Notes under the pieces: generated by a model
The model's input: the letters and a program-made list of their open reading frames with translations, nothing else
The model's database searches: none
What the model was told of the DNA's origin: nothing
Made by a program: the position numbers and the translations under genes
Shown here: positions 1 through 64,000 of the stretch, piece by piece
Layout: every line of letters starts with the position of its first letter
How positions within the stretch are numbered: position 1 is the stretch's first letter
Assembly (NCBI GenBank): GCA_013151555.1
Contig: JAADIA010000079.1
Coordinates: 1,699-65,698, forward strand
Source: Nitrospirota bacterium
GTDB lineage: Bacteria; NPL-UPA2; JAADIA01
DNA length: 64,000 nucleotides
Direction: 5' to 3'

Positions 1-354
1 ATGAGCGATGGTACGTCAATATTACGTTTCTTGGATCCTGAGACTTTTGAGGAGACCCGCCGGGTTGAAGTATATGATAACAAGGGTCCGGTTACCAGCC
101 TTAATGAATTGGAATATGTCCAGGGGGAAATTTATGCTAATGTTTGGAGAAAGGACCGCATCGCAATAATTGCGCTTCAGACGGGACAGGTGATTGGATG
201 GGTAAATATGAAAGGAATTTTAAATTCGGGAGGTCGTGATAATCCTGCTCGTGTTATCAACGGCATTGCCTATGATGCAAAGAATAAGCGGTTGTTTGTA
301 ACCGGGAAATTGTGGCCTAAACTCTTTGAGATTGAGGTGATTTCTCCAGAGTAA
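1..354 (+). CDS. Glutaminyl-peptide cyclotransferase-like protein, C-terminal fragment (5' end outside window)
   Basis: ORF enters from the window edge; C-terminal motifs NELEYVQGEIYANVW, NGIAYD and FVTGKLWP resemble plant/bacterial-type glutamine cyclotransferase beta-propeller proteins. Confidence 0.5.
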   Translation: MSDGTSILRFLDPETFEETRRVEVYDNKGPVTSLNELEYVQGEIYANVWRKDRIAIIALQTGQVIGWVNMKGILNSGGRDNPARVINGIAYDAKNKRLFVTGKLWPKLFEIEVISPE

Positions 355-480
355 TTTAGGTTTTTGCAAGGATAACTCCTTCGGTATCTTTCTCTAACAT
401 CCTTAATTATAACCGGAAGGAGGATAGGGGATGATTCCCTAAAACCATCTTGAGAGAAATATCATTGAGGGAAATATCCT

Positions 481-508
481 TTGACTTTCATCTTAATTCT
501 GATAAAAT
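481..508 (+). promoter_or_regulatory. Sigma70-type promoter (TTGACT - 16 nt - TAAAAT) upstream of the PEPCK-like gene
   Basis: Near-consensus -35 and -10 hexamers with 16-nt spacer, about 50 nt upstream of the ATG at 559. Confidence 0.45.
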
Positions 509-558
509 GTCATTCAACACGCGGGGGATGAACGAAATAAAATAAGCTGGGGTTTGTT

Positions 559-2334
559 ATGCCTATTACTTTAAAAGATATTAATATTGAAAATTTCCGG
601 AAGATTTTCAAGCGAATAGTGCGCGATAAAGATAAAGCCGGGATTGCGGCTGTTCAGAATAACCCTGATGATCTCCTTGAGAGGGCTAAGAGTTACGGTA
701 CTCAATACAAGAACAAGAGTTGGGGGTGGAGTTCAAATATCTGGAGCCGGAGTGCTCCTAACAGCGTTCAGATTAACGGTGAAGGTGAACTCAAGCTTGA
801 GCATCGGCAACTGATGTTAAACGTTTTGGAACATATTCTCTGTCGTCCTCTAATCCAGGTGGATGCCAATCTGGGGAGTCCCGGTTCCAAGGCGGAAATG
901 AGATGCCGTCTCTACTGCGATCCGCAGTTCCCCGATATTGCTTACAGGTGGAGTCAACTGAATTTTCCCGGCGATCCTCAAGCCGATCCGGAGGTGGAGA
1001 TATTTTGTATTCCCCATTACCTGGAGAACCCCAATGTTCCCGGTAGCCGGGAGATGCTCCGGGTGATGAGGTTTCCGAACCATAATTATTCTATTATTAC
1101 GGTGAGTTCCTACCAGGGTGAGTGTAAGAAAGGGTTCCTCTCGCACTGGATACTCCATGCTTATAGAAAAGGGGGAACAGGAGAACACGCTTCGCTTAAA
1201 GAATTTACTGTCCGGAAGCGGGACGGGACTGAGAAGAGGATGGTGATGTGTGTCTGGGGCCTTTCGGGAAGCGGGAAATCGACCCATGGGATGTATGTGG
1301 TTAATGAATATACGGCGCCTCTTTTCCGGGAGAAGTTTGGAATTGATGTCTCCGAATTTATCTACGCCCAGGCAATTAAAAACGATGATATTGTTGCTAT
1401 ATTTGAGGACCAGGTAGTTAGTCCGGAGAAAGGTGCCTGGACAAAGACGGAGGATGTTGATAAGAGCCAGATCGGCATCTACCGGGCAGCGATGGCCTCC
1501 CGGGCGCTCCATGAGAATACCGAATGGGATGCCGAGGGCAATCTTAGCTTTGCCGGAAAGTTGTTTCAATACCGGGGAAGGCTTAACCAAAATGCCCGGA
1601 CTGTCCTCATGCTGGAAGATACCGGTTATTTCGATGGCAGTGTGGATTCCAGCGAGCCGCTGAATATGGCTGTTTTCATCAGCCCCGGCTACCTTACCGA
1701 TTTTGCCTGGCTGAAGATTAACGATGTGAATTTTGCCGCCAAAGTCCTGGCTGATGGAAGGACGGTTGGACATCCGGCCCAGGGTGCCAAGGGCGTAGGA
1801 GAAGAGAAGTACGCCAGCCGTTATTGTTCGCCTTTTACCATGGGAGTAAGTAGTGCAGCTCATGTACATCGGTTCCATGAGTTCCTCAAAAAAAGAGAAG
1901 GAACGGACAACCCCATCGATGTTTATCTCATTAATACCACCGGGAAGGTTGGTACTGAGTATCGGTGGGTGGAAATTGAACGGGATGGTGAGCCGGTGAA
2001 TATACCCCAACCGGTATTTGAAAATAAGAATGGAAAAAGAAAGCCGGTAGGAGGCACCGGTCCTTCAATAGAGGAGACCGAACTTTTTCTTTTTCAGGCG
2101 GCAAGAGGTGCGGTTGAGTACCGACCGCATCCTCTCTGGGGCAGCAAGGTTCTTGTCCCGGCAGGGGTCCCCGGTATCTCCGGGGAAAGACTCAATGCTC
2201 TTAATCCTTTCACCTATCATCCGGCTGAGGATATGAAACGGTTACTGAAAGCCCAGATTGAAACGAGCAAATATTATCTTAACAGACAATGTGCCGGGTT
2301 GGATAAACATATCTATGAAGCCATGGATTTTTAA
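559..2334 (+). CDS. Divergent phosphoenolpyruvate carboxykinase (ATP)-like P-loop kinase
   Basis: 591-aa ORF with a Walker-A-like GLSGSGKST resembling the ATP-PEPCK kinase-1a motif GLSGTGKTT, plus downstream blocks loosely matching PckA (NARTV, YCSPF, VYLINTTGKVG). Remainder divergent from canonical PckA. Confidence 0.45.
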   Translation: MPITLKDINIENFRKIFKRIVRDKDKAGIAAVQNNPDDLLERAKSYGTQYKNKSWGWSSNIWSRSAPNSVQINGEGELKLEHRQLMLNVLEHILCRPLIQVDANLGSPGSKAEMRCRLYCDPQFPDIAYRWSQLNFPGDPQADPEVEIFCIPHYLENPNVPGSREMLRVMRFPNHNYSIITVSSYQGECKKGFLSHWILHAYRKGGTGEHASLKEFTVRKRDGTEKRMVMCVWGLSGSGKSTHGMYVVNEYTAPLFREKFGIDVSEFIYAQAIKNDDIVAIFEDQVVSPEKGAWTKTEDVDKSQIGIYRAAMASRALHENTEWDAEGNLSFAGKLFQYRGRLNQNARTVLMLEDTGYFDGSVDSSEPLNMAVFISPGYLTDFAWLKINDVNFAAKVLADGRTVGHPAQGAKGVGEEKYASRYCSPFTMGVSSAAHVHRFHEFLKKREGTDNPIDVYLINTTGKVGTEYRWVEIERDGEPVNIPQPVFENKNGKRKPVGGTGPSIEETELFLFQAARGAVEYRPHPLWGSKVLVPAGVPGISGERLNALNPFTYHPAEDMKRLLKAQIETSKYYLNRQCAGLDKHIYEAMDF

Positions 2335-2437
2335 AAATGTTTAGGAAAGTATAAACCCCGGGTGAACATGGGGGAAATAACAATAGCCACGAATGAATGT
2401 TGATAAAGGTATGAAATTAAAAAACGAAAAACTTTAA

Positions 2438-2478
2438 CCACAGATTATCGCAAGATTAAATTTAATTCTTATCTGTGT
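2438..2478. repeat. Nested palindrome (cacagat...atctgtg outer, aagattaaa/tttaattctt inner) 3' of the PEPCK-like gene
   Basis: Read directly: ccacagattatcgcaagattaaatttaattcttatctgtg. Confidence 0.5.
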
Positions 2479-2584
2479 AAATCTGGTGTTAATCTCGGGG
2501 TTCATATCTTTTGATTTTTGGAGTTTTATTTTTGTATCTTTAATCCATGTCTATCAGGGGCTAAATATTTTTTGGAGATGAATC

Positions 2585-3778
2585 ATGTCTTTATCAGGGA
2601 GAGCTTCTTTAATCAGTCCTTCACCTACTTTGGCCATAACGGCTAAAGCGAAAGCGATGAAAGCACAGGGTATTGATATAATTGGATTTGGGGCGGGAGA
2701 ACCGGATTTTGATACGCCGGAGCACATTAAAGAAGAAGCCCGGAAAGCTCTTCAAGAGGGTTTTACTAAATATACCCCTGTCTCGGGGATTGAGCCGTTA
2801 AAGAAAGCAATTTGTAAGAAGCTTAAAAAGGATAACGGGTTGAACTACGATCCGGCACAGATAATCGTTTCCTGTGGAGCGAAACATTCTTTATACAATG
2901 CTATCCAAATTATTTGTGAAGAGGGAGATGAAGTTATCCTGCCTTCACCTTATTGGGTGAGTTATCCGGAACAGATAAAATTGTCGGGGGCAAGACCCGT
3001 GATAGTAGAAACCCGTGAGGCAGAGGGATTTAAACTCGGGCCGGAAAAGTTTTTAAAAGAGATAACTTCTCAAACGAAACTTTTGATCCTGAACAGTCCT
3101 AACAATCCTACGGGTGCTGTCTACTCCCGGGATGAGTTGCTGGCTCTTGCCGAGATTGCTATGGAGAAGAAGATTTACGTTATTTCCGATGAAATATATG
3201 AAAAGATAACTTACGATAAGGTAAAACATATCAGCATTGCTTCTTTAAGTCCCCGGATGCAGGATTTAACCGTGGTAGTAAATGGCGTATCCAAAGCATA
3301 TTCCATGACTGGTTGGAGGATAGGCTATGCTGCCGGAAATAAAGAGATTATCGCGGCTATGTCCCGGCTGCAAAGTCATAGCACTTCCAATCCTGATTCT
3401 ATCGCTCAGAGGGCGGCTGGGGAAGCTATTGAGGGAACTCAGGAGCCTCTTAAGGAAATGGTGGCTGAGTTCGAAAAGCGAAGGGATTATCTCGGGGAGA
3501 GACTGAATAACCTGAAAGGTTTTTCCTGTCAGCAACCTCAAGGTGCTTTTTATGCTTTTCCCAATATCTCGGGAGTGCTGGGAAAATTTTTCCGGGGTCG
3601 GAAGATAGAAGATTCTTCTTCTCTGACAGGTTTGCTCCTGGATGAGGCAAGGGTAGCTGTTATTCCCGGGTCGGCCTTTGGACAGGATAATTACCTCAGG
3701 TTTTCTTATGCAACTTCCATGGAGAATATTAGCAAAGGGCTTGACCGGATAGAAGACGTGGTGAACAAGATAAATTAG
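2585..3778 (+). CDS. Aspartate aminotransferase (class I PLP aminotransferase)
   Basis: 397 aa; N-terminal SPSPTLAITAKAKAMKAQGIDIIGFGAGEPDFDTP and PLP-lysine region SKAYSMTGWRIGY typical of AspAT. Confidence 0.85.
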   Translation: MSLSGRASLISPSPTLAITAKAKAMKAQGIDIIGFGAGEPDFDTPEHIKEEARKALQEGFTKYTPVSGIEPLKKAICKKLKKDNGLNYDPAQIIVSCGAKHSLYNAIQIICEEGDEVILPSPYWVSYPEQIKLSGARPVIVETREAEGFKLGPEKFLKEITSQTKLLILNSPNNPTGAVYSRDELLALAEIAMEKKIYVISDEIYEKITYDKVKHISIASLSPRMQDLTVVVNGVSKAYSMTGWRIGYAAGNKEIIAAMSRLQSHSTSNPDSIAQRAAGEAIEGTQEPLKEMVAEFEKRRDYLGERLNNLKGFSCQQPQGAFYAFPNISGVLGKFFRGRKIEDSSSLTGLLLDEARVAVIPGSAFGQDNYLRFSYATSMENISKGLDRIEDVVNKIN

Positions 3779-3812
3779 ACCAGGGACTGAAGAATAAGAA
3801 AAAAGCTGTATA

Positions 3813-4047
3813 GGACGCAGATAAACGCAGATTTAAAGGATTAAAAACACAAGACAACTTTATAATAGTTTCAGATTTTACTCCCTCCTGAGGCGGACAG
3901 GAATTATCAGCAGGGTGAGTTTTAAGAATTAGGAAAAATAAAAAGATTAAACCTTAATTCTTAGTTTATATAAATATTGTCCCGGTAATTTATACTTTGG
4001 GTTCCGGATTTTTAATTATCTGTATCTATCTGCGAATATCTGCGTCC
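3813..4047. repeat. Inverted tandem-unit repeat element (unit ACGCAGAT) with an inner nested palindrome (ttaagaattagg / ccttaattcttag)
   Basis: Forward arm ggacgcagataaacgcagat at 3813-3832; inverted arm atctgtatctatctgcgaatatctgcgtcc at 4018-4047; inner palindrome at 3922-3964. Confidence 0.6.
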
Positions 4048-4116
4048 AAAAAAGAAAGTTTTTATTGTGTTTTTTTGTGTCCTCTGTGGTAACGAAGTTT
4101 TCTTGGAGAAAGAACG

Positions 4117-5013
4117 GTGGAAAGCGAAGTTATATTAAGTACGGATTTAGCGGATGTAAAACTTTTTAAAAAAGGGAAGGTGCGGGATATCTATGACCTC
4201 GGGGATGAGTTTCTCATAGTAGCTACCGATAGGATATCCGCCTTTGATGTTATCCTACCCAACGGTATCCCTTGTAAAGGAAGAGTCTTGACCAAACTGT
4301 CGGAATTCTGGTTTGATTTCACCGGCAATATCGTCAGGAATCATTTAGTTACTACCGACTTCGCTCTTTTTCCGGAAGAACTGCAAAAGTATGTATCTAT
4401 CCTTGAGGGGCGGTCAATGTTGGTTAAGAAGGTGGAAACGGTGCCGGTTGAATGTGTAGTCCGGGGATACTTAGCCGGGTCCGGATGGAAGGAATATAGA
4501 GAGAAAGGTTCCATCTGCGGGATCAGTTTACCCCCCGGCCTCAGGGAGGCGGAGAAGTTACCTCAGCCGATATTTACTCCTTCTACCAAAGCCGACTCTG
4601 GGCATGACCTGAATATAACCGAGGAAGAGATGAGAGGATTAGTGGGAGCAAAAGTGGCGGAGGAGGTAAAGAAGAAAAGCCTGGAGATTTATAAAGTAGC
4701 CGATGAATATGCGGAATCTCGAGGCTTAATTATCTCCGACACCAAATTCGAGTTCGGATTTGTTCGCAATGAAGAGCTCATTCTTATAGATGAAATTCTT
4801 ACTCCGGATTCCTCGCGTTTTTGGGATAAAAACGATTACTGTTTGGGACAATCACCCAAAAATTTTGATAAGCAATTCGTGCGCGATTATTTAGAAACTG
4901 TGAATTGGGATAAGACTCCTCCCGCTCCTTCCCTTCCTCAGGATATTGTCTGGAAGACCAGCGAAAAATATAAGGAAGCCTATAAGAGGCTTACCGGCAA
5001 GATGATTGTATAG
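4117..5013 (+). CDS. purC: Phosphoribosylaminoimidazole-succinocarboxamide synthase (SAICAR synthetase)
   Basis: GTG start; GKVRDIYD...ATDRISAFD motif and length (298 aa) typical of PurC. Confidence 0.85.
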   Translation: MESEVILSTDLADVKLFKKGKVRDIYDLGDEFLIVATDRISAFDVILPNGIPCKGRVLTKLSEFWFDFTGNIVRNHLVTTDFALFPEELQKYVSILEGRSMLVKKVETVPVECVVRGYLAGSGWKEYREKGSICGISLPPGLREAEKLPQPIFTPSTKADSGHDLNITEEEMRGLVGAKVAEEVKKKSLEIYKVADEYAESRGLIISDTKFEFGFVRNEELILIDEILTPDSSRFWDKNDYCLGQSPKNFDKQFVRDYLETVNWDKTPPAPSLPQDIVWKTSEKYKEAYKRLTGKMIV

Positions 5014-5060
5014 CCGGCATTAAGAAGGTGTTCCAAACTGCTGCCAGGTAGGGTTGAAAA

Positions 5061-6386
5061 ATGCTGATGCGGCGGCCCGTGAGGGTTATTCTCTATATTA
5101 TCTTTGCCACCGTCTTGATTGCAGTTCTCTTCGTTAACCTCTCCCATAAAAGAGCAAATATCGAGAGAATTATTCAACAAGAAGGTTTATCTTTGGGAAG
5201 CATGTACGCCGTTGCCCGGGAAACCCGCAATGAAGCTATCATAACTGCGGTTATTATCTTTATCCTGGGGATAACCGCTCTCAGCTTACTGCTCATTTAT
5301 GAGCAATATCGTTCTGCCCGGAGGAGTTTGAGCGCGGTGGAAAGCCTTTCCTCAAATGTTCTCCGAAGCATAACCCGGGGGGTGATCGTCGTTGACTTAG
5401 AGGGAAAAATATCCAGCCTCAATAAGGCCGCTGAGACCATCCTTAATTTGAAAGGCCGGAATTTATCCGGTACCCCTTTCCGGGAAATCTGGAATAAGGA
5501 TGACCGGATAAGGGTTATCCTGGAGAAGGTTCTGGAGGATAAAGAGCTTTCCGGAGACCAGGATATTGATTATTATGTGGAGGGAAAAGGGAGACTATCG
5601 CTTCGTATTGATACTACCTTTCTCGAAGACGATGAAGGCAAGACGGTTGGAATAGTAATCCTTATCAAAGACCTTACTGAAGCTAAGCAACTGGAAACAC
5701 AGATGAGGAGAGCGGACAAGTTAGCTTCGCTGGGACGTTTGGCAGCCGGCATCGCTCACGAGATAAAGAATCCTTTAAGCGCTATGTCCATAAACCACCA
5801 ATTATTGGAGGAGGAAGTTTTTTCCTCATCTTCTCTTTCCCGGAAAAGATTATTGAACTACTTGAACATCGTCGGGACGGAAACCAAACGTTTAGAGGGT
5901 ATCGTCCAGAATTTTCTCCGCTTTGCTAAACCTCCTCCCCTGGAATTGAGTCAGGTGAATATTAACCGAGTTCTTGATGGAGTTCTGGCTCTGATAGGGC
6001 AGGAAGCTGTGGAAGAAGGGATTAAGATATCTAAGAATTATCATGAAGATTTGCCCCGGGTTCAGGGAGATAAGGAACAACTAAGCCAGGCTTTCTTGAA
6101 TATAGTTATTAATTCCCTTCAGGCGATGGCGGGGGGAGGGCAATTGACTATTAGAACAGCAAAGGGACCGCGACATATCGAATTAGAAATTTCCGATACG
6201 GGTCGAGGCATTGCTCTTCAGGACCAGGAGAAGATTTTTGAGCTTTACTTCACTACTAAGGAGGGGGGAACGGGACTGGGATTGCCCATAACCCAGCGTA
6301 TTATTCAAGAACATCGGGGATGGATAGGGATAGAAAGCAAACCGGGAGAAGGAACTAAGTTCAGGGTTAACCTTCCGCTGATATAG
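5061..6386 (+). CDS. Sensor histidine kinase (2 TM, PAS, HisKA, HATPase), NtrB/AtoS-like
   Basis: Two N-terminal hydrophobic segments, H-box HEIKNPLSAM, G-box GTGLGL; adjacent to a sigma54-type response regulator. Confidence 0.8.
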   Translation: MLMRRPVRVILYIIFATVLIAVLFVNLSHKRANIERIIQQEGLSLGSMYAVARETRNEAIITAVIIFILGITALSLLLIYEQYRSARRSLSAVESLSSNVLRSITRGVIVVDLEGKISSLNKAAETILNLKGRNLSGTPFREIWNKDDRIRVILEKVLEDKELSGDQDIDYYVEGKGRLSLRIDTTFLEDDEGKTVGIVILIKDLTEAKQLETQMRRADKLASLGRLAAGIAHEIKNPLSAMSINHQLLEEEVFSSSSLSRKRLLNYLNIVGTETKRLEGIVQNFLRFAKPPPLELSQVNINRVLDGVLALIGQEAVEEGIKISKNYHEDLPRVQGDKEQLSQAFLNIVINSLQAMAGGGQLTIRTAKGPRHIELEISDTGRGIALQDQEKIFELYFTTKEGGTGLGLPITQRIIQEHRGWIGIESKPGEGTKFRVNLPLI

Positions 6387-6396
6387 GCAAAAGATC

Positions 6397-7752
6397 ATGA
6401 AGACAGAGAAAATTCTGGTCGTTGATGACGAAATAAATATTGCCCGGGGAATTTGTGAAGCGCTGGGCAAAGAAGGTTATCGAACCTTATCAACATCCAA
6501 TGGGTTGAAGGCTTTGGAGGAAGTAAGAGAAGACTTTTTCCATCTCATCATTGCCGATGTAAAAATGCCGGGGATGAGCGGTTTGGAATTTCTCCGTCAG
6601 GTTAAGCGGGAGTGTCCGGAGACAATGGTGGTTATCCTTACTGCTTATGGGACCATCGAGACGGCTGTGGAGGCGATGCGGGAAGGAGCCTATGATTATC
6701 TTTCCAAGCCTATTGACATCAAAAGGCTGAGGGCTCTGGTGGAGAAAGCCCTGGAAAAACAAAGGTTAATCCTGGAGAATCAAATTCTCCGCCAGAAACT
6801 GGAAGGTCGAACCCGGTTCGATAAGATAGTGGGAAAAGGTGAGAAAATAAGGGAAATTTACCGGTTGGTCGAACGGGTGGCAGATACCAAATCTACTGTC
6901 CTCATCCAGGGGGAGAGTGGAACCGGGAAGGAATTGATTGCCCGGGCTATTCATGAGCATAGTTCCCGTTGCCGTAAGCCTTTCATCACCTTGAACTGTG
7001 CTGCCTTACCCGAAAACCTTCTGGAGTCGGAGCTCTTCGGTCACGAGAAAGGAGCCTTCACGGGAGCTCTAGCCAGGAAAACAGGCCGGTTTGAGGAGGC
7101 AGAAGGGGGGACCCTTTTTTTAGATGAAGTGGGAGGGATGAGCCCTAAGATGCAGATGGACCTGTTAAGAGTAGTAGAAGAGCGAAGGTTGCGAAGGGTA
7201 GGAGGCTCAGAGATGATTGAAGTAGATGCCCGTCTCATTGCAGCCACTAACACTGACCTAAAGAAAGCTGTGGAGAACGGTTCTTTCCGAAAAGACCTTT
7301 ATTACCGTTTAAACGTTATTCCTATCTTACTTCCTCCTTTACGGGAACGGAAAGAGGATATTCCCACCCTGGCAAAAGTTTTCTTAGCGGAGTTCAATAA
7401 GGAAAATAATAAAGATGTGAAAATAATCTCTCCCCAGGCGATGGAGGCCATGGTGAATTATCATTGGCCGGGGAATATCAGGGAGTTGAAGAACGTCATG
7501 GAGAGAGCGATCATCCTGGCTCCCGGAGATAATATACTGTCTGAATATCTACCCTCGGAAATCCAGGAGAAAATAGGTCAGCCGGGGCGGGTTTCTCTTG
7601 CCCTGGGCACGACTCTTAAAGAAGCAGAGAAAAAACTTATCGAACAAACCTTGAAGGAAATAACCTCTCATCGGGAGGAAGCCGCGAGGCTCTTGGGAAT
7701 TAGCGTTCGTTCTTTACACTATAAAATGAAGGAATACGGGATTGAATATTAG
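6397..7752 (+). CDS. Sigma-54-dependent response regulator (NtrC family: REC, AAA+, HTH)
   Basis: REC domain with conserved Asp region, Walker A GESGTGKE, GAFTGA motif, C-terminal HTH. Confidence 0.85.
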   Translation: MKTEKILVVDDEINIARGICEALGKEGYRTLSTSNGLKALEEVREDFFHLIIADVKMPGMSGLEFLRQVKRECPETMVVILTAYGTIETAVEAMREGAYDYLSKPIDIKRLRALVEKALEKQRLILENQILRQKLEGRTRFDKIVGKGEKIREIYRLVERVADTKSTVLIQGESGTGKELIARAIHEHSSRCRKPFITLNCAALPENLLESELFGHEKGAFTGALARKTGRFEEAEGGTLFLDEVGGMSPKMQMDLLRVVEERRLRRVGGSEMIEVDARLIAATNTDLKKAVENGSFRKDLYYRLNVIPILLPPLRERKEDIPTLAKVFLAEFNKENNKDVKIISPQAMEAMVNYHWPGNIRELKNVMERAIILAPGDNILSEYLPSEIQEKIGQPGRVSLALGTTLKEAEKKLIEQTLKEITSHREEAARLLGISVRSLHYKMKEYGIEY

Positions 7753-7918
7753 TTATATCAATTACTTAAAAGGCGAATGAGATTATAGTATTCCAAAGGT
7801 TAGGAGAGGCAAACTTATCTCTGCTCGTAAGAGTCTTGGTCGCTCCTAAAGCAAAAATGCCGGCATAACCAATTACGCTTTACAGCATAATAGCCTCCGA
7901 CACCTCCGAAAATTTTCT

Positions 7919-7946
7919 TTGACTTCCTTGCCAGTTCTGGTAAAAT
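7919..7946 (+). promoter_or_regulatory. Sigma70-type promoter (TTGACT - 16 nt - TAAAAT) giving a probably leaderless transcript of the GT28 gene
   Basis: -10 ends 6 nt before the ATG at 7953; no Shine-Dalgarno between. Confidence 0.4.
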
Positions 7947-7952
7947 GCTCAC

Positions 7953-9074
7953 ATGAAAAGGGTTCTTCTTCTCTATATTTTTGAAAGAACTGGTCACCAC
8001 CTGGCAGCTCAGGCTTTAGAAAAAGCTATAAGAGAACGGGAGAAGAATTGGAATCTTCTGACCGTTAACTTTCTTGGTTATGCTAATCCTCACCTTAACC
8101 AGGTTATTCAGAGTGGTTATTTATCGTTGCTTCATAATACGCCTGAGATATGGGACTATCTCTATGATAACCCCAAGGTGGCGCGGAGGATATCAGGAGT
8201 TAAGGAATTCATCAATAAATTAAAGTCCGGAAAGTTGGAAGAATTGCTTGATTCTTTCTCTCCCAAGACAGTTATTTGTACCCAGGCTTTCCCTTGTGGA
8301 GTAGTGGCCGCTTATAAAGAGAAGAGAAAAAAAAATCTCCCCTTGATTGGGGTGATCACGGACTATGTAGCTCACTGCTATTGGCTGTATGACCAAGTCG
8401 ATTATTATGCGGTTCCTCATGAGACTACTAAGAATGACCTGATAAAAAAAGGGATTGCCGCGAGGAAGATACGAGTTACGGGAATTTCCATTGATCCCAA
8501 GTTTGGAAAGAAGCAGGATAGAGAGAGAATTGTAAAAGGAATAAATTTAAGCCCGAATCTTCCTACCGTACTTATTATGGGAGGAGGGCAGGGATTGGGA
8601 CCGATAGAAGAAATTGTTGATAGCCTGGACGCTCTTCCCTTACCCTTGCAGATGGTCATTGTTACCGGCCTTAATAAAAGTTTAAGAGAGAACCTGGAAG
8701 AAAAAAAAGGTGAAATGACTAAACCGGTTCATATCACAGGATATGTGGATAATATTGAAGAATTTATGGAAATATCCGATATAATCGTTACCAAATCGGG
8801 GGGGTTGACTACTGCTGAAGCTTTGGCTAAAGGTTTAGCTATAGTCATAGCCGGTTGTCTACCGGGGCAGGAAGAAAGGAACAGTCGGTTTTTAGTGGAC
8901 GAAGGAGCGGCGATAAAAGCCGATGGGGGTAAGAAAGTAGCTGTTGTTGTTAGTGAACTACTGAGCAATCCCCGGCGTCTTTCTTCCCTTCAGGCTAAGG
9001 CCAGAGAGTTGTCGAGTCCTGACGCTTCTTTGGAAATAGCTGAGATGGTTATGGAGACAGTAAACTCAAGTTAA
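7953..9074 (+). CDS. GT28-family glycosyltransferase, MGDG synthase / UgtP-like (diacylglycerol glycosyltransferase)
   Basis: 373 aa; pattern of UgtP/MGDG-synthase-like blocks (N-terminal ...TGHH, TDY..H..W, MGGGQGLG, TKSGGLTTAEA, PGQEE.N..F). Confidence 0.65.
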   Translation: MKRVLLLYIFERTGHHLAAQALEKAIREREKNWNLLTVNFLGYANPHLNQVIQSGYLSLLHNTPEIWDYLYDNPKVARRISGVKEFINKLKSGKLEELLDSFSPKTVICTQAFPCGVVAAYKEKRKKNLPLIGVITDYVAHCYWLYDQVDYYAVPHETTKNDLIKKGIAARKIRVTGISIDPKFGKKQDRERIVKGINLSPNLPTVLIMGGGQGLGPIEEIVDSLDALPLPLQMVIVTGLNKSLRENLEEKKGEMTKPVHITGYVDNIEEFMEISDIIVTKSGGLTTAEALAKGLAIVIAGCLPGQEERNSRFLVDEGAAIKADGGKKVAVVVSELLSNPRRLSSLQAKARELSSPDASLEIAEMVMETVNSS

Positions 9075-9177
9075 CGAAGGCTCAAATGCTCCGGATAACA
9101 GCTCTCTTTTCTAAATATGAACCCGGGAGCATTGGAACTATGGAGCACTTTTCAAGTTACGACCGAAGGGAGTTGAT

Positions 9178-10065
9178 TTGAAATATCTCATCTATCAGTT
9201 AATTCATTTCATCTCTTTTTGGCTGCCTCTAAAGGTTGCTTACTGGTTGGGAGAGAGAATAGCCGATCTCCGTTATTTGTTCTGCAAGGAAAGCCGGGAA
9301 ACAATCGAGAGTAATCTGAAGCAGGTTCTGGGGGAAAAGGAAGAAAAGGAAATCAAACGCAAAACCCGCAAGGTCTTTCAGAACTTTGCTAAATATGTCG
9401 TTGACTTTTCTCGTTTTTGCCGTATTAATCAAAAGAACCTGGAAAAGTTTATTACCATAGAAGGGATGGAAAACCTCAAACGGGCATTTGCGGCTCGGAA
9501 GGGAGTTATTGCTCTCACCGCTCATCTGGGAAACTGGGAATTGGGAGGAGCAACCCTTGCTATCTCTGGCTATCCGATTAACGCTGTTGCCCTCGATCAC
9601 GAAGAGACTTCCGTTAACCGTCTCTTTGTTCGGCAGAGGACAAAAAAGGGAGTGAAAGTTATTCCTTTTGGGATGGCGGCCAGTAGATGTTACCGGGCCC
9701 TTCACCGTAATGAGATGGTCGCTCTTCTCGGAGACTGGGATATCAAAAGCCAGGGAATAGAGACTCGTTTTCTGGGAAGGTTGACTACCCTTCCCCGGGG
9801 TCCGGCTGTTCTTTCCTTAAAGACAGGGGCAGCTATTTTGCCCGGATTTACTATCAGACAAGAGGATGACCGTTTTAAACTTTTTCTGGAAAAACCTATT
9901 TTCCCGGAGTCTACCGGACGCAAGGAAGAGGACATAAATAAGTTGAGTGCTCAAGTAAACAAGGTTATGGAAAACTATATCCGGAGCTATCCGGAACAGT
10001 GGTTCCTCTTTCATAAAGTGTGGCCGGAGGAGGACAGGGAACAGATAATACCTAATAAAAGTTGA
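9178..10065 (+). CDS. Lipid A biosynthesis late acyltransferase (LpxL/HtrB family, LPLAT superfamily)
   Basis: TTG start; 295 aa; single N-terminal membrane helix; conserved HLGNWELGG block of LpxL-type acyltransferases. Confidence 0.6.
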
Positions 10066-10088
10066 AAGGATTTAGAGGAGAAGAGATA

Positions 10089-10517
10089 ATGTCTAAAGTC
10101 AAGGATTGCTTAAAAGAGTTGAAATTTGATGATAAGGGCCTGATTCCTGTTGTCATTCAGGAGGTAGAAACCAACGAGGTTCTCATGCTGGCTTATATGA
10201 ATGAAACCTCTCTTTCGGCTACGCTGGAAACGGGAAGGACGCATTTCTGGAGCCGGTCGAGGGGGAAGTTATGGAAAAAAGGAGAGGTTTCCGGTTGCGA
10301 ACAGATCGTTCACGAAATTTTTGTTGATTGCGATGAAGATAGTCTTCTAATCAAGGTCCATCAGAAGGGCGGAGCCTGTCATACCGGTTATAAATCCTGT
10401 TTCTATCGAAAGATTAATGTCAAGCAGGATATGATTGAGATCGTTAGCCGCAAGGTTTTTCATCCTCATGAGAAGTATGGCAAGAAGGAAAAGCAAGAAG
10501 AAAATTTGACAGGATGA
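10089..10517 (+). CDS. hisI: Phosphoribosyl-AMP cyclohydrolase
   Basis: ATG at 10089 preceded by GGAGGAG; GLIPVVIQ...LMLAYMN...[18 protein letters not shown]...[10 protein letters not shown] is canonical HisI. Stop codon lies inside an ACAGGAT repeat arm. Confidence 0.85.
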
Positions 10518-10528
10518 ACAGGATAGAC
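10506..10528. repeat. ACAGGAT-family repeat arm (ttgacaggatgaacaggatagac), single arm overlapping the hisI stop
   Basis: Same 9-mer units as the 12777, 20177 and 46589 loci. Confidence 0.6.
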
Positions 10529-10582
10529 CGGGCTGAATACTGAGCGCTGAATTCTGAATTATCAAAGAGAGGAGGAGATTCC

Positions 10583-11929
10583 ATGAATCCGCAAATTTTT
10601 CGGGAATATGACATTCGGGGGGTGGTTGATAAGGATTTGACTCCGAAAATAGTAGAAACTTTGGGAAAAGCTTTTGGGAGCTATATCCAGGATTTTCAGG
10701 GCAAAGAGATTGTCGTTGCCCGGGATAACCGTTTATCTTCGAAGCTGTACCGGGACGCTCTCATTTCCGGAATAGTTTCTACTGGATGTAGTGTCCTTGA
10801 CATTGGCGAGGTTCCCTCTCCGGTATTCTATTTTTCCTTGATTCATTATGAGAAAGATGGAGGAATGATGATTACTGCCAGCCATAATCCTCCGGAGTTC
10901 AATGGGTTCAAGATTAGTCGTGGCCATAGCAGTATTTATGGGGAGGAGATTCAGAAGTTAAGAAAAATAATCGAATCCGGGAAGTTCCGGGAAGGTAAAG
11001 GACAAATAAGCAGTAAAGATCCCCGGGCGGCTTATCTCAGTTGCCTTAAAGAGAGAGTAAATTTAAAACGAGAACTGAAGGTAGTTGTGGATGCCGGCAA
11101 TGGGACAACTTCCGATTTAGCCCCTTCCTTATTGGAAGAACTGGGTTGCCGGGTAATAAAACTTTACTGTGAGTCGGACGGGAGGTTTCCCAACCATCAT
11201 CCGGATCCGACTATCCCGGATAATTTAAAGGATTTAATTGCTACCGTGCAAAAAGAAAAAGCCGATCTGGGAATAGCTTACGATGGAGACGGGGATAGAA
11301 TTGGAGTAGTTGATGAAAAGGGCAAGATTATCTGGGGCGATAGGTTAATGATAATATTTGCCCGAAAAATCCTTAAAAAGCATCCGGGAGCCAAGGTCGT
11401 TTTTGAGGTCAAATGTTCTCAAAGTTTGATTGAAGAAATTGAGAAAGCCGGAGGTGTTCCTCTGATGTGGAAGACGGGACATTCCCTTATCGAAAGTAAG
11501 ATTCGGGAGGAAGGAGCTCTCCTGGCGGGAGAAATGAGCGGCCATATCTATTTTGCCGATAACTATTTTGGTTACGATGACGCTATCTTTGCTTCCTGCC
11601 GGTTAGTGGAGATTCTCTCCGGGACGGAGAAGAGATTATCTCAGCTTTTAGAAGGGGTCACCGAGTACCATTCTACTCCTGAAATAAGGATAGAGTGCCC
11701 GGATGAAAAGAAGTTTGAAGTGGTGGAGAAGGTCAAAAAATATTTCCGGGAAAAATATGAGATTATCGATATCGATGGGGTAAGAGTCCTCTTTGGAGAT
11801 GGATGGGGATTGGTTCGGGCCTCCAACACGCAGGCGGTTCTCGTTCTCAGGTTTGAAGCGCGAACGGAAAAGAGGATGGAGGAGATAAAGAGTCTGGTGA
11901 TGACCAAGTTAAAGGAAGTCATCGGATAA
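10583..11929 (+). CDS. Phosphomannomutase/phosphoglucomutase (alpha-D-phosphohexomutase)
   Basis: 448 aa; active-site TASHNPPEFNGFKI, metal loop DGDGDR, sugar loop GEMSGH. Confidence 0.8.
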   Translation: MNPQIFREYDIRGVVDKDLTPKIVETLGKAFGSYIQDFQGKEIVVARDNRLSSKLYRDALISGIVSTGCSVLDIGEVPSPVFYFSLIHYEKDGGMMITASHNPPEFNGFKISRGHSSIYGEEIQKLRKIIESGKFREGKGQISSKDPRAAYLSCLKERVNLKRELKVVVDAGNGTTSDLAPSLLEELGCRVIKLYCESDGRFPNHHPDPTIPDNLKDLIATVQKEKADLGIAYDGDGDRIGVVDEKGKIIWGDRLMIIFARKILKKHPGAKVVFEVKCSQSLIEEIEKAGGVPLMWKTGHSLIESKIREEGALLAGEMSGHIYFADNYFGYDDAIFASCRLVEILSGTEKRLSQLLEGVTEYHSTPEIRIECPDEKKFEVVEKVKKYFREKYEIIDIDGVRVLFGDGWGLVRASNTQAVLVLRFEARTEKRMEEIKSLVMTKLKEVIG

Positions 11930-12054
11930 GAAACGCTAAGTTAACAAGGTCTCCGGTTAATAACTCTCTTTTCTAACTAGCCTGGAGCACTTGGTCTTGC
12001 CTTTTTTTAAGGAAGCTGATATAGTTAACAATCCTGGGAGAAACAAAAAGAGAG

Positions 12055-12762
12055 ATGGAAGAGATAAGAGATAGACTAAAGCTGGTTAAAGAGAAAATTA
12101 ACCGGGCCGTGGAAAGTTCCAGGCGAAGCGCCGGGGAGATTGAACTGGTAGTAGTGACCAAGACGGTTGCGGTAGCTCGTATTCGAGAAGCAATCGAGGC
12201 CGGGGTGCGGAATATCGGAGAGAACCGGGTGCAGGAGGCCCTGGCCAAGCATGAGGAGCTTAGTTCTCGTCCTCCCGGAGCGGGTCTTCCCCGATGGCAT
12301 ATGATCGGGCACTTACAGCGGAATAAGGTGGAGAGAGCTTTGAGCATCTTTGACCTTATCCATTCAGTTGACTCCTTATCCTTAGCCGAGGAGATAGATA
12401 AACGGGCTGAGGCTCTGGGAAAAAGAGTGGATATCCTGGTGGAAGTGAATGTATCCGGGGAGGAATCGAAATTCGGCTTAGAGAGGAGTAAAGTAAACGA
12501 GTTTTTAGTGACAATTTCTAAGTTGAAGAATCTCAGAATACAGGGATTAATGACGATGACTCCTTTCACAAACGATCCGGAACAGTCGAGACCTTATTTT
12601 CGTAAGCTCAGGTGTCTTAGCGAGGAGATACAGTCCGGCCGGCTGAATAATATAGAGATGCGGTATCTATCTATGGGGATGAGCCAGGATTTTGAAGTGG
12701 CTATTGAGGAGGGAGCTAATATGGTGCGTATCGGTAGCGCCATCTTTGGTTCACGGTCTTAG
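12055..12762 (+). CDS. yggS: YggS-family pyridoxal phosphate homeostasis protein
   Basis: 235 aa; alanine-racemase-N-like fold signature VTKTV...GENRVQE typical of YggS/PLPBP. Confidence 0.75.
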   Translation: MEEIRDRLKLVKEKINRAVESSRRSAGEIELVVVTKTVAVARIREAIEAGVRNIGENRVQEALAKHEELSSRPPGAGLPRWHMIGHLQRNKVERALSIFDLIHSVDSLSLAEEIDKRAEALGKRVDILVEVNVSGEESKFGLERSKVNEFLVTISKLKNLRIQGLMTMTPFTNDPEQSRPYFRKLRCLSEEIQSGRLNNIEMRYLSMGMSQDFEVAIEEGANMVRIGSAIFGSRS

Positions 12763-12776
12763 AAGATGAGGAAAAT

Positions 12777-12912
12777 TTGACAGGATTAACAGGATAGACA
12801 GGATAAAATTATTACCTGAATAAGCAAATGAAACAAATTAAAATTAAATTATTACAGGTTTGTCTTTTAGTGGCTCTTTAAAAAATCTTGTTAATCCTGT
12901 TTATCCTGTCAA
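12777..12912. repeat. ACAGGAT-family inverted tandem-unit element (3 units - spacer - 3 inverted units)
   Basis: ttgacaggattaacaggatagacaggat at 12777-12804; atcttgttaatcctgtttatcctgtcaa at 12885-12912; spacer itself holds aattattacctg/aattattacagg. Confidence 0.7.
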
Positions 12913-12942
12913 AAGAAGTAAAGTAACTAAGTGAGGTATTTT

Positions 12943-13770
12943 TTGAATAAAAAGATTGGATTTATCGGAGGGGGTAATATGGGGCAAGCCCTGATAAAGG
13001 GAATCCTGAAAAGAGGAATAGCGAACCCCCGGGATATAATTGTCAGTGACCTTGACAGGAATAAATTACGAGTTGTAAGTTGTGAAATGCAGGTTGTGAT
13101 AGCTGAGGATAACCGGGAGGTTATTGAAAAGTCCGACATCATTATTCTTGCTGTTAAGCCAAAGGATATTGAAAGGGTATTGAAAGAGATTAGCGATTAT
13201 TTGCAAGGTCTATCTGCTTCCGGTTCTTCCCCTATGGTCCTATCCATTGCTGCCGGGATAACGACGAAGTATATTGAGGAACATCTGGGGGATGATGTCC
13301 CGGTAGTCAGGGTAATGCCTAATACTCCGGCCTTAATCGGAGCGGGGATAGCTGCCATCTCTCGAGGCCGGTTTGCTGGTGAAGAAGAGGAAAAAATAGC
13401 GGAAGAATTATTCCGGGGAGTTGGGGAAACAGTTAAAGTAAAAGAAGAACTGATGGATGCGGTTACCGGTCTCAGCGGTAGTGGTCCTGCTTATGTATTT
13501 GCCGTTATGGAAAGTTTGGTAGAAGCAGGGGTGAAAGAAGGGTTGCCTTACGGTTTGGCACAAAAACTCGTTATTCAGACTGTTCTGGGGGCAGTGAAGA
13601 TGGCCATGGAAACGGGAGAAAAACTTTCTACTTTAAGGGAAATGGTCACTTCTCCCGGGGGAACGACGGAAGCCGCCTTGGGTGTTTTTGAAGAAAGAAA
13701 CCTTAGAAATATTCTGGCTGAGGGGGTAAGTGCCGCTGTTAGAAGGTCAGAAGAAATGGGTAAAAGTTAG
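12943..13770 (+). CDS. proC: Pyrroline-5-carboxylate reductase
   Basis: Rossmann IGFIGGGNMGQAL; likely TTG start at 12943 after GAGG (the ORF track GTG at 12931 is also possible). Confidence 0.8.
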   Translation: MNKKIGFIGGGNMGQALIKGILKRGIANPRDIIVSDLDRNKLRVVSCEMQVVIAEDNREVIEKSDIIILAVKPKDIERVLKEISDYLQGLSASGSSPMVLSIAAGITTKYIEEHLGDDVPVVRVMPNTPALIGAGIAAISRGRFAGEEEEKIAEELFRGVGETVKVKEELMDAVTGLSGSGPAYVFAVMESLVEAGVKEGLPYGLAQKLVIQTVLGAVKMAMETGEKLSTLREMVTSPGGTTEAALGVFEERNLRNILAEGVSAAVRRSEEMGKS

Positions 13771-13831
13771 GTTCCCGGCTGATAGCGGTTCGGACGAGTT
13801 CTGCTTAAAGGGATAATAAAGGAGAAGAAAA

Positions 13832-15412
13832 ATGATGGGGATCAATATCGACGTCAAAAGGAGTCTCGGTGAGGTACACCCGCATATTTATGGACAGTTT
13901 ATCGAACATATGGGGCGGGCGATATATGGTGGGGTGTATGATCCCGGTTCGGAGTTTGCCGATGAGCAAGGTTTTCGTTTAGATGTGCTGGAAAAGATCG
14001 AGGAACTCGATGTTCCGATATTGCGCTGGCCGGGGGGGAACTTTGTCTCAGGTTATCATTGGGTGGATGGCATCGGTTCCAAGGAGAAACGTCCCCAGAA
14101 AAGAGAAATAGCCTGGGATACTATTGAGTCCAACCAATTTGGGACCCACGAGTTTATGGAGTTGATCCATCGCCTGGGTTCTGCCGATCCCTATATTTGT
14201 GTGAACCTTGGTTTAGGTACCCCGGAAGAGGCCGCTGCCTGGGTAGAGTACTGTAATTCCACCACGGATACTTACTGGGCTAAGTTGCGTCAGAAAAACG
14301 GAGCAGATAAACCCTTTAAAGTGAAGTACTGGGGGCTGGGTAATGAAATCTACGGGAAATGGCAGTTGGGGCACAAAAATGCAGAGGACTATGCTAAGAT
14401 AGCCTTTGAGGCAGCTAAGATGATGAGGTGTGTAGACCCGGATATCAAACTTGTTGCCTGTGGAGCCAATGATCCTGATTGGGACCGCACTGTATTGGAA
14501 ACCCTCTGGTTCCATGGCACCTATCAGGAGGATATTCTTGATTATATTTCCATCCATCGCTACGATGGAAATGATTCTTATTATGGTCTCTTAGCCGCTC
14601 CCCAACTTATGGATAGAGATTTGCATGCTTTGGAAGGGGTTATCATGTCCCTGCAGAAACAGTTTAATAGCCCGGAGAGGCCGGCTATTTCCTTTGATGA
14701 ATGGAATGTATGGTACAGGAAAGACGGTAACCGTCTCAAAGCAAGTCAGGATTTCCGGGAAGGAGAAGATTTGTTGGATGAGTTTTTTAACCTTCGAGAT
14801 TCTCTCTATGTCGGTTGTGTATTGAACCTTTTCCAACGTCATGCGGATTGGGTCAAAATGGCTAATATGGCTCAACTGGTTAATGTGATTGCGCCTATCT
14901 TTTCTACCTCGAAAGGAAGTTATTATCAGACCATTTACTGGCCCCTGAAATTATATCGCAAGTTGCATCATAATATTTCCCTGGATGTCCGCTGTGAGGT
15001 GGAAAGTTATAATGTTACTGATGTTCCTGAGATTGTTGATTCAGTAGCAGGAGTCCGTGGAGATAGACCGGAGTATGGAAAAGAACGCAATGTTCCTTAT
15101 CTGGACGTTTCCGCTACCTGTAATGAAGACGGAAGTTTAGTAACGGTCAGTGTAGTTAACCGCCATCATGCTGAGGTTATTGAAGCCTTAATTGATTTAG
15201 GCAACTATCAGCCGAAAGAAGGTAAAGCCTATACTATCAATGGGAGTGACCCTATGGCTTACTCTTTATCACCGGATGGCCGGAGCATCAATGATAATAA
15301 ATATAACCCCGATGCCTGCAAAGTGACGGAAAGCTTACTTAAGCAAGTTAAGGCGAAAATGACGTATTCTTTTCCCGCTCATTCCATTACTTTGCTTGCC
15401 CTGAAAGCATGA
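13832..15412 (+). CDS. Alpha-L-arabinofuranosidase (GH51 family)
   Basis: 526 aa; N-terminal HPHIYGQFIEHMGRAIYGG...LRWPGGNFVSGYHW and catalytic GLGNE block typical of GH51 AbfA. Confidence 0.7.
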   Translation: MMGINIDVKRSLGEVHPHIYGQFIEHMGRAIYGGVYDPGSEFADEQGFRLDVLEKIEELDVPILRWPGGNFVSGYHWVDGIGSKEKRPQKREIAWDTIESNQFGTHEFMELIHRLGSADPYICVNLGLGTPEEAAAWVEYCNSTTDTYWAKLRQKNGADKPFKVKYWGLGNEIYGKWQLGHKNAEDYAKIAFEAAKMMRCVDPDIKLVACGANDPDWDRTVLETLWFHGTYQEDILDYISIHRYDGNDSYYGLLAAPQLMDRDLHALEGVIMSLQKQFNSPERPAISFDEWNVWYRKDGNRLKASQDFREGEDLLDEFFNLRDSLYVGCVLNLFQRHADWVKMANMAQLVNVIAPIFSTSKGSYYQTIYWPLKLYRKLHHNISLDVRCEVESYNVTDVPEIVDSVAGVRGDRPEYGKERNVPYLDVSATCNEDGSLVTVSVVNRHHAEVIEALIDLGNYQPKEGKAYTINGSDPMAYSLSPDGRSINDNKYNPDACKVTESLLKQVKAKMTYSFPAHSITLLALKA

Positions 15413-15460
15413 TTGGATGAAGGGGCGAAGTGAATCAGATGCGAAGGGAGGTATGAAACG

Positions 15461-16282
15461 GTGACGGCTCTAAGGGAAAGGGTAGACAAGGCTGCGGATT
15501 TTATTAAATCGCGGACTAAGGTTAAGCCGGAGGTTGCAATAATTCTGGGTACGGGCCTGGGAGCTCTGGCCGATGAGATTAAGGATAAAGAGATTATTCC
15601 CTACCCTCAGATTCCGGCTTTTCCTACCTCTACCGTCATCGGCCATGCCGGACAGTTAGCGCTGGGAACTCTGGGGAGAAAATCAGTGGTAGCTATGCAG
15701 GGGAGGTTTCACCGTTATGAGGGCTATTCCCTTGAGGAAGTAGCTTTCCCGGTCCGGGTGATGAAAACTTTGGGAGCTAAGGCTCTTATTATCTCCAATG
15801 CCGCCGGGGGGATGAATCCACTTTTCAAGGCCGGAGATTTAATGATTATTAGTGATCATATAAACCTTATGGGCGATAATCCCCTTATTGGGGTTAATGA
15901 TGAGAAGCTGGGCCCTCGATTCCCGGATATGTCTCAACCCTATGACCGCAAATTAATTGCTCTTGCCGAGGAAGTGGCCGGAGAAGAAAAGATAAAAGTT
16001 CAGAAGGGGGTTTATGTAGCAGTCAGCGGACCTAATTTAGAGACGGCTGCGGAATATCGGTTCCTCCGTTTTATTGGAGCCGATGCTGTGGGCATGTCCA
16101 CGGTACCGGAGGTAATTGTAGCTGTCCAGTCGGGAATGAGAGTATTGGGGATATCATGTATAACCGATGAGTGTCTTCCCGATGCCCTGAAGCCTGCGGA
16201 TATAAAAACCATCTTTAAGATAGCGGCAAAAGCGGAACCGAAGCTGACCAAATTGATGAGTGAGGTTATTCAGAAATTGTAG
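15461..16282 (+). CDS. Purine nucleoside phosphorylase (PNP/MTAP family, trimeric type)
   Basis: GTG start; 273 aa; phosphate-binding GTGLG, ...SNAAGG..., C-terminal ISCITDE pattern of PunA/MTAP. Confidence 0.7.
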   Translation: MTALRERVDKAADFIKSRTKVKPEVAIILGTGLGALADEIKDKEIIPYPQIPAFPTSTVIGHAGQLALGTLGRKSVVAMQGRFHRYEGYSLEEVAFPVRVMKTLGAKALIISNAAGGMNPLFKAGDLMIISDHINLMGDNPLIGVNDEKLGPRFPDMSQPYDRKLIALAEEVAGEEKIKVQKGVYVAVSGPNLETAAEYRFLRFIGADAVGMSTVPEVIVAVQSGMRVLGISCITDECLPDALKPADIKTIFKIAAKAEPKLTKLMSEVIQKL

Positions 16283-16310
16283 AGGTAAGGTAAAAAAATA
16301 CTATGAAAAC

Positions 16311-16401
16311 CACAGAGACACGGAAGAGCGGAAACACGGAAAAAAGAATTCAGAATGGGAAGAAGTAAAGAGTTGTAAATTAAATTTCCGTGTTTCCGTG
16401 G
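16311..16401. repeat. Inverted tandem-unit element (unit ACGGAAA) between pnp and ileS
   Basis: cacagagacacggaagagcggaaacacggaaaa at 16311-16343; tttccgtgtttccgtgg at 16385-16401. Confidence 0.6.
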
Positions 16402-16443
16402 TTAATTTTTGTAGTATCGTTGTAGAAGGGGAGAGAAATAAGA

Positions 16444-19254
16444 ATGGATTATCGAGAAACCCTTAATTTACCGAAGACGAAATTTCCTATGCGGGCGGAT
16501 TTGGTTAAGAGAGAACCGGAAATCCTGAAGTCCTGGGAGGAAAACCGCGTCTATGAGGCTATCCGGGAAAAGTCCCGGGGGAAACCGAAATATATTTTGC
16601 ACGATGGTCCTCCCTATGCCAATGGGAATGTGCATATCGGCACGGCCCTGAATAAAATCCTCAAAGATATTATTATCAAATATAAATCCATGCGGGGCTA
16701 CGATAGTCCCTACCGGCCGGGCTGGGATTGTCATGGTTTACCTATTGAACATCAGGTGATGAAAGCGTTGAAAGAAGAGAAGAAAAATTTAAGCCAGCCG
16801 GAAATAAGGAAAAAGTGCCGTGCCTTTGCGGAGAAGTTCGTTGATATTCAGAGGAAACAGTTTAAGAGGTTAGGAGTGTTCGGTGCTTGGGACAAACCTT
16901 ATCTCACTATGAACCCGGAATATGAATCTGCTATCATTCAGGTTTTTGGCGAGTTAAGGAAGAAGGGTCTTATCTATAAGGCTCTTAAACCCGTTCACTG
17001 GTGTATCTGCTGTCAGACAGCTCTGGCGGAAGCCGAGGTGGAATATGCCGACCATAAGTCTCCCTCCGTCTATGTTAAATTTTTACTAACTCCGCAATCA
17101 ACTAACAAGGTGGGCAATCTATGTGCGGGATGGGATCGCGATGACAAGATTAGTATCCTTATCTGGACGACTACTCCCTGGACCTTGCCGGCCAACCGGG
17201 CCACAGCTCTGCATCCGGATTATGAATATGCTCTGGTAAAGGTTGGAAAAGATGAGATGCTTATTATAGTCAAGGATTTAGTGGATACTGTGATGCAGAA
17301 AGTGGGTATAGTAGACTATAAGATAGCTGGAACTGTGGAGGGAAGAAAGCTGGAGGGGATAAAGTATCTTCATCTGCTAAACAAGAATGAGTATCCGGTG
17401 ATTTTGGGGGAAATGGTAGCCAGAGATGAAGGCACCGGCTGTGTGCATACAGCTCCCGGCCATGGAGAGGCGGACTATGGATTGGGACTAAAATATGATT
17501 TGGACATTTTCGCTCCAGTTGATGAGAAAGGCTGTTTCACTTCTGAAGCGGATGACCTGGCCGGGCAAAATGTTTTTCAATCCAATAAGACTATAATGGA
17601 GAGGTTAAAGAAAAAAGGTTATCTCCTTCATGAAGATACTATTGTCCATTCTTATCCTCATTGCTGGCGTTGTAAAGACCCGGTGATTTTCCGGGCTACC
17701 GAGCAGTGGTTTATCTCTGTTGACCATGATGGTCTTCGGGATAAGTCCTTGAAGGAGGTGGAAAGAGTTAACTGGATCCCCGACTGGGGAGAGACAAGGA
17801 TGCGCAGCATGTTAACTACTCGTCCCGATTGGTGTATCTCCCGCCAGCGGGTCTGGGGAGTCCCTCTTCCTATCTTCTATTGCCGGGAATGCAATCGGGC
17901 CTTGAGGGATGAGAAAGCGATGAAGGCCGTGGAGAACCTCGTCCTTGAAGAGGGAAGCGATGCCTGGTTTCTGAAAAGTCCGGAGGAGATATTGCCCCCG
18001 AATATATGTTGCTCGTGTGGTAAGAGGAATTTCCGGAAGGAGACGGATATTCTCGATGTCTGGTTTGAATCGGGAGTGAGCCACCGGGCTGTCCTCAGGG
18101 GGAACGAGGGACTTTCCTATCCGGCCGACCTTTATCTGGAAGGGAGCGACCAGCACCGGGGTTGGTTTCAATCCTCCCTGCTCACTGCCGTGGGAGCGGA
18201 AGGAAAGGCTCCTTATAAAACGGTACTTACCCACGGTTTCATGGTTGATGGAGAAGGAAAGAAGATGTCCAAATCTCTGGGTAATCTTATCTCCTCGGAA
18301 GAGGCTGTAAAAAGGTTCGGAGCCGACATTATCCGGCTCTGGGTATCCTCGGAGGATTACCGGAACGATATCTCTTTCTCGGAAGAGATCCTCACTCGCA
18401 TGATGGAAGCTTACCGGCGCATTCGCAATAGCTGCCGTTTCATCCTGGGAAATATTCAGGACTTTGACTATGGTAAAGATGAAGTAGAATATGATAACTT
18501 ACCGGAGATTGACAGGTGGGTTCTTTCTCGCCTGGTCAACTTAGTCTCAAGAGCAACCAAAGCTTACGATAGTTTTGCTTTTCATCGCCTCTACCACGAC
18601 CTCCATAACTTCTGTGCATTAGATCTCAGTGCTTTCTATTTCGATATCCTCAAGGATAGGCTATATACCTTTGCTGCGGATTCCCGGGAACGCCGGTCAG
18701 CTCAGACGGTGCTTCATAAGATTCTGACAACTTTGGTCCGGCTGATGGCGCCCCTTCTTCCTTTTACCGCTGAAGAAGTTTGGGGGCATCTTACCCAGAA
18801 AGATGAGAGTGTGGACAGCATCCATTTATCCTCCTGGCCGAATCTTCCGGATTCTTATCTCGATGAAGAACTGGAAAGGAAATGGGAGCGGTTGTTCCGC
18901 GTTAGAGAAGAAGTATATCGGGCTTTGGAAAAAGCTCGGAACGAGAAAATAATTGGCAAGTCTTTAGAAGCAGAAGTAACCATTTTTTCCACTTCCTCAG
19001 AAATATTCCTTTTCTTAAAGGAATATCAGCCGGAGTTAGCTACCGTCTTTATCGTCTCCCGGGTAGAATTAAGAGAAGCAAAAGAACTGCCGGAAGGAAT
19101 CTCCCCGGGTGAAGAAATGAAGGAATTAAGTGTGGCGATAAAGAAAGCTCCGGGAAATAAATGCCGGCGATGTTGGGTTTACAGCGAGGCCGTGGGAAAT
19201 AGTGAAGAGCATCCTGATCTTTGCTCTCGTTGTATAAAGGTGGTGCATGATTGA
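16444..19254 (+). CDS. ileS: Isoleucyl-tRNA synthetase
   Basis: 936 aa; HIGH ([12 protein letters not shown]), KMSKS (KKMSKSLGN), C-terminal Zn-finger CRRCW...CSRC. Confidence 0.95.
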
Positions 19255-19305
19255 TAATCCATGTCGGGTCAACAGGATCTTTTAACTGTTGAGATAGGGG
19301 GGAAG

Positions 19306-19680
19306 CGGATGAAAAATAAGGAACAAGAAGAGTTCAAACGGCTTCTGGAGAAGGAGAAAGAGACCCTCCTTTCTCAGATTGAACATTTAGAAAACAACAG
19401 TTTGAATAAGTCGCAGCGGGAATTGTCCGGGGACCTTTCCGGTTATTCCTTCCATCTGGCCGATATGGGGACGGACAACTTCGACCGGGAGTTGGCTCTC
19501 AATCTGGTTAGCTCCGAGCAGAAATTGCTTTACGAGGTAAACGAAGCTTTACGCCGGCTGGAGAAAGGGAGTTTTGGTTGTTGTGAACAATGTGGAAAGT
19601 CAATTGGCCGGAAACGCCTTCAGGCTATTCCCTACGCTAGATTATGCATCAAGTGTGGGGAAAGGAAAGAGAAAGGCTAA
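19306..19680 (+). CDS. DksA/TraR-family C4 zinc-finger protein
   Basis: C-terminal CEQCGKSIGRKRLQAIPYARLCIKCGE; coiled-coil N-terminus; ATG 19306 preferred over 19261. Confidence 0.6.
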   Translation, partial: RMKNKEQEEFKRLLEKEKETLLSQIEHLENNSLNKSQRELSGDLSGYSFHLADMGTDNFDRELALNLVSSEQKLLYEVNEALRRLEKGSFGCCEQCGKSIGRKRLQAIPYARLCIKCGERKEKG

Positions 19681-19683
19681 CTG

Positions 19684-20139
19684 ATGGCCATAGTCCTGAC
19701 CGTAAGCAGCCTGCTCTTGCTTATGGACCAGCTTTCTAAATACTATATTGAAAAGTGGCTCTCCCCCGGAGAATCGGTTCCCATCATTAAAAACCTGTTT
19801 CAACTCACCCTCATTCACAATTCCGGAGGAGCCTTCGGTTTATTTCGCCGTTCAGGTTCTTTTCTCTTTATCATCGTTTCGGTTCTGGTTTTAACTTTAA
19901 TTCTCCTTTTTTGGAAAAAGTTTCTTCTGGGAGAGGGTCTGGGAGGAAAGTTAAGCCTTAGCCTTATTATAGGAGGGGCATCGGGAAATCTTGTTGACCG
20001 GTTGAGGTTCGGGCATGTAATTGATTTTTTAGATTTTAGCCTCCGTGGCCATCACTGGCCGGCCTTCAATTTCTCCGATATGGGTATCTCCATCGGGGTA
20101 ATAATTCTCTGTTATAAGATGCTGAAGAAGACCTCCTAA
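19684..20139 (+). CDS. lspA: Lipoprotein signal peptidase II
   Basis: 151 aa; LIHNSGGAFGL, VIDFLDF, NFSDMGISIG motifs; conserved ileS-lspA synteny. Confidence 0.85.
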   Translation: MAIVLTVSSLLLLMDQLSKYYIEKWLSPGESVPIIKNLFQLTLIHNSGGAFGLFRRSGSFLFIIVSVLVLTLILLFWKKFLLGEGLGGKLSLSLIIGGASGNLVDRLRFGHVIDFLDFSLRGHHWPAFNFSDMGISIGVIILCYKMLKKTS

Positions 20140-20176
20140 CCACAGAGGACGTAGAGAAACAAGACCTGAAACTATT

Positions 20177-20285
20177 CTGACAGGATTTACAGGATGAAAA
20201 CTCGATTGAGTCGACTCTGTTGACAGGATTAAAATTTAAGTATAGAAAAAACAAAAAATCTTGTTAATCCTGTTCATCCCGTCAA
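20177..20285. repeat. ACAGGAT-family inverted tandem-unit element with a central GAGTCGACTC palindrome
   Basis: ctgacaggatttacaggatg at 20177-20196; ttgacaggatt at 20220-20230; atcttgttaatcctgttcatcccgtcaa at 20258-20285. Confidence 0.7.
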
Positions 20286-20418
20286 AAATTTTGTAGGATT
20301 TTCTTCGCATCTTCATTCTTTTATATCTTCATGATTATCAGTTATCTTAAACTTCTGTGTTCATCATCAGTGTCTGATTAGTTTTTCCTTTCTCTGTAGT
20401 TGCCAAGGTGTTCTAATC

Positions 20419-21369
20419 ATGGAAAAACAGCAAAGATTTATGGTTGAGGATGAAGAAGATGGTCTGCGGCTGGATAAGTTTTTAGCCGGTAGGCACCTTC
20501 CTCTCTCTCGTTCCCGCATTCAAAATTTGATTAGAACCGGGAAAGTTTCCGTAAACAGTTCTTCTTCAAGATGCAGTCATCGGGTAGTTGCCGGGGCTGA
20601 AATAACCATTCTTATTCCTGACCTCAAACCAAGGGAAATCCTTCCCGAGGACATTCCTCTCCATATTCTCTATGAGGATAACGAGCTTTTAGTGATTAAC
20701 AAACCGGCAGGGATGGTAGTGCATCCGGCGGCGGGACATTACTCGGGAACTTTAGTCAATGCTCTTCTCTTTTATTCTCCTCGTCTTTCTACTATCAATA
20801 GTTCCCTGAGGCCGGGAATTGTTCACCGGTTGGACAAAGATACTTCGGGCATATTGGTGGTGGCTAAAACCGACGAGGCTCATCTCCATTTAGGCCGGGA
20901 AATAAAAGAACATAAATTTTCCCGAAAATACTTGGCTTTAGTTCGAGGAGATATGGAACTGGAAGAAGGGACCATTGAAGTTCCCCTGGGACGTCATGTT
21001 CTGGAGCGAAAGAAGATTGCTGTCCGTCATCAGGGAGGGAAGAAGGCGACAACTCATTATCGGGTTTTGGAAAGGTTTGGATTGGCCACTTTACTGGAAG
21101 TAACTTTAACTACCGGGAGAACTCATCAAATCAGGGTTCATCTTGCCCATCTTGGGCACCCGGTGATCGGAGATAAGACCTATGGACGAAAATCTTCTCT
21201 TTTCAACCTTCCCTTTGCCTATCTCATAAACCGTCAAGCTTTACATGCTTATACCCTGGGATTCGTTCATCCTTCCAAGAAGGAATATATGGAATTTACT
21301 GTTTCTCTTCCTGAGGACATGAAGAAACTGTTGCAGGAATTAAGAAAGCAGTTCAAAAAAGATGTTTGA
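20419..21369 (+). CDS. rluD: 23S rRNA pseudouridine synthase (RluA family, RluD-like) with S4 domain
   Basis: Catalytic HRLDKDTSGILVVAK motif; N-terminal S4-like domain. Confidence 0.8.
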   Translation: MEKQQRFMVEDEEDGLRLDKFLAGRHLPLSRSRIQNLIRTGKVSVNSSSSRCSHRVVAGAEITILIPDLKPREILPEDIPLHILYEDNELLVINKPAGMVVHPAAGHYSGTLVNALLFYSPRLSTINSSLRPGIVHRLDKDTSGILVVAKTDEAHLHLGREIKEHKFSRKYLALVRGDMELEEGTIEVPLGRHVLERKKIAVRHQGGKKATTHYRVLERFGLATLLEVTLTTGRTHQIRVHLAHLGHPVIGDKTYGRKSSLFNLPFAYLINRQALHAYTLGFVHPSKKEYMEFTVSLPEDMKKLLQELRKQFKKDV

Positions 21370-21417
21370 AGTTTTTTCTTATGCCAATACGGAAGTCCCG
21401 AAAAGTCCCAAAAAAGT

Positions 21418-21446
21418 TTGACATTATCTTAAGAATGTGTTAGAAT
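21418..21446 (+). promoter_or_regulatory. Sigma70 promoter of the pyr operon (TTGACA - 17 nt - TAGAAT)
   Basis: Consensus -35, 17-nt spacer, good -10; 240 nt upstream of pyrR. Confidence 0.55.
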
Positions 21447-21687
21447 AAACTAAAATTAGAATCCTTTTAAGCCAGCTCAGTGAAGCGGTAAAGGGAGGAC
21501 AGTGAAGCCATTAAAGAGAGAAGAAAAAGCCTTTTCTCCTACTATTGTGGTAAGGCTTGAGAACCGGACAGTAGGGTGGGAAGGCTATTTTTATACCCTG
21601 AATTTCATCTTAAAATTTTCCATCTTCGCTTACAGTTAAAGCAATTCCGAACGATGTAAGGGTTGGGAAGGAGAGGAGGAATGGGTA
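21447..21687 (+). promoter_or_regulatory. Putative pyr leader/attenuator region (possible PyrR-binding RNA)
   Basis: Long 5' leader with hairpins (aagcc...ggctt) and a T-run (gctattttta) before pyrR; no exact PyrR-box consensus recognised. Confidence 0.25.
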
Positions 21688-22239
21688 GTGTCAAAAGTTA
21701 AAGAAAAAGCTAAGATAATGCAGGGTAAAGAGATAGAGAAAGCTTTGTCCCGCCTTGCTCATGAGATATTAGAAAAAATTCCGGATGTGGGAAGATTGGC
21801 TATCATTGGGATCAGAAACCGGGGAGCTTATTTAGCCGAGAGAATAGCGGAGAAGATAGAGGAAATAGCCAGGATAAAGGTTCCTCTTGGGGTTATCGAT
21901 ATTACCCTCTATCGGGATGACCTATCGGCCATTGGTCCCCAGCCGGTTGTCCGCTCGACGGAAATTCCTTTTGATATAACAGGGAAGATGATTATCCTGG
22001 TGGATGATGTCCTTTATACCGGGAGGACGGTTCGGGCGGCTCTTGATGAGCTGACGGACTTTGGGCGTTCCGGGATCATCCAGCTGGCGGTCCTTGTTGA
22101 CCGGGGTCACCGGGAATTGCCCATCCGGGCCGATTATGTAGGAAAGAATATTCCTACATCTCAAGAGGAAATGGTCGAAGTGAGATTGAAGGAAGTTGAT
22201 GGACGGGAAGAGGTGATTGTTGTAAGTAAGGGGTTGTAA
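21688..22239 (+). CDS. pyrR: Bifunctional pyr operon regulator / uracil phosphoribosyltransferase
   Basis: GTG start after GGAGAGGAGGA; PRPP-binding ILVDDVLYTGRTVRAALDEL. Confidence 0.85.
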   Translation: MSKVKEKAKIMQGKEIEKALSRLAHEILEKIPDVGRLAIIGIRNRGAYLAERIAEKIEEIARIKVPLGVIDITLYRDDLSAIGPQPVVRSTEIPFDITGKMIILVDDVLYTGRTVRAALDELTDFGRSGIIQLAVLVDRGHRELPIRADYVGKNIPTSQEEMVEVRLKEVDGREEVIVVSKGL

Positions 22240-22294
22240 GGGGTTGCTCAAAATATAAGATTATTTTAAGGCAACCATTAGGGGAGAGTAAAAT

Positions 22295-23230
22295 ATGAAA
22301 TGGAAGAGAAAAGATCTTTTAGGGTTAGAAGAGCTTTCCGCTCAGGAGATTGAGTTTATCCTGGACACGGCTGAGTCGTTCAAGGAAGTATCTTTGCGGC
22401 CCATCAAGAAGGTTCCTGCCTTAAGAGGTAAGACCATCGTTAATCTTTTCTTCGAACCGAGTACACGCACGAGAACCTCGTTTGAATTAGCGGCCAAGAG
22501 ACTCTCTGCCGATATGGTTAATATCTCTGCCTCTACCAGCAGTGTGGTCAAAGGGGAGACTCTTAAAGATACAGCTAAGAATATCGAGGCTATGAAAGTA
22601 GATGTTATCATCATGCGTCATTCTCTGCCTGGTGCTCCTTACTTTTTAGCTAAAATAATCGGTCCTTCCCTTATTAACGCCGGAGATGGAGCGCACGAAC
22701 ATCCTACTCAGGGTTTGTTAGACCTCTTCACGATGAGAGAAAATAAAGGCCGGATAAAAGGGCTCAAGGTAGTCATTATCGGCGATATCGCTCATAGCCG
22801 GGTAGCCCGTTCCAATATCTGGGGATTGCTCAAGCTGGGAGCGGAAGTGGCGGTGGCCGGTCCTGCGACTCTCATTCCTCCCCAGATAGAAAGGATGGGG
22901 GTTAAGGTCTATTACCGGGTGGAGGAGGCGGTGAGGAAAGCGGATGTTATCAATGTTTTGAGAATTCAGCTTGAGCGTCAGAAGACGGGACTTTTCCCTT
23001 CTCTCCGGGAATACCGGCAGATCTTCGGCGTCAATCGGGAGAGGCTTAAAGACGCCCGTCCCGACCTTCTTATCATGCATCCGGGCCCGATAAACCGGGG
23101 GGTAGAGATAGACCCGGATGTGGCCGATGGGCCTCACTCGGTGATCCTGGATCAGGTAACTAACGGATTGGCCGTGCGGATGGCCGTCCTTTATTTATTA
23201 GCGGGAGGAAAAAGTGAAGCTATTGATTAA
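22295..23230 (+). CDS. pyrB: Aspartate carbamoyltransferase catalytic subunit
   Basis: STRTR ([13 protein letters not shown]) and HPTQ ([10 protein letters not shown]) motifs. Confidence 0.9.
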
Positions 23231-24500
23231 AGGTAGTCGGTTGATTGATCCGGATAGTGGATACGATGATATTTCTAATATTCTGATAGAGAGGGGCAAA
23301 ATAACCGCTATCGGGAGAAAAGTCTCCGCGAAAGGGGCAAAGGTAATTGAAGCGGAAGGGAAGATAGCTGTCCCGGGACTGATTGATATGCACGTCCATC
23401 TCCGGGAGCCGGGAAGGGAGGATGAAGAGACCATTCTCTCGGGGACGCGGGCTGCAGGGCGAGGCGGATTCACCGCTATTGCTTGTATGCCTAATACCGA
23501 TCCGGTTATTGATAATCAAGGAATAGTAAAGTTTATTTACTCCCAGACCGAAAAAGTGGGGATAGTTTCGGTCTTTCCCATTGGCAGTATAACCAAGGGG
23601 CTCCGCGGGGAGGAGTTAGCGGAGATCGGGGAACTTAAGGAAGCGGGAGTAGTGGGTATCTCCGATGACGGGAAACCAGTGGAAAATTCAGAAGTTATGC
23701 GGCGGGCTCTGGAATATGCAAAGATGTTTGATCTCGTGGTTATCTCTCACTGTGAAGATAAAGACCTGAAGGGGGAGGGAGTAATGCATGAGGGTTATTA
23801 CTCTACCCTTCTTGGCCTTCCCGGCATACCCGCGGCAGCTGAGGAAGTTATGGTAGCCAGGGACTTGGGGTTAGCGGAACTGAGTGGAGGATGGCTTCAT
23901 ATCGCCCATGTGAGCACGGCTGGGACCGTGGAGATGATCAGGCAGGCGAAATCGAGAGGTATCCGGGTAACTTGTGAGACAGCTCCTCATTATTTCAGTT
24001 TAACCGATGAAGCAGTTAAGGATTTTGATACCAATGCCAAGATGAATCCTCCCTTGCGGACGGAGGAAGATGTGGAGGCGATAAAAGAGGGGCTGAAGGA
24101 TGGGACTATCGATGTTATTGCTACCGATCATGCACCTCATACCAGCGTGGAGAAAGAAGTAGAATATACCATAGCCCCTTTCGGGGTGATCGGGTTGGAA
24201 ACGGCCTTATCTTTAATTATTACCAAGCTTGTTAAAGAAGATATCTTAACTTTAAGTCAGGCTATTGCCAAGGTCTCCCTGAATCCGGCTAAGATATTAA
24301 GGATTGATAAAGGTATCCTGAAAGTAGGAGCTGATGCCGACATTACCATTATTGACCCGGACAGAGAAATTATTGTAGAATCCGGCGCGTTTGAATCTAA
24401 GAGTAGTAATTCTCCTTTCCTGGACTGGAAACTCAAAGGTGCGGCTACTATGACGATAGTGGGGGGGAGAGTGGTTATGAAAGAAGGGAGAATACTGTAA
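23214..24500 (+). CDS. pyrC: Dihydroorotase
   Basis: [10 protein letters not shown] metal-binding motif; GTG start overlapping pyrB end. Confidence 0.85.
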
Positions 24501-24521
24501 GAGGCATAGGGATTAAGTGGT

Positions 24522-24648
24522 GAAATCCCAAACTAAAAATCCCAATACTACCAAATAAATCCCAATACCACCAATTTTTGGGGTTTGGTAATACTTGGAT
24601 TTTTGGTTTACGGCGCAAGACGTTTGGGTTTGGTAACTATTGGGATTT
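24522..24648. repeat. CCCAATAC/TTGGTA-family inverted tandem-unit element 3' of pyrC
   Basis: gaaatcccaaactaaaaatcccaatactaccaaataaatcccaataccaccaa at 24522-24574; inverted tttggtaatacttggatttttgg at 24584-24606 and gtttgggtttggtaactattgggattt at 24622-24648. Confidence 0.65.
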
Positions 24649-24659
24649 AGGATTTAACT

Positions 24660-25493
24660 ATGTGGCAGGGTAGAGTAAAAATTTCTGTTAATGAAGAGGT
24701 TGCTCCCGGGTACTTCAGGATGGTTTTAAATGCTCCTCAGGTAGCTGAAGATGCGGAAGCGGGACAATTTATTCATATTCGAGTCAATGATGAGTATGAT
24801 CCTTTACTGCGGCGGCCGCTTAGCATACATAGAATAATTAGTCGAAGGTTAAAGGTTAAAAGTTTAAAGTTGCCGGATATTGAAGTGCTTTATGAGGTCG
24901 TAGGGAAGGGGACGAAGATATTGGCGGGAAAGCGGCCGGGAGAAGATCTGGATATTCTGGGACCGCTGGGCAATGGTTTTAAACTCGGCTGTGTTTCCGG
25001 GACGGTTATCCTGATCGCCGGGGGAATGGGTGTCGCTCCTCTCCTGGCTCTGGCTGAGGAGATAAGGAGAGAGGAAAAGGTTAAGGATACCTACGTTATT
25101 ATTGGGGCGAGAACGAAGGCGCTGGTGTTATGCGAGGATGCTTTCCGGGATTTAGCGGCCAAGGAGGTGCAAGTGGCTACTGATGATGGAAGCAGAGGAT
25201 ACAAAGGATTAGCGACTGACCTTCTGCAAGAGTTGTTTTCAACTTTAAACCTTAAACTTTCAACCACAGTTTACGCCTGTGGTCCGGAAGGAATGCTTCG
25301 GGAGGTAGCTGCCCTTACGGTTGCCAAGGGGGTTCCCTGCCGGATGTCTTTGGAGAACCGAATGGGGTGTGGAGTAGGAGCATGTCTGGGGTGTGTTGTG
25401 AGAGTGAAAAGTTTGCAGTCGGGAGTTGAAAGTTACAAACGTGTATGTAAGGATGGACCTGTCTTTGAAGCCGGGGAGATAATCTGGGAGTGA
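24660..25493 (+). CDS. pyrK: Dihydroorotate dehydrogenase electron-transfer subunit (FAD/[2Fe-2S])
   Basis: LLRRPLSI, GPLGNGF, C-terminal Cys cluster CGVGACLGC. Contains an in-frame inverted pair of GGTTAAAG-family repeat arms (see repeats at 24844 and 25240). Confidence 0.85.
   Translation: MWQGRVKISVNEEVAPGYFRMVLNAPQVAEDAEAGQFIHIRVNDEYDPLLRRPLSIHRIISRRLKVKSLKLPDIEVLYEVVGKGTKILAGKRPGEDLDILGPLGNGFKLGCVSGTVILIAGGMGVAPLLALAEEIRREEKVKDTYVIIGARTKALVLCEDAFRDLAAKEVQVATDDGSRGYKGLATDLLQELFSTLNLKLSTTVYACGPEGMLREVAALTVAKGVPCRMSLENRMGCGVGACLGCVVRVKSLQSGVESYKRVCKDGPVFEAGEIIWE
24844..24872. repeat. GGTTGAAAGTTAAGG-family repeat arm inside pyrK coding sequence (encodes RRLKVKSLKL)
   Basis: gaaggttaaaggttaaaagtttaaagttg. 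Confidence 0.6.
25240..25265. repeat. Inverted GGTTGAAAGTTAAGG-family repeat arm inside pyrK coding sequence (encodes STLNLKLST)
   Basis: caactttaaaccttaaactttcaacc; its reverse complement ggttgaaagtttaaggtttaaagttg matches the arm at 24844. Confidence 0.6.
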
Positions 25494-26413
25494 AAAGCGA
25501 GCCAAATATTTCCGTAGATATAGCCGGGATAAAGATGCGTTGCCCCGTTATGGTAGCCTCCGGGACTTTCGGTTATGGGGAAGAGTATGCAGACCTGCTT
25601 GACCTTAGCCGGTTAGGAGCACTTGTTGCCAAAGGGATTACCCTTAATCCTCGTCAGGGAAATCCTCCGCCCAGAATAGTGGAAACCCCGGCGGGTATGC
25701 TCAATGCCATTGGATGGGAAAATGTCGGTTTGCAGGTTTTCCTTGAGGAGAAACTTCCTTTCCTGAAGAGATTTAACACCCCGCTTATCGTCAATGTTTG
25801 TGGCAAGAAAGAGGAAGAGTATGTACAGATAGCTGAACGTCTGGATGACCGGGAGGGAGTTGCCGGGTTAGAGCTGAATATTTCCTGTCCCAATGTTAGA
25901 AGCGGGGGGTTATCGTTTGGGAGGGAAGCGGGGGCTACCCAAAAGTTAGTGGCTGGGGTGAGAAGAGTGACGAAGCTCCCGCTTATTGTTAAATTAAGCC
26001 CCAATGTTACTGATATAGTATCTATCGGACGGGCAGCTCAGGATGCCGGCGCCGATGGGTTATCCTTGATAAATACTCTTGTGGGAATAGCCGTTGATAT
26101 AAAAACGAAAAGACCGAAGTTGACCAATATAACCGGGGGGCTCTCCGGTCCGGCTATTAAGCCGGTGGCTCTGCGCTCGGTCTGGGAGGTAGCCGGGAAG
26201 GTGGATTTGCCTATTATCGGGATGGGAGGAATTATGACCGGGGAAGACGCCGTTGAGTTTCTCCTGGCAGGCGCAACAGCAGTGGCGGTAGGGACGGCTA
26301 ACTTCGTTAATCCTCACGCGGCTTTAGATGTAGCTGAGGGGATAAGAGAATATCTGGAAGAGAACAAAATTCAGGACGTTAATAGTTTAAGAGAGTATGG
26401 GAAAAAATGGTGA
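25490..26413 (+). CDS. pyrD: Dihydroorotate dehydrogenase catalytic subunit (class 1B)
   Basis: GTG start overlapping pyrK stop; 307 aa TIM-barrel DHODH pattern (ASGTFGYG, NTPLIVNV, GGIMTGEDA). Confidence 0.85.
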   Translation: MKSEPNISVDIAGIKMRCPVMVASGTFGYGEEYADLLDLSRLGALVAKGITLNPRQGNPPPRIVETPAGMLNAIGWENVGLQVFLEEKLPFLKRFNTPLIVNVCGKKEEEYVQIAERLDDREGVAGLELNISCPNVRSGGLSFGREAGATQKLVAGVRRVTKLPLIVKLSPNVTDIVSIGRAAQDAGADGLSLINTLVGIAVDIKTKRPKLTNITGGLSGPAIKPVALRSVWEVAGKVDLPIIGMGGIMTGEDAVEFLLAGATAVAVGTANFVNPHAALDVAEGIREYLEENKIQDVNSLREYGKKW

Positions 26414-26424
26414 AACGATTGGAG

Positions 26425-26562
26425 AAGGCACAAAGTGACAAAGGCACATAGGCACAAAGGCACAGAGTAACAAAGGCACAAAGGAAAAACAAGAACCAAC
26501 ACTTTTGTACTTTTTTTGGTTTTTAAACTTAGTGCCTCTGTGCCTTAGTGCCTCTGTGCCTG
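26425..26562. repeat. AAGGCACA-family inverted tandem-unit element 3' of pyrD
   Basis: Five forward units (aaggcacaaag, gacaaaggcacat, aggcacaaagg, cacagag, acaaaggcacaaagg) at 26425-26484; inverted agtgcctctgtgccttagtgcctctgtgcctg at 26531-26562. Confidence 0.65.
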
Positions 26563-26576
26563 TTTAAGGTAAAAAA

Positions 26577-27314
26577 ATGACCTTGAAGGTTAAAGATAGG
26601 TTGGTTCTGGCGCTGGATGTTGACGATAAGGAAACGGCTCTCGGGTTAGTAGAACAATTAGAAGAATATGTAGGTGTCTTTAAAGTGGGGGTGCAGCTAT
26701 TTTCCGGGGAGGGGCCGGAGATTATCCGTTGCCTTCGGGGAAAGGGAAAAAAGGTATTCTATGATGCCAAATACCATGATATTCCTACCACTGTGGCCAA
26801 GGCTGGAAAGATGGCCGTTCGCTTAGGGGCTTATATTTATAATGTCCATACCCTGGGTGGTTACGAGATGATGAGAATGACGGTGGAGGAGACAGAGAAG
26901 GAAGCTGCGGCGTTGGAAGTGGAGAAACCGCTCGTTTTGGGAGTAACCGTTTTAACTCATCTGGATCAGGGGATGTTGAAGGAAGTGGGGATTGAGAAGA
27001 GTCTGAAAAAAGAAGTGGTCAGTCTGGCAAAACTGGCGCAGAGGGCAGGATTGGAAGGAGTCGTTAGTTCTCCCCGGGAAATAAGGTTGATTCGAGAGGC
27101 TTGTGGAGATGATTTTCTTATCCTGACGCCGGGGATAAGGCCTTGTTGGGCGGAGGGGAATGAGCAGAGACGTTCGATGACTCCCGGGGAAGCCCTGGAA
27201 GCCGGAGCGGATTTTATCGTTATCGGTCGTCCTATCCTTCAGGCGGATGACCCTGCAGGAGCTGCTCAAAGGGTGCTCAGGGAGATGGAGGAAGCAGTTG
27301 CGAAAGGAAAGTGA
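26577..27314 (+). CDS. pyrF: Orotidine 5'-phosphate decarboxylase
   Basis: LVLALDVDD, FKVG, K-containing active-site pattern. Confidence 0.85.
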   Translation: MTLKVKDRLVLALDVDDKETALGLVEQLEEYVGVFKVGVQLFSGEGPEIIRCLRGKGKKVFYDAKYHDIPTTVAKAGKMAVRLGAYIYNVHTLGGYEMMRMTVEETEKEAAALEVEKPLVLGVTVLTHLDQGMLKEVGIEKSLKKEVVSLAKLAQRAGLEGVVSSPREIRLIREACGDDFLILTPGIRPCWAEGNEQRRSMTPGEALEAGADFIVIGRPILQADDPAGAAQRVLREMEEAVAKGK

Positions 27315-27954
27315 GAGGAAAGAAAGCCGGGGGAATGAAAAGGAAGTTTTATCCCTTCTTCGGGAGACGGGGGCACTTCTTAAAGGACATTTTAAGTTAT
27401 CTTCAGGACTTCATAGTTCCGAATATGTGCAATGCGCTCTGGTTTTATCCTTCCCCGATTATGCTGAGAAGTTAGCTGAGTTCCTGGCTAAGCCGTTTAA
27501 AGAGGAGAAGATTGATATAGTTATCGGTCCGGCAATGGGGGGGATCGTCCTTTCCCAGGAGGTGGGCCGGGCATTGGGAGCGAGGGCTATTTTTGCCGAG
27601 AGGGAGGAAGGAATTCTCTCTTTGAGAAGAGGGTTTAAAATTCAGGAGGGAGAAAGGGTATTGGTAGTTGAGGATGTAGTTACTACCGGAGGGTCGGTCC
27701 GGGAAGTAATAAGAATGGCCAAAGAAGAAGGTGGTGCGGTGAAAGGAGTAGCTTCCCTCATTGACCGCAGCTCGGGGAAAGTTGATTTCGGGGTGAGATG
27801 GGAAAGTTTAGTGAGCCTCGATCTCAAGGTTTATCCTCCCGGCCGTTGTCTTCTCTGTAAAGAAAAAATTCCTCTGAAAAAGTTAGGGTCGAGGGAAATG
27901 ATTGAGGATGCAAAGGAACAAGTGGGCAAGAATGGTGCAAGTAAAAATTTTTAA
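27247..27954 (+). CDS. pyrE: Orotate phosphoribosyltransferase
   Basis: PRPP-binding VLVVEDVVTTGGS. The only in-frame ATG (27247) overlaps pyrF by 68 nt and adds about 30 aa; the true start is probably a non-ATG codon near 27320-27345. Confidence 0.75.
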   Translation: MTLQELLKGCSGRWRKQLRKESERKESRGNEKEVLSLLRETGALLKGHFKLSSGLHSSEYVQCALVLSFPDYAEKLAEFLAKPFKEEKIDIVIGPAMGGIVLSQEVGRALGARAIFAEREEGILSLRRGFKIQEGERVLVVEDVVTTGGSVREVIRMAKEEGGAVKGVASLIDRSSGKVDFGVRWESLVSLDLKVYPPGRCLLCKEKIPLKKLGSREMIEDAKEQVGKNGASKNF

Positions 27955-28005
27955 AAAAACAAACTCTTGCATCCTCGAACCCTTTTTAACAAAGGAGCAC
28001 TTGCT

Positions 28006-28869
28006 ATGCGAAGTATGACCGGGTATGGACAAGCAGAGATTAAGAGCCCTCAAGGGATTCTTTCCGTAGAGATAAGAGCAGTTAACCGCCGTTTCTTTGA
28101 GTTGAAAGCGAAACTCCCACCACAGTTTTTACCTTTGGAGCCCAGAATTAAGAGTTATATTAAAAAGAGGATAGAACGGGGCACCTTGAATCTTTTTGTT
28201 AATTGGAAGGCAGAGAGGAGGGGAGTAGTTAATATTGACCGGCGGCTGGCTAAGGAGTATTATAATAAGTTGGAATCCCTGCGCAAGGAACTTGGTTTGA
28301 AGGATAACTTTGATATTGGTTTCCTTACCCGGTTGCCGGAGGTGATTAAAGTTGAAGAATCAAAGAGTAAGATAGAGAAAATCTGGCCTGTCATGCAGCT
28401 GGCTCTAAAGAAGTCTATGGAAGGCCTGTTATCTATGAAGGAGAGGGAAGGAGGGGATCTTCAGGAGGATATTGAGAAAAGGTTGAGGATGATCGAAAAG
28501 GACCTCCGAGCCATTAAGGTCCGTTGCCCTCGAGTAGTAACCGATTGCCGGAAACGGCTGTCTATGAGAGTAAAAGAATTGTCCGGGAGAATTAATGAAG
28601 ACCGGCTTAGTTTGGAAGTGGCTCTCTTTGCCGACCGGGCTGATATCTCAGAAGAGTTAACTCGTTTTTGGAGTCTCCTCAATCAGTTTAAGGAAGGAGT
28701 AGGAGAGAATAAGCCTGTGGGGAGGAAACTGGAGTTTACTCTTCAAGAGATGAGCCGGGAGATTAATACCATCGGGGCTAAAGCATCCGATTCTCTTATT
28801 TCCCGGAGAGTGATTAAGATCAAAGGCGAATTGGAGAAGATAAGGGAGGAGATTCAGAATGTGGAATGA
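28006..28869 (+). CDS. yicC: YicC-family stress-induced protein (DUF1732)
   Basis: Canonical N-terminus MRSMTGYG starting at ATG 28006 (the ORF track ATG 27967 is likely upstream of the true start). Confidence 0.75.
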   Translation: MRSMTGYGQAEIKSPQGILSVEIRAVNRRFFELKAKLPPQFLPLEPRIKSYIKKRIERGTLNLFVNWKAERRGVVNIDRRLAKEYYNKLESLRKELGLKDNFDIGFLTRLPEVIKVEESKSKIEKIWPVMQLALKKSMEGLLSMKEREGGDLQEDIEKRLRMIEKDLRAIKVRCPRVVTDCRKRLSMRVKELSGRINEDRLSLEVALFADRADISEELTRFWSLLNQFKEGVGENKPVGRKLEFTLQEMSREINTIGAKASDSLISRRVIKIKGELEKIREEIQNVE

Positions 28870-28875
28870 GATACA

Positions 28876-29070
28876 ATGAATAGTGTGAGTATGGAAAAGT
28901 CAAAGGCTAATATTGATAATGTCTATAAGTTAGTAATCGTAGCTTCAAAGCGGGTCAGGCAACTTAATGAGGGGTCGCCTAAGCTGGTAGAGACGAATTC
29001 GGGGAAAGCGACAACGATAGCCCTGGAGGAAATCGCTGTAGGAAAGATTGGGTGTAAGGAAAAAAAATAA
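28876..29070 (+). CDS. rpoZ: DNA-directed RNA polymerase subunit omega
   Basis: YKLVIVASKRVRQL core motif; 64 aa; yicC-rpoZ-coaBC neighbourhood conserved in many bacteria. Confidence 0.7.
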   Translation: MNSVSMEKSKANIDNVYKLVIVASKRVRQLNEGSPKLVETNSGKATTIALEEIAVGKIGCKEKK

Positions 29071-29130
29071 CGAGTGCTTCCGGGGTTCCGGTTTTCAAGT
29101 TAAGTAAAAGAGAGTTGTTAATCGGAGCCC

Positions 29131-29748
29131 TTGAGCTCTCAAGTAGAGGAGCCCTTGTTTATGCTCAAAGGCAAGGAAATAATTATCGGAGTAACGGGGA
29201 GTATTGCGGCTTATAAATCGGCGGAAATCGTTAGGAGGTTGAAGAATGAAGGAGCCGAAGTGACCGTAATTATGACCGAAAAAGCTACCAAATTTATCAC
29301 TCCTCTCACTTTGGAAACTCTTTCTCGAAACCCGGTTTATTGTTCTCTGTTTTCTGAGGAGCGAGAATGGGACCCTGCTCACATTTCTCTGGCCGGGAGA
29401 GCGGATCTGATTTTGATAGCGCCGGCTACTGCCAATCTCATTGGCAAATTAGCTGCCGGGATAGCTGATGACCTTCTGACAACAACGGTGATGACGGTTA
29501 AGACAATGGTTATTCTTGCTCCGGCTATGAATACCCGGATGTATGAAAATCCTATTCTTCAGGAGAATCTGAACAGACTAAAAAGTTTCGGGTATGAAAT
29601 TATCGAACCCGAATACGGTTTTCTTGCCTGCGGCGAAAAAGGGAAAGGGCGGCTGGCTGATGTTGATACCATTCTTAAAATGGTGGAAGACAATTTTAAC
29701 AGAAGACAGAAGACAGAGAATGGAGAACAGAAAACAGAGAGAATTTGA
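29131..29748 (+). CDS. coaC: Phosphopantothenoylcysteine decarboxylase (flavoprotein)
   Basis: GVTGSIAAYKSAEIVRRL FMN-binding N-terminus; C-terminal tail RRQKTENGEQKTERI is encoded by a GACAGA repeat arm. Confidence 0.8.
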   Translation: MSSQVEEPLFMLKGKEIIIGVTGSIAAYKSAEIVRRLKNEGAEVTVIMTEKATKFITPLTLETLSRNPVYCSLFSEEREWDPAHISLAGRADLILIAPATANLIGKLAAGIADDLLTTTVMTVKTMVILAPAMNTRMYENPILQENLNRLKSFGYEIIEPEYGFLACGEKGKGRLADVDTILKMVEDNFNRRQKTENGEQKTERI

Positions 29749-29785
29749 CGCCTGTCTTCTGGTTTCTGGCAACTGTCCTCTCTGG
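29701..29785. repeat. GACAGA-family inverted tandem-unit element at the coaC/coaB junction
   Basis: agaagacagaagacagagaatggagaacagaaaacagagagaat at 29701-29743; inverted cctgtcttctggtttctggcaactgtcctctctgg at 29751-29785. Confidence 0.7.
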
Positions 29786-29798
29786 TTAGGAGATTGTC

Positions 29799-30503
29799 TT
29801 GAAGAGTAAGAAAGACGGGGTTGTGAGGACAAAGGACCTGGAAGGTAAAAAGGTTCTGGTTACCGCCGGCCCTACCCGGGAACCAATAGATGCAGTCCGC
29901 TTTCTCAGCAATCCTTCTACGGGAAGAATGGGTTTCGCTCTGGCTTCGGCCGCCGAGCGGAGGGGAGCGGAAGTTATTCTCATAAGCGGACCGACGGTTC
30001 TTGTTCCTCCGGAGGGAATAAACTTTATTCGGGTGGGAACGGCTCTGGAGATGTACCAGGCCGTCCTTAGAGAATTGCAAGGGGTAGATATTTTTATAGC
30101 TGCTGCAGCTGTTGCTGATTACCATCCGAAGAAATTTTTTCCGGGTAAGATTAAGAAGCAAGGAAGAAAAAATCTTTTACTCCAACTTCAGCCTAACCCT
30201 GATATTCTCAAGGAAGTGGGCCGGAAGAAAGGAGAGAAAATTCTGATAGGGTTTTCGGCGGAGACTGAGGGCCTGGTAAAGAATGCTTGCCTGAAACTTC
30301 GGGAGAAGAACTTAGACTTTATCGTAGCCAACGATCTGACTCAAGAAGGGTCCGGCTTCGCTTTGGAAACGAACCGGGTTAAAATAATAGATCGAGAAGG
30401 AAGGATAGAAAACCTTCCCTTGATGTCTAAAGCGAAAGTGGCGGAACATATTCTTGACCGGGTGGGGGAGGTAATGAAAAGTCGGAAAGCTCTGGGAGCT
30501 TGA
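29799..30503 (+). CDS. coaB: Phosphopantothenate-cysteine ligase
   Basis: GKKVLVTAGPTREPIDAVRFLSNPSTGRMGFALA matches the CoaB domain of Dfp; encoded separately from coaC. Confidence 0.8.
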   Translation: MKSKKDGVVRTKDLEGKKVLVTAGPTREPIDAVRFLSNPSTGRMGFALASAAERRGAEVILISGPTVLVPPEGINFIRVGTALEMYQAVLRELQGVDIFIAAAAVADYHPKKFFPGKIKKQGRKNLLLQLQPNPDILKEVGRKKGEKILIGFSAETEGLVKNACLKLREKNLDFIVANDLTQEGSGFALETNRVKIIDREGRIENLPLMSKAKVAEHILDRVGEVMKSRKALGA

Positions 30504-30617
30504 CAGGGTTTCAGGAATATGGTAAACTTTTATGAAAGATAAAAAGAGGGATATGAAATTAAATGGGAGTTTTAATTGGTGCCCCAGGAATTCTGAAGAG
30601 TTGTCGAGATTGAATAC

Positions 30618-30646
30618 TTGCAATCCTTCGAATTACAGGGTATAAT
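30618..30646 (+). promoter_or_regulatory. Sigma70 promoter (TTGCAA - 17 nt - TATAAT) upstream of the DUF1559 prepilin-like gene
   Basis: Consensus -10 TATAAT; GTG start 55 nt downstream with GGAGG RBS. Confidence 0.5.
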
Positions 30647-30702
30647 GAAGGGCAGCACTTTTGTGACGTCCTAAGGATTTTTTCAAGAAGGGAGGTGAAA
30701 GT

Positions 30703-31284
30703 GTGAAAGAAATAATGAAAAAGAAGATCGGAAAAGGGTTTACCCTAATTGAGTTGCTGGTAGTCATTGCTATTATTGCCATCTTGGCAGCTATGCTCTT
30801 ACCGGCACTGAATAAAGCCCGGGAGATGGCCAGGAGAGCAAACGGTGCCAGTAACCTCAAGCAGATTGGTTTGGCGGTCCACATGTATTCCACGGATTAC
30901 AGTGAGTGGTTGCCTCTCAAAGCCATTGGTGATGGTTCGGCTAGTTTAGAGCCTCTCTACCCGGAATATCTTGGCAATCTCAAGATATTTGCTTGTCCCA
31001 GTTCTAGTGAGGGTCCCCCGACCACCCAGGCAGAGATAGGTACTAAGAGTTCTTATGCCTATAAGTCTGTAGGACTGACTGAGATGGATGCTTCTGATAC
31101 ACCTATCGCAGCTGATGACACGGTAAACACATATGCAGATGCCGGTACTACTCTCACGAATAATGATAACCACGGTGTAGATGGGGTAAATATTCTCTAT
31201 ATGGATGGTAGCGTCAAGTTCCTGAAATCTAACAATAACGTCGTAGCGGCGCCAGGCTTGGCGGGATTAAAAGATGGTTTATAG
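30703..31284 (+). CDS. Prepilin-type N-terminal cleavage/methylation domain protein with DUF1559 (H-X9-DG) domain
   Basis: [25 protein letters not shown] class III signal; [11 protein letters not shown]... and terminal NILYMDGSV resemble the Planctomycetes/PVC DUF1559 family. Confidence 0.7.
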
Positions 31285-31302
31285 CCTGCTTGGTTCACAT
31301 AT

Positions 31303-31389
31303 GCTTTGTAATTGGAAGAAAGCGGGTTGCCCCGCAACCTTTAATTAAAACTTTAAGCGTTTTAATTATGCGGCCCTTTGGGGGGATTA
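31303..31389 (+). other. Conserved ~90-nt element, copy 1 (candidate structured RNA / dispersed repeat)
   Basis: Aligns along its length with 47316-47408 including a compensatory hairpin (gcggg-ttgc-cccgc versus caggg-tgggaaagctccc-ccctg); strand assumed. Confidence 0.4.
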
Positions 31390-31443
31390 TTTATCAGGAT
31401 GCAAATAATCCGGCGTGAAAAAGCGAAAATCTGAAAAAAGGAT

Positions 31444-31478
31444 GAGCACTTAAGTTTTCTTAAGTGCTCTTCTTTTTA
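31444..31478 (+). terminator. Rho-independent terminator (gagcacttaag-tttt-cttaagtgctc + TTCTTTTT)
   Basis: Perfect 11-bp stem, 4-nt loop, U-tract; the only canonical intrinsic terminator seen in the window. Confidence 0.65.
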
Positions 31479-31526
31479 GGCTGTCGCGAAATATATTTCA
31501 GCCTGTTCCAGAGAAGGGAGTTGTTT

Positions 31527-33365
31527 TTGGTAAAATTTGCCGGGCAAAAGAGAACGGCAGTGACCTTGCTCCTGGCTATCGCCTTTACTGTCCCTTTAGC
31601 TGTCTACAGAGGAACCTCTAACCAGGTTTTGCTGAAGATTTCCCTGACCCAGCTTTTTCTTCTTCTGGGCTTTATTGTCTGGTCCGGCCGGGTGATCATA
31701 AAAAGAAAAGATTTAATTCTGCGAAGAAGTCCTTTAGACGGGCCCCTGCTCCTCTTTTTTTCTTTATCTCTTCTCTCCCTGTTCAATTCCCGCTACCGCT
31801 GGGCGGGAGGACCGGAAATCTATCGTCTCATTACTTACCTTCTGCTTTACGGAGTTAGCGTAAATATTCTGTGGGATAGACGGAATTTGAGCCGGCTCGT
31901 CTTCATCTGGTTGTTATCAACGGGTCTTGTCTCCCTCATTGGTCTCTATGAACATTTTTTTAAGGGCATGTCTCCTCCCCGTTCCACTTTTGGAAATGCT
32001 AATTTCTTTGCTGCTTACTTAGTTCTTCTCTTCCCTTTAACTCTGACTCTCTTCATCAGCAGTATCTTTAGTGGTTCCCGGCTCTCATTTAATAAAGAGG
32101 GGAGGCCGGAGGGTTTGAGGAGGAATTGGTTAAGAATCTCCTTTCTGGCGACCCTGTTACTGGTGATGACTCTTTCTCTTTTCTTGGCTTCTTCCCGCGG
32201 GGCCTGGTTAGGATTAAGCATTGGCCTGGTCTTCCTGGGTTGGCTCTTTTCCTGCCTCGGGACCGGCCGGCGCCGGTTAGCTACCCGGGTTATTCCTATT
32301 TTCCTGCTCCTTCTTCTTATCTTAACAGCTTTCTTTCTTCCCCGTCTCTTAGAAAAGAAATTCGTCCGGGAAGAATTAGAGAAAGGAACCCTGGGCATTC
32401 GGGTGCTTATCTGGGAGGGGACGGCAAAGATGATTGCTGCCCATCCTTTGCAAGGTTCCGGGATAGGAAGTTTTCAGGCGGCCTATCCTCGCTACCGGCT
32501 TCCCGAATATTTTGCTAATCCTCATGCCGTGGACTCTACCGCCCATGCTCATAACGAGTTCCTGGAAATAGCTGCGGAAACGGGAATTTTGGGTCTGCTT
32601 GCTTTTCTCTGGGTTCTAAGCGTTTTCTTTATAAAAGGAATAGATATAGTTAAAAGGGAAGAGGATAGATACAAACAGATTGTGGTTATGGGACTTATCT
32701 CCGGGGCGGCCGGCCTTTTGGTGACAAATTTAGTGGGAGTTAATCTTCGTTTTCCTTCCTCGGCTATCTTTCTCTGGTTGACTATGGGGATAACCATGAG
32801 CCAAATTCCCCTTACGGACCCTTATGGCCCCAGGCGGGTTGCCGGTTGGATTATTAAAACATCTCTTGTCTTCAGGGGAGCTATCTTCGGGTTGGTTCTT
32901 TTGCTGGTGGGGTTGGTTGGCTGGCAGGTGGTGGCTAAACCTTTCCTGGCAGATATGTATTTCCAGAAGGGAATTAATTACCGGAAAGCGGGAGATTGGG
33001 AAAAAGCTATCTCCGAGTACCAGAAGGCGGTTGAACTTGTCCCTTCCTTTATTCGGGTCTATTATCGCCAGGGATTTGCTTATGCTGTTATCGGTGATAT
33101 AGATAAAGCCATCTCTGCTTATAAGAAGGTGATAGACCTGGCTCCCGACTTCGCTCGTGTTCAGGCTAATATTGCTTTTCTCTATAAAGAGAAAGGGGAA
33201 CGGGATAAAGCCATCCGGGCTTATCAACGGGCTCTGGAGCTCAACCCGCGGGATCAGAAGAGTATTTATTATCTGAAGGAGATCTATGGTAATACCGGCC
33301 CGGACTCATTTTCTGGTGTAGAAATCAACCAGGATACGACCGTTAAGCCCGGGAAACCCTTTTGA
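31527..33365 (+). CDS. O-antigen ligase-like (Wzy_C) polytopic membrane protein with C-terminal TPR repeats
   Basis: About 10 predicted TM helices then TPR repeats (YRKAGDWEKAISEYQKAVEL...). The track start (GTG 31464) sits inside the terminator hairpin, so TTG 31527 after AAGGGAG is preferred. Confidence 0.55.
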   Translation: MVKFAGQKRTAVTLLLAIAFTVPLAVYRGTSNQVLLKISLTQLFLLLGFIVWSGRVIIKRKDLILRRSPLDGPLLLFFSLSLLSLFNSRYRWAGGPEIYRLITYLLLYGVSVNILWDRRNLSRLVFIWLLSTGLVSLIGLYEHFFKGMSPPRSTFGNANFFAAYLVLLFPLTLTLFISSIFSGSRLSFNKEGRPEGLRRNWLRISFLATLLLVMTLSLFLASSRGAWLGLSIGLVFLGWLFSCLGTGRRRLATRVIPIFLLLLLILTAFFLPRLLEKKFVREELEKGTLGIRVLIWEGTAKMIAAHPLQGSGIGSFQAAYPRYRLPEYFANPHAVDSTAHAHNEFLEIAAETGILGLLAFLWVLSVFFIKGIDIVKREEDRYKQIVVMGLISGAAGLLVTNLVGVNLRFPSSAIFLWLTMGITMSQIPLTDPYGPRRVAGWIIKTSLVFRGAIFGLVLLLVGLVGWQVVAKPFLADMYFQKGINYRKAGDWEKAISEYQKAVELVPSFIRVYYRQGFAYAVIGDIDKAISAYKKVIDLAPDFARVQANIAFLYKEKGERDKAIRAYQRALELNPRDQKSIYYLKEIYGNTGPDSFSGVEINQDTTVKPGKPF

Positions 33366-34763
33366 GTTTTCCGGAAGATATTTCTCTTTCAGCCAGGCTT
33401 GAGCGGTTCCCGAGGGACGGGAGACGGGGCTGTAGTCCCGGATGAGCCAGATCCTGGCGTAGTTAGTGGTCTCCAGGGTGGAGATAGCCCGGGGAGAGGT
33501 ATTCCCGGGGACTCCGGTCCGGTCCAGGTTTCCCGAATAGTAATAGTCGAAGGCAAACCCTAAGTAGGGTGGGTCAAACAAAATCAAGTCTTTACTCCCG
33601 GCATTATCTTCCACATATTTGGCTGTTCCTCTCCAGTCTTCCTTGAGGAAATCTTTTGTGTAATAGAGATGGAGCGAGAATAAATTCAGGAGAATAAACA
33701 TTGTCAGGAGGGCTCCGCTCACTTTCCGGCTTTTTAATTTAATTAATCCTCCGGAGAGCAGTAAGTAGTAGGCCGGGGAGGAGAAGATAAGATATTTGGA
33801 CTGAAAGGTATGAATCCTCAAGGGGAAGAAAAAAACTATTAACAGGGGGAAGAGGAGCCAGAAAAGCAAGAGGAAAGATGCCTCTTTGTGACGATATGTT
33901 ATCCACCCGTAGATAGCCAGAGCAAGAAAGATGAGCAAGGTTAAGGAAGTCAGCTGGTTGGAGAAAGCAAACCGGGGGTAGCCGAAAGTGAAGTCCAGGA
34001 AGAAAAGGCGGGTGCTGAGAAGAGCTGTCCAGGGGGAAAAGTTTGGGGCGGCCGGGATGGATTGGGTGAGGGCAATCCTTTGCATGAGAACCGGAATCCA
34101 GGGAGAGAAAGCAAGGAGAATAACTAACTGGGAGATGATGAACACTCTCAGAGAGGAACGGTATCTTTTCAGATAGAGAAAGAAGAAAATATTTTCTGCC
34201 AGGAGGATGAAGAAACTATAAAAGAAGGTATACAGGCTGAGAGCGGTGAAGAGAATGAAGCCCAGCCAGAGGGACTTTTTTTCTTCCCGGAGGCTGCGAT
34301 AGAAAAAATACAGGGAGAGGATGATGAGCAGGGTAATTAAAGTTTGCAACCTGGCTTCTTGAGCATAGAAGACTTGATAGGAAGAAATAGCCATGAGGAA
34401 GGAAGCCAGTAAACCTGTCTTCTCTCCGAAGAAGAGGCGGCCGGTCTGATAAATAAGGAGAATAGTCAAAATTCCCAGAAGGGCGGAAAGGCTCCTGGTT
34501 CGGGTTTCCGTGATGACCTGCGGAGTGAAACTCCGGGGATAACTAACCTTCTTTCCTCCTCGAATCCAGAGGTAGAGAAGGGTATTGTAAAGAGGCGGAT
34601 GGGCATCATTCTCAATAATTTCTTTTATCATGGGGAGGAACTGTTTTTGAGCGCGATAGAGGCTGGCTGCTTCGTCCAGCCAGAGGCTTTTCTGACCGAT
34701 CTGGTAGAACCTGAGGAATGTTCCCAGGATAAGGATAAGAATAATCGGGATGAATTTTTTCAT
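33306..34763 (-). CDS. GT39/GT83-family glycosyltransferase (ArnT / PMT-like, undecaprenyl-phosphate-sugar dependent)
   Basis: 485 aa polytopic membrane protein; N-terminal LRFYQIGQKSLWLDEA motif typical of ArnT/PMT family. Confidence 0.6.
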   Translation of the reverse strand: MKKFIPIILILILGTFLRFYQIGQKSLWLDEAASLYRAQKQFLPMIKEIIENDAHPPLYNTLLYLWIRGGKKVSYPRSFTPQVITETRTRSLSALLGILTILLIYQTGRLFFGEKTGLLASFLMAISSYQVFYAQEARLQTLITLLIILSLYFFYRSLREEKKSLWLGFILFTALSLYTFFYSFFILLAENIFFFLYLKRYRSSLRVFIISQLVILLAFSPWIPVLMQRIALTQSIPAAPNFSPWTALLSTRLFFLDFTFGYPRFAFSNQLTSLTLLIFLALAIYGWITYRHKEASFLLLFWLLFPLLIVFFFPLRIHTFQSKYLIFSSPAYYLLLSGGLIKLKSRKVSGALLTMFILLNLFSLHLYYTKDFLKEDWRGTAKYVEDNAGSKDLILFDPPYLGFAFDYYYSGNLDRTGVPGNTSPRAISTLETTNYARIWLIRDYSPVSRPSGTAQAWLKEKYLPENSKGFPGLNGRILVDFYTRK

Positions 34764-34820
34764 AGCATAGGAAAATATAAACCGCTAAACTTTTTTTGAC
34801 CGGATGTGCGGGGTATCCTG

Positions 34821-36152
34821 TCACACATTTTTTTGAATCAACTTATGAATATCTCCAGGCTCAATTATCTTTAGGCATATATTGTCTTTACAGGCCGAGT
34901 CTCTGTTGTTCAGGGCAGATAAACAGGGGGAGCAAGGTAATTCCGAGCAGATTATCCATTTATCTTTTCCCAGAGGACCAAAAACTTTTGGAGTTTCCGG
35001 TCCGAAAATAACAAATTTTTTTATTGAAGCAAGGGAAGCCAGGTGGGCCAGACCGCAATCGTTACAGATTAAAGCATCCGCGAGGTTGAAAAGGGACAAG
35101 AGTTCAGGTAAACTCGTTTGTCCCACTAAGTTCAAGCATCTTCTCTTACGAATACCGGCACAAAGCAATTCAGCTTTTTTATGTCCGCTTTTGGTTCCTA
35201 CCAGGATTATCCGGTTGTTGGGATCTTCCAGGAGTCGTTTAGATAAAGTGATAAAATTCTCTAAAGGCCATTCCCGTAAAGGCAAGGTTCCTTCTCCGGG
35301 GTTGAGCAGAAAAAGTTTGTTTTCTTTGACAATCCCGAATTCTTTCAATTTGCCTTCTATCTGTTTTGCAACTTCAGATGCTACCTGAGCTTTAGGGAGG
35401 GTGATGTCTTTATCCTTGATTTTTTTACTCATCTCCGGACTGTTTTTTTTCTCCTGCTTAACAGTTTGCCATAAAGACAAATAACTTTTGCTTATGTGGA
35501 GCAAAGGGTTATATTGAATGCGATGAGTCAAAAAGTTTCCGCGATACAAACCTTCAAAAGTGTAGTTGTAAAACCCTGTTTTTTTATCGGCCCGGATGAG
35601 AAAGGTGAGGATAGCGGTAAAACGTGAAAAAAGTTCCAAATCAAAAATAATATCTACCCGTTCTTTCGCCATTTTTCTCACTACCCGGAACGTATCGGAT
35701 ACGAATACCCCTACAGAGTCTTCCCGTATGGTGAGGATGTTATCGGCTTCGATAATATTACCGAAAAGTGCGAAAATGTCTCTGTTCTTTTCAAAGGTAA
35801 CAAAAAATAGTTTGACCCCGGGGCATTCTTCCTGCGCGCGTTTTAAGAGCGGATAGGCTAAAACAAGCGCCCCTAATTCGGATAGCTTTATAAAGAGTAT
35901 TTTCTTTGGGGTACCTTTTCTCCCGGTCTTTTTAAGGCCGAAAATCTTCAAGGAGGCATTCACGCAACTGAGCAGAAAACAAAGGGGTTTCCCCAACCAG
36001 TAGTCTATATATCTCATCAGGTTAACAGTCATGGAGTTCCAGTACCTTGCATTTCTCAGAGATGCGCTCTTTCCGGTTCTATCAGGGTAACCATTATCAG
36101 CAATTAGTAACCCCAGGGGGAACTCGAGGGAAAAAATCTTCTTCCCCGGCAT
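34821..36152 (-). CDS. GT9-family glycosyltransferase (ADP-heptose:LPS heptosyltransferase-like) with N-terminal extension
   Basis: KILFIKLSELGALVLAYPLL...VKLFFVT and C-terminal ...GLAHLASL...FGPE blocks typical of RfaF/RfaC-type GT9. Confidence 0.65.
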   Translation of the reverse strand: MPGKKIFSLEFPLGLLIADNGYPDRTGKSASLRNARYWNSMTVNLMRYIDYWLGKPLCFLLSCVNASLKIFGLKKTGRKGTPKKILFIKLSELGALVLAYPLLKRAQEECPGVKLFFVTFEKNRDIFALFGNIIEADNILTIREDSVGVFVSDTFRVVRKMAKERVDIIFDLELFSRFTAILTFLIRADKKTGFYNYTFEGLYRGNFLTHRIQYNPLLHISKSYLSLWQTVKQEKKNSPEMSKKIKDKDITLPKAQVASEVAKQIEGKLKEFGIVKENKLFLLNPGEGTLPLREWPLENFITLSKRLLEDPNNRIILVGTKSGHKKAELLCAGIRKRRCLNLVGQTSLPELLSLFNLADALICNDCGLAHLASLASIKKFVIFGPETPKVFGPLGKDKWIICSELPCSPCLSALNNRDSACKDNICLKIIEPGDIHKLIQKNV

Positions 36153-36366
36153 TTTTTTAGATTATCCTCTTCAATAGGCGGGCAGGATAACCACTACTTT
36201 TGCTAAAATATTTACTTTAACCTACCATATAGAGGGGGGAAAATCAAGAAAAATGTTGAACAGAAAAATGTTGACAGTATCTTTGGGCTATGATAGGTTT
36301 ATTGTGGCGGCTGTCCGCTTGGGGCAGACGAAATAAGGTAGTAACAGTTAAATATTTATGATTAAG

Positions 36367-36438
36367 GCGACGTAGCCAAGTGGCTAAGGCAGCGGTCTGC
36401 AAAACCGCAATTCGTGAGTTCGAATCTCACCGTCGCCT
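36367..36438 (+). tRNA. tRNA-Cys (GCA)
   Basis: Cloverleaf readable: acceptor ggcgacg/cgtcgcc, anticodon loop ctGCAaa, T-arm gttcgaatc. Confidence 0.85.
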
Positions 36439-36442
36439 CTAT

Positions 36443-36532
36443 GCCGGGGTGGCGGAACAGGCAGACGCGACGGACTTAAAATCCGTTGGAGGTTTCCCCT
36501 TCGTGCCGGTTCGACTCCGGCCCTCGGCACCA
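36443..36532 (+). tRNA. tRNA-Leu (TAA) with long variable arm, encoded CCA
   Basis: Acceptor gccgggg/cctcggc, anticodon loop ctTAAaa, long extra arm, T-arm ggttcgactcc, 3' ACCA. Confidence 0.8.
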
Positions 36533-36544
36533 CAAACTCTATAT

Positions 36545-36576
36545 TTTGGGTTTGGTATTTATTGGGATTTGGGTTT
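36545..36576. repeat. TTGGTA-TTGGGATTT family arm between tRNA-Leu and tRNA-Val
   Basis: tttgggtttggtatttattgggatttgggttt; same family as 24584-24648. Confidence 0.55.
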
Positions 36577-36584
36577 TCCTTGTG

Positions 36585-36658
36585 GGGCGGTTAGCTCAGC
36601 TGGTTAGAGTGCCACGTTGACATCGTGGAAGTCACTGGTTCAAGTCCAGTACCGCCCA
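36585..36658 (+). tRNA. tRNA-Val (GAC)
   Basis: Acceptor gggcggt/accgccc, D-loop agctggttag, anticodon loop ttGACat, T-loop ggttcaagtcc. Confidence 0.8.
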
Positions 36659-36664
36659 TTATTT

Positions 36665-36753
36665 GACAGAAAACAGAGGACAGATATCAGAAGACAGATG
36701 GATAAAAACAGATGTTTAATATAAGGTTGTTTCTGTTATCTGTCTTCTGTTTA
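36665..36753. repeat. GACAGA-family inverted tandem-unit element between tRNA-Val and thrS
   Basis: gacagaaaacagaggacagatatcagaagacagatggataaaaacagatg at 36665-36714; inverted gtttctgttatctgtcttctgtttag at 36728-36753. Confidence 0.65.
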
Positions 36754-36763
36754 GGGAAAAAGC

Positions 36764-38530
36764 ATGATGAATTCTAAAGATAAGCATAAGGCTGATTCAA
36801 AAGATAACCTGGAAACTCTGAGGCATAGTGCCGCTCATATCCTGGCCCAGGCAGTGAAGGAGCTTTATCCGGAAACCAAGTTGGGTATTGGCCCTGCCAT
36901 TGCCGATGGTTTCTATTATGATTTTGAGAGAAAAACTCCTTTTACTCTTGAAGATTTGGCAAAGATTGAAGAGAGGATGCAGAGAATTGTGAAGGCTGCC
37001 CTTCCTTTTCTGAAAAGTGTTCTTTCTAAGCAAGATGCTCTGGAAATATTTTCTGAATTGGAGGAGCCATATAAGTTAGAACTTCTGGAAGATCTGGAGA
37101 ATGATGAAGTAACTATCTACCGGCAGGGAAATTTTACTGACCTCTGTAGGGGGCCGCATCTGGCGAATACCGGAGAGCTGAAATCTTTCAAGCTCCTTAG
37201 CATAGCCGGAGCCTACTGGCGGGGTAGCGAAAAGAATCCTATGCTCCAGCGAATATACGGGACGGCCTTTCCCGGGGAAGTGGAGTTAGCAGAATATCTG
37301 CAGAATCTTGAAGAAGCTAAGAAGAGGGACCATCGCAGGTTAGGGAAAGAATTGGATCTCTTTAGCCTGGAGGAGGATGTTGGTCCCGGCTTGGTCCTCT
37401 GGCACCCTCGCGGGGCGATGTTGCGGAAGGTCATCGAGGACTTCTGGCGGGATGAGCATTTGAAACGGGGGTACCAACTTGTCTATACTCCTCATATCGC
37501 CGGAGAGAATTTGTGGAAGGTAAGTGGACATCTTGACTATTTCAGGGAAATGATGTATCCTTCTATGAGAATGGACGAGCGGAACTATCTTCTCAAACCG
37601 ATGAATTGTCCCTTTCATATAAGAATTTATAAGCAGAAAGTTCGTAGTTATCGAGACCTCCCCATTCGTTATGCTGAGTTAGGAACAGTCTACCGCTATG
37701 AACGTTCCGGGGTCCTGCATGGGTTGTTGAGGGTGCGAGGTTTTACTCAAGATGATGCCCATATTTTTTGTACTCCGGAGCAATTGTCCAAAGAAATTCT
37801 GAGCATTATCGATTTGATCCAGTTCATGTTGGAGGCTTTTGGTTATAAGGAGTTTCAGGTCGAGTTGAGTGTTCGCCATCCGGATAGAAGCGGTGATTAT
37901 CTGGGAGATGATGAAGGCTGGGCTCGGGCGGAGGCAGCTTTAGTTGAATCTCTGGACAAGAGGAATCTCTCCTATACGGTAGGGGAAGGAGAAGCAACCT
38001 TCTATGGTCCTAAGATCGATATCAAGCTGGTTGATGCTCTGGGAAGAGGTTGGCAAGGTCCAACAATCCAGGTAGATTTCAACCTTCCGGGACGTCTTAA
38101 TATTACTTATGTGGGAGATGATGGAAAGAAACATCCGGTGATGATGCTCCATCGAACCGTACTGGGAACGATGGAACGGTTTGTCGGAGGTTTGATAGAG
38201 CATTATGTCGGAGCATTTCCTTCCTGGCTGGCTCCTCTTCAGATCAGGGTGGTGACGATCAACCAGGGGCAGGAAGCTTATGCAAAGAAGGTTCTGCAGG
38301 AACTGCAGGAAAAAGGATTGCGGGCTGATCTGGATGCGGGAAAGGAAACGATTAGTTATAAGATTGGGAAGGCTGAACGGGAAAAAATTCCTTATATTTT
38401 AGTAGCGGGAGATAGGGAAGTAGAAGCGGGCACTGTTTCGGTAAGAAAGAGAAAGGATCGTCATCAAAAAGTAATGAAGGTTGAGGAGTTTATTGACAGG
38501 ATTCAGGAAGAAATAAAAAACCGTGAATAG
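36764..38530 (+). CDS. thrS: Threonyl-tRNA synthetase (lacking the N-terminal TGS domain)
   Basis: 588 aa; begins at the editing-domain motif RHSAAHILAQA; class II core and anticodon-binding domain present. Confidence 0.9.
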   Translation: MMNSKDKHKADSKDNLETLRHSAAHILAQAVKELYPETKLGIGPAIADGFYYDFERKTPFTLEDLAKIEERMQRIVKAALPFLKSVLSKQDALEIFSELEEPYKLELLEDLENDEVTIYRQGNFTDLCRGPHLANTGELKSFKLLSIAGAYWRGSEKNPMLQRIYGTAFPGEVELAEYLQNLEEAKKRDHRRLGKELDLFSLEEDVGPGLVLWHPRGAMLRKVIEDFWRDEHLKRGYQLVYTPHIAGENLWKVSGHLDYFREMMYPSMRMDERNYLLKPMNCPFHIRIYKQKVRSYRDLPIRYAELGTVYRYERSGVLHGLLRVRGFTQDDAHIFCTPEQLSKEILSIIDLIQFMLEAFGYKEFQVELSVRHPDRSGDYLGDDEGWARAEAALVESLDKRNLSYTVGEGEATFYGPKIDIKLVDALGRGWQGPTIQVDFNLPGRLNITYVGDDGKKHPVMMLHRTVLGTMERFVGGLIEHYVGAFPSWLAPLQIRVVTINQGQEAYAKKVLQELQEKGLRADLDAGKETISYKIGKAEREKIPYILVAGDREVEAGTVSVRKRKDRHQKVMKVEEFIDRIQEEIKNRE

Positions 38531-38588
38531 GATTAAGAATTAAGAATTAAGAAGAAAAACTTAATACTTACAACTTACAACTTAATTC
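38531..38588. repeat. Inverted tandem-unit element (unit GAATTAAG) immediately 3' of thrS
   Basis: gattaagaattaagaattaagaag then cttaatacttacaacttacaacttaattc. Confidence 0.55.
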
Positions 38589-38631
38589 TGTTTTTTAGAG
38601 GAGGTGACGACTAATAGCTAAAGAAATTAGG

Positions 38632-39126
38632 ATGAATGCCCGGATTAAAGCAGTGGAAGTAAGAGTTATTGAACATGATGGTAGTCAGTCAGGCATAATG
38701 CCGGTGAAGGAAGCTCTAAAGTTGGCTGAAGAGAAAGGCCTGGATTTAGTTGAGGTTGCTCCTCAGGCAAGTCCACCGGTATGCCGTGTTATGGATTACG
38801 GCAAGTATAGGTATGAACAGCGCAAGCGGACTAAGGAAGCCAAGAAAAAGCAGAAGATTACGGAAATCAAAGAGATCAAGTTGCGTCCGAAGATTGAAGA
38901 GCATGACTATCAGGTAAAGCTGCGGCAGGCGCAAAGGTTCTTGAAAAGCGGAGATAAGACAAAAGTTACTATCGTGTTTAGGGGCAGGGAAATGGCTCAT
39001 CTGGATATCGGGAAGAAGCTTTTAGACCGATTCGCCGGCGACATGACCGATTTGGGGGTAGTGGAAGTGGCTGCCAGAATGGAAGGTAGGAGTATGGGGA
39101 TGATCCTTGCTCCTCATAAGCAATAG
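38632..39126 (+). CDS. infC: Translation initiation factor IF-3
   Basis: IKAVEVRVIEHDGSQSGIM...PPVCRVMDYGKY canonical IF3; an in-frame AUA at 38614 with ideal SD spacing may be the true (non-canonical) start. Confidence 0.85.
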   Translation: MNARIKAVEVRVIEHDGSQSGIMPVKEALKLAEEKGLDLVEVAPQASPPVCRVMDYGKYRYEQRKRTKEAKKKQKITEIKEIKLRPKIEEHDYQVKLRQAQRFLKSGDKTKVTIVFRGREMAHLDIGKKLLDRFAGDMTDLGVVEVAARMEGRSMGMILAPHKQ

Positions 39127-39187
39127 AAGATAGAAAATAGAAGACAGGGAGTAGAGGACCGAAGAGTTTGACTTCTATCATCTGTGG
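39125..39187. repeat. GACAGA/AGATAGA-like inverted element 3' of infC (arm overlaps infC stop)
   Basis: agaagatagaaaatagaagacaggg at 39125-39149; inverted cttctatcatctgtgg at 39172-39187. Confidence 0.5.
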
Positions 39188-39201
39188 TAAGGAGAACGAA
39201 A

Positions 39202-39399
39202 GTGCCTAAGTTGAAAACTAAGCGAGGAGCAGCCAAAAGGTTCAAGGTGACCAAATCGGGAAGGATTGGAAGAAAAAAAGCTTGTGCCAGTCATATTCTG
39301 ACGAAGAAGTCCTCTAAACGTAAACGGGGACTAAGGCAGGCAGACACTGTTAGCAAAGCGGATAGAAAAGCAATTAAACTTCTGCTACCTTATGCTTGA
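39202..39399 (+). CDS. rpmI: 50S ribosomal protein L35
   Basis: GTG 39202 with AAGGAG 7 nt upstream gives [22 protein letters not shown]. Confidence 0.85.
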
Positions 39400-39406
39400 A
39401 ACAGAT

Positions 39407-39577
39407 GGTTGAAAGTTAAGGTTGTAAAGTCTAAAGTAAAAAAACTTTTGGAAGAAGATATTTGTAAGTTTGAGATATAAGGTTTTTAAGTATAAGCCCC
39501 GGGTTGTCTAAGATTTAGGCAAGGTTTTTATTGTTTTCTTGCTTTTAACTTTCGACCTTCAATTTTAAACTATCAAC
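39407..39577. repeat. GGTTGAAAGTTAAGG-family inverted element between rpmI and rplT
   Basis: ggttgaaagttaaggttgtaaagtctaaagt at 39407-39437; inverted cttttaactttcgaccttcaattttaaactatcaac at 39542-39577. Confidence 0.6.
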
Positions 39578-39602
39578 TGTCTTTTGAGAAGGAGAATAAA
39601 AA

Positions 39603-39974
39603 ATGCCTCGAGTTAAGAGTAGTGTTACCTCCAGAAGACGGCACAAAAAATTTTTAAAGCAAGCCAAAGGTTACTGGGGAGGGAGAAGTAGGCTTTATCG
39701 GACAGCGCGGGAAGCAGTAGAGAGAAGTTGGAGCTATGCTTTTCGAGACAGAAAGGTAAAGAAGAGAGATTTTAGAGGTTTATGGATTTCCCGTATCAAT
39801 GCCGCGGCCCGTATCCATAACCTTAGTTATAGCAAGTTCATATATGGTCTTAATAAAGCTAATGTCGGCTTGAACAGGAAAGTACTGGCCGACCTGGCGG
39901 TGAGGGAACCCACTACTTTCAAAGAACTGGCCAAGGTAGCTAAAGATGGTTTAAAGTTAAAAACTGAAGGTTGA
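39603..39974 (+). CDS. rplT: 50S ribosomal protein L20
   Basis: [35 protein letters not shown] canonical L20; last residues (GLKLKTEG) and the stop are encoded by a repeat arm. Confidence 0.9.
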
Positions 39975-40000
39975 AATCAAATACTTTAAACCTTAAACTG
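39948..40000. repeat. GGTTGAAAGTTAAGG-family inverted element overlapping the rplT 3' end
   Basis: ggtttaaagttaaaaactgaaggttgaaatc at 39948-39978; inverted ctttaaaccttaaactg at 39984-40000. Confidence 0.55.
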
Positions 40001-40008
40001 AGGTAATC

Positions 40009-40656
40009 ATGTATGTGATCATCGTTGGTTGTGGAAGAGTGGGCTCAGTCCTGGCAGACCTTCTTTCTCAAGAAGGACACGATGTCGTAGTTATCGATTC
40101 CCAGGAGGTAAAGTTTAAGAATCTTAATCCCCGGTTTAGCGGCGTAACCATTCTGGGAGATGGGGCCGATATAAATACTCTTCGGGAAGCTAAGGTTGAA
40201 GGGGCTGATGTTTTAGTAGCAGCCACTGGCGATGACAACTCAAATCTTATGTCTGCTCAGATAGCTAAAAAGATTTTTAATGTCTCCCGGGCCCTGGTGA
40301 GAGTGAAAGACCCCAAAAAGATGGATGTTTATCAGGAGTATGACTTAGAGCCGGTATCCGCTACTACCCTGGCGGCCTATTATCTGGCAGAAATGGTGCG
40401 GGTTCCCCGGGAGATCAAGATCTTGACCAGTTTGGGTAATATCAAAATAGTGCAGTTCAAACTGCCTAACTGGAAAGCCGGCCAGAAACTTGCCAAGATG
40501 GTCGATGCGGGAGTATTCTCTCCCTGTTTAATCAAGACGGAAAATAAGGTAGCTTTGACTGAATTGGAGACGAAGTTCCTGCCGGGGGCGGAAGTGGTAG
40601 GAGCAATCGCTCTTAGTAAGATGAAGCATCTCCAACGAGTCGCCCGGGAGGAGTAG
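40009..40656 (+). CDS. TrkA/KtrA-family K+ transporter NAD-binding regulatory subunit
   Basis: Rossmann IIVGCGRVGSVLADLL; RCK_N then RCK_C. Confidence 0.7.
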   Translation: MYVIIVGCGRVGSVLADLLSQEGHDVVVIDSQEVKFKNLNPRFSGVTILGDGADINTLREAKVEGADVLVAATGDDNSNLMSAQIAKKIFNVSRALVRVKDPKKMDVYQEYDLEPVSATTLAAYYLAEMVRVPREIKILTSLGNIKIVQFKLPNWKAGQKLAKMVDAGVFSPCLIKTENKVALTELETKFLPGAEVVGAIALSKMKHLQRVAREE

Positions 40657-40839
40657 AAATATTCAAGAATGCTTTGTCTGCTGAGTAGGTGTTTCGGTTA
40701 TTCGAAAATTGTCCTTCGACTTTGCTCAGGGTGGTGAGCTTTTCGAAACCATTTCGAATTTCGTGCTTCGAGCTTCGGGATTCGGATTTTTTTAATAGTA
40801 TCTAAAGTTCAAGGATAATGAATATTAGCAGGAGATAAG

Positions 40840-41493
40840 ATGAAGGTTATTATTATTGGAGGGGGCAAGATCGGCGATTTCCTGTCGAAAGCTCTTCTTT
40901 ACAATAAACATCAAGTAACTATAATCGAGGAAGAGTCGGAAAGATGCAATTGCCTCGTCAAAAGTCTTAACACGGTAGTCATTAATGGAGATGGCACAAG
41001 TTTACAGACTCTAACTGATGCTGAGGCGCAGAATGCCGATGTCCTGGTGGCTCTTACCGGACGGGACCAGGATAATTTAGTTGCCTGTCAGTTAGCTCAT
41101 CATCACTTTAAGGTTCCCCGGACGATTGCCCGGGTGGGTAACCCCCAGAACAGAGAACTATTCCAGAAATTGGGGGGGGTAAATACTACTGTCTGCACTA
41201 CCGAAATAATTTCTTCTTTAGTAGAGGAAAAGGTCTCCTTGAAAGATATGATTACTCTTCTTACCTTTGAGGAAGGGGAGGTCGTTATTGTAGAGACGGA
41301 AGTGGGAGAAGATTCTCCGGCCCGGGGTCAGAAAATTATGGAACTGAATCTTCCCCAGGAATGTGTTATCATTTCTGTTTTCCGGGAGAGCCATATGATT
41401 TTCCCTCACGGTGAGACCATCCTGAAAATGAAAGATAAGGTATTAGCCTTAACTACAGCTCAGAAAAAATCCGTTCTCCAAGAAATGATTTAA
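40840..41493 (+). CDS. TrkA/KtrA-family K+ transporter regulatory subunit (second copy)
   Basis: IIIGGGKIGDFLSKAL Rossmann motif; RCK_N plus RCK_C. Confidence 0.7.
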   Translation: MKVIIIGGGKIGDFLSKALLYNKHQVTIIEEESERCNCLVKSLNTVVINGDGTSLQTLTDAEAQNADVLVALTGRDQDNLVACQLAHHHFKVPRTIARVGNPQNRELFQKLGGVNTTVCTTEIISSLVEEKVSLKDMITLLTFEEGEVVIVETEVGEDSPARGQKIMELNLPQECVIISVFRESHMIFPHGETILKMKDKVLALTTAQKKSVLQEMI

Positions 41494-41621
41494 AAAATTT
41501 CCTTCTCTCTCCTCTAAAGCAGGCAGATACCGATATTCGGATAAATTTAGGATTAATGGAATGATTCGGAGAATTAATTTGCGGTTTAAAATTTCCAATC
41601 TTCAATTTACTGTTCAGGTTT

Positions 41622-43127
41622 ATGACCGTAGGGAGCGGACTTGAAATGTCTCCCCTCCGCCAGCGATATTTCATCATAATTAGTTATGTGGGACTCCTGA
41701 TCTTAGGATTAGGAGGGATTCTCCTTATTCCTTTAGTCAGCCTTTTCTTTTCTCCGTCGGACATAAAGTACCTTAATAGCTTTCTCATCCCTTCCTTAGC
41801 TGCTATCGTCGGGGGATTTTTTCTCTGGAGGGGGTTCCGTTCGCGAGTAGAGGTTCCTCCTTTAACTGCTCCCGATGCAGCTCTCATCGTTACCTTTGTC
41901 TGGATAGCAGCCGTTATCCTGGGTGCGCTTCCCTTTATCCTCTCGCAGATATTAAGCCCTCTGGATGCTATCTTCGAGTCTATGAGCGGTTGGACAACTA
42001 CGGGTTTGACCATGGTTAATCCTGATAAGATTCCTTCCCTCTTCCTTTTCTGGAGGAGCCTCATGCAGTTTGTGGGAGGAGCGGGTCTAGCCGTAATTAT
42101 GCTCTCGGCCATCGTTGGCTCTTTAGGTCCCGGGGTCTATGAAGCAGAAGCCCGAAGTGACCATTTAGTTCCCCATGTGATGCATACGGCAAGAATGATC
42201 ATTAAAATCTATTTAGCTTATTATATCGTTGGAGTTGGCCTCTATTTTCTGGCGGGGATGAACTTTTTTGACTCTCTCAATCAGGCTATGTCCGGGTTAG
42301 CTACCGGCGGTTTTTCCACTCACTCGGAAAACATTGCTTACTGGAACAATCTCTCTATAGAGGCAGTAAGTCTGCTTCTCATGCTCTTGGGAACGACAAA
42401 TTTTGCTACTCACCATGTTCTCCTTTCCAGCCGGGGAAGGAAGGGTTTCAGAGATACGGAACTCAAACTAATGAGTTGGTTAATCATCGTAGTTACTCCC
42501 CTGATTGCCTTCAGTCTGTTCAAAACCATATTAGGAAACTTAGGAGATAGCTTCCGGAAAGGGTTGTTCCAGGTAGTCTCCGCCCTTTCGGGGACCGGTT
42601 ATTCAACGACTACTCTCAACAACTGGAGCGAATTTTCTCTTTTTCTCCTGATTATCTTGATGATTGTTGAGGGAGGAACCGGTTCTACTGCGGGGGGAAT
42701 AAAACTTTACCGGGCCGCTATTATTATTAAATCCATCTGGTGGTGGATCAAGAAACAGTTCTATCCTCCCTCTGTGGTTATACAAAGAGCTATCTGGAGA
42801 CGGGGGGAAAGACTGGAAGTTCAAGATAAGCATATTCAAGCGGTGACGGGTTTCATCGGACTTTATCTTCTTACCTATCTTGTAGGAGTGCTCATTTTTT
42901 TAGGGAGCGGTTTCTCCCTCCGTCAGTCCCTATTCGAGTTTGCTTCAGCTATAGGGACGGTAGGATTATCGTTGGGGATTACCCGCCCGGATATGCCTGT
43001 TACCGCCAAGGTGGCGGAGATCTTCGGGATGTGGTTGGGAAGACTGGAATTTATAGCTATCTTCCATGCTTTTATCCGAATTGGACGAGACCTGAAAGTA
43101 GGAAGAAATAGAAGAGGAAAAGAATGA
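41622..43127 (+). CDS. TrkH/KtrB-family K+ transporter membrane subunit
   Basis: 501 aa polytopic protein with repeated selectivity-filter-like GTTGLT / GLATGG / GGTGST / GLS motifs. Confidence 0.7.
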   Translation: MTVGSGLEMSPLRQRYFIIISYVGLLILGLGGILLIPLVSLFFSPSDIKYLNSFLIPSLAAIVGGFFLWRGFRSRVEVPPLTAPDAALIVTFVWIAAVILGALPFILSQILSPLDAIFESMSGWTTTGLTMVNPDKIPSLFLFWRSLMQFVGGAGLAVIMLSAIVGSLGPGVYEAEARSDHLVPHVMHTARMIIKIYLAYYIVGVGLYFLAGMNFFDSLNQAMSGLATGGFSTHSENIAYWNNLSIEAVSLLLMLLGTTNFATHHVLLSSRGRKGFRDTELKLMSWLIIVVTPLIAFSLFKTILGNLGDSFRKGLFQVVSALSGTGYSTTTLNNWSEFSLFLLIILMIVEGGTGSTAGGIKLYRAAIIIKSIWWWIKKQFYPPSVVIQRAIWRRGERLEVQDKHIQAVTGFIGLYLLTYLVGVLIFLGSGFSLRQSLFEFASAIGTVGLSLGITRPDMPVTAKVAEIFGMWLGRLEFIAIFHAFIRIGRDLKVGRNRRGKE

Positions 43128-44713
43128 ACGGTCCTAAGGAAGAACTCCGGACGGTAGTGGAACGGCTTAATCCTCAAACGAGATGCTTGCTGACGAGGAT
43201 GAAAGCCGGCGATGCTTATCTCCCTTCGCAGTTGCAAGAGCTGCTGGGGCAGGGAACTAAAGCCAGGGCTGTGGGGTCTGTGGGATGGTTGATTGCTAAT
43301 GGTTTAGCTGAGGAGACGGGTGAGGAGGACTCTAAAAGATATGTGTCGTTAGCCGATAAAGGACAGGCTTTTCAGGAAAAAGGAATTCCTGAAGGACGGA
43401 TAGTTAAGCTTTTGAAAGAAAAAGATAAGTTGACTATTCAAGAACTTGGAGAGAAGTTAGCTTTACCTAAAGAGGAATTGAATCCTATTCTTGGAACCAT
43501 GAAGAAGGAAAAAGTTATCTCATTTGAAAGCGGGGGGCGGGTGGCTTTGGGAGAAGAGGTAGCTATTAGGAAAGCAACCGAAAGGTACGGTAAGGTTAAT
43601 AATCTTTTAGACCGGGTGAAATCTGAAACAAGAGTGGATTTGCATGATATGCCTGAAGATGAAGAAGAAATTATTAAAGAGATGAGTCGGAAACGAGGTA
43701 AGGGTAAAGCTATCTTCCGCATAGTTCGAGCAGTAGAGATGAGATATAAACTAACCCCGAGAGGGAAAGAAGCTCAAGCCATATGTGGAGATATTAGGGA
43801 AGGCGAGGAGATAGGTTCTCTTACTCCCGAGATTCTGGAGAAAGGATTATGGCGGAACCGAACGTTCCGGAAATATGATATAGGCACCCGACCTCCCAAA
43901 TGGACTTACGGAAAGAAACATCCCTATGGACTCTTTCTGGATTTCGTGAGGAGAAAATTGGTAGCTATGGGTTTCGAAGAGATGAGAGGGCGGATGGTGG
44001 AGACTGAGTTTTGGAACAACGATGCCCTTTTTATGCCCCAGGACCATCCGGCCCGGGAAATACACGACGTCTATTTTGTTAAAGAACCTAAATACTCGCA
44101 AGAATTGCCTGAAGACTTAGTTGAGAAAGTAGCCAAGACCCATGAAACCGGCTGGAAGACCGGTTCTACCGGTTGGGGATATAAATTTGATAAAGAGAGA
44201 ACATCCCGTTTCGTTCTCAGGAGCCAGGGTACAGCTAACTCTGTTCGGATGTTGGCATCTCAACCCAAAATTCCGGGCAAATATTTTGCTATTGCCCGCT
44301 GCTTCCGTTACGATCAGGTAGATGCCACTCATGCTTCGGACTTTAATCAGATAGAGGGGATAGTTCTTTCCCGGGAGATGAATTTCCGGCACCTCTTGGG
44401 ACTTCTGAAACTTTTCGCTCTGGAGATAGCCGGCTCCAGTGAGGTTAGGTTTGTCCCTTCCTATTTCCCTTTTACGGAACCTTCCGTGGAGATCCAGTTC
44501 AAGCACAAAGAGCTTGGCTGGATGGAATTAGGAGGAGCAGGAATCTTCCGGAAAGAGGTTACTATTCCTTTAGGGATAGAAGTTCCGGTTATTGCCTGGG
44601 GGCTGGGTCTGGATAGGATGGCTATGGTAGCTCTCTCCCTTGACGACATCAGGGACCTCTTTACCTCTGACCTGGGGAAAGTGCAGGAGATGAAATTTAA
44701 GCAAAATATATAA
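43124..44713 (+). CDS. pheS: Phenylalanyl-tRNA synthetase alpha subunit, archaeal/eukaryotic type (long N-terminal winged-helix extension)
   Basis: 529 aa, against about 340 for bacterial-type PheS; class II motifs 2 and 3 in the C-terminal half (FRYDQVDATHASDFNQIEG, GWGLGLDRMAMV). Confidence 0.8.
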   Translation: MNGPKEELRTVVERLNPQTRCLLTRMKAGDAYLPSQLQELLGQGTKARAVGSVGWLIANGLAEETGEEDSKRYVSLADKGQAFQEKGIPEGRIVKLLKEKDKLTIQELGEKLALPKEELNPILGTMKKEKVISFESGGRVALGEEVAIRKATERYGKVNNLLDRVKSETRVDLHDMPEDEEEIIKEMSRKRGKGKAIFRIVRAVEMRYKLTPRGKEAQAICGDIREGEEIGSLTPEILEKGLWRNRTFRKYDIGTRPPKWTYGKKHPYGLFLDFVRRKLVAMGFEEMRGRMVETEFWNNDALFMPQDHPAREIHDVYFVKEPKYSQELPEDLVEKVAKTHETGWKTGSTGWGYKFDKERTSRFVLRSQGTANSVRMLASQPKIPGKYFAIARCFRYDQVDATHASDFNQIEGIVLSREMNFRHLLGLLKLFALEIAGSSEVRFVPSYFPFTEPSVEIQFKHKELGWMELGGAGIFRKEVTIPLGIEVPVIAWGLGLDRMAMVALSLDDIRDLFTSDLGKVQEMKFKQNI

Positions 44714-44738
44714 GTTTGCTACCTCCTTCGGAAGTTAA

Positions 44739-44824
44739 GACTATAGACTATAGACCATAGACTAAACGAGGGGAAAAGGGATGGTGAAAAGTCTAAAGTC
44801 TGATGTCTATGGTCTATTGTCTGA
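44739..44824. repeat. Inverted tandem-unit element (unit CTATAGA) between pheS and pheT
   Basis: gactatagactatagaccatagactaaa at 44739-44766; inverted agtctaaagtctgatgtctatggtctattgtctga at 44790-44824. Confidence 0.6.
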
Positions 44825-44849
44825 ATTGAGTTCTTGAAAAGAGGTAAGA

Positions 44850-46508
44850 ATGCCAACTATTGAAATAAGAAAAACGGATTTTGATAAGTTCCTGAAGCCC
44901 ATAATAGAAGAACAGGGAAGAGGACGGGAAGAGACTCTTTCTCGCATTAAGGGAGAGATAAAAGGCGAGGATAACGATTGCTATAAGATAGAAATAGCCG
45001 ATACCAACAGGCCGGATCTCTTCACTGTTGAAGGTATTGCCAGAGAACTTCTGGGGATTTTCAAAGAGGAAAAGTTTAAGGATGATTTTCTGAATGAAAG
45101 TCCGAAATATAAGATAGAGGTCCTGGAATCCGTGCGGGAGGTAAGACCTTTTGTAGGAGCTCTGGTTGTCAGGAACTTAACTGTTGATGAAGATACTCTG
45201 CATTCTTTAATAAGCATCCAGGAAAAACTGGGTGAGACCCTGGGGAAAAGGAGAAAGAGGGTTGCCATTGGTGTTTATGAAGCCGGTTCCATCGAATTCC
45301 CGGTACGATACGGAGCTTTTGATCCTCAATCTTATAAGTTTGTTCCCCTGGAGTTCTCCGAAGAGATGACTTTGGATGAGGTTTTGAGGAAACATCCTAA
45401 AGGTATTGAATATGGGCATTTGTTGAAAGGTTGCCAAGGTTATCCTCTTCTCCTCGATGCTAACCGGAGAGTTCTTTCCCTCCCTCCCATCGTCAATAGC
45501 CGGGAAATGGGAGAGGTAAGGCCGGGAGCGAACCATCTCTTCGTGGAAGCAACAGGGACAGACCAGAAGGCGGTTATTCTGGCCTTAAATATTATCTCTT
45601 CCGCTCTCTCTCTCCGGGGAGGGACCATAGAAAGATGTGAGACGGTTTATCCCTACGCGACTCCCCTGGGAGAAAATCAGGTGACTCCCAGGCAAATGAA
45701 CAAGGCGTTGAGGGTAGATATGGAGGAGCTGAAACAGCTACTGGGTATCGATATTAGTCGGCAAGAGGCAGCTGATTGTCTAAGGCGATTAGGATATGAA
45801 ATCCAGGGGCAAGGAGAGAAATTCCAGGCCCTCGCCCCCTATTACCGTAGCGATGGTATGCATGAACACGATATAATAGAAGATATAGCTATAGTGAAAG
45901 GTTATGAGAACTTCTCTCCTCTACCTTTAAGCGATTTCACTATAGGAGGGTTATCCAGGGAACAGGAGATAGTGGATAAAGTAAGGGAGATTCTCGTCGG
46001 GATGGGATTTCAGGAGATAATATCTAACGCCTTGGTGAATCGGAGGGAACTCTCTCAGCGGATGAGATGTGAGACCGAGGCCATCGAAGTAGATAACGTG
46101 ATGACTGAGACCTACTCTGTATTGAGAAGTTGGCTTATTCCCTGCCTGCTCAAAGTGGAGAGGGAAAGTTCTCAGGTGGAATATCCTCATAAGGTCTTTG
46201 AAGTGGGTGAGGTGGTTGTCAAGGAAAATGGGCCCAGGGAAGAGATAAGACTGGCCGTTCTCATCTCGAGCGGAGAATTCGGTTTCACCGATATCCACCG
46301 GATATTGGAAAGCCTGATGGAGGAATTATCCTATCCTTATCATCTGAAAGAAGCTTGTCATAGTTCATTTATAGAAGGCCGTTTCGGTGAAATAGAGAGT
46401 GGACATAAGTCTGTGGGAATCATTGGCGAAGTACATCCGGAGGTCTTATCTAACTGGGCTGTCAAAATGCCTGTTTCCGCATTTGAGCTTAGGATTTACC
46501 CCTATTAA
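44850..46508 (+). CDS. pheT: Phenylalanyl-tRNA synthetase beta subunit, archaeal/eukaryotic type (short form)
   Basis: 552 aa, against about 800 for bacterial PheT; B3/B4 and B5 regions recognisable; no tRNA-binding N-terminal OB domain. Confidence 0.75.
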   Translation: MPTIEIRKTDFDKFLKPIIEEQGRGREETLSRIKGEIKGEDNDCYKIEIADTNRPDLFTVEGIARELLGIFKEEKFKDDFLNESPKYKIEVLESVREVRPFVGALVVRNLTVDEDTLHSLISIQEKLGETLGKRRKRVAIGVYEAGSIEFPVRYGAFDPQSYKFVPLEFSEEMTLDEVLRKHPKGIEYGHLLKGCQGYPLLLDANRRVLSLPPIVNSREMGEVRPGANHLFVEATGTDQKAVILALNIISSALSLRGGTIERCETVYPYATPLGENQVTPRQMNKALRVDMEELKQLLGIDISRQEAADCLRRLGYEIQGQGEKFQALAPYYRSDGMHEHDIIEDIAIVKGYENFSPLPLSDFTIGGLSREQEIVDKVREILVGMGFQEIISNALVNRRELSQRMRCETEAIEVDNVMTETYSVLRSWLIPCLLKVERESSQVEYPHKVFEVGEVVVKENGPREEIRLAVLISSGEFGFTDIHRILESLMEELSYPYHLKEACHSSFIEGRFGEIESGHKSVGIIGEVHPEVLSNWAVKMPVSAFELRIYPY

Positions 46509-46588
46509 AAGGCGGGATTGCCCAGATTAGGACAAAGATTTCGCTCTGGTGATTGGCTATTAGTTTAATGCTAAGGAAAATCAAAAAC

Positions 46589-46739
46589 GGACAGGATTAA
46601 CAGGATGTACAGGATAATTTTCTTAAAGAATTTTAGTTGGGGAAACTTTACAAAACTTTTTGAATTTTGTAAAATCAGCTTTTATCCTTTGATTTAATTA
46701 AAAGAATAAAAATCCGGTAAATCCAGTAAATCCTGTCAA
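46589..46739. repeat. ACAGGAT-family inverted tandem-unit element 3' of pheT
   Basis: ggacaggattaacaggatgtacaggat at 46589-46615; inverted atccggtaaatccagtaaatcctgtcaa at 46712-46739; spacer contains tttacaaaa/ttttgtaaa palindrome. Confidence 0.7.
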
Positions 46740-46783
46740 TTTTAGAGTTGCCGCTGTAGACGGCCTAAGTTTGGAGAGAAGTC

Positions 46784-46960
46784 ATGCCGGAAGATAGCTT
46801 GAGTATTCTGGAAGAACGGGTGGGGAAGCTTGTTGAACTTACCATCAAATTGAAGGAAGAAAAGGAGAGATGGGAGAAGGAAAAAGCTGTCCTCAAATTG
46901 AAAGTAGAAGAGATATCAAACCAGGTGGAAAAGGTTATCGGGGAAGAAAATGAAAGATAA
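46784..46960 (+). CDS. Small coiled-coil protein (ZapB-like), not in the supplied ORF track
   Basis: 58-aa ORF MPEDSLSILEERVGKLVELTIKLKEEKERWEKEKAVLKLKVEEISNQVEKVIGEENER overlapping the zapA start by 11 nt. Confidence 0.4.
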   Translation: MPEDSLSILEERVGKLVELTIKLKEEKERWEKEKAVLKLKVEEISNQVEKVIGEENER

Positions 46961-47243
46961 ACTTACCCAGGTAACGATATTCGGAACGGAATATTCTCTC
47001 AAGGGGGACGAAGACCGGGAATATATGGAAGAATTGTCTAATTATGTAAACAAGAGGATGAAAGAAGTTTCTGAACATTCCGCTTTAGTATCCACAGCTA
47101 AAGTAGCAGTGCTGGCCGCTCTTCGTATTGCCGATGAATTATATCAATTGAGGAAAGAGAAAGATGGAATCAGAACAGATGGTTCTGCGGAAAAGAGGAT
47201 CAGGAAACTGATAGAGATGATTGACCACGAAGTTGAAGGTTGA
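46950..47243 (+). CDS. zapA: Cell division protein ZapA
   Basis: 97 aa; VTIFGTEYSLKGDEDREYMEELSNYVNKRM matches the ZapA fold signature. Confidence 0.7.
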   Translation: MKDKLTQVTIFGTEYSLKGDEDREYMEELSNYVNKRMKEVSEHSALVSTAKVAVLAALRIADELYQLRKEKDGIRTDGSAEKRIRKLIEMIDHEVEG

Positions 47244-47249
47244 TTTTTC

Positions 47250-47279
47250 TTGACTCTGCTCTCTGGACTGGGGTAATAT
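47250..47279 (+). promoter_or_regulatory. Possible sigma70 promoter (TTGACT - 18 nt - TAATAT) upstream of conserved element copy 2 / ffh
   Basis: Hexamers read directly; spacer slightly long. Confidence 0.3.
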
Positions 47280-47315
47280 ATAAGTGGCCTGTCTAAGTCA
47301 GCTTTACTCAGGCCT

Positions 47316-47408
47316 TGCTTGAAATTGGAACAGGGTGGGAAAGCTCCCCCCTGCAATTTTTAATTAAGATGCTAAGTGTTTTAGTTATATGGATTTTTGG
47401 GTGGATTA
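47316..47408 (+). other. Conserved ~90-nt element, copy 2 (candidate structured RNA / dispersed repeat)
   Basis: Aligns with 31303-31389 (gcttg.aattggaa...tttaattaa...taag.gtttta.ttat..gg...tttggg.ggatta) with a compensatory hairpin. Confidence 0.4.
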
Positions 47409-47459
47409 GGCGAGTTAAATTTATGAATTGCAAATTTTACGGTTACGAACGGAGCGAGT

Positions 47460-48782
47460 ATGTTTGAAGGTATATCTGTAAAGTTTGGAACTATCTTTAA
47501 GAAGCTCAGGGGGAGAGGGAAGCTCTCCGAGAAAAATATAGAGGAATCCCTGAAGGAAATTCGTTTGGCCTTACTGGAAGCCGACGTCAATTATAAGGTG
47601 GTTAAGAAATTTATTCATGAGGTCAAAGAGAGAGCAATTGGAGAAGCCGTCTTACGGAACATTACTCCCGGGCAGCAGGTAGTCAAGGTAATTCATGAAG
47701 AACTGACCAGAGTGATGGGTCCCGAGAATAATAAAATAAATATTTCTTCCCGTCCTCCGACCATAATTGTTTTAGTTGGTCTTCAAGGAAGCGGAAAGAC
47801 AACTACCTGTGCCAAGTTGGGCGGCTATCTTAAGGAGAAAGGATATCATCCTCTTCTGGTGGCTACAGATATTCAGCGTCCGGCGGCCAGGAAACAGTTG
47901 GAGATCCTGGGAAAAGAATTGGGTCTTCCTGTTTTCGGCGATGGTCGCGACCCTTTGGATATCTGCCGGGGAGCAAAAGACCTGGCAATTTCGGAAGGAA
48001 GAGAAGTGCTCTTAGTGGATACTGCCGGTCGGCTTCACATTGATGAGAAACTTATGAAAGAGCTCAAGCAACTGAAGAAGGTATTCCAACCGGAAGAGGT
48101 CTTGTTGGTAGCCGATGCGATGACGGGACAAGATGCTGTTAACATAGCTCAGGCTTTTGAAGGAACCCTGGGTATCTCCGGAGTGGTTTTAACTAAACTT
48201 GATGGTGATGCCCGGGGAGGGGCAGCTCTTTCTATAAAGGCGGTAACTAATAAGCCGATAAAATTTATCGGTGTGGGAGAAAAACTGGATGCTTTTCAGC
48301 CTTTCTGTCCGGATAGGATAGCTTCTCGTATTCTGGGTATGGGTGATGTTTTAACTCTGGTGGAGAAAGCGGAGAAATTAGCGAGCGAAGAAGATGCCAG
48401 GCAATTGGAGAAGAAGCTTTTAAAAGATGCTTTCACCTTTGAAGATTTTCTCTCTCAGCTTGAAAGAATTAAGAAAATGGGCTCTCTTCAGGACATATTA
48501 GGGTTGGTTCCCGGCCTTTCTTTACCTAACCAGGCGCTTTCCTTTGATGACCGTCAAGTAGTTAGAACTGAGGCCATGATACAGTCAATGACCAGGGAGG
48601 AAAGAAAGGTTCCTCATACTATCGATGGAAGTAGACGCCGGAGAATTGCTCAGGGAAGTGGAACGAGCGTTGAGGAAGTGAACCGCCTCCTGAAACAATT
48701 TACTCAGATGAAGAAGATGATGAAGAAGATGGGAAAAATGGGGAAGTTCGGCAAGGAACGATTTTTGAATTTTGGAACGTGA
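47460..48782 (+). CDS. ffh: Signal recognition particle protein Ffh
   Basis: N, G (GLQGSGKTTT, DTAGR) and Met-rich M domains; 440 aa. Confidence 0.95.
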   Translation: MFEGISVKFGTIFKKLRGRGKLSEKNIEESLKEIRLALLEADVNYKVVKKFIHEVKERAIGEAVLRNITPGQQVVKVIHEELTRVMGPENNKINISSRPPTIIVLVGLQGSGKTTTCAKLGGYLKEKGYHPLLVATDIQRPAARKQLEILGKELGLPVFGDGRDPLDICRGAKDLAISEGREVLLVDTAGRLHIDEKLMKELKQLKKVFQPEEVLLVADAMTGQDAVNIAQAFEGTLGISGVVLTKLDGDARGGAALSIKAVTNKPIKFIGVGEKLDAFQPFCPDRIASRILGMGDVLTLVEKAEKLASEEDARQLEKKLLKDAFTFEDFLSQLERIKKMGSLQDILGLVPGLSLPNQALSFDDRQVVRTEAMIQSMTREERKVPHTIDGSRRRRIAQGSGTSVEEVNRLLKQFTQMKKMMKKMGKMGKFGKERFLNFGT

Positions 48783-48862
48783 GATAAACAAAACATTTGA
48801 AACATCTTGGTATTTTCGGGGAAATGGTAACTGTAAATTTTAATAGCATAGGGAGGAAGGAG

Positions 48863-49198
48863 ATGAAATTGAGAAAGAGTTTTCTTTGTTTGGTCGTGGG
48901 AGGCTTGGCCGCAGTTATATTTGCAACCTTGGCACCGGAAGTTCAGGCAGCTAATCCTTTTAATAAAGTGGGACGAGGGTTGGGAAATATAGTCATTGCT
49001 CCTGTGGAGATACCTGTGTCCATGGTCAGCGAGGCTAAGAAGAATCCCTTATTGGGTTTGGTAATAGGACCGATAATCGGAGCAGTCAATTGTGTGACCA
49101 GGGCCACTGCCGGAATCGTTGAGCTGGTTACTTTTCCAGTCCCTCCTTACGATCAACCCCTTTATGAGAAAGATCTTGGGGAGACCGTCTGGGAGTGA
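48863..49198 (+). CDS. Small secreted hypothetical protein (signal peptide; resembles small exosortase-associated TIGR04073-like proteins)
   Basis: ATG 48863 after GGGAGGAAGGAG; signal peptide MKLRKSFLCLVVGGLAAVIFATLAPEVQA; motifs NKVGRGLGNIVIAPVEIP, TRATAGIVELVTFPVP. Confidence 0.4.
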   Translation: MKLRKSFLCLVVGGLAAVIFATLAPEVQAANPFNKVGRGLGNIVIAPVEIPVSMVSEAKKNPLLGLVIGPIIGAVNCVTRATAGIVELVTFPVPPYDQPLYEKDLGETVWE

Positions 49199-49227
49199 AT
49201 CTGCCTCGCCCTAAAGGGCAAGGCATC

Positions 49228-49350
49228 ATTGTAAATTGAAGATTGGAAATTGGAAATTTTAAAATGGAAGAGAAGAAATGAGATTCAATCTTTTTTGATT
49301 TATTTCAATAAGTTTAAAATTTACAATTCTCAATTTACAATTCGAGCGAA
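49228..49350. repeat. Inverted tandem-unit element (unit ATTGGAA / TTGTAAAT) upstream of rpsP
   Basis: attgtaaattgaagattggaaattggaaatttt at 49228-49260; inverted aaaatttacaattctcaatttacaattc at 49323-49350. Confidence 0.6.
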
Positions 49351-49377
49351 GCGAGTTAACTCAGAGGAGGTGAATCA

Positions 49378-49665
49378 GTGGCTGTAGTTATTAGATTGAA
49401 AAGAATGGGAGCGAAGAAAAGACCTTTTTATCGATTGATCGTAGCTGATTCCCGTATGCCCCGGGATGGCCGGTTTATCGAGACTATTGGTCTATATAAT
49501 CCTTTAGAAAATCCTTCTAAGATTTCTGTTAGTCAGGAAAAAGCTCTTTATTGGCTGAAACAGGGAGCGAAACCATCTCCGACAGCAAAACAGATTCTGA
49601 GGAAGAGCGGAGTTTGGGAGAAGTTTAAACCACAGAAAGTACAGAAGACAGAGAATAAAGAATAG
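49378..49665 (+). CDS. rpsP: 30S ribosomal protein S16
   Basis: GTG start; [43 protein letters not shown] canonical; C-terminal tail QKTENKE encoded by repeat arm. Confidence 0.9.
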
Positions 49666-49764
49666 AAGACAGAGAACAGATGACAGAAATAATCTTATAT
49701 TGAACGGCTGTTTTTATACGTCTGTCTCTTGATTTCTGACATCTGATGTCTGTTTCCTCTGTGG
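49664..49764. repeat. GACAGA-family inverted tandem-unit element 3' of rpsP
   Basis: agaagacagagaacagatgacagaaat at 49664-49690; inverted cgtctgtctcttgatttctgacatctgatgtctgtttcctctgtgg at 49719-49764. Confidence 0.7.
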
Positions 49765-49782
49765 TTAAGGAAATTTCTTGCT

Positions 49783-50541
49783 ATGAGGATTGATATCTTA
49801 ACTCTATTTCCCGGAATGTTTGCTGGGCCCTTTAAAGAATCTATAATCGGAAGAGCCGGGAGCAAGGGAATAGTCCGGATTGAGATTCATGACCTCCGGA
49901 ACTTTACCCGGGATCGGCATCGTAAAGCGGACGATCGCCCTTATGGCGGTGGTCCGGGTATGGTCATGAAACCGGAGCCGGTCTTTGAAGCTGTGGAACA
50001 TGTAATTGGCCGAACAACCTCTCTCTTGAGGGACCCTCAGGTGAAGGTTATCCTTATGTCTCCCCAGGGAAAGACTTTTACTCAGAAGAAAGCTGAAGAA
50101 CTAATTGGAAAAGAACATCTTGTTTTTATCTGCGGGCATTATGAAGGGATTGATGAACGAGTAGGAGAAAGGTTGGCTACCGATGAGATATCCATTGGCG
50201 ACTATGTTCTCACAGGAGGAGAATTAGCCGCTATGGTGGTCGTGGATGCAGTTGTTCGTCTTCTTCCCGGAGTTTTAGGAGCGAAAGAGTCAGCGGCGGA
50301 AGACTCTTTTTCAGAAGAACTTCTTGATTGTCCTCATTATACCCGGCCGGAAGTCTATCGGGAAATGAAAGTTCCGGAAGTTCTCCTTTCCGGCAACCAT
50401 GAGGAGATTAAGAAATGGCGTCGGCAAGAAGCTCTCTGGAAGACTTTTTTAAAAAGGCCGGATTTGATTGAGAAAGCCGAGCTTACAGAAAAGGATAGGG
50501 GAAATCTCAGGAAATTTAAAGAAAAACAAAAAAATGGGTGA
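49783..50541 (+). CDS. trmD: tRNA (guanine37-N1)-methyltransferase
   Basis: [13 protein letters not shown]..., [17 protein letters not shown] knot motifs. Confidence 0.9.
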
Positions 50542-50593
50542 TGGGTTCCTGTTTGCCGGTTACCAATCATCAGACCAGAAGTAGGGGATAGCA

Positions 50594-50968
50594 ATGGATA
50601 TTAAACAATATGTGGAGAAAGAGTGCCTGAAGGAAAAGCTGCCCCACGTTCAGGTAGGGGATACAGTTAAAGTTGAAATAGTAGTAGTGGAAGGAGAAAG
50701 GAAAAGGAATCAGATATTTGAAGGAGTTGTCATTCGGAAAAGAGGCCAGGGGATAAGTAAAACTTTTACCCTAAGACGCGTCTCATATGGGGAAGGAATA
50801 GAAAGAACCTTTCCCTTTCATTCCCCTTCCTTAGGAAAGATAGTAGTAATCGGACAAGGAAAAATTCGCCGGAGTAAACTCTATTACTTAAGGGAAAGGT
50901 CGGGGAAGGCCGCTCGTCTTGCTAAGAAGAAGAATAATAACAAAGGACAAAGAGAAAGAGAAGCTTAG
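50594..50968 (+). CDS. rplS: 50S ribosomal protein L19
   Basis: [33 protein letters not shown] canonical L19. Confidence 0.9.
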
Positions 50969-50978
50969 ACTCTCCCGG

Positions 50979-51614
50979 ATGGTCCGTTACGAAAGGGGGC
51001 TCTGGAGAAAGGGTTTATCTCGAGTCGCTGGTGTAGATGAAGCCGGTCGAGGTCCTTTAGCCGGTCCTGTAGTAGCTGCTGCTGTCATTCTCCCCCTAGA
51101 CATATTCCTGCCCGGCCTTGATGATTCCAAAAAACTTAGTCCGCAAAAGAGAGAAGAGATTTTTTTTAAAATTTGGAGGGAAGCCGGAGCGATAGGAGTA
51201 GGAATAGTCAGTGAGATTGTTATTGACCGGATCAACATTCTTCAAGCCACCTATTTAGCTATGCGCCAGGCAGTAACGAAACTTCCGGTTTCTCCTGATT
51301 GCCTTTTAGTTGATGGAATGACTACCATCCCGGACCTGAATACTTTTCAGGTAGCTATCGTGAAAGGAGACTCTCTAAGCATCTCCGTCGCGGCTGCTTC
51401 TATTGTGGCGAAAGTAACCAGGGATCGAATCATGGTAGAGAAAGACAAACACTTTCCTCAATATGGATTTGCTAAGCATAAAGGATATGGAACGAAAGTT
51501 CATCTGAAAGCTTTAGATAAATATGGAGCTTGTTCTTTACATCGCCGGTCCTTCAAGCCCGTGAAAGAGCGCTTGAATCATAAAGTTGAAAAAATCGCCG
51601 GTGAATACAGATAG
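50979..51614 (+). CDS. rnhB: Ribonuclease HII
   Basis: AGVDEAGRGPLAGPVVAAAVIL catalytic motif; start uncertain (50919 in the ORF track, ATG 50979 preferred). Confidence 0.85.
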   Translation: MVRYERGLWRKGLSRVAGVDEAGRGPLAGPVVAAAVILPLDIFLPGLDDSKKLSPQKREEIFFKIWREAGAIGVGIVSEIVIDRINILQATYLAMRQAVTKLPVSPDCLLVDGMTTIPDLNTFQVAIVKGDSLSISVAAASIVAKVTRDRIMVEKDKHFPQYGFAKHKGYGTKVHLKALDKYGACSLHRRSFKPVKERLNHKVEKIAGEYR

Positions 51615-51744
51615 ATACAAAAAAGCACAACCTTTAGCTAATTACCGCTGAGAACGCCGAGGTCGCCGAGATTACTTAATTTTAAAGATGATTTTCATTT
51701 TTTTATCTGCGCTCTCGGCGTTCTCAGCGGTGAAAATTAAAGGG

Positions 51745-52122
51745 ATGGTGTTTATCTGTGGAAACTCTATGAACTCGAAAGAATTAGGTGCGGAAGGCGA
51801 AAAATTGGCATGCCGATTCCTGAAGAGGAAAGGCTATCGGATAATGAAAAGGAATTATGATTCTTGCTGGGGAGAAATAGATATTGTTGCTCGAGATAAA
51901 GAAGCGATAATTTTTGTTGAAGTTAAAACACGGAGAACCAATGAATACGGTTATCCCCAGGATTCAGTAACGAAAAGTAAACAACATCGGATGAGGAAAG
52001 TTGCTTTGACTTATCTTAAGAAGAATGGATGGGAGGGAGACTGTCGTTTTGATGTTGTCGCCATTCTTATGGATTCTAAGGGTAAAGCAGCTAATATCGA
52101 ACTTATCAGAGATGCTTTTTAA
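51745..52122 (+). CDS. yraN: YraN-family (UPF0102) endonuclease-like protein
   Basis: LGAEGEKLACRFLKRKGYRIMKRNYDSCWGEIDIVARD...FVEVKTRR; conserved rplS-rnhB-yraN order; start ambiguous (51745 or 51769). Confidence 0.7.
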   Translation: MVFICGNSMNSKELGAEGEKLACRFLKRKGYRIMKRNYDSCWGEIDIVARDKEAIIFVEVKTRRTNEYGYPQDSVTKSKQHRMRKVALTYLKKNGWEGDCRFDVVAILMDSKGKAANIELIRDAF

Positions 52123-52195
52123 GCATGGTAACCAATTTAGATTTTTGTATACTTGATAAATAGAATCTTTACTATGAAAAGGAGGCTTCTATCTA

Positions 52196-52957
52196 ATGGG
52201 CGAAAATAATAAAGTGACAGATTTGCAGAAACAGAGGGGATGGGTTCGTTTAGAATGTCGAGTTCCTGTCCATTATCGAATTGATTCTGAGAAGACTCTT
52301 AAGGCAGGACTGGCCCGGGACATAGGCGAAGGAGGAGTAAAATTCGAAGCTGACAGGCGGGTTCCTCCTCAAACTATTTTGTGGTTAGCAATACAGTTGC
52401 CTGTATATATTAAGCCCCTTAAGACAAAAGCTGAAGTAGTTTCTGTTTGTGAAACAGGGACTGTCGGCAGTTATGAGATTGGAGTCCGGTTTTTAGATAT
52501 GGGGAAAACTGCCAGAAGTCGGATTGCCCGCTATATAGATGAGATAACGAGCGAGGTTGAAGGAGAAGAAGATATAGATGAAACAACCATAGAAGGACTT
52601 AAAGAAAGAGAGGTTTTAACTGTACCCGATATCCGGCAGGTGGAGGTGAAGGAAGAAAAAGAGCCGGATGTCTCTGCTTTAATCAAAGAGATAGAAGCTT
52701 TGGAAATGATTGTCGATGAAGAAGGTGGAACCTGTCAACTGGGGAAATTAGCTACTCTCTCTTGTCGTACTCTTAAAGGTTGCCCTCCTTTGATGCTGGG
52801 AATTAAGTTTCGGGAAGCAGTAGGCAAACCTCTTCTTAAGAAATATGGTTTAGATGAAAAAGAAGGGAAGAAGGTTATGGAAAGATGTAAGAAAAAATTC
52901 AGGGCTTTGGGGACTAAGTATTATATCCGTGCCCTGAGAAAATCTAATGAAGTTTAG
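52196..52957 (+). CDS. PilZ-domain protein with a Cys-containing C-terminal domain of unknown function
   Basis: N-terminal c-di-GMP-binding motifs (QRGWVRLECR = RxxxR; ARDIGEGGVKF = DxSxGG-like); acidic linker; C-terminal about 110 aa with CQLG...CRTLKGC... Confidence 0.55.
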   Translation: MGENNKVTDLQKQRGWVRLECRVPVHYRIDSEKTLKAGLARDIGEGGVKFEADRRVPPQTILWLAIQLPVYIKPLKTKAEVVSVCETGTVGSYEIGVRFLDMGKTARSRIARYIDEITSEVEGEEDIDETTIEGLKEREVLTVPDIRQVEVKEEKEPDVSALIKEIEALEMIVDEEGGTCQLGKLATLSCRTLKGCPPLMLGIKFREAVGKPLLKKYGLDEKEGKKVMERCKKKFRALGTKYYIRALRKSNEV

Positions 52958-53100
52958 AATATTTGATTTACAGCTCTCTTTTTTATCTTGATTGGACAGG
53001 GAATCCCTTTTTGAATTATGAACGTAAAAGAGTTGAGGATTAACGTCTTAAGAAAGACCAGGGAAATATGGAATAACTGCAAATACTGGAGAACTTATCA

Positions 53101-54633
53101 ATGTTATCTCAAACCTATTCGGCCTCCCTGCTGGGTCTGGAAGCTTATCCGGTTGAGATAGAGGTGGATGTAGCCGCCGGTCTTCCTGCCGTAATCGTAG
53201 TGGGGTTGCCTGATGCGACAGTAAGAGAAAGTAAAGACCGGATAAAATCCGCTATAAAGAATAGCCGTTTTAAGTATCCAACCAAAAGAATTACTGTAAA
53301 TCTTGCTCCTGCCGATGTGAAAAAGGAAGGTCCTTCTTTTGATTTACCTATTGCCCTGGGACTGTTAGCTGCTACGGGTCAACTTTCTCCTGAGCGTCTG
53401 AAAGATTACCTTATCCTGGGAGAACTGGCTCTGGATGGTCGGGTTCGCCCTATCAAGGGAGCCCTTCCCATCGCCCTCAGCCTGAGGAAAGAAACCCGGA
53501 GAGGAATAATTCTTCCCCGGGAGAACGCTGCCGAGGCCGCGGTCATTGAAGATATTGAGATTTATGGGGTAGGGAGCCTTGCGGAGGCGGTTAAATTCAT
53601 AAACGGAGAGGCGCGAATTACTCCCCATAAAGTAAATTTAGATGATATTTTCAGTGACTTATTATCTGATTGTGAAGTCGACTTTGCCGAGGTTAAAGGT
53701 CAATTTTCCGTAAAAAGAGCTCTGGAGATCGCTGCTGCCGGTTCTCATAATGTTTTGATGATCGGTCCTCCCGGGGCGGGAAAGACCATGTTGGCCAGAA
53801 GGCTTCCCACGATTATTCCGAATATGAGTCTGGAGGAGGCCTTGGAGACTACTCAAATTCATAGCGTGGCAGGACTTCTTCCCTCGAAACGGGCTTTGGT
53901 CACCCGGCGCCCTTTTCGCTCGCCTCATCATACCTCTTCCGATATCGCTCTCGTGGGAGGGGGGACAATTCCTAAACCCGGAGAGGTAAGCTTGGCTCAT
54001 AATGGAGTACTTTTTTTAGATGAATTGCCGGAATTTCACCGGCAAGCTCTCGAGGTTCTCCGGCAGCCTCTTGAAGATGGATCCGTTACCATATCCCGGG
54101 TGAACAGAACATTAACCTTTCCTTCCCGGATATTGCTTATCTCTACTATGAATCCCTGCCCCTGTGGTCATCTTGGTGATGAAGTAGAATGTCATTGCAC
54201 CTCTTATCAAATTCAGCGTTATCGTTCCCGTATCTCCGGTCCTCTTCTGGACAGGATAGATATTCATATTGAAACTCCTGCTTTGAAATATAAGGAGCTT
54301 GCCGGTGAGCAACTTGGTGAGTCTTCGGAAAAGGTGAGGAAGAGAGTGACGGGTGCTCGGGATATCCAGGAAAAAAGGTTTAAGGGGGAGAAAATATACG
54401 GTAACGCTTACATGAATCAGAAACAGATGAGGAGATATTGCCGTCTGGACGATGAGGGAAAAGAGCTTCTCAAAATGGCCATGAGTGAATTGGGAATATC
54501 CGCCCGGGCTTACGATAAAATACTCAAAGTAGCCAGAACGATTGCCGATTTAGCAGCCTCGGAGGATATCCAAGCTGAGCACCTCTCCGAAGCTATCCAG
54601 TACAGGAGCTTGGATAGGAATTTGTTAGCTTAA
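53101..54633 (+). CDS. YifB/ComM-family Mg-chelatase-like AAA+ ATPase
   Basis: 510 aa; N-terminal Lon-like domain, Walker [10 protein letters not shown]-terminal Zn-ribbon-like [14 protein letters not shown] typical of YifB. Confidence 0.85.
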
Positions 54634-54676
54634 CTCCCTGGTGGTGTAGGATTAGTAATTAAGAAGCTGGAGAAAC

Positions 54677-55435
54677 TTAACCCGAAACTCCTTCTTCTAA
54701 GAGAAGCGAGAAGGGGATTTCCAAACCATGGGCTTCCAACAACTTTTTATCCCTCATAATTTCATCAACCTGACCTTCAGCCACTACCGCACCTCCATCG
54801 AAGAGGAAAATCTTTTGACAAACTTCCCTGACTAACTCCAGGTCATGACTGGCGACTATTCGGGTTTGTCTTAAGCTCTTAAGTAAATCTATCAAATGTT
54901 TTCTGGTCCGAGGGTCGAGGCTGCTTGAGGGCTCATCAAGGACGAGAATATCGGGTTCCATGGATAAAACCGTAGCTATGGATATCCTTTTCTTTTCTCC
55001 CAGACTTAAATGGTGAGAGCATCTTTCCTCATAACCTTCCATACTTACCTCTTTAAGAGCATCCCTTACCTTTTCTCTAATCTCTATCTTGGTATAGCCG
55101 GCATTCAGAGGCCCAAAGGCAGTATCGTCAAAGACCGTAGGCATAAAGAGCTGGTCATCAGGGTCCTGGAAGACTATTCCTATTTTCTTTCTGATTTCCT
55201 TCAAGCTTTTCTGTTCAATCTTCATCCCCAGTACTTCTACAGCTTCCTTCTTATCTTCCAAAACCCCATTCAAGTGGAGAAGGAGCGTGGTCTTCCCTGC
55301 TCCATTGGGCCCAATGATTCCTACAGATTCGCCCTCAGAGATGCTCAAATTCACATTTTGAAGAGCTACCCTGCCATCAGGGTAGGCGTAAGAAAGGTCT
55401 TTGATATTTATTATCTTCCTTTCCGAGCTTTTCAT
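54677..55435 (-). CDS. cbiO: ECF/cobalt transporter ATP-binding subunit (CbiO-like)
   Basis: Walker A GPNGAGKTT, ABC signature LSLGEKKR, Walker B ILVLDEP. Confidence 0.75.
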   Translation of the reverse strand: MKSSERKIINIKDLSYAYPDGRVALQNVNLSISEGESVGIIGPNGAGKTTLLLHLNGVLEDKKEAVEVLGMKIEQKSLKEIRKKIGIVFQDPDDQLFMPTVFDDTAFGPLNAGYTKIEIREKVRDALKEVSMEGYEERCSHHLSLGEKKRISIATVLSMEPDILVLDEPSSSLDPRTRKHLIDLLKSLRQTRIVASHDLELVREVCQKIFLFDGGAVVAEGQVDEIMRDKKLLEAHGLEIPFSLLLEEGVSG

Positions 55436-55436
55436 A

Positions 55437-56231
55437 TTATCCTCCTCCGAATCTTATCAGTCCGAGCAAAGCAATTACTATAAAGGAGTAACCTATATCT
55501 CTTTTCCTCAGATGAAATTGGCCAAGAGTTCTTGCTTCTCCGTCAAAACCACGGGAAACCATGGCGGTATAGACACGTTCTCCCCGTTCGTAACTCCTCA
55601 GGAAAAGCATTCCCACTATATTAGCCAATATCTTAATATGGAAAAGTCTGCTTCCTCCCACTGTCCGGGAATCTTTAGCCCGTTTCATTCTCATGAGTTC
55701 ATCTACCAGAACAAAGATGTATCGATACATAAAAGAAATAATCATGGTGATTATCTGAGGAAATTTTAAAGATTCCAGGGCCTTGAGGAGATGGGAAAAT
55801 TTAGTGGTCGTGGAAAGAAGGATGAGGCAGAGGATGGAAAGGTAAGACTTTATAAAAACGTTCCAGAAAACAGTGAGTCCGTCATAGGTCACGGTAAGTT
55901 GAAAAGTCCCGAAAGAGTAACCTCCGGCGATTTCCCCTTTCTTCAGGAAAGGAATAAAAATAGCAATCATGAGAACAAAAGGGATAATTACCAGTGACCT
56001 TTTGAAGATAGATCCTACCGGAACCTGGGAAAATAAAATCAAGATGAAGATGAGAAGGGCATAGAAACTAAAAGAAACGAAGTGGGTGGGTGGGGTAAAA
56101 ATTATGAATAGAATGAAGAGGGTAAGAGTAATGCTCTTTATCCGGGGATCAACCCGGTGGATGGGGCTTTGCAGATGGCTGTATTTGTCTATAAATGAAT
56201 GTTTCATAATTAATAAAAGGTTCAGAAGCAA
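55437..56231 (-). CDS. cbiQ: ECF/cobalt transporter transmembrane T component (CbiQ-like)
   Basis: 264-aa polytopic membrane protein immediately upstream of cbiO in the operon. Confidence 0.65.
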   Translation of the reverse strand: MLLNLLLIMKHSFIDKYSHLQSPIHRVDPRIKSITLTLFILFIIFTPPTHFVSFSFYALLIFILILFSQVPVGSIFKRSLVIIPFVLMIAIFIPFLKKGEIAGGYSFGTFQLTVTYDGLTVFWNVFIKSYLSILCLILLSTTTKFSHLLKALESLKFPQIITMIISFMYRYIFVLVDELMRMKRAKDSRTVGGSRLFHIKILANIVGMLFLRSYERGERVYTAMVSRGFDGEARTLGQFHLRKRDIGYSFIVIALLGLIRFGGG

Positions 56232-56264
56232 TTTGTCTCATCGCTTCCTCGCTTGTTTCCTTCC

Positions 56265-56549
56265 TCATTTCTTTTTAATTAACGCTGCTATCCCATAGCT
56301 GATTCCAAAGACGATTAATGTTCCTGCCATGCCGGCGAAAGAAGTAGCCAACTTTTCGTTCTTCAATCCCGGCCAGGAATAATCCGGTATGGGAGAGGGA
56401 ATAATTGGCTTGACCTCTCCCTTTTCCAGGAAGCCTTTATCCTCCGCCACTCTTTCCAGGCCATCGGGAAGCCGGGAGGCAAAGGGAGAAAGAATCAGAG
56501 CTAATAAAAGAGAAGCCAATAAACCAAAGAGCAAATGTTTCTTTTTCAT
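56265..56549 (-). CDS. PDGLE-domain small membrane protein (CbiN-like accessory component)
   Basis: Signal/TM segment then PDGLE motif (ASRLPDGLERVAEDKGF), C-terminal TM. Confidence 0.6.
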   Translation of the reverse strand: MKKKHLLFGLLASLLLALILSPFASRLPDGLERVAEDKGFLEKGEVKPIIPSPIPDYSWPGLKNEKLATSFAGMAGTLIVFGISYGIAALIKKK

Positions 56550-56552
56550 CCT

Positions 56553-57212
56553 CTATTCCTCCTCTTGCCCTGCCTCAGGCAGGGGTGGTTGGTAGATGAG
56601 GTCTGGCCGGACTTTAAGGACGAAACCTATGATTGAGCAAGTGATTATCGCTTCTCCCAAGCCCAGAAGCATGTGTACTCCCGCCATGGCGGGAAGAGCA
56701 ACTCTGAGTGGGGAAGTGCCGGAGATAGCCAGTTCTACAGCTACGCCGGAGGCTGCCAGGACTTCTGAGGCCCAGGCAGCTACAGCTACGCCGGCGATGA
56801 TTCCTCTGTTTCCGCCAATGACTTTTCTCAAACCGAGATAAATTAAATATCCGCCCATAGTTCCCACGATGGACATGTTGAGGATGTTGGCTCCCAGGGC
56901 AGTAAGACCACCGTCCTGAAAGACAACGCATTGGACGGTGAGGACAGTGGTGATGACAATGGCCCCGGCAAAGGGTCCCAGGAGAACGGCAGCTAAGACT
57001 CCTCCTATGAGATGGCCGGAAGTTCCTCCAGCTATGGGAAAGTTAAGCATCTGGGCGGCAAAAATAAAGGCGGACGTTACTCCCATCAGGGGAACCATCT
57101 TCTCCTTCAAGATTCGGGCTACTCTTCTCAGGCAATAACTCATTCCCCCAATGGAAAGCAGCCAGGCGGGAACCCAGGTACTCGGTGATAAAAACCCATC
57201 CGGTATATGCAT
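56553..57212 (-). CDS. cbiM: Cobalt/nickel ECF transporter substrate-capture subunit CbiM
   Basis: N-terminal MHIPDGFLS signature; 219 aa polytopic. Confidence 0.8.
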   Translation of the reverse strand: MHIPDGFLSPSTWVPAWLLSIGGMSYCLRRVARILKEKMVPLMGVTSAFIFAAQMLNFPIAGGTSGHLIGGVLAAVLLGPFAGAIVITTVLTVQCVVFQDGGLTALGANILNMSIVGTMGGYLIYLGLRKVIGGNRGIIAGVAVAAWASEVLAASGVAVELAISGTSPLRVALPAMAGVHMLLGLGEAIITCSIIGFVLKVRPDLIYQPPLPEAGQEEE

Positions 57213-57524
57213 CTTTTATTCTCCTTTCATTTACTCAGAAACTACTAACCTGATATCTTCATCCCCAAAGAATTTACCTCCTCACCTGTCAGATTAACAA
57301 AGCGTTCAGCTTTCATGCTATGTTTATCAGATTCGTGCTACTTCAAGAGAAAAAAATATCGCTTACATTATACTCTTTCCTATTATATACCAGCTCTCTC
57401 TGGCGATACTCCGAAGCGAACTATCCGCGACATGAACATTCTCCTGTGTTACGATTTTAAGAATAATAACACGACAGTTAAATCCTGTCAAGTTTTTTTG
57501 AAATACAAATAGGAATTTGTTAGC

Positions 57525-58826
57525 TTAATCCTCATTCTTCCTTCTTTCCATCATCTTCTCTCCTTCCTTTGTTACCGTCTCGATATTTCCTTCCGTCAGG
57601 ATGCGCGGAGTGATAAAGATGAGCAGTTCTATCTTCTCGTTGGTCTTCTTGGTGTGACGAAAAGCAAATCCCAAGATAGGAATATCTCCCAGGAAAGGAA
57701 CCTTCTTCGCTGTATTTTTATTATTATCTGTTAGCAGTCCTCCGAGAATAATTGTCTGACCGTTTTTAACCCGAACCTGAGTCTCCGCTTCCCGGGTATC
57801 AATTATCGGTTGAGGGTCAGTGGTCTCCGTCCATCCGGTAAGCTGGTCTATTTTAGGGTGTATCTTCATTTTGATGAAACCCGTAGGGGTAATCTGGGGA
57901 GTGACTTCCAGGGTAATCCCGGCTTTTCTAAACTCCACCTCCTCGGTGACAATGGGAATGCCGGATTCGTAAGAGGTTACTGTCTTTACATAAGGTATCT
58001 GTTTGAGTACTTTTATAGTGGCCTGTTCGCCATCCATCGTGGCTACCCGGGGGGCGGAAAGCAAGTTGGCCTTTCCCTCGTTTATCATAGCCTGTAGTCC
58101 GGCGGTGATATGGTTGTTGCCGGCCGTAAGGTTAAAAACATTCGTGGATGCCGACAGGGACTGGCTCACCGTGCCCGTAAGGCCTGACCAGCCGGAGAAG
58201 TCGGGATCTGCCCAGGTCCAGTTTATACCTAACTCTTGTTCTCTATCCAGGTTAATCTCCACTATCTTGGCTTCGATCATTACCTGCCGCTGACCAAGGT
58301 CGATCATCTGCACATATTGGCTGATTCTATCTACATTCTCGGGGAAGTCAACTACCATCAGGGAATTTTGTTCCTTGTTGACTACTATTTTCCCTTCCCC
58401 GGAAAGGAATTTGGTTAGCTGTGCTTCCAGTCCTTCCCCGGAAGCAGATTCCAGGATGAAAGTTCGACTAACCAGTTGAGGTTTGCTAACTATTCGAATA
58501 ATATTATCTTCCTTAATATAAGAATACCCCAGATTTTTTAGAATCGCATCGAGAGCATCCCAGACGGTAACATTGGTAAAACTAACACTAACCGTTCCTT
58601 TCACATCTTCACCGGGAATAATATTTAGTTTTTCCTCTTTGGCTAACAACCTGAGCAGGTCTTGGATGTCCGCATTTCGGAATTCCATGGAGAATCGCTT
58701 CGGCGAGGACCCCATTTCCTTTTCTTTGCCGGGGTCAGCAAGGGAAACCCTTATAGTAGCAGAAAGAAATAATCCTAAAATAAGCAAAAAGAAGAGAAGG
58801 TAACTCTTTCCTTTTAATGTGAACAT
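57525..58826 (-). CDS. pilQ: Type IV pilus / T2SS-family secretin (PilQ-like, short form)
   Basis: Signal peptide, N-domains, C-terminal secretin domain (GGLLTDNNKNTAKKVPFLGDIPILGFAFRH). Confidence 0.75.
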   Translation of the reverse strand: MFTLKGKSYLLFFLLILGLFLSATIRVSLADPGKEKEMGSSPKRFSMEFRNADIQDLLRLLAKEEKLNIIPGEDVKGTVSVSFTNVTVWDALDAILKNLGYSYIKEDNIIRIVSKPQLVSRTFILESASGEGLEAQLTKFLSGEGKIVVNKEQNSLMVVDFPENVDRISQYVQMIDLGQRQVMIEAKIVEINLDREQELGINWTWADPDFSGWSGLTGTVSQSLSASTNVFNLTAGNNHITAGLQAMINEGKANLLSAPRVATMDGEQATIKVLKQIPYVKTVTSYESGIPIVTEEVEFRKAGITLEVTPQITPTGFIKMKIHPKIDQLTGWTETTDPQPIIDTREAETQVRVKNGQTIILGGLLTDNNKNTAKKVPFLGDIPILGFAFRHTKKTNEKIELLIFITPRILTEGNIETVTKEGEKMMERRKNED

Positions 58827-58835
58827 TTTTTTACC

Positions 58836-59390
58836 TCACTTTTTCTCTTCCTCGTTAAGGTTTGTTTCCTGGGGGACTATTATTCCTAACTGAAGAATAA
58901 AAGTCTCTTTTTCTTTGCCCAGGATAACTTTCTCAGGCATAATCTTTATTACTTTTACTTTCCCCCCTGCCAGGGTATCTCCTTCCTTAACAATCTCATG
59001 ATTAATAATGGCAAGGGAACTCGTATCGCTGAAGAGAATAGCGGTTAGAGACCATTCATTTTCTTTCTGCTTATTCTCTGGAGTCTCAATTGTGGGAGTC
59101 TTCTCTTCGGAAGGAGATGTCAGGAAGAAACTTTTCCCCAACTTCTCTTCGCCGGAGAGGAGAAAAGGATTTCTTCCCCAGAAGGGACTCAAAGGTTCTT
59201 TCTTCGCCGGGAGAGAATCTTTTCCTATCCGGGGCCGGGGTTTAACGAGATTAAGTGTTTCTTCTGCTGCTTTTGTCGCCGGGGAGAGGTTTTTCATCCT
59301 CTTCCTTTGAGAGAAGAATCTTATGTTATAAATGACTATAAGGCTTAAAACTATAGCCATAATGATGATAAAAATCTTATTTTTTAACAA
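58836..59390 (-). CDS. pilP: PilP-like pilus assembly lipoprotein/periplasmic protein
   Basis: N-terminal TM, RNPF motif (resembling the K/RDPF motif that binds PilN/O), C-terminal beta domain. Confidence 0.55.
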   Translation of the reverse strand: MLKNKIFIIIMAIVLSLIVIYNIRFFSQRKRMKNLSPATKAAEETLNLVKPRPRIGKDSLPAKKEPLSPFWGRNPFLLSGEEKLGKSFFLTSPSEEKTPTIETPENKQKENEWSLTAILFSDTSSLAIINHEIVKEGDTLAGGKVKVIKIMPEKVILGKEKETFILQLGIIVPQETNLNEEEKK

Positions 59391-59394
59391 GATT

Positions 59395-60117
59395 CTATCT
59401 CCTCAAACTTTCTTTTGTCTTTTCCTGGCTCTGAGGCCGGAGATAATAAGCATTAACATGGATTATTGCTTTTATCAAAGGAATGGTTTCTTCTACCCTT
59501 TGAAGGTTAAGGCTATTTACCGTAAAGAGACGATTGCTGCGAGGAATCTCTTCCAGGAATTTAGCTAAAGATTGGTATTTTCCCTTTGCTTTTACTGTGA
59601 TAGGTATCCGATAACAATTGAAGGAAGTTTTCCTCTTGACTTCTGACTTATTTAAGGCACTTCCTTCTTTTGAAAGTTCTCCCGGTGAGGCGGGCGGACT
59701 TGCTCTGTCCGGGGCAGGTGGATTCATGTCGGGTGGAGCAGATTCTGTTTTTTCATCTTGGAAGGAGATTAACTGTTCTTTTTCCGTGGAGAGCGAAAGT
59801 TCATCTATTTTTGCTTCCTTAGCCAACCGGCGCAGTTCATCTAATAACTGGGGAATTTGTTGTTCCCGGGGAATTCTTGCTCTTATAGCAACCATCTTCA
59901 GTTCGATGACGGAGCTTTCTTTTTCATATTTATCCACTTTTGGTATTGCCAGAGAAGCTTTTTCTAAACGAGCCTGGATATTCTGTAGAGCTTGCTTCGT
60001 TTTAGAAATTTCTTTTATCCGGGGGCGAAATGCCAGGAAATAGAAAAAGGAGAGAGAGAGAAGAATGATACTAACGGTGATAAATAATTCTTTTCGCTCC
60101 CAATTGCCTGCTTTCAT
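59395..60117 (-). CDS. pilO: PilO-like bitopic pilus assembly protein
   Basis: Single TM, coiled coil, C-terminal ferredoxin-like region; positioned between pilN and pilP. Confidence 0.55.
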   Translation of the reverse strand: MKAGNWERKELFITVSIILLSLSFFYFLAFRPRIKEISKTKQALQNIQARLEKASLAIPKVDKYEKESSVIELKMVAIRARIPREQQIPQLLDELRRLAKEAKIDELSLSTEKEQLISFQDEKTESAPPDMNPPAPDRASPPASPGELSKEGSALNKSEVKRKTSFNCYRIPITVKAKGKYQSLAKFLEEIPRSNRLFTVNSLNLQRVEETIPLIKAIIHVNAYYLRPQSQEKTKESLRR

Positions 60118-60168
60118 TATAATTATCCCCTCTCGTCAAATCATAACTTGTAATTGATAACTCGTGAC

Positions 60169-61914
60169 TTATAAATTAAGTAAACATCTTATCGTAAAGG
60201 ACATTGTCTTCTTCGGCTCTTCTGTTTCTAAAACCGAGGGACCTTCCTCCTGAAGGGGTTCAAGGACGACTTCCTTCAAGAAAGCCGATTTCTTTAAATT
60301 GCTTAGTAAAACTGCCAGAGGTCCTCGCCATCCTGAGGTTCCTTCTTTAAGGATTTCTCCCCGAATTGTTAGTTGCCAATTCCGGCCGGTTCTTGAATCT
60401 TCTTCTATAATGGATACTTCTCTTAAGAAAATTTTCTTTGGAACAGTATTGCTCAGGTCTTGTAAAATAAGAGACCAGGGAGGACTTCCCTTTGTAATCC
60501 TTTCTATTAGCCCAACTTCTTTCTGGCGAATCCGTTCTTTCTTTTCAAAAACTTCATATTTTGTTATTAGCGGTTTCATCTGAAGTAATCGTTCCTCTTG
60601 ATTAGCTAAAAGCTGATGATAAGATCTGGAAGTGGTGTCCAATCCCCAGTAAGTAAGGAAAAGAAGAGTAACCAGGGCCAGACCGGATATTCCCAAAGAT
60701 ATTCTCTTAGCAATTCTTTGAGCTCTTTCCTGAATTTCCTCCGGCAGGAGATTTACCCGTTTTCTTTTTCTCGGATTTTTTTCGATAGCTAAACCAATCG
60801 CTGTTGTTAAGACTGACGGAGAGGAGGGAAGGTCGTCAAGAAGCTCTTTTCGCACAGAGACTAATTGGAGAGGGTCGAATTCTTCTACTTCCATCCTCAG
60901 ATTATCTGAAAGAACTTCAGCGATAGTCTTAATATCCTCACTATCTTCACTAAGGAGTATTTTCTCTACCGTTTCTCCCCGGAACTGCTGTTTGTAGTAA
61001 AGAAACGATCGGTCAAGTTCGACCCTTACCCGGCTCAGGAAAATTTCCAGGTTCTCTCTGCCGGGGATCTGGATTGTCCGGGACACATAAAGTTGGTCGT
61101 CTTTACAGATATTTACGGTAACGGTAGAGCCCTTTATCTCTACTAAGGCAATAGCTTTATCTTTCCTTGCCAAACTTGTCTTTTGCCACAAGTTATAGAA
61201 AGCAATCTGGCTAGTGCTGATGGCTGTGGGGAAAATTCCGCATTCTTTCATTAAAGCAAGATAATGCCTCATTCCCGTCTTGGAAGTCATTATTAAAAGA
61301 ATATTCTGTTTGGGGATTCCTTTCTGGGAAATTTCTCCCAGGGAAAGATAGCTCACTATCGTATCTTCGTAAGGGACGGTTGAATGTTGTTTAACTTCCC
61401 GTTGCAGGGCATTGTGGAGCTCTTTCTTAGGCATAAGGGGAAAAGTAAGCAAGGCATGGTTTATTAAGTTTCCCGGGATGGTCACGATAACATTCTTAGG
61501 ATTTATCCCGCTGGTTTGAAGGACCTTTTTAATAGTTTTGATTACCTCTTTTTCTCTTTCCCCTTCCTTCTGGCGGGAGAGGGAAGCCATCCCGAATTTA
61601 TCTAATCTTGCTCCGGTGGGGGTATATACCAGTTCAACCATAACTACTTTATCGGCAGTGATATCCAGAGCGGTGACTCTTCGGGATATTCCCAGTATTT
61701 TCCCAACGCTTATGCCGGAAAGAGTGATAAAGGAAGCAACGTCAGGCACTTTCTCTTTTACTGCTTTGGGAGATACGACTTTTTTTTGCTCTTTATCCGG
61801 TTCCGGGGAGGCTGTTTCCGGGGCAGGAGTCGGTTCTTCCGGTTTTACCGGTTTGGGCACGGTGGTACTTTTAAATATGGGACTATCTTTCAGAGAAAAT
61901 TTTTTCGCGGCCAT
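60169..61914 (-). CDS. pilMN: Fused PilM (actin-like ATPase fold) - PilN protein with about 100-aa Pro/Lys-rich N-terminal extension
   Basis: Central PilM-like domain; C-terminal third starts with the PilN signature VNLLPEE followed by a TM helix. Confidence 0.65.
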   Translation of the reverse strand: MAAKKFSLKDSPIFKSTTVPKPVKPEEPTPAPETASPEPDKEQKKVVSPKAVKEKVPDVASFITLSGISVGKILGISRRVTALDITADKVVMVELVYTPTGARLDKFGMASLSRQKEGEREKEVIKTIKKVLQTSGINPKNVIVTIPGNLINHALLTFPLMPKKELHNALQREVKQHSTVPYEDTIVSYLSLGEISQKGIPKQNILLIMTSKTGMRHYLALMKECGIFPTAISTSQIAFYNLWQKTSLARKDKAIALVEIKGSTVTVNICKDDQLYVSRTIQIPGRENLEIFLSRVRVELDRSFLYYKQQFRGETVEKILLSEDSEDIKTIAEVLSDNLRMEVEEFDPLQLVSVRKELLDDLPSSPSVLTTAIGLAIEKNPRKRKRVNLLPEEIQERAQRIAKRISLGISGLALVTLLFLTYWGLDTTSRSYHQLLANQEERLLQMKPLITKYEVFEKKERIRQKEVGLIERITKGSPPWSLILQDLSNTVPKKIFLREVSIIEEDSRTGRNWQLTIRGEILKEGTSGWRGPLAVLLSNLKKSAFLKEVVLEPLQEEGPSVLETEEPKKTMSFTIRCLLNL

Positions 61915-61936
61915 CTTTTTAAATTCCTTACCTTGC

Positions 61937-62707
61937 TTATCTTATTTTATTGAGAAACTCGTTAGCTAATGCTAAATAGTTCCTTGCTCCTACACAAACG
62001 GGATCGTACTGGAATATTGTCTGTCTCTTTGCCGGAGATTCCTTAAGGCGAACATTTGTCCGGATCATCGTTTCGTAAAGTAACCCTCCGAAGTTTATTT
62101 TCAAAAGGTTAATTGCTTCCTCCGAGATGTTTTCCCGGGAATCGTATTTGGTGATTACCAGCCCGAGCACTTCTACCTTACTGCCCAGGTTTTCCTGAGA
62201 AATTTTTATGGTATCGAACAAGAGATTAAGTCCAACCAGGGAAAGGAAATCGGAGAAAACAGGTATCAATACGTAATCAGCAGCAACAAAAGAATTTACA
62301 GTGAGTAAGCTCAGAGAGGGAGCCGTATCTATAAAAATATAATCATACTGTTCCATGATTTCAGGCGTAAAACTTCGTTTTAAAGCGAACTCTCTGCCAT
62401 ATTCCTGAATTAATTGAATTTCTGCTCCTGCCAGATGCAGGTTACTGGGAGCCAGGTCTAAATTCTCGGTAGAGGTATGTTCAATAATAGCAGATATCTT
62501 TTCATCCTTATTTACCAGGACCTTATACATCGAAGGATTTTCCTCGGAGATATTCTTCGATAGCATGTAGGAAGCATTTCCCTGAGGGTCCATATCGATA
62601 ACCAGTACCCGCTGACCGCGGATGGAAAGGGCCGCTCCCAGGTTTACCGTTAAAATGGTCTTTCCTACCCCGCCTTTCTCATTAGCTACAGTAATTATCT
62701 TTCCCAT
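61937..62707 (-). CDS. ParA/MinD-family P-loop ATPase
   Basis: Deviant Walker A KGGVGKT; DMDPQGNAS; 256 aa. Confidence 0.8.
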   Translation of the reverse strand: MGKIITVANEKGGVGKTILTVNLGAALSIRGQRVLVIDMDPQGNASYMLSKNISEENPSMYKVLVNKDEKISAIIEHTSTENLDLAPSNLHLAGAEIQLIQEYGREFALKRSFTPEIMEQYDYIFIDTAPSLSLLTVNSFVAADYVLIPVFSDFLSLVGLNLLFDTIKISQENLGSKVEVLGLVITKYDSRENISEEAINLLKINFGGLLYETMIRTNVRLKESPAKRQTIFQYDPVCVGARNYLALANEFLNKIR

Positions 62708-62828
62708 CTTATCACCTCCCCTTAAGGATGATTATTTGCCTCGAAAATCTAAACTACAGAGCTTGTAAAGGAAAAAATCTCGAATCTGGAAATCTTCAAA
62801 TTCTAAGAAAAGCCGCATCCTCTTGAGA

Positions 62829-63059
62829 TTAGTTTTTTTTCTTGTGAGCAGTTGCATAGTTCTTTTTATCTAAGAAATAGTTGGTTTTCCTGACGATAGC
62901 TATTATCTGGTTGATTTCCTTAGCGGTATAAATTCTCCAACCTCTTGAATCTCTCTTTACGGAGGGAATGTATCCTTTTTTCTCCCAGCGTTTAATAGTT
63001 AAGGGGCTCCTATCAATACGAAGGGCCAGATCGCTGATCCTATAGGTTGGTCCAGCCAT
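62829..63059 (-). CDS. Small MerR-superfamily HTH DNA-binding protein (excisionase/HTH_17-like)
   Basis: 76 aa; YRISDLALRIDRSPLTIKRWEKKGYIP...GWRIY pattern. Confidence 0.55.
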   Translation of the reverse strand: MAGPTYRISDLALRIDRSPLTIKRWEKKGYIPSVKRDSRGWRIYTAKEINQIIAIVRKTNYFLDKKNYATAHKKKN

Positions 63060-63311
63060 AACAAGCTCCTTTTCTAATATGGTTTGATATAGGTGATATA
63101 TATGACATATTGAATTTTACCCAAAACGGGATTATTTGTCAAGTAAAAAAATAAAAAATATTATGGGATTGGAAAAATTGATAGAATTGAAAAAGAAAAC
63201 AAAGTGCGATATGAATGAAAGAAAGCTATAGGGCTTGCAGTATGTTTTGAGAAGACTTTATAGGCAATGAAGAATTTGTCAATAAGATTGCCCCCGAATT
63301 TTTCCTTAGGA

Positions 63312-64000
63312 TCAATGGGGGCCGATGTCGTCGGCTGTATCTTGAGTGCCATCCGGACCAATACTGATAAACTGATTAGCGCCGGTTTTCTTTACATAAT
63401 TATTTCCCCACTCGTCACTCTGGTAAGTTACTCCGATGTAAGCGGGAACTAAATCGCTAATCTGGGTAGGATAACTGTTTCCCGGTACATTATCATATTC
63501 TTCAGCAGCGGCATTAACTTTATCCAGCTCATCCCGGACCCGTTCTTTTCGTTCCCTGATCATATTGTAGCTGATAACCCGGATAAGGTCGTTGTTGTAA
63601 TCCAGACTGGTCCCGGAGTTGCTATCATCCTGACCATTGTGTCCGTAACTATAAAGCAAGATACTATTTGGAGTTGAGCCCCCGGTAGTGTCATAGGAAG
63701 GATCGTAATAATAGCTTTTTTGCCAGGCATCTTTTGTATAATCGTCGTTAGGTTGAGTAGTCATGTAAGGACCGTCCCACCCGCTCACGCCCGGATCAGT
63801 GTTAAGATCAGCCAGGGTAGAAGGAAGTTCTGTAGTATCCTGGTAGTACATATTTATAGCCGTTTCTATATTTCCCATCTCTTCCCGGGTGGCTTCCTTT
63901 CCCTTTATTCGCAATGAGGTCCCAATAAGAGGAATAGCAATGCCTGCCATCAGGGCAAGGATAGCAACCATAACAACAACTTCGATTAAGCTGAAGCCTC
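63312..64000 (-). CDS. GspG-like major pseudopilin / type IV pilin with large internal insertion (N-terminus beyond window end)
   Basis: Upstream in-frame sequence reads GFSLIEVVVMVAILALMAGIAIP (class III signal). WDGPY and C-terminal DEWGNNY...GPDGTQDTADDI resemble GspG; the remaining positions are not GspG-like. Confidence 0.65.
   Translation of the reverse strand, partial: GFSLIEVVVMVAILALMAGIAIPLIGTSLRIKGKEATREEMGNIETAINMYYQDTTELPSTLADLNTDPGVSGWDGPYMTTQPNDDYTKDAWQKSYYYDPSYDTTGGSTPNSILLYSYGHNGQDDSNSGTSLDYNNDLIRVISYNMIRERKERVRDELDKVNAAAEEYDNVPGNSYPTQISDLVPAYIGVTYQSDEWGNNYVKKTGANQFISIGPDGTQDTADDIGPH

What the first reader, a model, noticed from the sequence alone, without database searches (positions are those of the whole stretch)
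2438..49764. Pervasive locus-specific 'tandem-unit inverted repeat' elements in nearly every intergenic gap
More than 20 intergenic regions each carry the same architecture. There are 2-5 tandem copies of a 7-11 bp unit, a 40-200 bp spacer (often with its own inner palindrome), then the same units in inverted orientation. Units differ between loci (ACGCAGAT, ACAGGAT, ACGGAAA, CCCAATAC, AAGGCACA, GACAGA, GAATTAAG, GGTTGAAAGTTAAGG, CTATAGA, ATTGGAA) but recur as families at distant loci. Almost all sit immediately 3' of a gene. Classical hairpin+U-tract terminators are nearly absent; only one clean example was found (31444-31478). These elements may therefore be the main terminator or mRNA-stabilising hairpins of this genome, or a multi-family REP/BIME/MITE-like system. 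The tandem-unit arms suggest expansion by slippage. I do not recognise this architecture from well-studied genomes.
Basis: seen in the sequence. Interest (0 to 1): 0.72.

Follow-up and report, generated by a model that had tools for sequence, protein, structure and literature searches.

The report
Foldback repeat elements filling operon gaps
About 40% of the larger gaps between genes in this uncultured bacterium hold small hairpin-forming repeats whose two arms are tandem 7-10-base units; they belong to a dozen families that recur at other sites, are swapped or resized between close relatives, resemble the little-understood STRR hairpins of cyanobacteria, and are not transcription terminators.

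Summary
Of about 41 gaps of at least 60 nt, 11 carry statistically robust hairpins with tandem-unit arms. Six more are weaker, and one claimed case fails. The units are not locus-specific. Whole elements, including their non-repetitive spacers, recur at unrelated loci and in related genomes.

In a relative that is 93-97% identical, two of six element-bearing gaps hold a different family, two differ by one unit, and two are conserved. The pheS-pheT gap carries four different families in four genomes. Elements nest inside each other's loops. Filled and empty orthologous sites exist.

They sit inside conserved operons (pheST, infC-rpmI-rplT, the pyr genes), have no U-tract, and show no sense-strand G·U bias. 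I therefore read them as dispersed, probably mobile foldback repeats that change size by slippage, not as terminators. Any effect on mRNA is inferred.

The closest known relatives are the cyanobacterial STRR hairpins. REP/REPIN, STRR and terminator membership tests fail; for MITEs two features are met, but target duplication is inconclusive and no transposase partner was found. One family (AGGCACA) occurs in metagenome contigs spanning 36-68% G+C. There it sometimes encloses a 23S_rRNA_IVP four-helix-bundle gene. The mobilising enzyme is unknown.

The parts
2436..2500 (.). E01, weak hairpin of the CCACAGATTA family (left TAACCACAGATTATCGCAAGATTA, right ATCTGTGTAAATCTGGTGTTAATCT)
   Evidence: RNAfold z=-2.1. 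Homologous to an element nested inside an ACGCAGAT hairpin in L291.
3806..4094 (.). E02, composite element. ACGCAGAT arms at 3813-3832 and 4028-4047, a 195-nt inner part with a TTAAGAATT...AATTCTTA core, and an outer right terminus CCTCTGTGG at 4081-4089.
   Evidence: z=-3.8. Homologous over about 310 nt to the holA-rpsT gap of L291, a different locus in another genome. Simple ACGCAGAT hairpins without the inner part occur in L001 and L291.
12776..12913 (.). E03, ACAGGATNN x3 / NNATCCTGT x3 hairpin with an 80-nt spacer. It runs from 14 nt after the upstream stop codon to 17 nt before proC.
   Evidence: 29-nt arms, 86% complementary. z=-7.2. Its right arm matches E05 over about 34 of 37 nt, including the degenerate first unit.
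16310..16405 (.). E04, CACGGAA family, bounded by AACCACAGAG ... CCGTGGTTAA
   Evidence: z=-4.1. The same family fills the pheS-pheT gap of L168.
20140..20404 (.). E05, composite element. Outer CCACAGAGG (20140, directly after the TAA stop of lspA) and CTCTGTAGTTGCC (20392-20404). Inner ACAGGAT arms within about 20178-20292.
   Evidence: z=-3.8 for 20169-20292. Coordinates; alignment.
24523..24658 (.). E06, AAATCCCAAT(AC) family, nested double hairpin in the pyrC-pyrK gap
   Evidence: z=-4.8 for the core and -3.1 for the full element. The orthologous gap is empty (14 nt) in L311 and holds a GTCGATGG/CTATGGAC hairpin in L310.
26425..26562 (.). E07, AAGGCACA x7 / TGTGCCT x4 hairpin in the pyrD-pyrF gap
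   Evidence: TRF 7.5 copies. z=-6.0. 81% identical across arms and spacer to the pheS-pheT element of L002.
36546..36573 (.). Half element: only the right arm of the AAATCCCAAT family, between tRNA-Leu and tRNA-Val
   Evidence: Sequence TTGGGTTTGGTATTTATTGGGATTTGGG
36663..36753 (.). E08, GACAGAR family hairpin between tRNA-Val and thrS
   Evidence: 22-nt arms, 91% complementary. z=-6.8.
38531..38592 (.). E09, GAATTAA x3 array with a partial inverted arm. It starts at the base after the thrS stop codon.
   Evidence: z=-1.9, weak. The close relative L290 has 2 units instead of 3.
39123..39190 (.). E10, ATAGAAG family. The infC stop codon TAG lies in the first unit, and the right end CTGTGGTAAGGAG supplies the rpmI ribosome-binding site.
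   Evidence: z=-1.7, weak. Conserved, with 4 substitutions over the 68 nt, in L289.
39396..39590 (.). E11, a GGTTGAAAGTTAAGG-type hairpin lying between single remnant units (aaacagat / actgtctttt) of a GACAGAA hairpin
   Evidence: z=-2.8. The close relative L289 has an intact 85-nt GACAGAA hairpin in this gap.
40657..40829 (.). E12, about 173-nt insertion between the two trkA genes. TIR AATATTCA/TGAATATT, flanking direct repeat AGGAGTAG/AGGAGATAAG, internal TTCGAA and GCTTCGR units.
   Evidence: The empty site GGAGTAAGATG is seen in L291 and L293. L289 has one GCTTCGR unit fewer. z=-1.7.
44735..44826 (.). E14, AGACTAT x4 / GTCTATG hairpin in the pheS-pheT gap
   Evidence: z=-4.7. The same gap holds CACGGAA (L168), ACGCAGAT (L001) and AAGGCACA (L002) elements.
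46575..46752 (.). E15, ACAGGAT family hairpin after pheT
   Evidence: z=-3.4. The orthologous copy in L168 has the same left arm and a diverged right arm.
49228..49342 (.). E16, ATTGGAA/ATTGTAA family hairpin upstream of rpsP
   Evidence: z=-4.0. Right-arm-like copies occur at window 41590-41612, in L293 (rplT-trkA gap) and in L291 (trkA-trkH gap).
49630..49771 (.). E17, ACAGAAG family bounded by AACCACAGA ... CCTCTGTGGTTAAGG. Its first 26 nt encode the C-terminus of S16.
   Evidence: TRF 6.9 copies. z=-2.4. Termini.
51644..51731 (.).
   Evidence: 26-nt arms, 88% complementary. dG -46.8, z=-9.5.

Best explanation
These are a population of small non-coding foldback repeats in at least a dozen sequence families. 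Each is a long imperfect palindrome whose arms are short tandem arrays of 7-10-nt units.

Shown: they are dispersed DNA copies, not structures built separately at each locus. They turn over quickly, by loss or gain of single units, by one element lying inside the loop of another, and by whole-gap replacement. They occupy the space from the stop codon (sometimes supplying it) to just before the next gene's ribosome-binding site.

Inferred: they spread by a MITE-like, trans-mobilised insertion process with a preference for stop-codon-proximal DNA and for existing hairpins. The enzyme is unidentified. Slippage, plus template switching across the hairpin, keeps the two arms complementary while units change. 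Because the elements lie inside operons, they are probably co-transcribed. They would then fold into 20-40-bp RNA stems, which could act as exonuclease barriers or RNase III sites, as shown for E. coli REP and proposed for cyanobacterial STRR hairpins. That effect is a by-product or secondary use, not the reason they exist. They are not intrinsic terminators.
For: Dispersal. E07 (pyrD-pyrF gap) is 81% identical, spacer included, to the pheS-pheT element of L002. E02 aligns over about 310 nt with the holA-rpsT gap of L291. The E03 and E05 right arms match over about 34 of 37 nt, including a degenerate unit.

Turnover. A relative from JGI sample 3300003886 is 93-97.5% identical over 9.4 kb, and colinearity breaks only at the pheS-pheT and rpmI-rplT gaps. 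Those two gaps hold other families. Two further gaps differ by exactly one unit. The pheS-pheT gap has 4 families in 4 genomes, and infC-rpmI and rpmI-rplT have 4 or more each.

Nesting. E01 exists alone in the window and also inside the loop of an ACGCAGAT hairpin in L291. Simple and composite ACGCAGAT elements coexist. E11 sits between remnant units of the hairpin that is intact in L289.

Filled versus empty sites. These are seen for trkA1-trkA2 (with a TIR and a flanking direct repeat) and for pyrC-pyrK.

Not terminators. The elements are internal to operons, have no U-tract, and terminator-like sites are at the shuffle expectation.

Not an artefact. The same architecture is seen in independent NCBI, JGI, ENA and Logan assemblies.

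Density. 7.8-19.7 per 100 kb in this lineage against 0.33 in controls.
Against: No transposase, RAYT or other candidate mobilising gene lies in the window: about 55 ORFs were scanned against Pfam. No autonomous copy was found in this lineage.

Target-site duplications are not evident for the typical tandem-unit hairpins. The one clear TIR-plus-direct-repeat case (E12) is atypical of the class.

A dozen unrelated arm sequences are hard to reconcile with one sequence-specific transposase.

Whole-gap replacement, including the last codons and the ribosome-binding site, could instead reflect allelic exchange between strains that carry old polymorphisms.

Some gaps are occupied by a hairpin in every relative examined (pheS-pheT 4 of 4, pyrD-pyrF 3 of 3; for pheS-pheT, sequences for pyrD-pyrF). 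That is also what selection for a hairpin at those positions would produce.
Confidence: 0.6

Rival explanations
1. The hairpins are selected RNA elements. Each operon gap needs a long stem-loop that stabilises the upstream cistron, serves as an RNase III processing site, or terminates or attenuates transcription without a U-tract. The sequence is free to vary as long as a hairpin remains.
For: The same gaps hold a stable hairpin in every relative examined, although the sequences are unrelated: pheS-pheT dG -29 to -52 in 4 genomes, infC-rpmI -13 to -52. The unrelated GC-rich sequence in the pyrD-pyrF gap of L310 and L311 also contains long inverted repeats by eye; it was not folded. The elements stop short of the downstream ribosome-binding site. 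In L310 a tandem-unit hairpin followed by T7 sits between convergent genes. Published proposals for STRR hairpins are of this kind (PMC2670836).
Against: There is no excess of G·U pairs on the sense strand (78 vs 63, p=0.24), and 10 of 27 elements fold better as antisense. The right arm of E15 diverges in L168 while the left arm is unchanged, and there are no compensating changes on the left arm. Empty orthologous gaps exist. Elements also lie in divergent promoter regions and as half elements. Termination between pheS and pheT, or between rpmI and rplT, would be harmful. The window's convergent junctions carry none.
Confidence: 0.15
2. The elements are generated locally. Replication slippage creates tandem units in AT-rich spacers, and intrastrand template switching (quasi-palindrome correction) copies them into an inverted arm. 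No movement between loci occurs.
For: Unit-number polymorphism between close relatives. Arrays whose unit drifts along their length in metagenome loci, for example L257. Direct-only arrays such as AACTGCTA x10 in L291. Related unit variants are matched on both arms: AAGGCACA in the window (E07, 26425-26562) and AAGGCGCC/AAGGCGCA in L291.
Against: Non-repetitive spacers and composite layer orders are shared by copies at unrelated loci and in different genomes. A gap cannot drift from AGACTAT to CACGGAA units while its flanks diverge by only 2.5-3.5%.
Confidence: 0.1
3. The unit arrays are binding sites for a protein, on DNA or RNA. Candidates are a nucleoid or regulatory protein, a translation factor acting on purine-rich repeats, or the four-helix-bundle 23S_rRNA_IVP proteins. 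The inverted arrangement reflects the symmetry of binding.
For: The identical AGGCACA unit occurs in contigs spanning 36-68% G+C and in viral contigs, often as direct arrays just upstream of start codons. PF05635 genes lie between such arms in several loci. [quoted passage not shown]
Against: A dozen unrelated unit sequences coexist in about 100 kb of this one lineage. No PF05635 gene is present in the window or in the relatives' loci. Different families replace one another at the same gap without any change in the flanking genes.
Confidence: 0.1
4. The repeats are assembly or sequencing artefacts of a metagenome-assembled genome.
For: The window comes from a MAG. Several metagenome contigs end inside such arrays.
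Against: Orthologous elements are recovered, with point substitutions, in independent assemblies from other samples and pipelines. They lie between intact genes.
Confidence: 0.01

Closest known systems
Cyanobacterial STRR (short tandemly repeated repetitive) sequences and their hairpins, e.g. in the hupS-hupL gap of Anabaena/Nostoc
   Same: Tandem units of about 7 nt in intergenic DNA. The units are often followed by their inverted copies, so that a hairpin can form between co-transcribed genes. There are several unit families per genome and dozens of copies, and the function is unknown, with transcript stability or translational coupling proposed (PMC2670836; PMC2408588 Table 3, ttgtcagttgtcagttgtca / ccactgactactgac).
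   Different: None of the canonical STRR units occurs in tandem here. The host is not a cyanobacterium. Units here are 7-10 nt. Rapid family replacement at orthologous gaps, nesting, shared termini (TAACCACRGA) and presence in contigs spanning 36-68% G+C were not mentioned in the passages of the papers I could read.
REP / BIME / REPIN elements of Proteobacteria (mobilised by RAYT transposases)
   Same: Intergenic, operon-internal palindromic repeats in many copies. Inverted doublets form long hairpins, clusters are mosaic or nested, occupancy of a given gap varies between strains, and mRNA stabilisation is known for some (PMC3116915; the remainder from my own knowledge).
   Different: Here each arm is a tandem array, not itself a small palindrome. 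There is no GTAG head (0 found), no RAYT gene in the window, and many unrelated families coexist.
MITEs (miniature inverted-repeat transposable elements), including modular ones such as pneumococcal BOX and Neisseria Correia elements
   Same: Small, non-coding, with terminal inverted repeats. Orthologous sites can be filled or empty, and the elements can supply stop codons or ribosome-binding sites to flanking genes. BOX also has a variable number of tandem internal modules (own knowledge).
   Different: No target-site duplication is seen for the typical members, no parental IS was identified, and the whole arm is a short-unit array rather than a unique TIR.
Eukaryotic foldback (FB) transposons
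   Same: Long inverted arms made of tandem short repeats in variable number (own knowledge).
   Different: FB elements are eukaryotic and kilobase-sized. This is an analogy of form only.
23S rRNA intervening sequences carrying 23S_rRNA_IVP (PF05635) genes
   Same: A cassette bounded by inverted repeats and inserted into a transcribed region. AGGCACA-type arms enclose PF05635 genes in L176, L240 and L298. IVS stems are cut by RNase III (bioRxiv 10.1101/2024.02.27.582315).
   Different: No PF05635 gene lies in the window or the relatives' loci. Here the elements sit between protein genes, not in rRNA. The link is shown for one family only, and in other organisms.
TAACTGA direct repeats of Beggiatoaceae, Cyanobacteria and Bacteroidetes
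   Same: Heptamer arrays in intergenic DNA ending just upstream of start codons, present in distant phyla (PMC4679880). Direct-only AACTGCTA arrays in L291 look similar.
   Different: Those repeats form a single family and are almost never inverted (1 of 170 sets).

Membership tests
Cyanobacterial STRR | Short (about 7 nt) units tandemly repeated in intergenic DNA, in many dispersed copies | tested here: met
   TRF arrays of period 7-10 are enriched in intergenic DNA: 26 of 48 in 11.3% of the sequence, p=5e-13. Families recur at several loci.
Cyanobacterial STRR | The canonical unit sequences (CCCCAGT, TTGGTCA, CAACAGT; also TTGTCAG) | tested here: not met
   No tandem occurrence of any of them in the window.
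Cyanobacterial STRR | Host is a filamentous or heterocystous cyanobacterium | tested here: not met
   The proteins are labelled 'Nitrospirae bacterium'. The nearest named PyrD is from candidate division NPL-UPA2, at 79% identity.
REP / REPIN | A 20-40-nt imperfect palindrome with a conserved GTAG/GTGG head | tested here: not met
   No GTAG-headed palindromes in the window. The arms are tandem arrays, not palindromes.
REP / REPIN | A cognate RAYT (Y1 HUH transposase, PF01797) in the genome, flanked by REPs | tested here: inconclusive
   None among about 55 window ORFs scanned against Pfam. The rest of the genome could not be reached.
MITE | Terminal inverted repeats | tested here: met
   All elements have inverted arms. 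Several families share the termini TAACCACRGA ... TCYGTGGTTA.
MITE | Target-site duplication | tested here: inconclusive
   Only E12 shows a flanking direct repeat (AGGAGTAG / AGGAGATAAG) next to an empty site. None is evident for E03, E07 or E14.
MITE | Presence/absence polymorphism at orthologous sites | tested here: met
   The trkA1-trkA2 gap is filled in the window and L289 and empty in L291 and L293. The pyrC-pyrK gap is filled in the window and L310 and empty in L311.
MITE | An autonomous partner element with the same ends that encodes a transposase | tested here: not met
   None in the window or the relatives' loci. The only coding versions found, in other organisms, carry a PF05635 four-helix-bundle gene, which is not a known transposase.
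Rho-independent terminator | A short GC-rich stem followed directly by a U-tract | tested here: not met
   The consensus scan lists only one hit at an element end: a weak 5-pair stem at 16388-16401, the end of E04. Terminator-like sites are at the shuffle expectation. The only clean terminator is 31444-31469.
Rho-independent terminator | Position at the ends of transcription units | tested here: not met
   The elements lie within pheS-pheT, infC-rpmI-rplT, pyrD-pyrF and trmD-rplS. They are absent from the window's convergent junctions.
Known RNA families (Rfam 15) | A match at gathering score | tested here: not met
   Only three tRNAs matched in the whole window.
23S rRNA IVS / 23S_rRNA_IVP cassette | Inverted-repeat stem enclosing a PF05635 ORF | tested here: not met
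   No PF05635 homologue in the window or close relatives by tblastn. The feature is met only in foreign loci L176, L240 and L298.

The most novel reading that the evidence does not exclude
Tandem-unit foldback elements are an undescribed, cross-phylum class of bacterial mobile DNA. They insert at the stop-codon / ribosome-binding-site junction of operons and into the apex of existing hairpins. They diversify their arms by slippage plus cross-arm copying. Their coding form carries the enigmatic 23S_rRNA_IVP four-helix-bundle gene (related to DGR Avd). If so, cyanobacterial STRRs, rRNA intervening sequences and these hairpins would be one phenomenon with one still unknown mobilisation mechanism.
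Probability: 0.2. Interest if true: 0.8.

Novelty: new variant of a known kind. Interest (0 to 1): 0.6.

Why it matters
Small intergenic palindromic repeats are among the least understood components of bacterial genomes. For the STRR type, neither function nor origin has been settled in 35 years.

This lineage offers an unusually dense and fast-evolving set: about 30% of intergenic DNA, and 2 of 6 compared gaps replaced at roughly 4% sequence divergence. That makes the birth, nesting, resizing and replacement of such elements directly observable by comparing strains.

The elements also alter gene ends by supplying stop codons, C-terminal extensions and ribosome-binding sites. They are a practical hazard for MAG assembly and gene calling.

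The recurrence of one unit (AGGCACA) in contigs spanning 36-68% G+C, in viral contigs, and around 23S_rRNA_IVP genes gives a concrete handle on how such repeats spread.

Tried and rejected
1. The pattern ACAGGATNN x3, used as a probe for relatives, is non-specific. It gave more than 120 viral hits, most plausibly 9-nt-period coding repeats such as collagen-like genes (not inspected), so I dropped it.

2. Recovering the rest of the 70.4-kb source contig failed. Window proteins are not in the gene-position index.

3. A test for mirror symmetry of unit variants (A/G) between the two arms found only 3 usable elements and was uninformative.

4. A test for sense-strand G·U bias was not significant.

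5. Full-text searches for the unit strings found no microbial paper. The Elhai 2008 and Vioque 1997 papers on cyanobacterial small repeats are not held in the library.

6. I considered and rejected several readings. CRISPR-like arrays do not fit, because there are no unique spacers between direct repeats. CsrA-sponge repeats do not fit, because only the ACAGGAT unit resembles ACARGGAUG. SD / anti-SD mimicry does not fit, because only about half of the families have GGA/GAGG cores.

7. 'Purine-rich arm always first' is not a rule. L310 carries the AGACTAT-type family with the opposite polarity.

8. One alignment of the pyrE-yicC junction was mis-registered and is not used.

Full report
**Source and setting.** The window is 64 kb of a 70,406-nt contig of a metagenome-assembled genome deposited as 'Nitrospirae bacterium'. 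Eight of ten proteins queried are recorded under NCBI accessions between NOX97634 and NOX97685. The nearest named PyrD is from candidate division NPL-UPA2, at 79% identity. The IF3 relatives next in line, at 63-65%, are Methylomirabilis and Firmicutes MAGs. G+C is about 45%. Genes run on the + strand up to 54.6 kb, where GC skew is strongly positive, and on the - strand afterwards. The genes are housekeeping: purC, ileS, lspA, the pyr operon, coaBC, thrS-infC-rpmI-rplT, trkA/H, an archaeal-type pheST, ffh-rpsP-rimM-trmD-rplS, and type IV pilus genes. No transposase, RAYT or 23S_rRNA_IVP gene lies in the window.

- I printed every gap and scored it in three ways.
- A strict detector required an exact 6-mer in at least 2 tandem copies, with its reverse complement in at least 2 tandem copies within 350 nt. 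It found 6 loci against 0 in 30 dinucleotide shuffles.
- Smith-Waterman alignment of each gap against its own reverse complement exceeded shuffles at z>3.5 in about 13 of 41 gaps of at least 60 nt.
- RNAfold gave z of -3.4 or lower for 11 elements, at 3806, 12776, 16316, 20169, 24523, 26425, 36663, 44735, 46575, 49228 and 51644. It gave z between -1.7 and -2.8 for six more, at 2436, 38531, 39123, 39396, 40690 and 49630.
- The 41.5-kb candidate was not supported, at z=+0.3.
- Tandem arrays are concentrated in the 11.3% of the window that is intergenic: 26 of 48, p=5e-13.
- The elements occupy roughly 30% of the intergenic DNA.
- Classical terminators are indeed scarce. Terminator-like sites match the shuffle expectation in all three segments scanned, and 31444-31469 is the only clean one.
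- Rfam recognises nothing in the window but three tRNAs.

**The units are families, not locus-specific.**
- E07 (pyrD-pyrF gap) is 81% identical, across arms and spacer, to the pheS-pheT element of a related MAG, L002.
- E02 (aminotransferase-purC gap) aligns over about 310 nt with the holA-rpsT gap of L291. The two share three layers: outer CCACAGA/TCTGTGG, middle ACGCAGAT, and an inner TTAAGAATT core. Simple ACGCAGAT hairpins without the inner layers occur in L001 and elsewhere in L291.
- The right arms of E03 and E05 match over about 34 of 37 nt, including a degenerate first unit.
- Several families share the termini TAACCACRGA ... TCYGTGGTTA.
- In about 100 kb of this lineage I count at least a dozen families.

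**Turnover between relatives.** Contigs from JGI sample 3300003886 (L168, L289, L290) are 93-97.5% identical to the window over 9.4 kb. Colinearity breaks only at the pheS-pheT and rpmI-rplT gaps.
- pheS-pheT holds an AGACTAT hairpin in the window and a CACGGAA hairpin in L168. Everything from the last one or two codons of pheS to the ATG of pheT differs.
- rpmI-rplT holds an intact 85-nt GACAGAA hairpin in L289. The window has a 180-nt GGTTGAAAG-type hairpin lying between single remnant GACAGA units.
- Two other gaps differ by exactly one unit: GAATTAA 3 vs 2, and GCTTCGR 2 vs 1. Two more are conserved, with substitutions.
- In more distant relatives (PheS 73-81% identical, IF3 82-90%), the same gaps hold yet other families, including direct-only AACTGCTA arrays. 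pheS-pheT has four families in four genomes.
- Filled and empty orthologous sites exist. The two trkA genes are 1 nt apart in L291 and L293. In the window they are separated by a roughly 173-nt insertion with an 8-nt TIR and a flanking direct repeat, AGGAGTAG/AGGAGATAAG.
- The pyrC-pyrK gap is 14 nt in L311, holds E06 in the window, and holds a different hairpin in L310. There the pyrC reading frame now runs 17 codons into the element.
- E01 stands alone in the window and lies nested in another family's loop in L291.

**What they are not.** They are not the main terminators. They sit inside operons whose genes must be co-expressed, they lack U-tracts, and the window's convergent junctions carry none. 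There is also no sign that the sense transcript in particular is under selection to fold. G·U pairs number 78 on the + strand against 63 on the - strand (p=0.24), and 10 of 27 elements fold better as antisense. The right arm of E15 has diverged in L168 while the left arm is unchanged, with no compensating changes on the left arm.

**Distribution beyond this lineage.**
The contigs span 36-68% G+C.
- About a quarter have tandem TGTGCCT copies 16-400 nt downstream, often bounded by CCACAGAGG ... CCTCTGTGG.
- A few hits are eukaryote-like microsatellites.
- These contigs also carry other unit families, such as CGGATTG, AGTGACR and ACGGATTT. The density is 8.3 per 100 kb against 0.33 in a 600-kb control set.
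- In L176 and L240 the arms enclose a 23S_rRNA_IVP (PF05635) four-helix-bundle gene.
- Remnants of such a gene lie inside ORF-less hairpins in four other loci.
- Homologues of the gene, named Planctomycetota or Phycisphaerae, again sit between AGGCACA-type arms in an aconitase-LOG gap.
- In all four loci where the orientation could be read, the gene is co-directional with its neighbours.
- The same arrays, mostly direct, occur in 21 viral contigs, usually just upstream of start codons.

**Comparison with the literature.** Filamentous cyanobacteria have STRR sequences: 7-nt tandem units that can form hairpins, for example between hupS and hupL. Their function is unknown, and transcript stability or translational coupling has been proposed (PMC2670836; PMC2408588). 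This is the closest known architecture, so it is not unknown from studied genomes. The TAACTGA repeats of Beggiatoaceae are direct repeats of a single family (PMC4679880). 23S_rRNA_IVP genes have been noted between operon genes in cas loci (PMC3936711) and remain functionally uncharacterised. No paper in the library contains the unit strings found here.

**Interpretation.**
- Shown: dispersed families; shared spacers and layer orders at unrelated loci; replacement, nesting and unit-number change between close relatives; filled and empty sites; positions inside operons without terminator features.
- Inferred: trans-mobilised, MITE-like spread with a preference for stop-codon-proximal DNA and existing hairpins; slippage plus cross-arm copying as the source of arm diversity; co-transcription and RNA stem formation, with possible effects on processing or stability.
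- Unknown: the enzyme.
- Main rival: direct selection for a hairpin at particular gaps. This would explain why some gaps are always occupied, and it cannot be excluded without transcript mapping.

Noticed in passing
L176 16-560; L240 3919-4377; L298 1500-1960 (also L299-L305); L306 1870-1925: 23S_rRNA_IVP (PF05635, bAvd-like) four-helix-bundle genes lie between AGGCACA-type tandem-unit inverted arms, in gaps between co-directional genes. Fragments of such genes lie inside ORF-less hairpins in L192, L203, L207 and L223.
   Followed up: partly
L312-L332 (IMG/VR viral contigs): AGGCACA arrays occur in 21 predicted viral contigs. Most are direct repeats ending a few bases upstream of a start codon, and only L327 has an inverted partner. 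Viruses are a possible route for spread, or the arrays may have a role as translation leaders.
   Followed up: partly
window 9088-9136, 11950-11995, 52970-52987: Three gaps share a non-tandem motif CTCCGG(A/T)TAAYARCTCTCTTTTCTAA ... CCYGGAGCA, which can form a GCTCCGG/CCGGGAGC hairpin. It is a separate small dispersed repeat.
   Followed up: no
window 49630-49655; 39124-39126; L310 about 4215-4258: Coding sequences run into the elements. The last codons of rpsP are element sequence. The infC stop codon is part of the first ATAGAAG unit. In L310, pyrC has lost its original stop and reads 17 codons into a hairpin. PheS C-termini differ (QNI*, QT*, QSP*, K*) according to which element follows.
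   Followed up: partly
window 43124-46508: PheRS is of the archaeal/spirochaete type (alpha 529 aa, beta 552 aa with B1/B5 domains). Outside its own clade, the nearest relatives are Spirochaetota and Woesearchaeota.
   Followed up: no
window 47244-47459: The zapA-ffh gap is almost identical in the 96%-identical relative L168. It has a promoter-like TTGACT-18-TAATAT followed by a GC-rich segment that could fold. There is no Rfam match. It may be an unannotated small RNA or leader.
   Followed up: no
window 41555-41621 and L291 7700-7815: The trkA-trkH leader is conserved between distant relatives and includes a right-arm-like ATTGGAA-family segment (AAAATTTCCAATCTTCAATTTAC) that also forms the right arm of E16. 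It may be a functional leader from which a repeat family derives.
   Followed up: no
L310 10617-10698: Between convergent genes, a hairpin whose right arm is GGAGCAC x3 is followed by T7. This is a tandem-unit element in a terminator-like setting.
   Followed up: no
L310 6060-6217 and L311 8786-8940: The pyrD-pyrF gap of two relatives holds a conserved GC-rich sequence of about 150 nt with long inverted repeats (seen by eye, not folded). It is unrelated to E07 but lies between the same boundaries (TGA ... TTAAGGTAAAAAAATG).
   Followed up: no
L001 3480-3790; L002 3100-3250: After pheT, relatives carry repeated GTAGTTGCC(C)AATTT..TTGGGC units and a shared 'ATAAACATC..TTAGCTTGATAAATCAAGCAACTAC' module. 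These are REP-like, GTAG-headed palindromes that are absent from the window.
   Followed up: no
window 24847-24872 and 25240-25265: An inverted pair of GGTTAAAG-type tandem units, 367 nt apart, lies inside the pyrK reading frame. The 3' end of rplT (39950-39974) also resembles the E11 unit. Repeat-like sequence may have been absorbed into coding DNA.
   Followed up: no

Follow-up and report, generated by a model that had tools for sequence, protein, structure and literature searches.

Inverted arrays of ACAGGAT heptamers between genes of a Nitrospirota bacterium match the bracket of GxxExxY (PF13366) genes

The window, meaning the whole 64-kb stretch of Nitrospirota DNA that was analysed, carries 23 ACAGGAT heptamers on its two strands against 7.07 +/- 2.69 expected, and 0 of 100 shuffles reached 23 or more. 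When at most 3 mismatches are allowed, the tandem ACAGGATnnACAGGAT occurs 21 times against 5.9 expected. Sixteen of the 23 heptamers fall in the five intergenic spots named in the original prediction, and the remaining 7 are at chance level (7.1 expected). Three spots (E2, E3 and E4) are convergent pairs of the form [TTG(ACAGGATnn)3]-spacer-[(nnATCCTGT)3CAA], E1 is a decayed pair, and the last is a single unit. The excess of heptamers, together with the independent recovery of the inverted pairs by a repeat finder, bears out the prediction of a genuine multi-copy family as opposed to chance palindromes; four of the five proposed loci (at 10506, 12777, 20177 and 46588) stand, and the fifth does not resemble the family. 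The genes adjoining the elements are unrelated housekeeping genes. The window contains no Rfam hit and no rRNA.

The left arm of E1 (10506..10533, plus strand) reads TTG followed by ACAGGAT GA ACAGGAT AG ACCGGGC, its first two units perfect and its third degenerate, and overlaps the TGA stop codon of hisI (ORF 10062-10517); a possible decayed right arm of period about 7 (10540..10576, plus strand; CTGAGCG CTGAATT CTGAATTATCAAAG) is assigned with low confidence. E2 has a left arm of TTG and three perfect units (12777..12804, plus strand; units at 12780, 12789 and 12798), an AT-rich spacer of 80 nt with no similarity to those of E3 and E4 (12805..12884), and a right arm reading ATCTTGT TA ATCCTGT TT ATCCTGT CAA (12885..12912, minus strand). 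E3, in the lspA/rluD gap, has a left arm of CTG and two perfect units (20177..20195, plus strand) and a right arm reading ATCTTGT TA ATCCTGT TC ATCCCGT CAA (20258..20285, minus strand); a solo TTGACAGGAT unit within its spacer (20220..20229, plus strand) may be a vestige of another left arm. E4, in the pheT/zapA gap, has a left arm of CGG and three perfect units (46588..46615, plus strand; units at 46591, 46600 and 46609), separated by 96 nt from a right arm reading ATCCGGT AA ATCCAGT AA ATCCTGT CAA (46712..46739, minus strand). The three spacers measure 62-96 nt and are mutually unrelated. The full string TTGACAGGAT-TAACAGGAT-nnACAGGAT, at first ascribed to the arms in general, occurs at arm 12777 only, the others starting CTGAC or CGGAC or having degenerate units. 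The fifth spot holds a single TTGACAGGATT unit at 57481..57491 (minus strand), upstream of cbiM and after a secretin gene; its string aatcctgtcaa had been misplaced at 57470-57481. On the minus strand it forms part of TTGACA-17 nt-TATTAT with a TG extension (11/12 promoter matches), it also gives a small terminator-like hairpin 3' of the secretin gene, and it is probably not a family member, the unit lying within an ordinary promoter/terminator region.

The E2 site was compared with that of relatives. In one of them (L121; YggS 66% and ProC 62% identical) yggS and proC abut and the element is absent, while the 168-nt gap between these genes in the window consists of 14 nt, the 137-nt element (12777-12912) and 17 nt. 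No tandem ACAGGAT occurs in about 53 kb of relatives' contigs. We count this as evidence that E2 is a putative lineage-specific gain.

Beyond these relatives, a scan of 596 Gb found the triple 9-mer ACAGGATnnACAGGATnnACAGGAT at at least 120 loci, against about 0.3 expected by chance, so the units are conserved well outside the window. The matches listed come from Chloroflexota, Verrucomicrobiota, Planctomycetota, Acidobacteriota, Pseudomonadota, Bacteroidota, Gemmatimonadota and Methanoperedens/Methanosarcinales, at loci of 30-71% GC; with the same units across Bacteria and Archaea, a lineage-specific family is not supported. Among these listed matches the chirality is fixed (75 convergent pairs vs 2 divergent) and the anatomy shared, with 3 units per arm, TTTwG...CwAAA termini, and outer flanks rich in A 5' of the pair and in T 3' of it. 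One proposed check was whether arms co-occur in inverted pairs at fixed spacing; the inverted pairing is found, but the spacers are unrelated across loci and range from 0 to 390 nt (median 37) among the matches listed. A strand bias relative to the replication origin, another proposed check, has no meaning for a palindromic element. Taking the bracket as a convergent left arm tTTwG-(ACAGGATnn)2-3 and right arm (nnATCCTGT)2-3-CwAAA, with the purine-rich arm first on either strand, we find that E2, E3 and E4 fit the consensus of the 75 cross-phylum pairs and of the cassettes selected by protein (below). Across 168 pairs there is no target-site duplication (direct-repeat z about 0 for 4-10 nt) and there is an inverted signal at the arm flanks (z 6-9). 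The inverted complementarity runs about 10 nt past the units in copy-specific sequence, consistent with selection on pairing or with palindromes already present at the insertion site.

One gene family recurs beside the arms. All 5 of the 5 GxxExxY genes (TIGR04256 / PF13366) in the motif-selected loci are bracketed by ACAGGAT arms, and no other recurring gene family was found in those loci. GxxExxY proteins have about 125 aa and a minimal PD-(D/E)XK nuclease fold with an intact active site; the function of PF13366 is listed as unknown, with none tested (PMC3424549). When 80 metagenome loci were fetched by GxxExxY protein alignment, with no motif used, the genes proved to be enclosed by ACAGGAT arms in 39, ACAGAAT in 29, ACATAAT-like units in 3 and CACGGAT in 1, the arms abutting the start and stop codons. 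Unit type follows protein clade (types include ACAGGAT, ACAGAAT, CACGGAT and CACAGAGGA): the nearest protein neighbour shares it in 67/72 cases vs 32 under the null, and 0 of 500 shuffles reached 67. Heptamer positions are 94-99% conserved and the 2-nt linkers, at about 50%, are free, in genes with 63% protein identity and 38% at (saturated) third codon positions; this pattern fits the earlier suggestion of a reiterated, recognised site. Distant PF13366 genes of cultured isolates have the bracket with other units, such as CACAGAGGA (Bacteroides finegoldii) or CACGCGAAG (Sphingomonas); Gemmata algarum and Thiobaca trueperi are further cultured carriers. The arms in the window and the GxxExxY bracket are identical in sequence and architecture. 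As for a cognate protein or transposase, no RAYT gene was found, and the GxxExxY gene that the arms enclose elsewhere is missing from the window: searching every ORF there with an HMM finds none, so that the window's copies are gene-less. The relatives' contigs have none either.

We lean towards reading the ACAGGAT loci as gene-less, non-autonomous copies of the GxxExxY cassette bracket, with heptamers that would be recognised on DNA. The complete unit is tTTTwG-(ACAGGATnn)x3 ... (nnATCCTGT)x3-CwAAAa enclosing a GxxExxY gene, and each heptamer would be a site recognised by its sequence, most probably by the cassette protein at the DNA level. Gene-less pairs would then be REPIN-like, non-autonomous derivatives of a selfish nuclease cassette, presumably mobile, and either left behind, or spread and kept up in trans, in the gaps between genes of this candidate-division NPL-UPA2 genome; they may be tolerated because they are positioned between genes, and if transcribed would form long imperfect hairpins. 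Since neither the window nor the relatives' contigs contain a GxxExxY gene, any partner that acts in trans in this genome is putative. Classical cut- or copy-and-paste of the whole element is not supported, given the lack of target-site duplication and the unrelated spacers. Arm mismatches on the sense strand, 39 of them G.U-compatible vs 35 A.C and concentrated in the linkers, are counted as support for recognition at the DNA rather than the sense-RNA level, as judged from sequence. The concordance of unit and clade could be simple co-inheritance. Clade-specific heptamers are conserved far beyond the gene's silent sites, and this makes protein recognition a testable hypothesis.

A possible but rather unlikely alternative is an RNA element, whose arms pair in operon mRNA to give a stem that is cut by RNase III or that stabilises or insulates the flanking mRNAs, much like the stems of rRNA intervening sequences; it would control cargo translation in full cassettes, and the host would keep gene-less copies for their function. 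It draws on folding far better than that of shuffles (z = -6.5 for E2, -3.7 / -4.4 for E3), on location in operons (pyr and rpsP in the window; gyrB/gyrA, cdsA/dxr, MFP/RND and fabD/fabG elsewhere), on the 44:11 co-orientation of cargo gene and upstream neighbour, on the final ACAGGAT unit, which stands 5-8 nt upstream of the ATG and resembles a Shine-Dalgarno AGGA, on the copy-specific pairing that continues past the units, and on a second cargo family named for 23S rRNA (below). But G.U is not in excess over A.C, the linkers of opposite arms are not complementary, and the ACAGAAT variant lacks AGGA. Nor does a stem require the same sequence in all units of both arms, and pairing alone would not hold heptamers at so high a conservation in cassettes whose proteins have diverged so far.

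Improbable, in our estimate, is a scheme in which the gene-less pairs are primary, as landing pads, and GxxExxY, behaving like a homing endonuclease gene, inserts copies of itself into their spacers. The PD-(D/E)XK fold with its intact active site would suit such a gene, which occurs inside single pairs and also with a complete gene-less pair on either side (L128, L133, L141 and L193), and empty pairs outnumber filled ones by about 15:1 among the motif-selected loci listed. The scheme leaves the multiplication of empty pairs unexplained, however, no filled and empty allele pair was observed, and the four-helix-bundle cargo described below has no nuclease.

The original prediction had also suggested a reiterated protein-binding site, and conserved units with free linkers fit such an array: heptamers spaced by 9 bp would bind a host protein unrelated to GxxExxY and regulate the neighbours, as operators or nucleoid sites likened to iterons or to the arrays of heptads that ribbon-helix-helix proteins bind. 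This is very unlikely, with housekeeping genes of no common kind as neighbours, GxxExxY as the only gene family recurring beside the arms, an identical heptamer in Bacteria and Archaea, and a unit type that tracks the enclosed gene. Expression signals are highly improbable, be it TTGACA serving as a -35 hexamer or intrinsic (bidirectional) termination at the pair, even though TTGACA stands at 5 arms, the flanks are A-rich 5' and T-rich 3', and 57491(-) scores 11/12 as a promoter. The paired arms have no -10 hexamer 16-18 nt downstream, only 57491(-) scoring, and two arms would drive transcription convergently into each other; the base before G-ACAGGAT in the cross-phylum matches listed is T in 40%, A in 35% and G in 20%, so that TTGACA, found in only about 40% of arms, is incidental. 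A terminator, meaning a short G+C-rich stem with a 3-8-nt loop and then a U-tract, does not describe stems with an A/U-rich base and loops of about 60-96 nt, and no pair was called terminator-like. Almost certainly wrong are REP/REPIN elements with a RAYT transposase, in spite of inverted doublets that lie between genes and enclose a spacer (no arm is a palindrome in itself, GTAG is missing, and the gene flanked by the arms is PF13366 and not a Y1 transposase, so that "REP-like" fails in its strict sense), and a CsrA-titrating GGA-repeat RNA, although ACAGGAU resembles the CsrB repeat CAGGAUG (the GGA motifs are buried in the stem, the sister family ACAGAAT has no GGA, the family occurs in Methanoperedens and Methanosarcinales, archaea without CsrA, and no CsrB/RsmZ-type Rfam hit lies in the window).

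The bracket is used by a second cargo. Genes for the four-helix-bundle "23S rRNA IVS protein" (PF05635) have the same design with other heptamers and no nuclease, and the arms may thus serve a cargo-independent purpose. Intervening sequences (IVSs) of 23S rRNA are also found in Leptospira. Bacterial IVSs carrying a PF05635 ORF have been described, the function of this family being listed as unknown (PMC11270868). The likeness extends to an ORF of the second-cargo family between stem-forming inverted repeats, to insertion at places able to form a long stem and to versions that lack the ORF; the window copies, in contrast, lie between protein-coding genes and not in a 23S rRNA helix. The searchable literature yielded no report of tandem-heptamer arms or PF13366 cargo in IVSs, and no description of the GxxExxY bracket system.

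Among known systems, REPIN-RAYT combines REP doublets that form hairpins with a REP-associated tyrosine transposase (PMC3116915, PMC3337134). The ACAGGAT family resembles it in its short intergenic inverted doublets with a spacer, present in many copies per genome, in a dedicated gene flanked by those repeats and far outnumbered by non-autonomous copies, and in a gene-bearing copy stably inherited at one host locus. It differs in having a PD-(D/E)XK nuclease in place of an HUH/Y1 transposase, arms made up of three 7-mers in tandem, joined by 2-nt linkers, where a REP is a 20-25-nt (20-40-nt) imperfect palindrome with GTAG, a spacer that varies in length and sequence, a heptamer common to phyla and to both prokaryotic domains, and a bracket design shared with a second, non-nuclease cargo. 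Like MITEs, the elements are gene-less, 60-170 bp long and bounded by terminal inverted repeats, with longer relatives that carry an ORF; unlike them, they lack target-site duplications and a common internal sequence, and the ORF associated with them encodes no known transposase. The short tandemly repeated repetitive (STRR) heptamers of heterocystous cyanobacteria are likewise intergenic tandem heptamers with several unit families per genome, but are described as lineage-specific tandem arrays, and we know of no description of inverted pairs, 2-nt linkers or an associated gene for them. Integron cassettes share a promoterless small ORF, imperfect inverted repeats of cassette-specific sequence and an implied role for structure-forming DNA. 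An attC, however, is a single 3' site with R''/R' cores, recombined by IntI in an array beside attI, and here the ORF lies between two arms, in scattered copies that have no integrase; an attC identity was rejected, as RYYYAAC/GTTRRRY cores are absent from the arms and the neighbours are housekeeping genes. Homing endonuclease genes with a PD-(D/E)XK fold, free-standing or intron-borne, such as that of I-Ssp6803I, are likewise small selfish nuclease genes; they share the fold superfamily and tend to move by horizontal transfer. Each homing enzyme, in contrast, recognises a single long and asymmetric target within a conserved gene, and we know of none with a bracket of repeated heptamers or with scattered empty copies.

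More tentatively, and somewhat short of probable, small ORFs within inverted tandem 7-9-mer arrays may make up a class of cassettes, with heptamer-protein co-evolution and gene-less derivatives across phyla, that is REPIN-RAYT-like and built on PD-(D/E)XK. A class uniting PF13366 and PF05635 cassettes with TTTwG/CwAAA termini would be a novel reading, previously undescribed within the searchable literature. Both families are very large (at least 8000 scored candidates each) and are spread horizontally through Bacteria and Archaea; if the reading is true, these two orphan families would gain their first concrete nucleic-acid target. Gene-less copies mobilised or maintained in trans would represent a second intragenomic replicator of the REPIN-RAYT type, on a different nuclease superfamily. 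The bracket would also account for a class of conspicuous hairpins found between genes in many environmental phyla, which can mislead gene callers, terminator predictors and assemblers. About 17 conspicuous intergenic hairpins are present in the 64-kb window, in about half of its longer intergenic gaps, and the units of the distant PF13366 brackets, CACAGAGGA and CACGCGAAG, match other hairpins there.

The window holds 23 copies of the motif ACAGGAT where 7.07 +/- 2.69 are expected (none of 100 shuffles reached 23), and tandem 16-mers of ACAGGATnnACAGGAT, with up to 3 mismatches allowed, occur 21 times against 5.9 expected. The five spots named in the original prediction hold 16 of the 23 matches, and the other 7 equal the chance expectation. 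Four of these spots are elements, E1 to E4, all in gaps between co-directional housekeeping genes. E1, in the hisI-pgm gap, has a left arm at 10506-10533 and a decayed partner arm. The rest are convergent pairs: E2 at 12777-12804 and 12885-12912 between yggS and proC, E3 at 20177-20195 (with a solo unit at 20220-20229) and 20258-20285 between lspA and rluD, and E4 at 46588-46615 and 46712-46739 between pheT and zapA. The proposed inverted pairing of arms was recovered independently by a repeat finder, and the pairs fold far better than shuffles (z = -6.5 for E2, -3.7 to -4.4 for E3). Outer arms of CACAGAGGA/CGTAGAGAA type, at 20140-20165 and about 20385-20400, seem to enclose E3 as nested elements; similar nesting, with ACAGGGAT-type pairs inside ACAGGAT pairs, is seen in L302 and L313. 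The fifth spot, a single unit, actually lies at 57481-57491 on the minus strand, about 10 nt from where it had been placed. Here the minus strand at 57463-57491 carries TTGACA followed after 17 nt by a TATTAT that has a TG extension, an 11-of-12 match upstream of cbiM, overlapping a small terminator-like hairpin and T-run that follow a secretin gene. This site is probably an ordinary promoter/terminator region, outside the repeat family.

The units are conserved well beyond the window. When one genome per species (596 Gb in all) was scanned for ACAGGATnnACAGGATnnACAGGAT, at least 120 loci matched, with G+C from 30 to 71%, where chance would give about 0.3 matches. Those listed come from Chloroflexota, Verrucomicrobiota, Planctomycetota, Acidobacteriota, Pseudomonadota, Bacteroidota, Gemmatimonadota and Nitrospirota among bacteria, and from Methanoperedens and Methanosarcinales among archaea. 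The ACAGGAT family is not lineage-specific, and spans both prokaryotic domains. Among the matches listed, the outer flank of an arm is A-rich, next T-rich, then w, then G; the body holds three ACAGGAT units with free linkers of 2 nt between them; and the right arm is the mirror image, terminating C-w-AAAA. Convergent pairs number 75 and divergent pairs 2, so that the purine-rich arm comes first on either strand. A fixed spacing between arms was one of the points to check; in the same matches the spacer ranges from 0 to 390 nt (median 37), with sequence unrelated among copies. Two loci, L020 (Neobacillus, GLT repeats) and L017, are coding repeats unrelated to the arms. Triple 9-mer matches on viral contigs, many in giant-virus bins, are likewise mostly long same-strand coding arrays of collagen-like GXY repeats (Gly-Leu-Thr, for example; L207, L218, L256, L258, L284 and other viral loci); with 17 hairpin pairs and no GxxExxY relatives among these contigs, viruses were rejected as vectors for the arms. 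Such coding GXY arrays are false positives for any motif-only census.

All-against-all clustering of ORFs from the 120 loci listed yields a single family that recurs beside the arms, made up of small ORFs between them, and no other. A cognate DNA-binding protein or transposase was to be looked for, and this family supplies a candidate: in L004, L084, L113 and L012 a complete gene, bracketed by ACAGGAT arms, encodes a GxxExxY protein (TIGR04256, E 1e-37 to 1e-43; also PF13366). L013 holds a fifth copy, a distant one well away from the motif match that fetched the locus, and it too has arms, of degenerate ATCCTGT. Fetching 80 metagenome loci by protein alignment alone removes ascertainment on the motif. 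By commonest flank heptamer, 39 of these loci are ACAGGAT, 29 ACAGAAT (architecture the same as for ACAGGAT), 3 ACATAAT-like and 1 CACGGAT, while 8 of the 80 have no recognised arms. Of the 73 loci whose flanks are long enough, 33 have both ACAGGAT no more than 150 nt upstream of the gene and ATCCTGT no more than 170 nt downstream of it. The arms directly adjoin the start codon and extend to the stop codon, and several GxxExxY proteins terminate ...NPVNPV*, a C-terminus encoded by the arm. In many of the protein-selected loci gene-less pairs adjoin the gene-bearing pair, and in some the gene sits between two complete pairs.

Unit type follows GxxExxY protein clade: among 72 cases the nearest protein neighbour shares it in 67, where 32 would be expected (0 of 500 shuffles reached 67). 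Conservation across 28 ACAGGAT-type cassettes is 94-99% at the seven unit positions, a range somewhat inflated by unit detection that tolerates up to 2 mismatches, and about 50% at both linker positions; the enclosed genes share 63% identity as proteins and just 38% at their third codon positions. These comparisons show strong constraint, tied to the enclosed gene, on the heptamer sequence itself beyond its ability to pair. More distant PF13366 genes, from cultured isolates, have this bracket built of other units: CACAGAGGA in Bacteroides finegoldii (L336), CACGGATTCG in Treponema, and CACGCGAAG in Sphingomonas (L337), where the gene lies between fabD and fabG. No solved structure related to GxxExxY by sequence was found, and PADLOC gave no match to a defence system; a superfamily survey (PMC3424549) lists PF13366 as of unknown function and as repeatedly transferred between Bacteria and Archaea.

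Some host sites recur. The gyrB-gyrA gap hosts GxxExxY cassettes in L004, L186, L187, L192, L198, L199 and L201, with unit type (ACAGGAT or ACAGAAT) differing among cassettes at the same site, and the cdsA-dxr gap hosts them in L154, L156, L180-L184, L188, L189 and L194; the fabD-fabG gap of L337 is another such junction. Recurrence at the same operon-internal junctions in related metagenomic lineages suggests that the cassettes have long been inherited vertically at fixed host sites. Elsewhere, ACAGGAT arms 1.7 kb apart (L006, 788-2554) surround a RelE/ParE-like toxin together with a small antitoxin-like ORF, and arms at 222-246 and 1453-1477 of L117 enclose a 422-aa zinc-ribbon membrane protein; these genes may be other cargo, or the arms may be two independent half-elements.

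On this sequence evidence, the ACAGGAT pairs of the window are shown to be the GxxExxY cassette bracket in a form that lacks the gene. Gene-less pairs would then be non-autonomous derivatives, recognised in trans, and would behave as REPINs do toward their RAYT (PMC3116915, PMC3337134). The main rival is that the paired arms act in RNA. Arm complementarity runs about 10 nt past the units with copy-specific sequence (z 6-9, no direct repeat), the cargo gene has the orientation of its upstream neighbour in 44 cases against 11, the last unit stands at Shine-Dalgarno distance from the ATG, and the elements lie within operons, all as an RNA role would have it. However, arm-arm mismatches in gene-bearing cassettes give 39 G.U on the sense transcript against 35 A.C, with no excess of G.U as a sense-strand RNA signature, and they cluster in the linkers. 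The parity of G.U and A.C, taken with how well the heptamers are conserved, makes it more likely that each unit is recognised sequence-specifically on DNA than that the arms act as a stem in sense RNA.

Among known systems, the GxxExxY bracket operates in a manner like REPIN-RAYT and MITE. The arms had been called REP-like, but strict REP identity fails, since REP units are palindromic and come with GTAG and a RAYT, and ACAGGAT arms have no palindromic unit, no GTAG and no RAYT. Unlike MITEs, the elements share no interior and are flanked by no target-site duplication. They also fail the defining tests of promoter, terminator, attC and CsrB. TTGACA, which had been likened to a -35 hexamer, has no -10 partner at any paired arm, and is not a conserved feature because T precedes G-ACAGGAT in only 40% of arms among the matches listed. 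Pairs are not called terminator-like and have the wrong anatomy; a CsrA sponge (ACAGGAU resembling CAGGAUG) is rejected on archaeal occurrence, paired GGA motifs and a sister family, ACAGAAT, without GGA. Only three tRNAs in the window pass Rfam gathering thresholds, and any preference for convergent, tandem or divergent gaps is near background. The system is closest in kind to known hairpin doublets that are dispersed, non-autonomous and served by a cognate gene, and there is a substantial chance that it forms a class of its own. No description of the bracket was found in the searchable literature, though subscription papers or database comments may hold an earlier account; the one sequence match is a B. 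fragilis PCR primer that falls by chance within such an arm.

ACAGGAT is one of many such units. About 17 intergenic hairpins in the window have arms of other tandem 7-9-mers, and nearly half of the longer intergenic gaps contain one. About 13 inverted pairs with the architecture of the ACAGGAT pairs lie at 2431-2530, 3806-4054, 16308-16403, 24520-24650, 26426-26563, 29696-29790, 36671-36752, 38527-38590, 39396-39568, 44733-44830, 49228-49342, 49666-49760 and 51644-51731, and their units are CACAGATTA, ACGCAGAT, CACAGAGA/CACGGAA, AAATCCCAA, AGGCACAnA, ACAGAAG, ACAGAGG/ACAGATAT, AAGAATT, TAGACTA, ATTGGAA and CGCTGAGAA. Several carry the ACAG/CACA core of the arms of other GxxExxY clades, such as that of B. 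finegoldii.

A second cargo has a bracket of the same kind. In L027, an AAGTCYA 7-mer bracket (2314-2800) encloses a four-helix-bundle protein ("23S rRNA IVS protein"; TIGR02436 / PF05635, E 1e-34). The gene lies between RND membrane-fusion and pump genes in 8 of 9 loci (L326-L333), within inverted AGTTCAA or AGTCCAA 7-mers (AAGTTCA / AAGTCCA phase); in L027 it has other neighbours. These brackets carry TTTTAG...CTAAAA termini, as GxxExxY brackets do, and all units of both arms are altered in concert between relatives. Because this cargo is no nuclease, a nuclease cutting its own arms is not the whole story. The bAvd-like proteins bind nucleic acids, and it is possible that each cassette protein binds its own heptamer array. 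Within pyrK (24660-25493, dihydroorotate dehydrogenase electron-transfer subunit), tandem AAGGTTA/AAAGTTT 7-mers at 24840-24872 and an inverted copy at 25236-25265, 365 nt apart, resemble the AAGTTCA arms of L326 and L327. They are in frame (...SRRLKVKSLKL... and ...FSTLNLKLST...), and may have arisen by chance or through an insertion that loops of the protein tolerate.

The best IleS relatives (72-81% identity) are named as candidate division NPL-UPA2. Their contigs, L121-L125, preserve the gene order of the window to a large extent and contain no tandem ACAGGAT; neither they nor the 64-kb window hold a GxxExxY gene matching the arms. In L121, yggS and proC (products 66% and 62% identical to those of the window) abut, and the 168-nt gap in the window consists of 14 nt, the 137-nt element E2 and 17 nt. 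Since the genes abut in L121, E2 was either gained in this lineage or lost from the relatives, histories inseparable at this divergence.

Two other features of the window may be recorded. Up to about 54.6 kb, GC skew is strongly positive (+0.1 to +0.3) and the plus strand holds nearly all genes; beyond about 54 kb (to 64000) skew falls to about 0 and genes turn to the minus strand, which may mark a replication-terminus-like or rearrangement boundary. PheT (44850-46508) is of the short form, 552 aa with a PhetRS_B1 domain; this is the archaeal/spirochaete type, which would be unusual for most bacteria.

Follow-up and report, generated by a model that had tools for sequence, protein, structure and literature searches.

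The window analysed here, 64,000 nt of DNA from an uncultured Nitrospirota bacterium of which 11% is intergenic, carries a dispersed set of hairpin elements whose arms are built as short tandem arrays with a unit of 7-9 nt; some of these arms run across the 3' ends of genes (Table 1). In the window TRF detects 22 arrays (period 6-10 nt), a total that rises to 63 with the eight related loci used for comparison; related sequences are cited below as L005, L007, L087, L088, L089, L090, P0122 and P0245. More than 10 unit families occur in the 64 kb, mostly as inverted pairs, and direct-only arrays are found in L007. The inverted arms are 17-58 nt long with 74-94% complementarity, as in the terminal inverted repeats of a MITE; loops are tens of nucleotides long, and the fold z-scores of the hairpins are modest (-1.0 to -2.6).

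Table 1. Genes and repeat elements discussed in the text, in window coordinates.
Feature	Position	Strand	Basis
hisI (phosphoribosyl-AMP cyclohydrolase)	10089..10517	+	NCBIfam NF000768, Pfam PF01502
ACAGGAT-family 5' arm GAAAATTTGACAGGATGAACAGGATAGAC, encodes last hisI codons and TGA	10500..10528	+	near-identical to 12771-12800
Reference full ACAGGAT hairpin, 14 nt after yggS stop	12776..12913	+	inverted repeat, TRF, alignment
Further ACAGGAT copies	20176-20285; 46588-46752		inverted repeat, TRF, alignment
coaC (phosphopantothenoylcysteine decarboxylase), ends with tail NRRQKTENGEQKTERI	29161..29748	+	TIGR00521 positions 1-186, TIGR02113
GAAGACA-family 5' arm, entirely within coaC CDS	29698..29745	+	TRF, inverted repeat I23, fold
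coaC hairpin 3' arm CCTGTCTTCTGGTTTCTGGCAACTGTCCTCTCTGG	29751..29785	+	inverted repeat, fold
coaB	29799-30503	+	TIGR00521 positions 178-391
AATTAAG-family hairpin, stem starts in thrS stop (TAG 38528-38530)	38525..38593	+	TRF, fold
infC (IF3)	38632..39126	+	TIGR00168 residues 1-164/164
ATAGAAG/GACAG 5' arm, starts 1 nt before infC TAG	39123..39165	+	TRF, fold
3' partner of infC arm, GACTTCTATCATCTGTGG	39170-39187	+	fold
rpmI ORF, TGA 39397-39399	39202-39399	+	TIGR00001
GGTTGAAAG-family 5' arm, starts 1 nt before rpmI TGA	39396..39440	+	inverted repeat I13
3' arm of rpmI-rplT element	39545-39580	+	inverted repeat I13
rplT (L20)	39603..39974	+	TIGR01032 residues 1-114/123
Small hairpin across rplT tail and stop	39945..40003	+	GGTTTAAAGT (39948-39957) pairs with ACTTTAAACC (39983-39992)
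rpsP (S16)	49378..49665	+	TIGR00002 residues 3-80/95
GAAGACA-family 5' arm across rpsP tail, TAG 49663-49665 and 25 nt beyond	49628..49690	+	TRF, fold z = -2.6
rpsP hairpin 3' arm, ends CTCTGTGG 19 nt before trmD start	49719..49764	+	fold, relatives' DNA

An earlier note on this DNA had claimed that repeat arms supply both the stop codons and the C-terminal tails of hisI, coaC, rplT, infC and rpsP. The overlap of gene end and repeat is confirmed at all five genes, whose stops are where the note had placed them; the arms also encode tails in hisI, coaC, rplT and rpsP, whereas infC takes only its TAG from the array and gains no residues. The conserved core of hisI ends at EKYGKK (family-model match to residue 131 of 151) and is followed by the tail EKQEENLTG and a TGA (10515-10517) that falls within GACAGGATGAACAGGAT. 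In coaC, which in this clade has an ORF of its own, apart from that of coaB, the model match reaches residue 187 of 205, the TGA (29746-29748) occupies the apex of the hairpin, and directly after the 3' arm come the AGGAG ribosome-binding site and the TTG at which coaB starts. The core of rplT ends at AKD; its tail, GLKLKTEG, matches the rpmI-rplT arm (39404-39419) at 15 of 16 positions through GATGGTTKAAAGTTAA, and its TGA (39972-39974) falls within GGTTTAAAGTTAAAAACTGAAGGTTGAAATC, which starts at 39948. After the S16 core, which ends at GVWEKFKPQ, comes the tail KVQKTENKE; the TAG does lie in the array, but the range that the earlier note gave for the QKTENKE codons, 49664-49690, begins just downstream of their actual place (49642-49662). 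The tail arrays have a 7-nt period, with 5.9 copies in coaC (TRF 29698-29738) and 6.9 in rpsP (TRF 49641-49688), although array copy numbers and exact tail lengths may be collapsed because the source data are all short-read metagenome assemblies. One array supplies QKTEN to both CoaC and S16. At infC the TAG (39124-39126) is within the first unit of an ATAGAAG array of 3.1 copies (TRF 39123-39144), the IF3 model runs to the last residue of the protein, and the L007 orthologue ends at ILAPNK.

The array families that encode the hisI, coaC, rplT and rpsP tails also fill intergenic spacers. Compared with 2533 internal coding windows, hisI, coaC and rpsP each have, in their final 45 nt, exact 11-12-mers in common with non-adjacent intergenic arrays (empirical p ~0.0008, ~0.001-0.003 and ~0.04, respectively). 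Orthologues that are 80-94% identical share a conserved core and then diverge, and in this comparison we found no tail residues conserved in taxa that lack the repeats. HisI ends in EKQEENLTG, in NEKREENLTGLTR or in no tail (P0245 has the 142-aa form), and L20 ends at AKDS in L007 and in GLKLKAEG in P0122. S16 carries KVQKTENKE in the window, KIQKTENREQKTEDRKQKTEKN and KVRKTEDGEQKTEHR in two relatives, or VEREKN, and ends at KFKPAQ in Firmicutes, while the CoaC tail NRRQKTENGEQKTERI is unique among homologues of 70-85% identity, each relative having another tail. With family models ending before the tails, orthologue tails diverging and the DNA showing 7-nt periodicity, the first of the earlier note's two alternatives, that repeats have remodelled these 3' ends, is supported.

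The spacers themselves differ between relatives. That between hisI and pgm occurs in three states: an ACAGGAT array in the window and L090, an AATGACA array starting in the TGA in L089, and nothing in L005; the 3' partner of the hisI array is absent from the window genome, and the full hairpin is kept in L090. The window, L087 and L088 all carry the same GAAGACA array downstream of rpsP, and the unit that holds the stop differs between them; in L087 the entire array is translated and the 3' arm is almost gone. In L007, three spacers in a row are filled from the stop to the ribosome-binding site by GCTAAACT/GCTAAATT arrays, one of which includes the rplT TAA. Across the window and the eight related loci, where 88% of the DNA is coding, 34 of the 63 arrays lie entirely between genes and another 10 cross a gene end. 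Gene 3' ends account for 14 arrays (9 overlapping the stop, 5 in the last 50 nt of the CDS) and 5' ends for two (1 overlapping the start, 1 in the first 50 nt). Elements crowd the 5' side of spacers, always leaving 12-36 nt for the downstream ribosome-binding site.

That arms "routinely" provide gene ends, as had been suggested, holds for about 7 of the 18 window elements, while the other 11 begin 7-83 nt past the preceding stop and leave proteins unaltered. Among these 11, one comes after tRNA-Val. The thrS hairpin adds no tail (model match to residue 583 of 588). The internal arrays of pyrK keep a 7-nt periodicity at fixed positions of the protein, position C included, with protein length unchanged, a pattern not easily explained as neutral spill-over.

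The ACAGGAT arm is not confined to this lineage and is present across phyla. It lies in intergenic DNA in 15 of its 23 occurrences in the window (against the 11% of the window that is intergenic) and is found in at least 120 metagenome stretches (GC 34-68%), in 38 viral stretches (phage contigs) and on Thiodictyon and Spirosoma plasmids; in 47 metagenome and viral copies the arms are paired. An alignment of five copies shows homology in the arms only, with unrelated loops; loop lengths span 3-553 nt, with a median of 38. Outside the arms the sequence is TTTT[A/G]-arm...arm-[T/C]AAAA, and these flanking bases vary together as a continuation of the palindrome (TG...CA) rather than as direct repeats. 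Long frames that enter the arm stop within it in 29 of 115 cases. Three copies enclose in their loop a GxxExxY gene (TIGR04256/PF13366, PDDEXK_3; a PD-(D/E)XK putative nuclease), which takes its own tail and stop from the 3' arm. This is the only ORF class found associated with the arms, and no enclosed ORF matches a Y1 transposase; neither the window nor the close-relative loci contain a GxxExxY gene.

Taken as a whole, the explanation we favour, and consider probable, is that arm arrays fill spacers by turnover and rewrite gene ends within limits set by selection. The sequences themselves show that arrays overlap stops and encode tails, and that these tails are not the same even in close orthologues; how the events were ordered, how the elements spread and what part, if any, the hairpins play in RNA we infer. 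Hairpin elements would occupy the stretch free of constraint that separates the last codon under selection from the next ribosome-binding site, where their arrays may change fast through slippage and conversion between copies, and the ACAGGAT family at least is probably also mobile. An element would insert into the last codons, or an array would spread across them, so that with the old stop lost or bypassed the ribosome would read into the arm. Because the A/G/T-rich units carry TAA, TAG or TGA and have a period that is not divisible by three, the frame would close within a few codons; the density of stop triplets in the arms is not above that expected from base composition (0.075 vs 0.070). 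The outcome would be a lineage-specific, array-encoded tail with an array-borne stop, purifying selection confining the effect to tolerant C-terminal ends and always sparing the ribosome-binding site. Since the periodicity of the DNA is 7 nt, the tails would not stem from protein-level selection. We recovered no clean pair of empty and filled sites with defined insertion boundaries or target duplications, and insertion itself is therefore not demonstrated. Also weighing against this explanation are the modest fold z-scores, the stop-triplet density, the lack of a GxxExxY gene in the window and the close-relative loci, and the pyrK arrays; over 35 genes, a crude check for pairing of the final 30 nt of each CDS with the spacer that follows it was not significant (P=0.33).

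It seems unlikely, though worth weighing, that the hairpins are instead functional RNAs (terminators, 3'-end stabilisers, RNase III or processing sites, translational-coupling spacers) selected near stops, with the tails as by-products. Such a role would suit elements that lie between co-directional genes from stop to ribosome-binding site, the co-variation of outer stem bases in metagenome ACAGGAT copies, and the six T that follow the thrS hairpin. A rho-independent terminator combines a short G+C-rich stem, a loop of 3-8 nt and a downstream U tract. A consensus scan of the window found no excess of such terminators over shuffles, so that some other 3'-end signal may be needed; the scan flagged none of the five sites, and as terminators of this kind the hairpins fail, with loops that are too long and a T6 tail at thrS only. 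Several observations weigh against an RNA function: L007 has direct-only arrays without an inverted partner in the same spacers, L087 rpsP and the window hisI retain the 5' array after loss of the 3' arm, and the sense-strand stability excess (14/19) is equalled by coding controls (50/60). The ACAGGAT elements have a T-run before and an A-run after them, the reverse of a terminator, and a scan of the window against Rfam 15 at the gathering score returned three tRNAs and no match for the repeats.

Improbable, in our view, is a true target-site preference, by which the stop codon would itself be the point of insertion or nucleation. Some arrays do begin no more than 3 nt from the first base of the stop (infC -1, rpmI -1, L089 hisI -3, L007 rplT -2), nine metagenome ORFs end at d = -2/-1 of ACAGGAT arms, and 53% of first arrays begin before the stop or at most 12 nt past it. 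The nucleation exactly at stops that the earlier note had raised, with a peak of stop-to-array distance near 0, nonetheless finds no support as an exact preference: first-array offsets (n = 30) run from -48 to beyond +100, and only 3 of them fall at +-3 nt or closer, where a uniform null predicts 1.5 (P=0.18). This spread without a sharp peak favours remodelling over a precise target site. The stop classes of ACAGGAT arms in metagenomes are discrete (-2/-1, +7/+8, +17 and onwards) because stop triplets belong to the arm consensus (T-TAG-ACAGG, GAT-TAA-CAGG) and not to a chosen insertion point, and so mark frame closure rather than a landing site. Nor do the bases flanking the ACAGGAT arms give a clear sign of target-site duplication, co-varying as they do as part of the palindrome.

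That the Lys/Glu/Gln-rich tails are ordinary low-complexity ends whose purine-rich codons mimic repeats is very improbable and already contradicted. In favour of this reading, the strand is rich in purines and strongly GC-skewed, and a general composition effect is suggested by the 12 of 51 tails that exceed the 95th percentile of intergenic-word sharing at K=9. Against this, the tails have a periodicity of 7 nt, not 3 nt, exact 11-12-mers are common to tails and distant spacers, the array runs on beyond the stop into the spacer, QKTEN and KTE[DN]GEQKTE recur identically in unrelated proteins, and close orthologues have no tails or different ones. Least credible of all are chimeric joins made by repeats at the gene ends of a metagenome-assembled genome, since, for all that tandem arrays are prone to collapse in short-read metagenomes, the same architecture appears at the same genes in independent assemblies drawn from different samples and sources, namely L087 and L090 (NCBI), L088 (Logan), L089 and P0122 (JGI) and L007 (GTDB representative).

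For the rewriting of gene ends by arm arrays, the closest precedents are the QMITEs of Coxiella and the TAACTGA arrays of Beggiatoaceae. In Coxiella burnetii, QMITE1 and QMITE2 overlap the 3' ends of ubiB, pntAA, mutT and other genes, conferring residues or stops (PMC5896051). Like the present elements they are dispersed, hairpin-forming and mostly intergenic, extend 1-50 bp into the 3' ends of functional genes and give the last residues or the stop codon alone, and strain-to-strain indels determine whether the element is translated (EnhC), which we count as a further likeness; unlike the elements described here, QMITE copies are homologous along their full length and bear terminal inverted repeats as well as direct repeats (PMC5896051). 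Here the arms alone are conserved, as tandem 7-9-nt arrays of many unit families, and a standard MITE of uniform size with full-length homology does not describe elements whose unrelated loops span 3-553 nt. One Beggiatoaceae genome has 13 TAACTGA arrays that overlap the stop of the upstream gene, and these arrays and cyanobacterial STRRs resemble ours in their tandem 7-nt units, overwhelmingly intergenic placement, closure of all three frames and patchy distribution across phyla (Chromatiaceae, Bacteroidetes and Cyanobacteria in their case); they differ in being a single unit, direct and essentially never inverted, mostly just upstream of starts (PMC4679880). The present arrays share with them units of 7 nt (6-10 nt) in at least 2-3 tandem copies and the intergenic bias, but are usually inverted hairpin pairs crowded towards the upstream stop, and with more than 10 unit families they are not a pure STRR type, which is direct-only with one dominant unit.

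Other systems are more distant. Rickettsia palindromic elements also become part of essential proteins that survive, and the in-frame pyrK arrays resemble them, but they are 100-150-bp in-frame insertions in ORFs that add a peptide segment (PMC10969869), whereas the arrays at our five genes replace or extend the C-terminus and bring a new stop, and those of pyrK leave its length unchanged. Borg tandem repeats are likewise fast-evolving and create new low-complexity protein segments, but those inside genes have units whose length is divisible by three and originate locally (PMC9879509). The units here are 7-9 nt long, in dispersed families paired as hairpins. REP/BIME elements, too, are short palindromes present in many copies in the spacers of convergent or co-directional genes. 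The GxxExxY gene within three ACAGGAT hairpins recalls REP/RAYT systems (REPINs), where a mobilising gene is flanked by cognate hairpins; here, though, the arms are tandem arrays without a GTAG head on a 20-40-nt palindrome, and the enclosed ORFs are, by their TIGR04256/PF13366 matches, putative PD-(D/E)XK members instead of a Y1 (IS200/IS605-like) RAYT transposase. MITEs and heptamer arrays that supply gene ends are thus known elsewhere, and what is added here is an arm family that crosses phyla and sometimes encloses a putative nuclease gene.

Long imperfect hairpins lie in nearly all spacers of the window above ~100 nt; each arm is a tandem array of 7-9-nt units, and more than ten unit families coexist (ACAGGAT, GAAGACA/GACAGA, GGCACAAA, AATCCCAA, CACGGAA, AGACTAT, AATTGGA, AATTAAG, GGTTGAAAG, CGCAGAT and CGCCGAG). 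The unit ACAGGAT occurs 23 times, 15 of these copies being intergenic in a densely coding stretch of chromosome (G+C 44-45%, strong positive GC skew until ~54.6 kb) where intergenic DNA makes up only 11% of the sequence. The window stems from an NCBI MAG that carries the label 'Nitrospirae bacterium', with proteins NOX97641-NOX97679; among named relatives, those called 'candidate division NPL-UPA2 bacterium' are the closest. An Rfam scan of the window returned tRNAs only and no match for the hairpins, and a consensus scan of the window for canonical terminators gave no excess over shuffles.

The earlier note had placed the stop codons of hisI, coaC, infC, rplT and rpsP within repeat arms; all five genes are rightly identified and every stop coordinate is correct (see table). 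In rplT, GGTTTAAAGT can additionally be folded onto the downstream ACTTTAAACC. Two further cases lie beyond the genes listed there: the TGA of rpmI lies where its downstream arm begins, and the TAG of thrS sits within a hairpin stem, with T6 following the hairpin. Against a null of 2533 internal coding windows, the last 45 nt of hisI, coaC and rpsP share exact 11-12-mers with non-adjacent intergenic arrays (empirical p ~0.0008, 0.001-0.003 and 0.04, respectively); rplT and infC did not pass this exact-word test. Ungapped complementarity between the last 30 nt of coding sequences and the downstream spacer was 8.1 vs 7.9 for internal controls (P=0.33), a test that is too crude here, the majority of genes simply not being invaded.

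Positions of stop codons, arrays, hairpins and associated genes (window coordinates unless another locus is named)
Feature	Position	Detail
hisI stop	TGA 10515-10517	within GAAAATTTGACAGGATGAACAGGATAGAC (10500-10528); arm at 12771-12800 nearly identical
coaC stop	TGA 29746-29748	hairpin apex
coaC terminal array	29698-29738	last 16 codons; 7-nt period, 5.9 copies
coaC 3' arm	29751-29785	
infC stop	TAG 39124-39126	in the first of three ATAGAAG units
rplT stop	TGA 39972-39974	last 8 codons and stop within GGTTTAAAGTTAAAAACTGAAGGTTGA
5' part of rplT sequence	39945-39960	GATGGTTTAAAGTTAA; matches the rpmI-rplT arm (39404-39419) at 15/16 positions
rpsP stop	TAG 49663-49665	last 7-9 codons and stop within a 7-nt array (49641-49688, 6.9 copies)
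ACAGGAT hairpins	12776-12913, 20176-20285, 46588-46752	
Outer clamp, 5' ends	2440, 16308, 20140, 49628	(A)ACCACAGAG
Outer clamp, 3' ends	4085, 16398, 29778, 39178, 49752	CTCTGTGGTWA(A/G)G
CGCCGAG-type hairpin	51644-51731	26 nt, 88% complementary
yraN as called	51688-52122	true start probably near 51769
TAAYARCTCTCTTTTYTA motif	9096-9113, 11958-11975, 52968-52985	
Promoter match within a hairpin	46647-46675	upstream of a small ORF (46784-46960) preceding zapA
Phenylalanyl-tRNA synthetase subunits	43124-46508	
coaC and coaB	29161-30503; L001 3922-5143; L003 6001-7237	separate ORFs
pyrK	24660-25493	
pyrK arrays	24845-24872, 25237-25265; L003 2004-2027, 2163-2194; L005 3794-3826, 3972-4004; L001 257-289, 423-454	in frame, 7-nt period
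Direct-only 8-nt arrays, L007	5262-5626, 5973-6021	up to 11 units, no inverted partner
ACAGGAT arm outside the window	L091-L170, L211-L250	
GxxExxY gene exactly in ACAGGAT hairpin loop	L107 428-1030; L117 372-819; L138 8685-9132	

Several other features of the window were recorded alongside the hairpins. Many hairpins share an outer clamp, whose 3' end directly precedes the ribosome-binding site; at rpsP the conserved KPQ codons fall on the 5' clamp. Sigma-70-like promoter matches exceeded shuffle expectation in three of three scans of window 1-55000 (35 vs 26.8, 35 vs 23.9 and 29 vs 18.5), several of them falling within hairpin loops or arms. The motif TAAYARCTCTCTTTTYTA, without an Rfam match, occurs three times where 0.07 are expected, and its first two copies form the loop of a GCTCCGG...CCGGGAGC-type hairpin directly past a gene end. 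A strong CGCCGAG-type hairpin apparently overlaps the start of yraN, which is probably mis-called: the orthologue of the NCBI relative L087 is 117 aa long and YraN models start at residue 27, which would make the hairpin intergenic. At ~54600 gene orientation changes from plus to minus, and the GC skew falls to about zero without reversing. Archaeal-type models (PRK04172, pheT_arch), not bacterial ones, give the best scores for the phenylalanyl-tRNA synthetase subunits.

Alignment of the C-termini with orthologues supports the proposal that these 3' ends have been remodelled by the repeats: cores are shared, tails diverge, and family models end before the tails, at residue 131 of 151 in HisI, 187 of 205 in CoaC, 114 of 123 in L20 and 80 of 95 in S16, with the model for IF3 running to its last residue (164 of 164). 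All relatives have the S16 core ...GVWEKFKPQ, beyond which the window protein ends in KVQKTENKE, relatives of 87% and 88% identity in KIQKTENREQKTEDRKQKTEKN and KVRKTEDGEQKTEHR, and others in VEREKN, VEKA or GGQREKD; Firmicutes S16 proteins end at KFKPAQ. The HisI core ...EKYGKK is likewise universal among them, followed by EKQEENLTG in the window, NEKREENLTGLTR in a relative of 85% identity and no tail at all in one of 94%. The CoaC core ...DTILKMVEDVL is followed by a different tail in every relative. An L20 of 80% identity ends AKDS*, and a JGI protein of the same 90%-identity cluster, two residues off the window protein, ends GLKLKAEG. A genome-collection scan with L20 gave the GTDB representative L007 as the sole close relative, the other 79 loci being from distant phyla and left out. 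The CoaC tail of the window (KTENGEQKTE) closely resembles the S16 tail of a relative (KTEDGEQKTE), so that one family of DNA arrays is translated in two unrelated proteins.

Downstream of rpsP, three genomes carry a GAAGACA array in which the frame is closed at different units (TAG in AATAGAA, TGA in CAGATGA, TGA in AAATTGA), giving tails of 9, 15 and 22 residues; in L087 the 3' arm is almost gone. Downstream of hisI, the NCBI relative L090 has a full ACAGGAT hairpin, the 3' arm is gone from the window, the JGI locus L089 (HisI 94% identical) has another array, AATGACA, that begins within the TGA, and the relative L005 is without an array. L007 has its infC-rpmI and rpmI-rplT spacers, as well as the stretch after rplT, packed with direct-only GCTAAACT/GCTAAATT arrays from stop to ribosome-binding site, one of them containing the rplT TAA. 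The arrays, then, lie across stop codons and code for tails; they vary between near relatives, and the ribosome-binding site is left intact.

Separate coaC and coaB ORFs are found across the clade, each scoring best against a fused coaBC model; two relatives, both lacking the hairpin, show out-of-frame overlaps of 29 and 56 nt between them (the overlap in the relative L001 holds an A7 run), and the window element therefore did not split a fused gene. Recent splitting was rejected also because a separate coaC of ~180-195 aa is common in the clade. In pyrK and its orthologues, arrays lie inside the coding sequence at identical protein positions in all relatives, with differing unit sequences and constant protein length; the two arrays are 85% complementary over 26-33 nt in the window and L005, where they lie 367 and 145 nt apart.

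The alternative that elements nucleate exactly at stop codons, through a target-site preference, is not supported in that form. Across the window and eight related loci, which together span 131.7 kb with 148 genes and are 88% coding, a TRF census counted 63 arrays with periods of 6-10. All sequences of this analysis are short-read metagenome assemblies, and array lengths throughout may therefore be under-counted. Wholly intergenic arrays number 34, nine overlap a stop codon, five lie in the last 50 nt of a coding sequence, one overlaps a start codon, one lies in the first 50 nt and 13 are interior. From these counts, array density in the last 50 nt of genes nearly equals that of spacers and is ~15x that of gene interiors, and 3' gene ends carry 14 arrays vs 2 at 5' ends. 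Measured from the stop's first base, the 30 offsets of first array starts are broad: seven lie more than 3 nt inside the coding sequence, three within ±3 nt, six at +4 to +15, six at +16 to +40 and eight further. The three near zero are no significant excess over the 1.5 expected under a uniform null (P=0.18, n=30). Where arrays begin 12-30 nt past the stop, family models reach the last residues, and 3' arms always end 12-36 nt ahead of the next start; the single apparent overlap with a start is the one at yraN, with its probably mis-called start. The pattern is not that of a precise insertion point; the elements occupy all unconstrained DNA and spill into tolerant C-termini. A 'stop-trap' idea was rejected, stop-triplet density in 5' arms being 0.075 vs 0.070 by composition. 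Frames closed by 5' arms lie slightly above expectation (2.11 vs 1.71), and closure looks like a by-product, not clearly selected.

The arrays probably spread by slippage or conversion and, for ACAGGAT at least, by some mobility or horizontal transfer. Where an array crosses the last codons the frame would close at the first array-borne stop, and selection would keep only events in tolerant C-termini. In RNA folding, used as a G-U test, the sense strand was more stable than the antisense in 14 of 19 elements and also in 50 of 60 coding controls; because the strand is G-rich, this comparison is uninformative.

The ACAGGAT arm, GACAGGATNAACAGGATNNACAGGAT, is also present outside this lineage. 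Metagenomes contain at least 120 stretches with it (contig G+C 0.34-0.68) and IMG/VR 38; further copies lie in plasmids of Ca. Thiodictyon syntrophicum (Gammaproteobacteria), amid 66% G+C DNA, and of Spirosoma oryzicola (Bacteroidota), there as nested copies. Arms are conserved and loops are not (3-553 nt, median 38). A literature search for the arm sequence found no relevant paper in the collection covered, and the NPL-UPA2 genome paper does not mention repeats. Among 115 frames of at least 100 codons running into an arm, 29 (25%) stop within it and a further 45 at most 30 nt ahead of it; in-arm stops form discrete classes at -2/-1 (T-TAG-ACAGG, T-TGA-CAGG), +7/+8 (GGA-TGA-AC, GAT-TAA-CAGG) and +17 and beyond, the hisI stop of the window being of the +7 class. 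In the 707 kb of ACAGGAT-bearing metagenome contigs there are 616 short-period arrays; periods 7, 8 and 9 prevail, and the window families CGCAGAT and CACAGATT recur.

Three ACAGGAT copies enclose an ORF of 123-136 aa matching TIGR04256 (GxxExxY) and PF13366 (PDDEXK_3), and two of the three ORFs take their own tail and stop from the 3' arm (...NFIL*, ...ILSCKSC*). Six plasmid records contain a GxxExxY gene, and in four of these we inspected its surroundings. The gene is flanked by CACGGAT arms on a Treponema plasmid, has inverted GGGATT/AATCCC arrays on both sides at some distance on a Persicobacter plasmid, and is directly followed by a CGCGGAT x3 hairpin on a Gemmatirosa plasmid; in a Fusobacteria isolate the flanking repeats are direct, not inverted. 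A viral scan confirmed no GxxExxY relatives. A nuclease-associated element spanning phyla is possibly a real mobile class. We are doubtful of, but put forward, the fuller reading that the arms constitute an undescribed cross-phylum class of mobile hairpins (7-9-nt units with cores ACAGGAT, CGCGGAT, CACGGAT and GGGATT), with an autonomous form carrying the GxxExxY PD-(D/E)XK nuclease in its loop in a REP/RAYT-like arrangement, which would bring their own stops in all frames and settle at gene 3' ends, continually rewriting C-termini, including those of ribosomal proteins.

Comparable outcomes are known elsewhere. In Coxiella, QMITEs overlap ubiB, pntAA, mutT, nagZ, ruvB and other genes at their 3' ends, giving residues or the stop alone (PMC5896051); in Beggiatoaceae, TAACTGA heptamer arrays overlap the stops of upstream genes in 13 cases and close every frame (PMC4679880); and RPEs and Borg repeats add peptide segments. 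The window elements are alike in outcome but differ in anatomy, their arms being tandem arrays, with many unit families together and only the arms conserved. They lack the whole-length conservation of a MITE, agree only in part with heptamer arrays, and depart from REP/RAYT systems in having a PD-(D/E)XK ORF in place of the transposase, although RAYT genes flanked by REPs find a likeness in GxxExxY genes flanked by or adjoining inverted tandem-unit arms (three of four isolate plasmids).

An ACAGGAT hairpin enclosing a nuclease could give a testable role to GxxExxY, a widespread family of unknown function, and its class could also explain many short-period arrays of environmental genomes. Annotation is affected as well: tails encoded by arrays, and stops carried by them, will not be the same in near-identical strains, and may be given the wrong size in short-read MAGs. 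Within this candidate lineage, which has barely been studied, the C-termini of the core proteins S16, L20, HisI and CoaC appear to have been rewritten by non-coding repeats on a short evolutionary timescale, and these array-encoded tails would offer a natural case of the de novo origin of C-termini.
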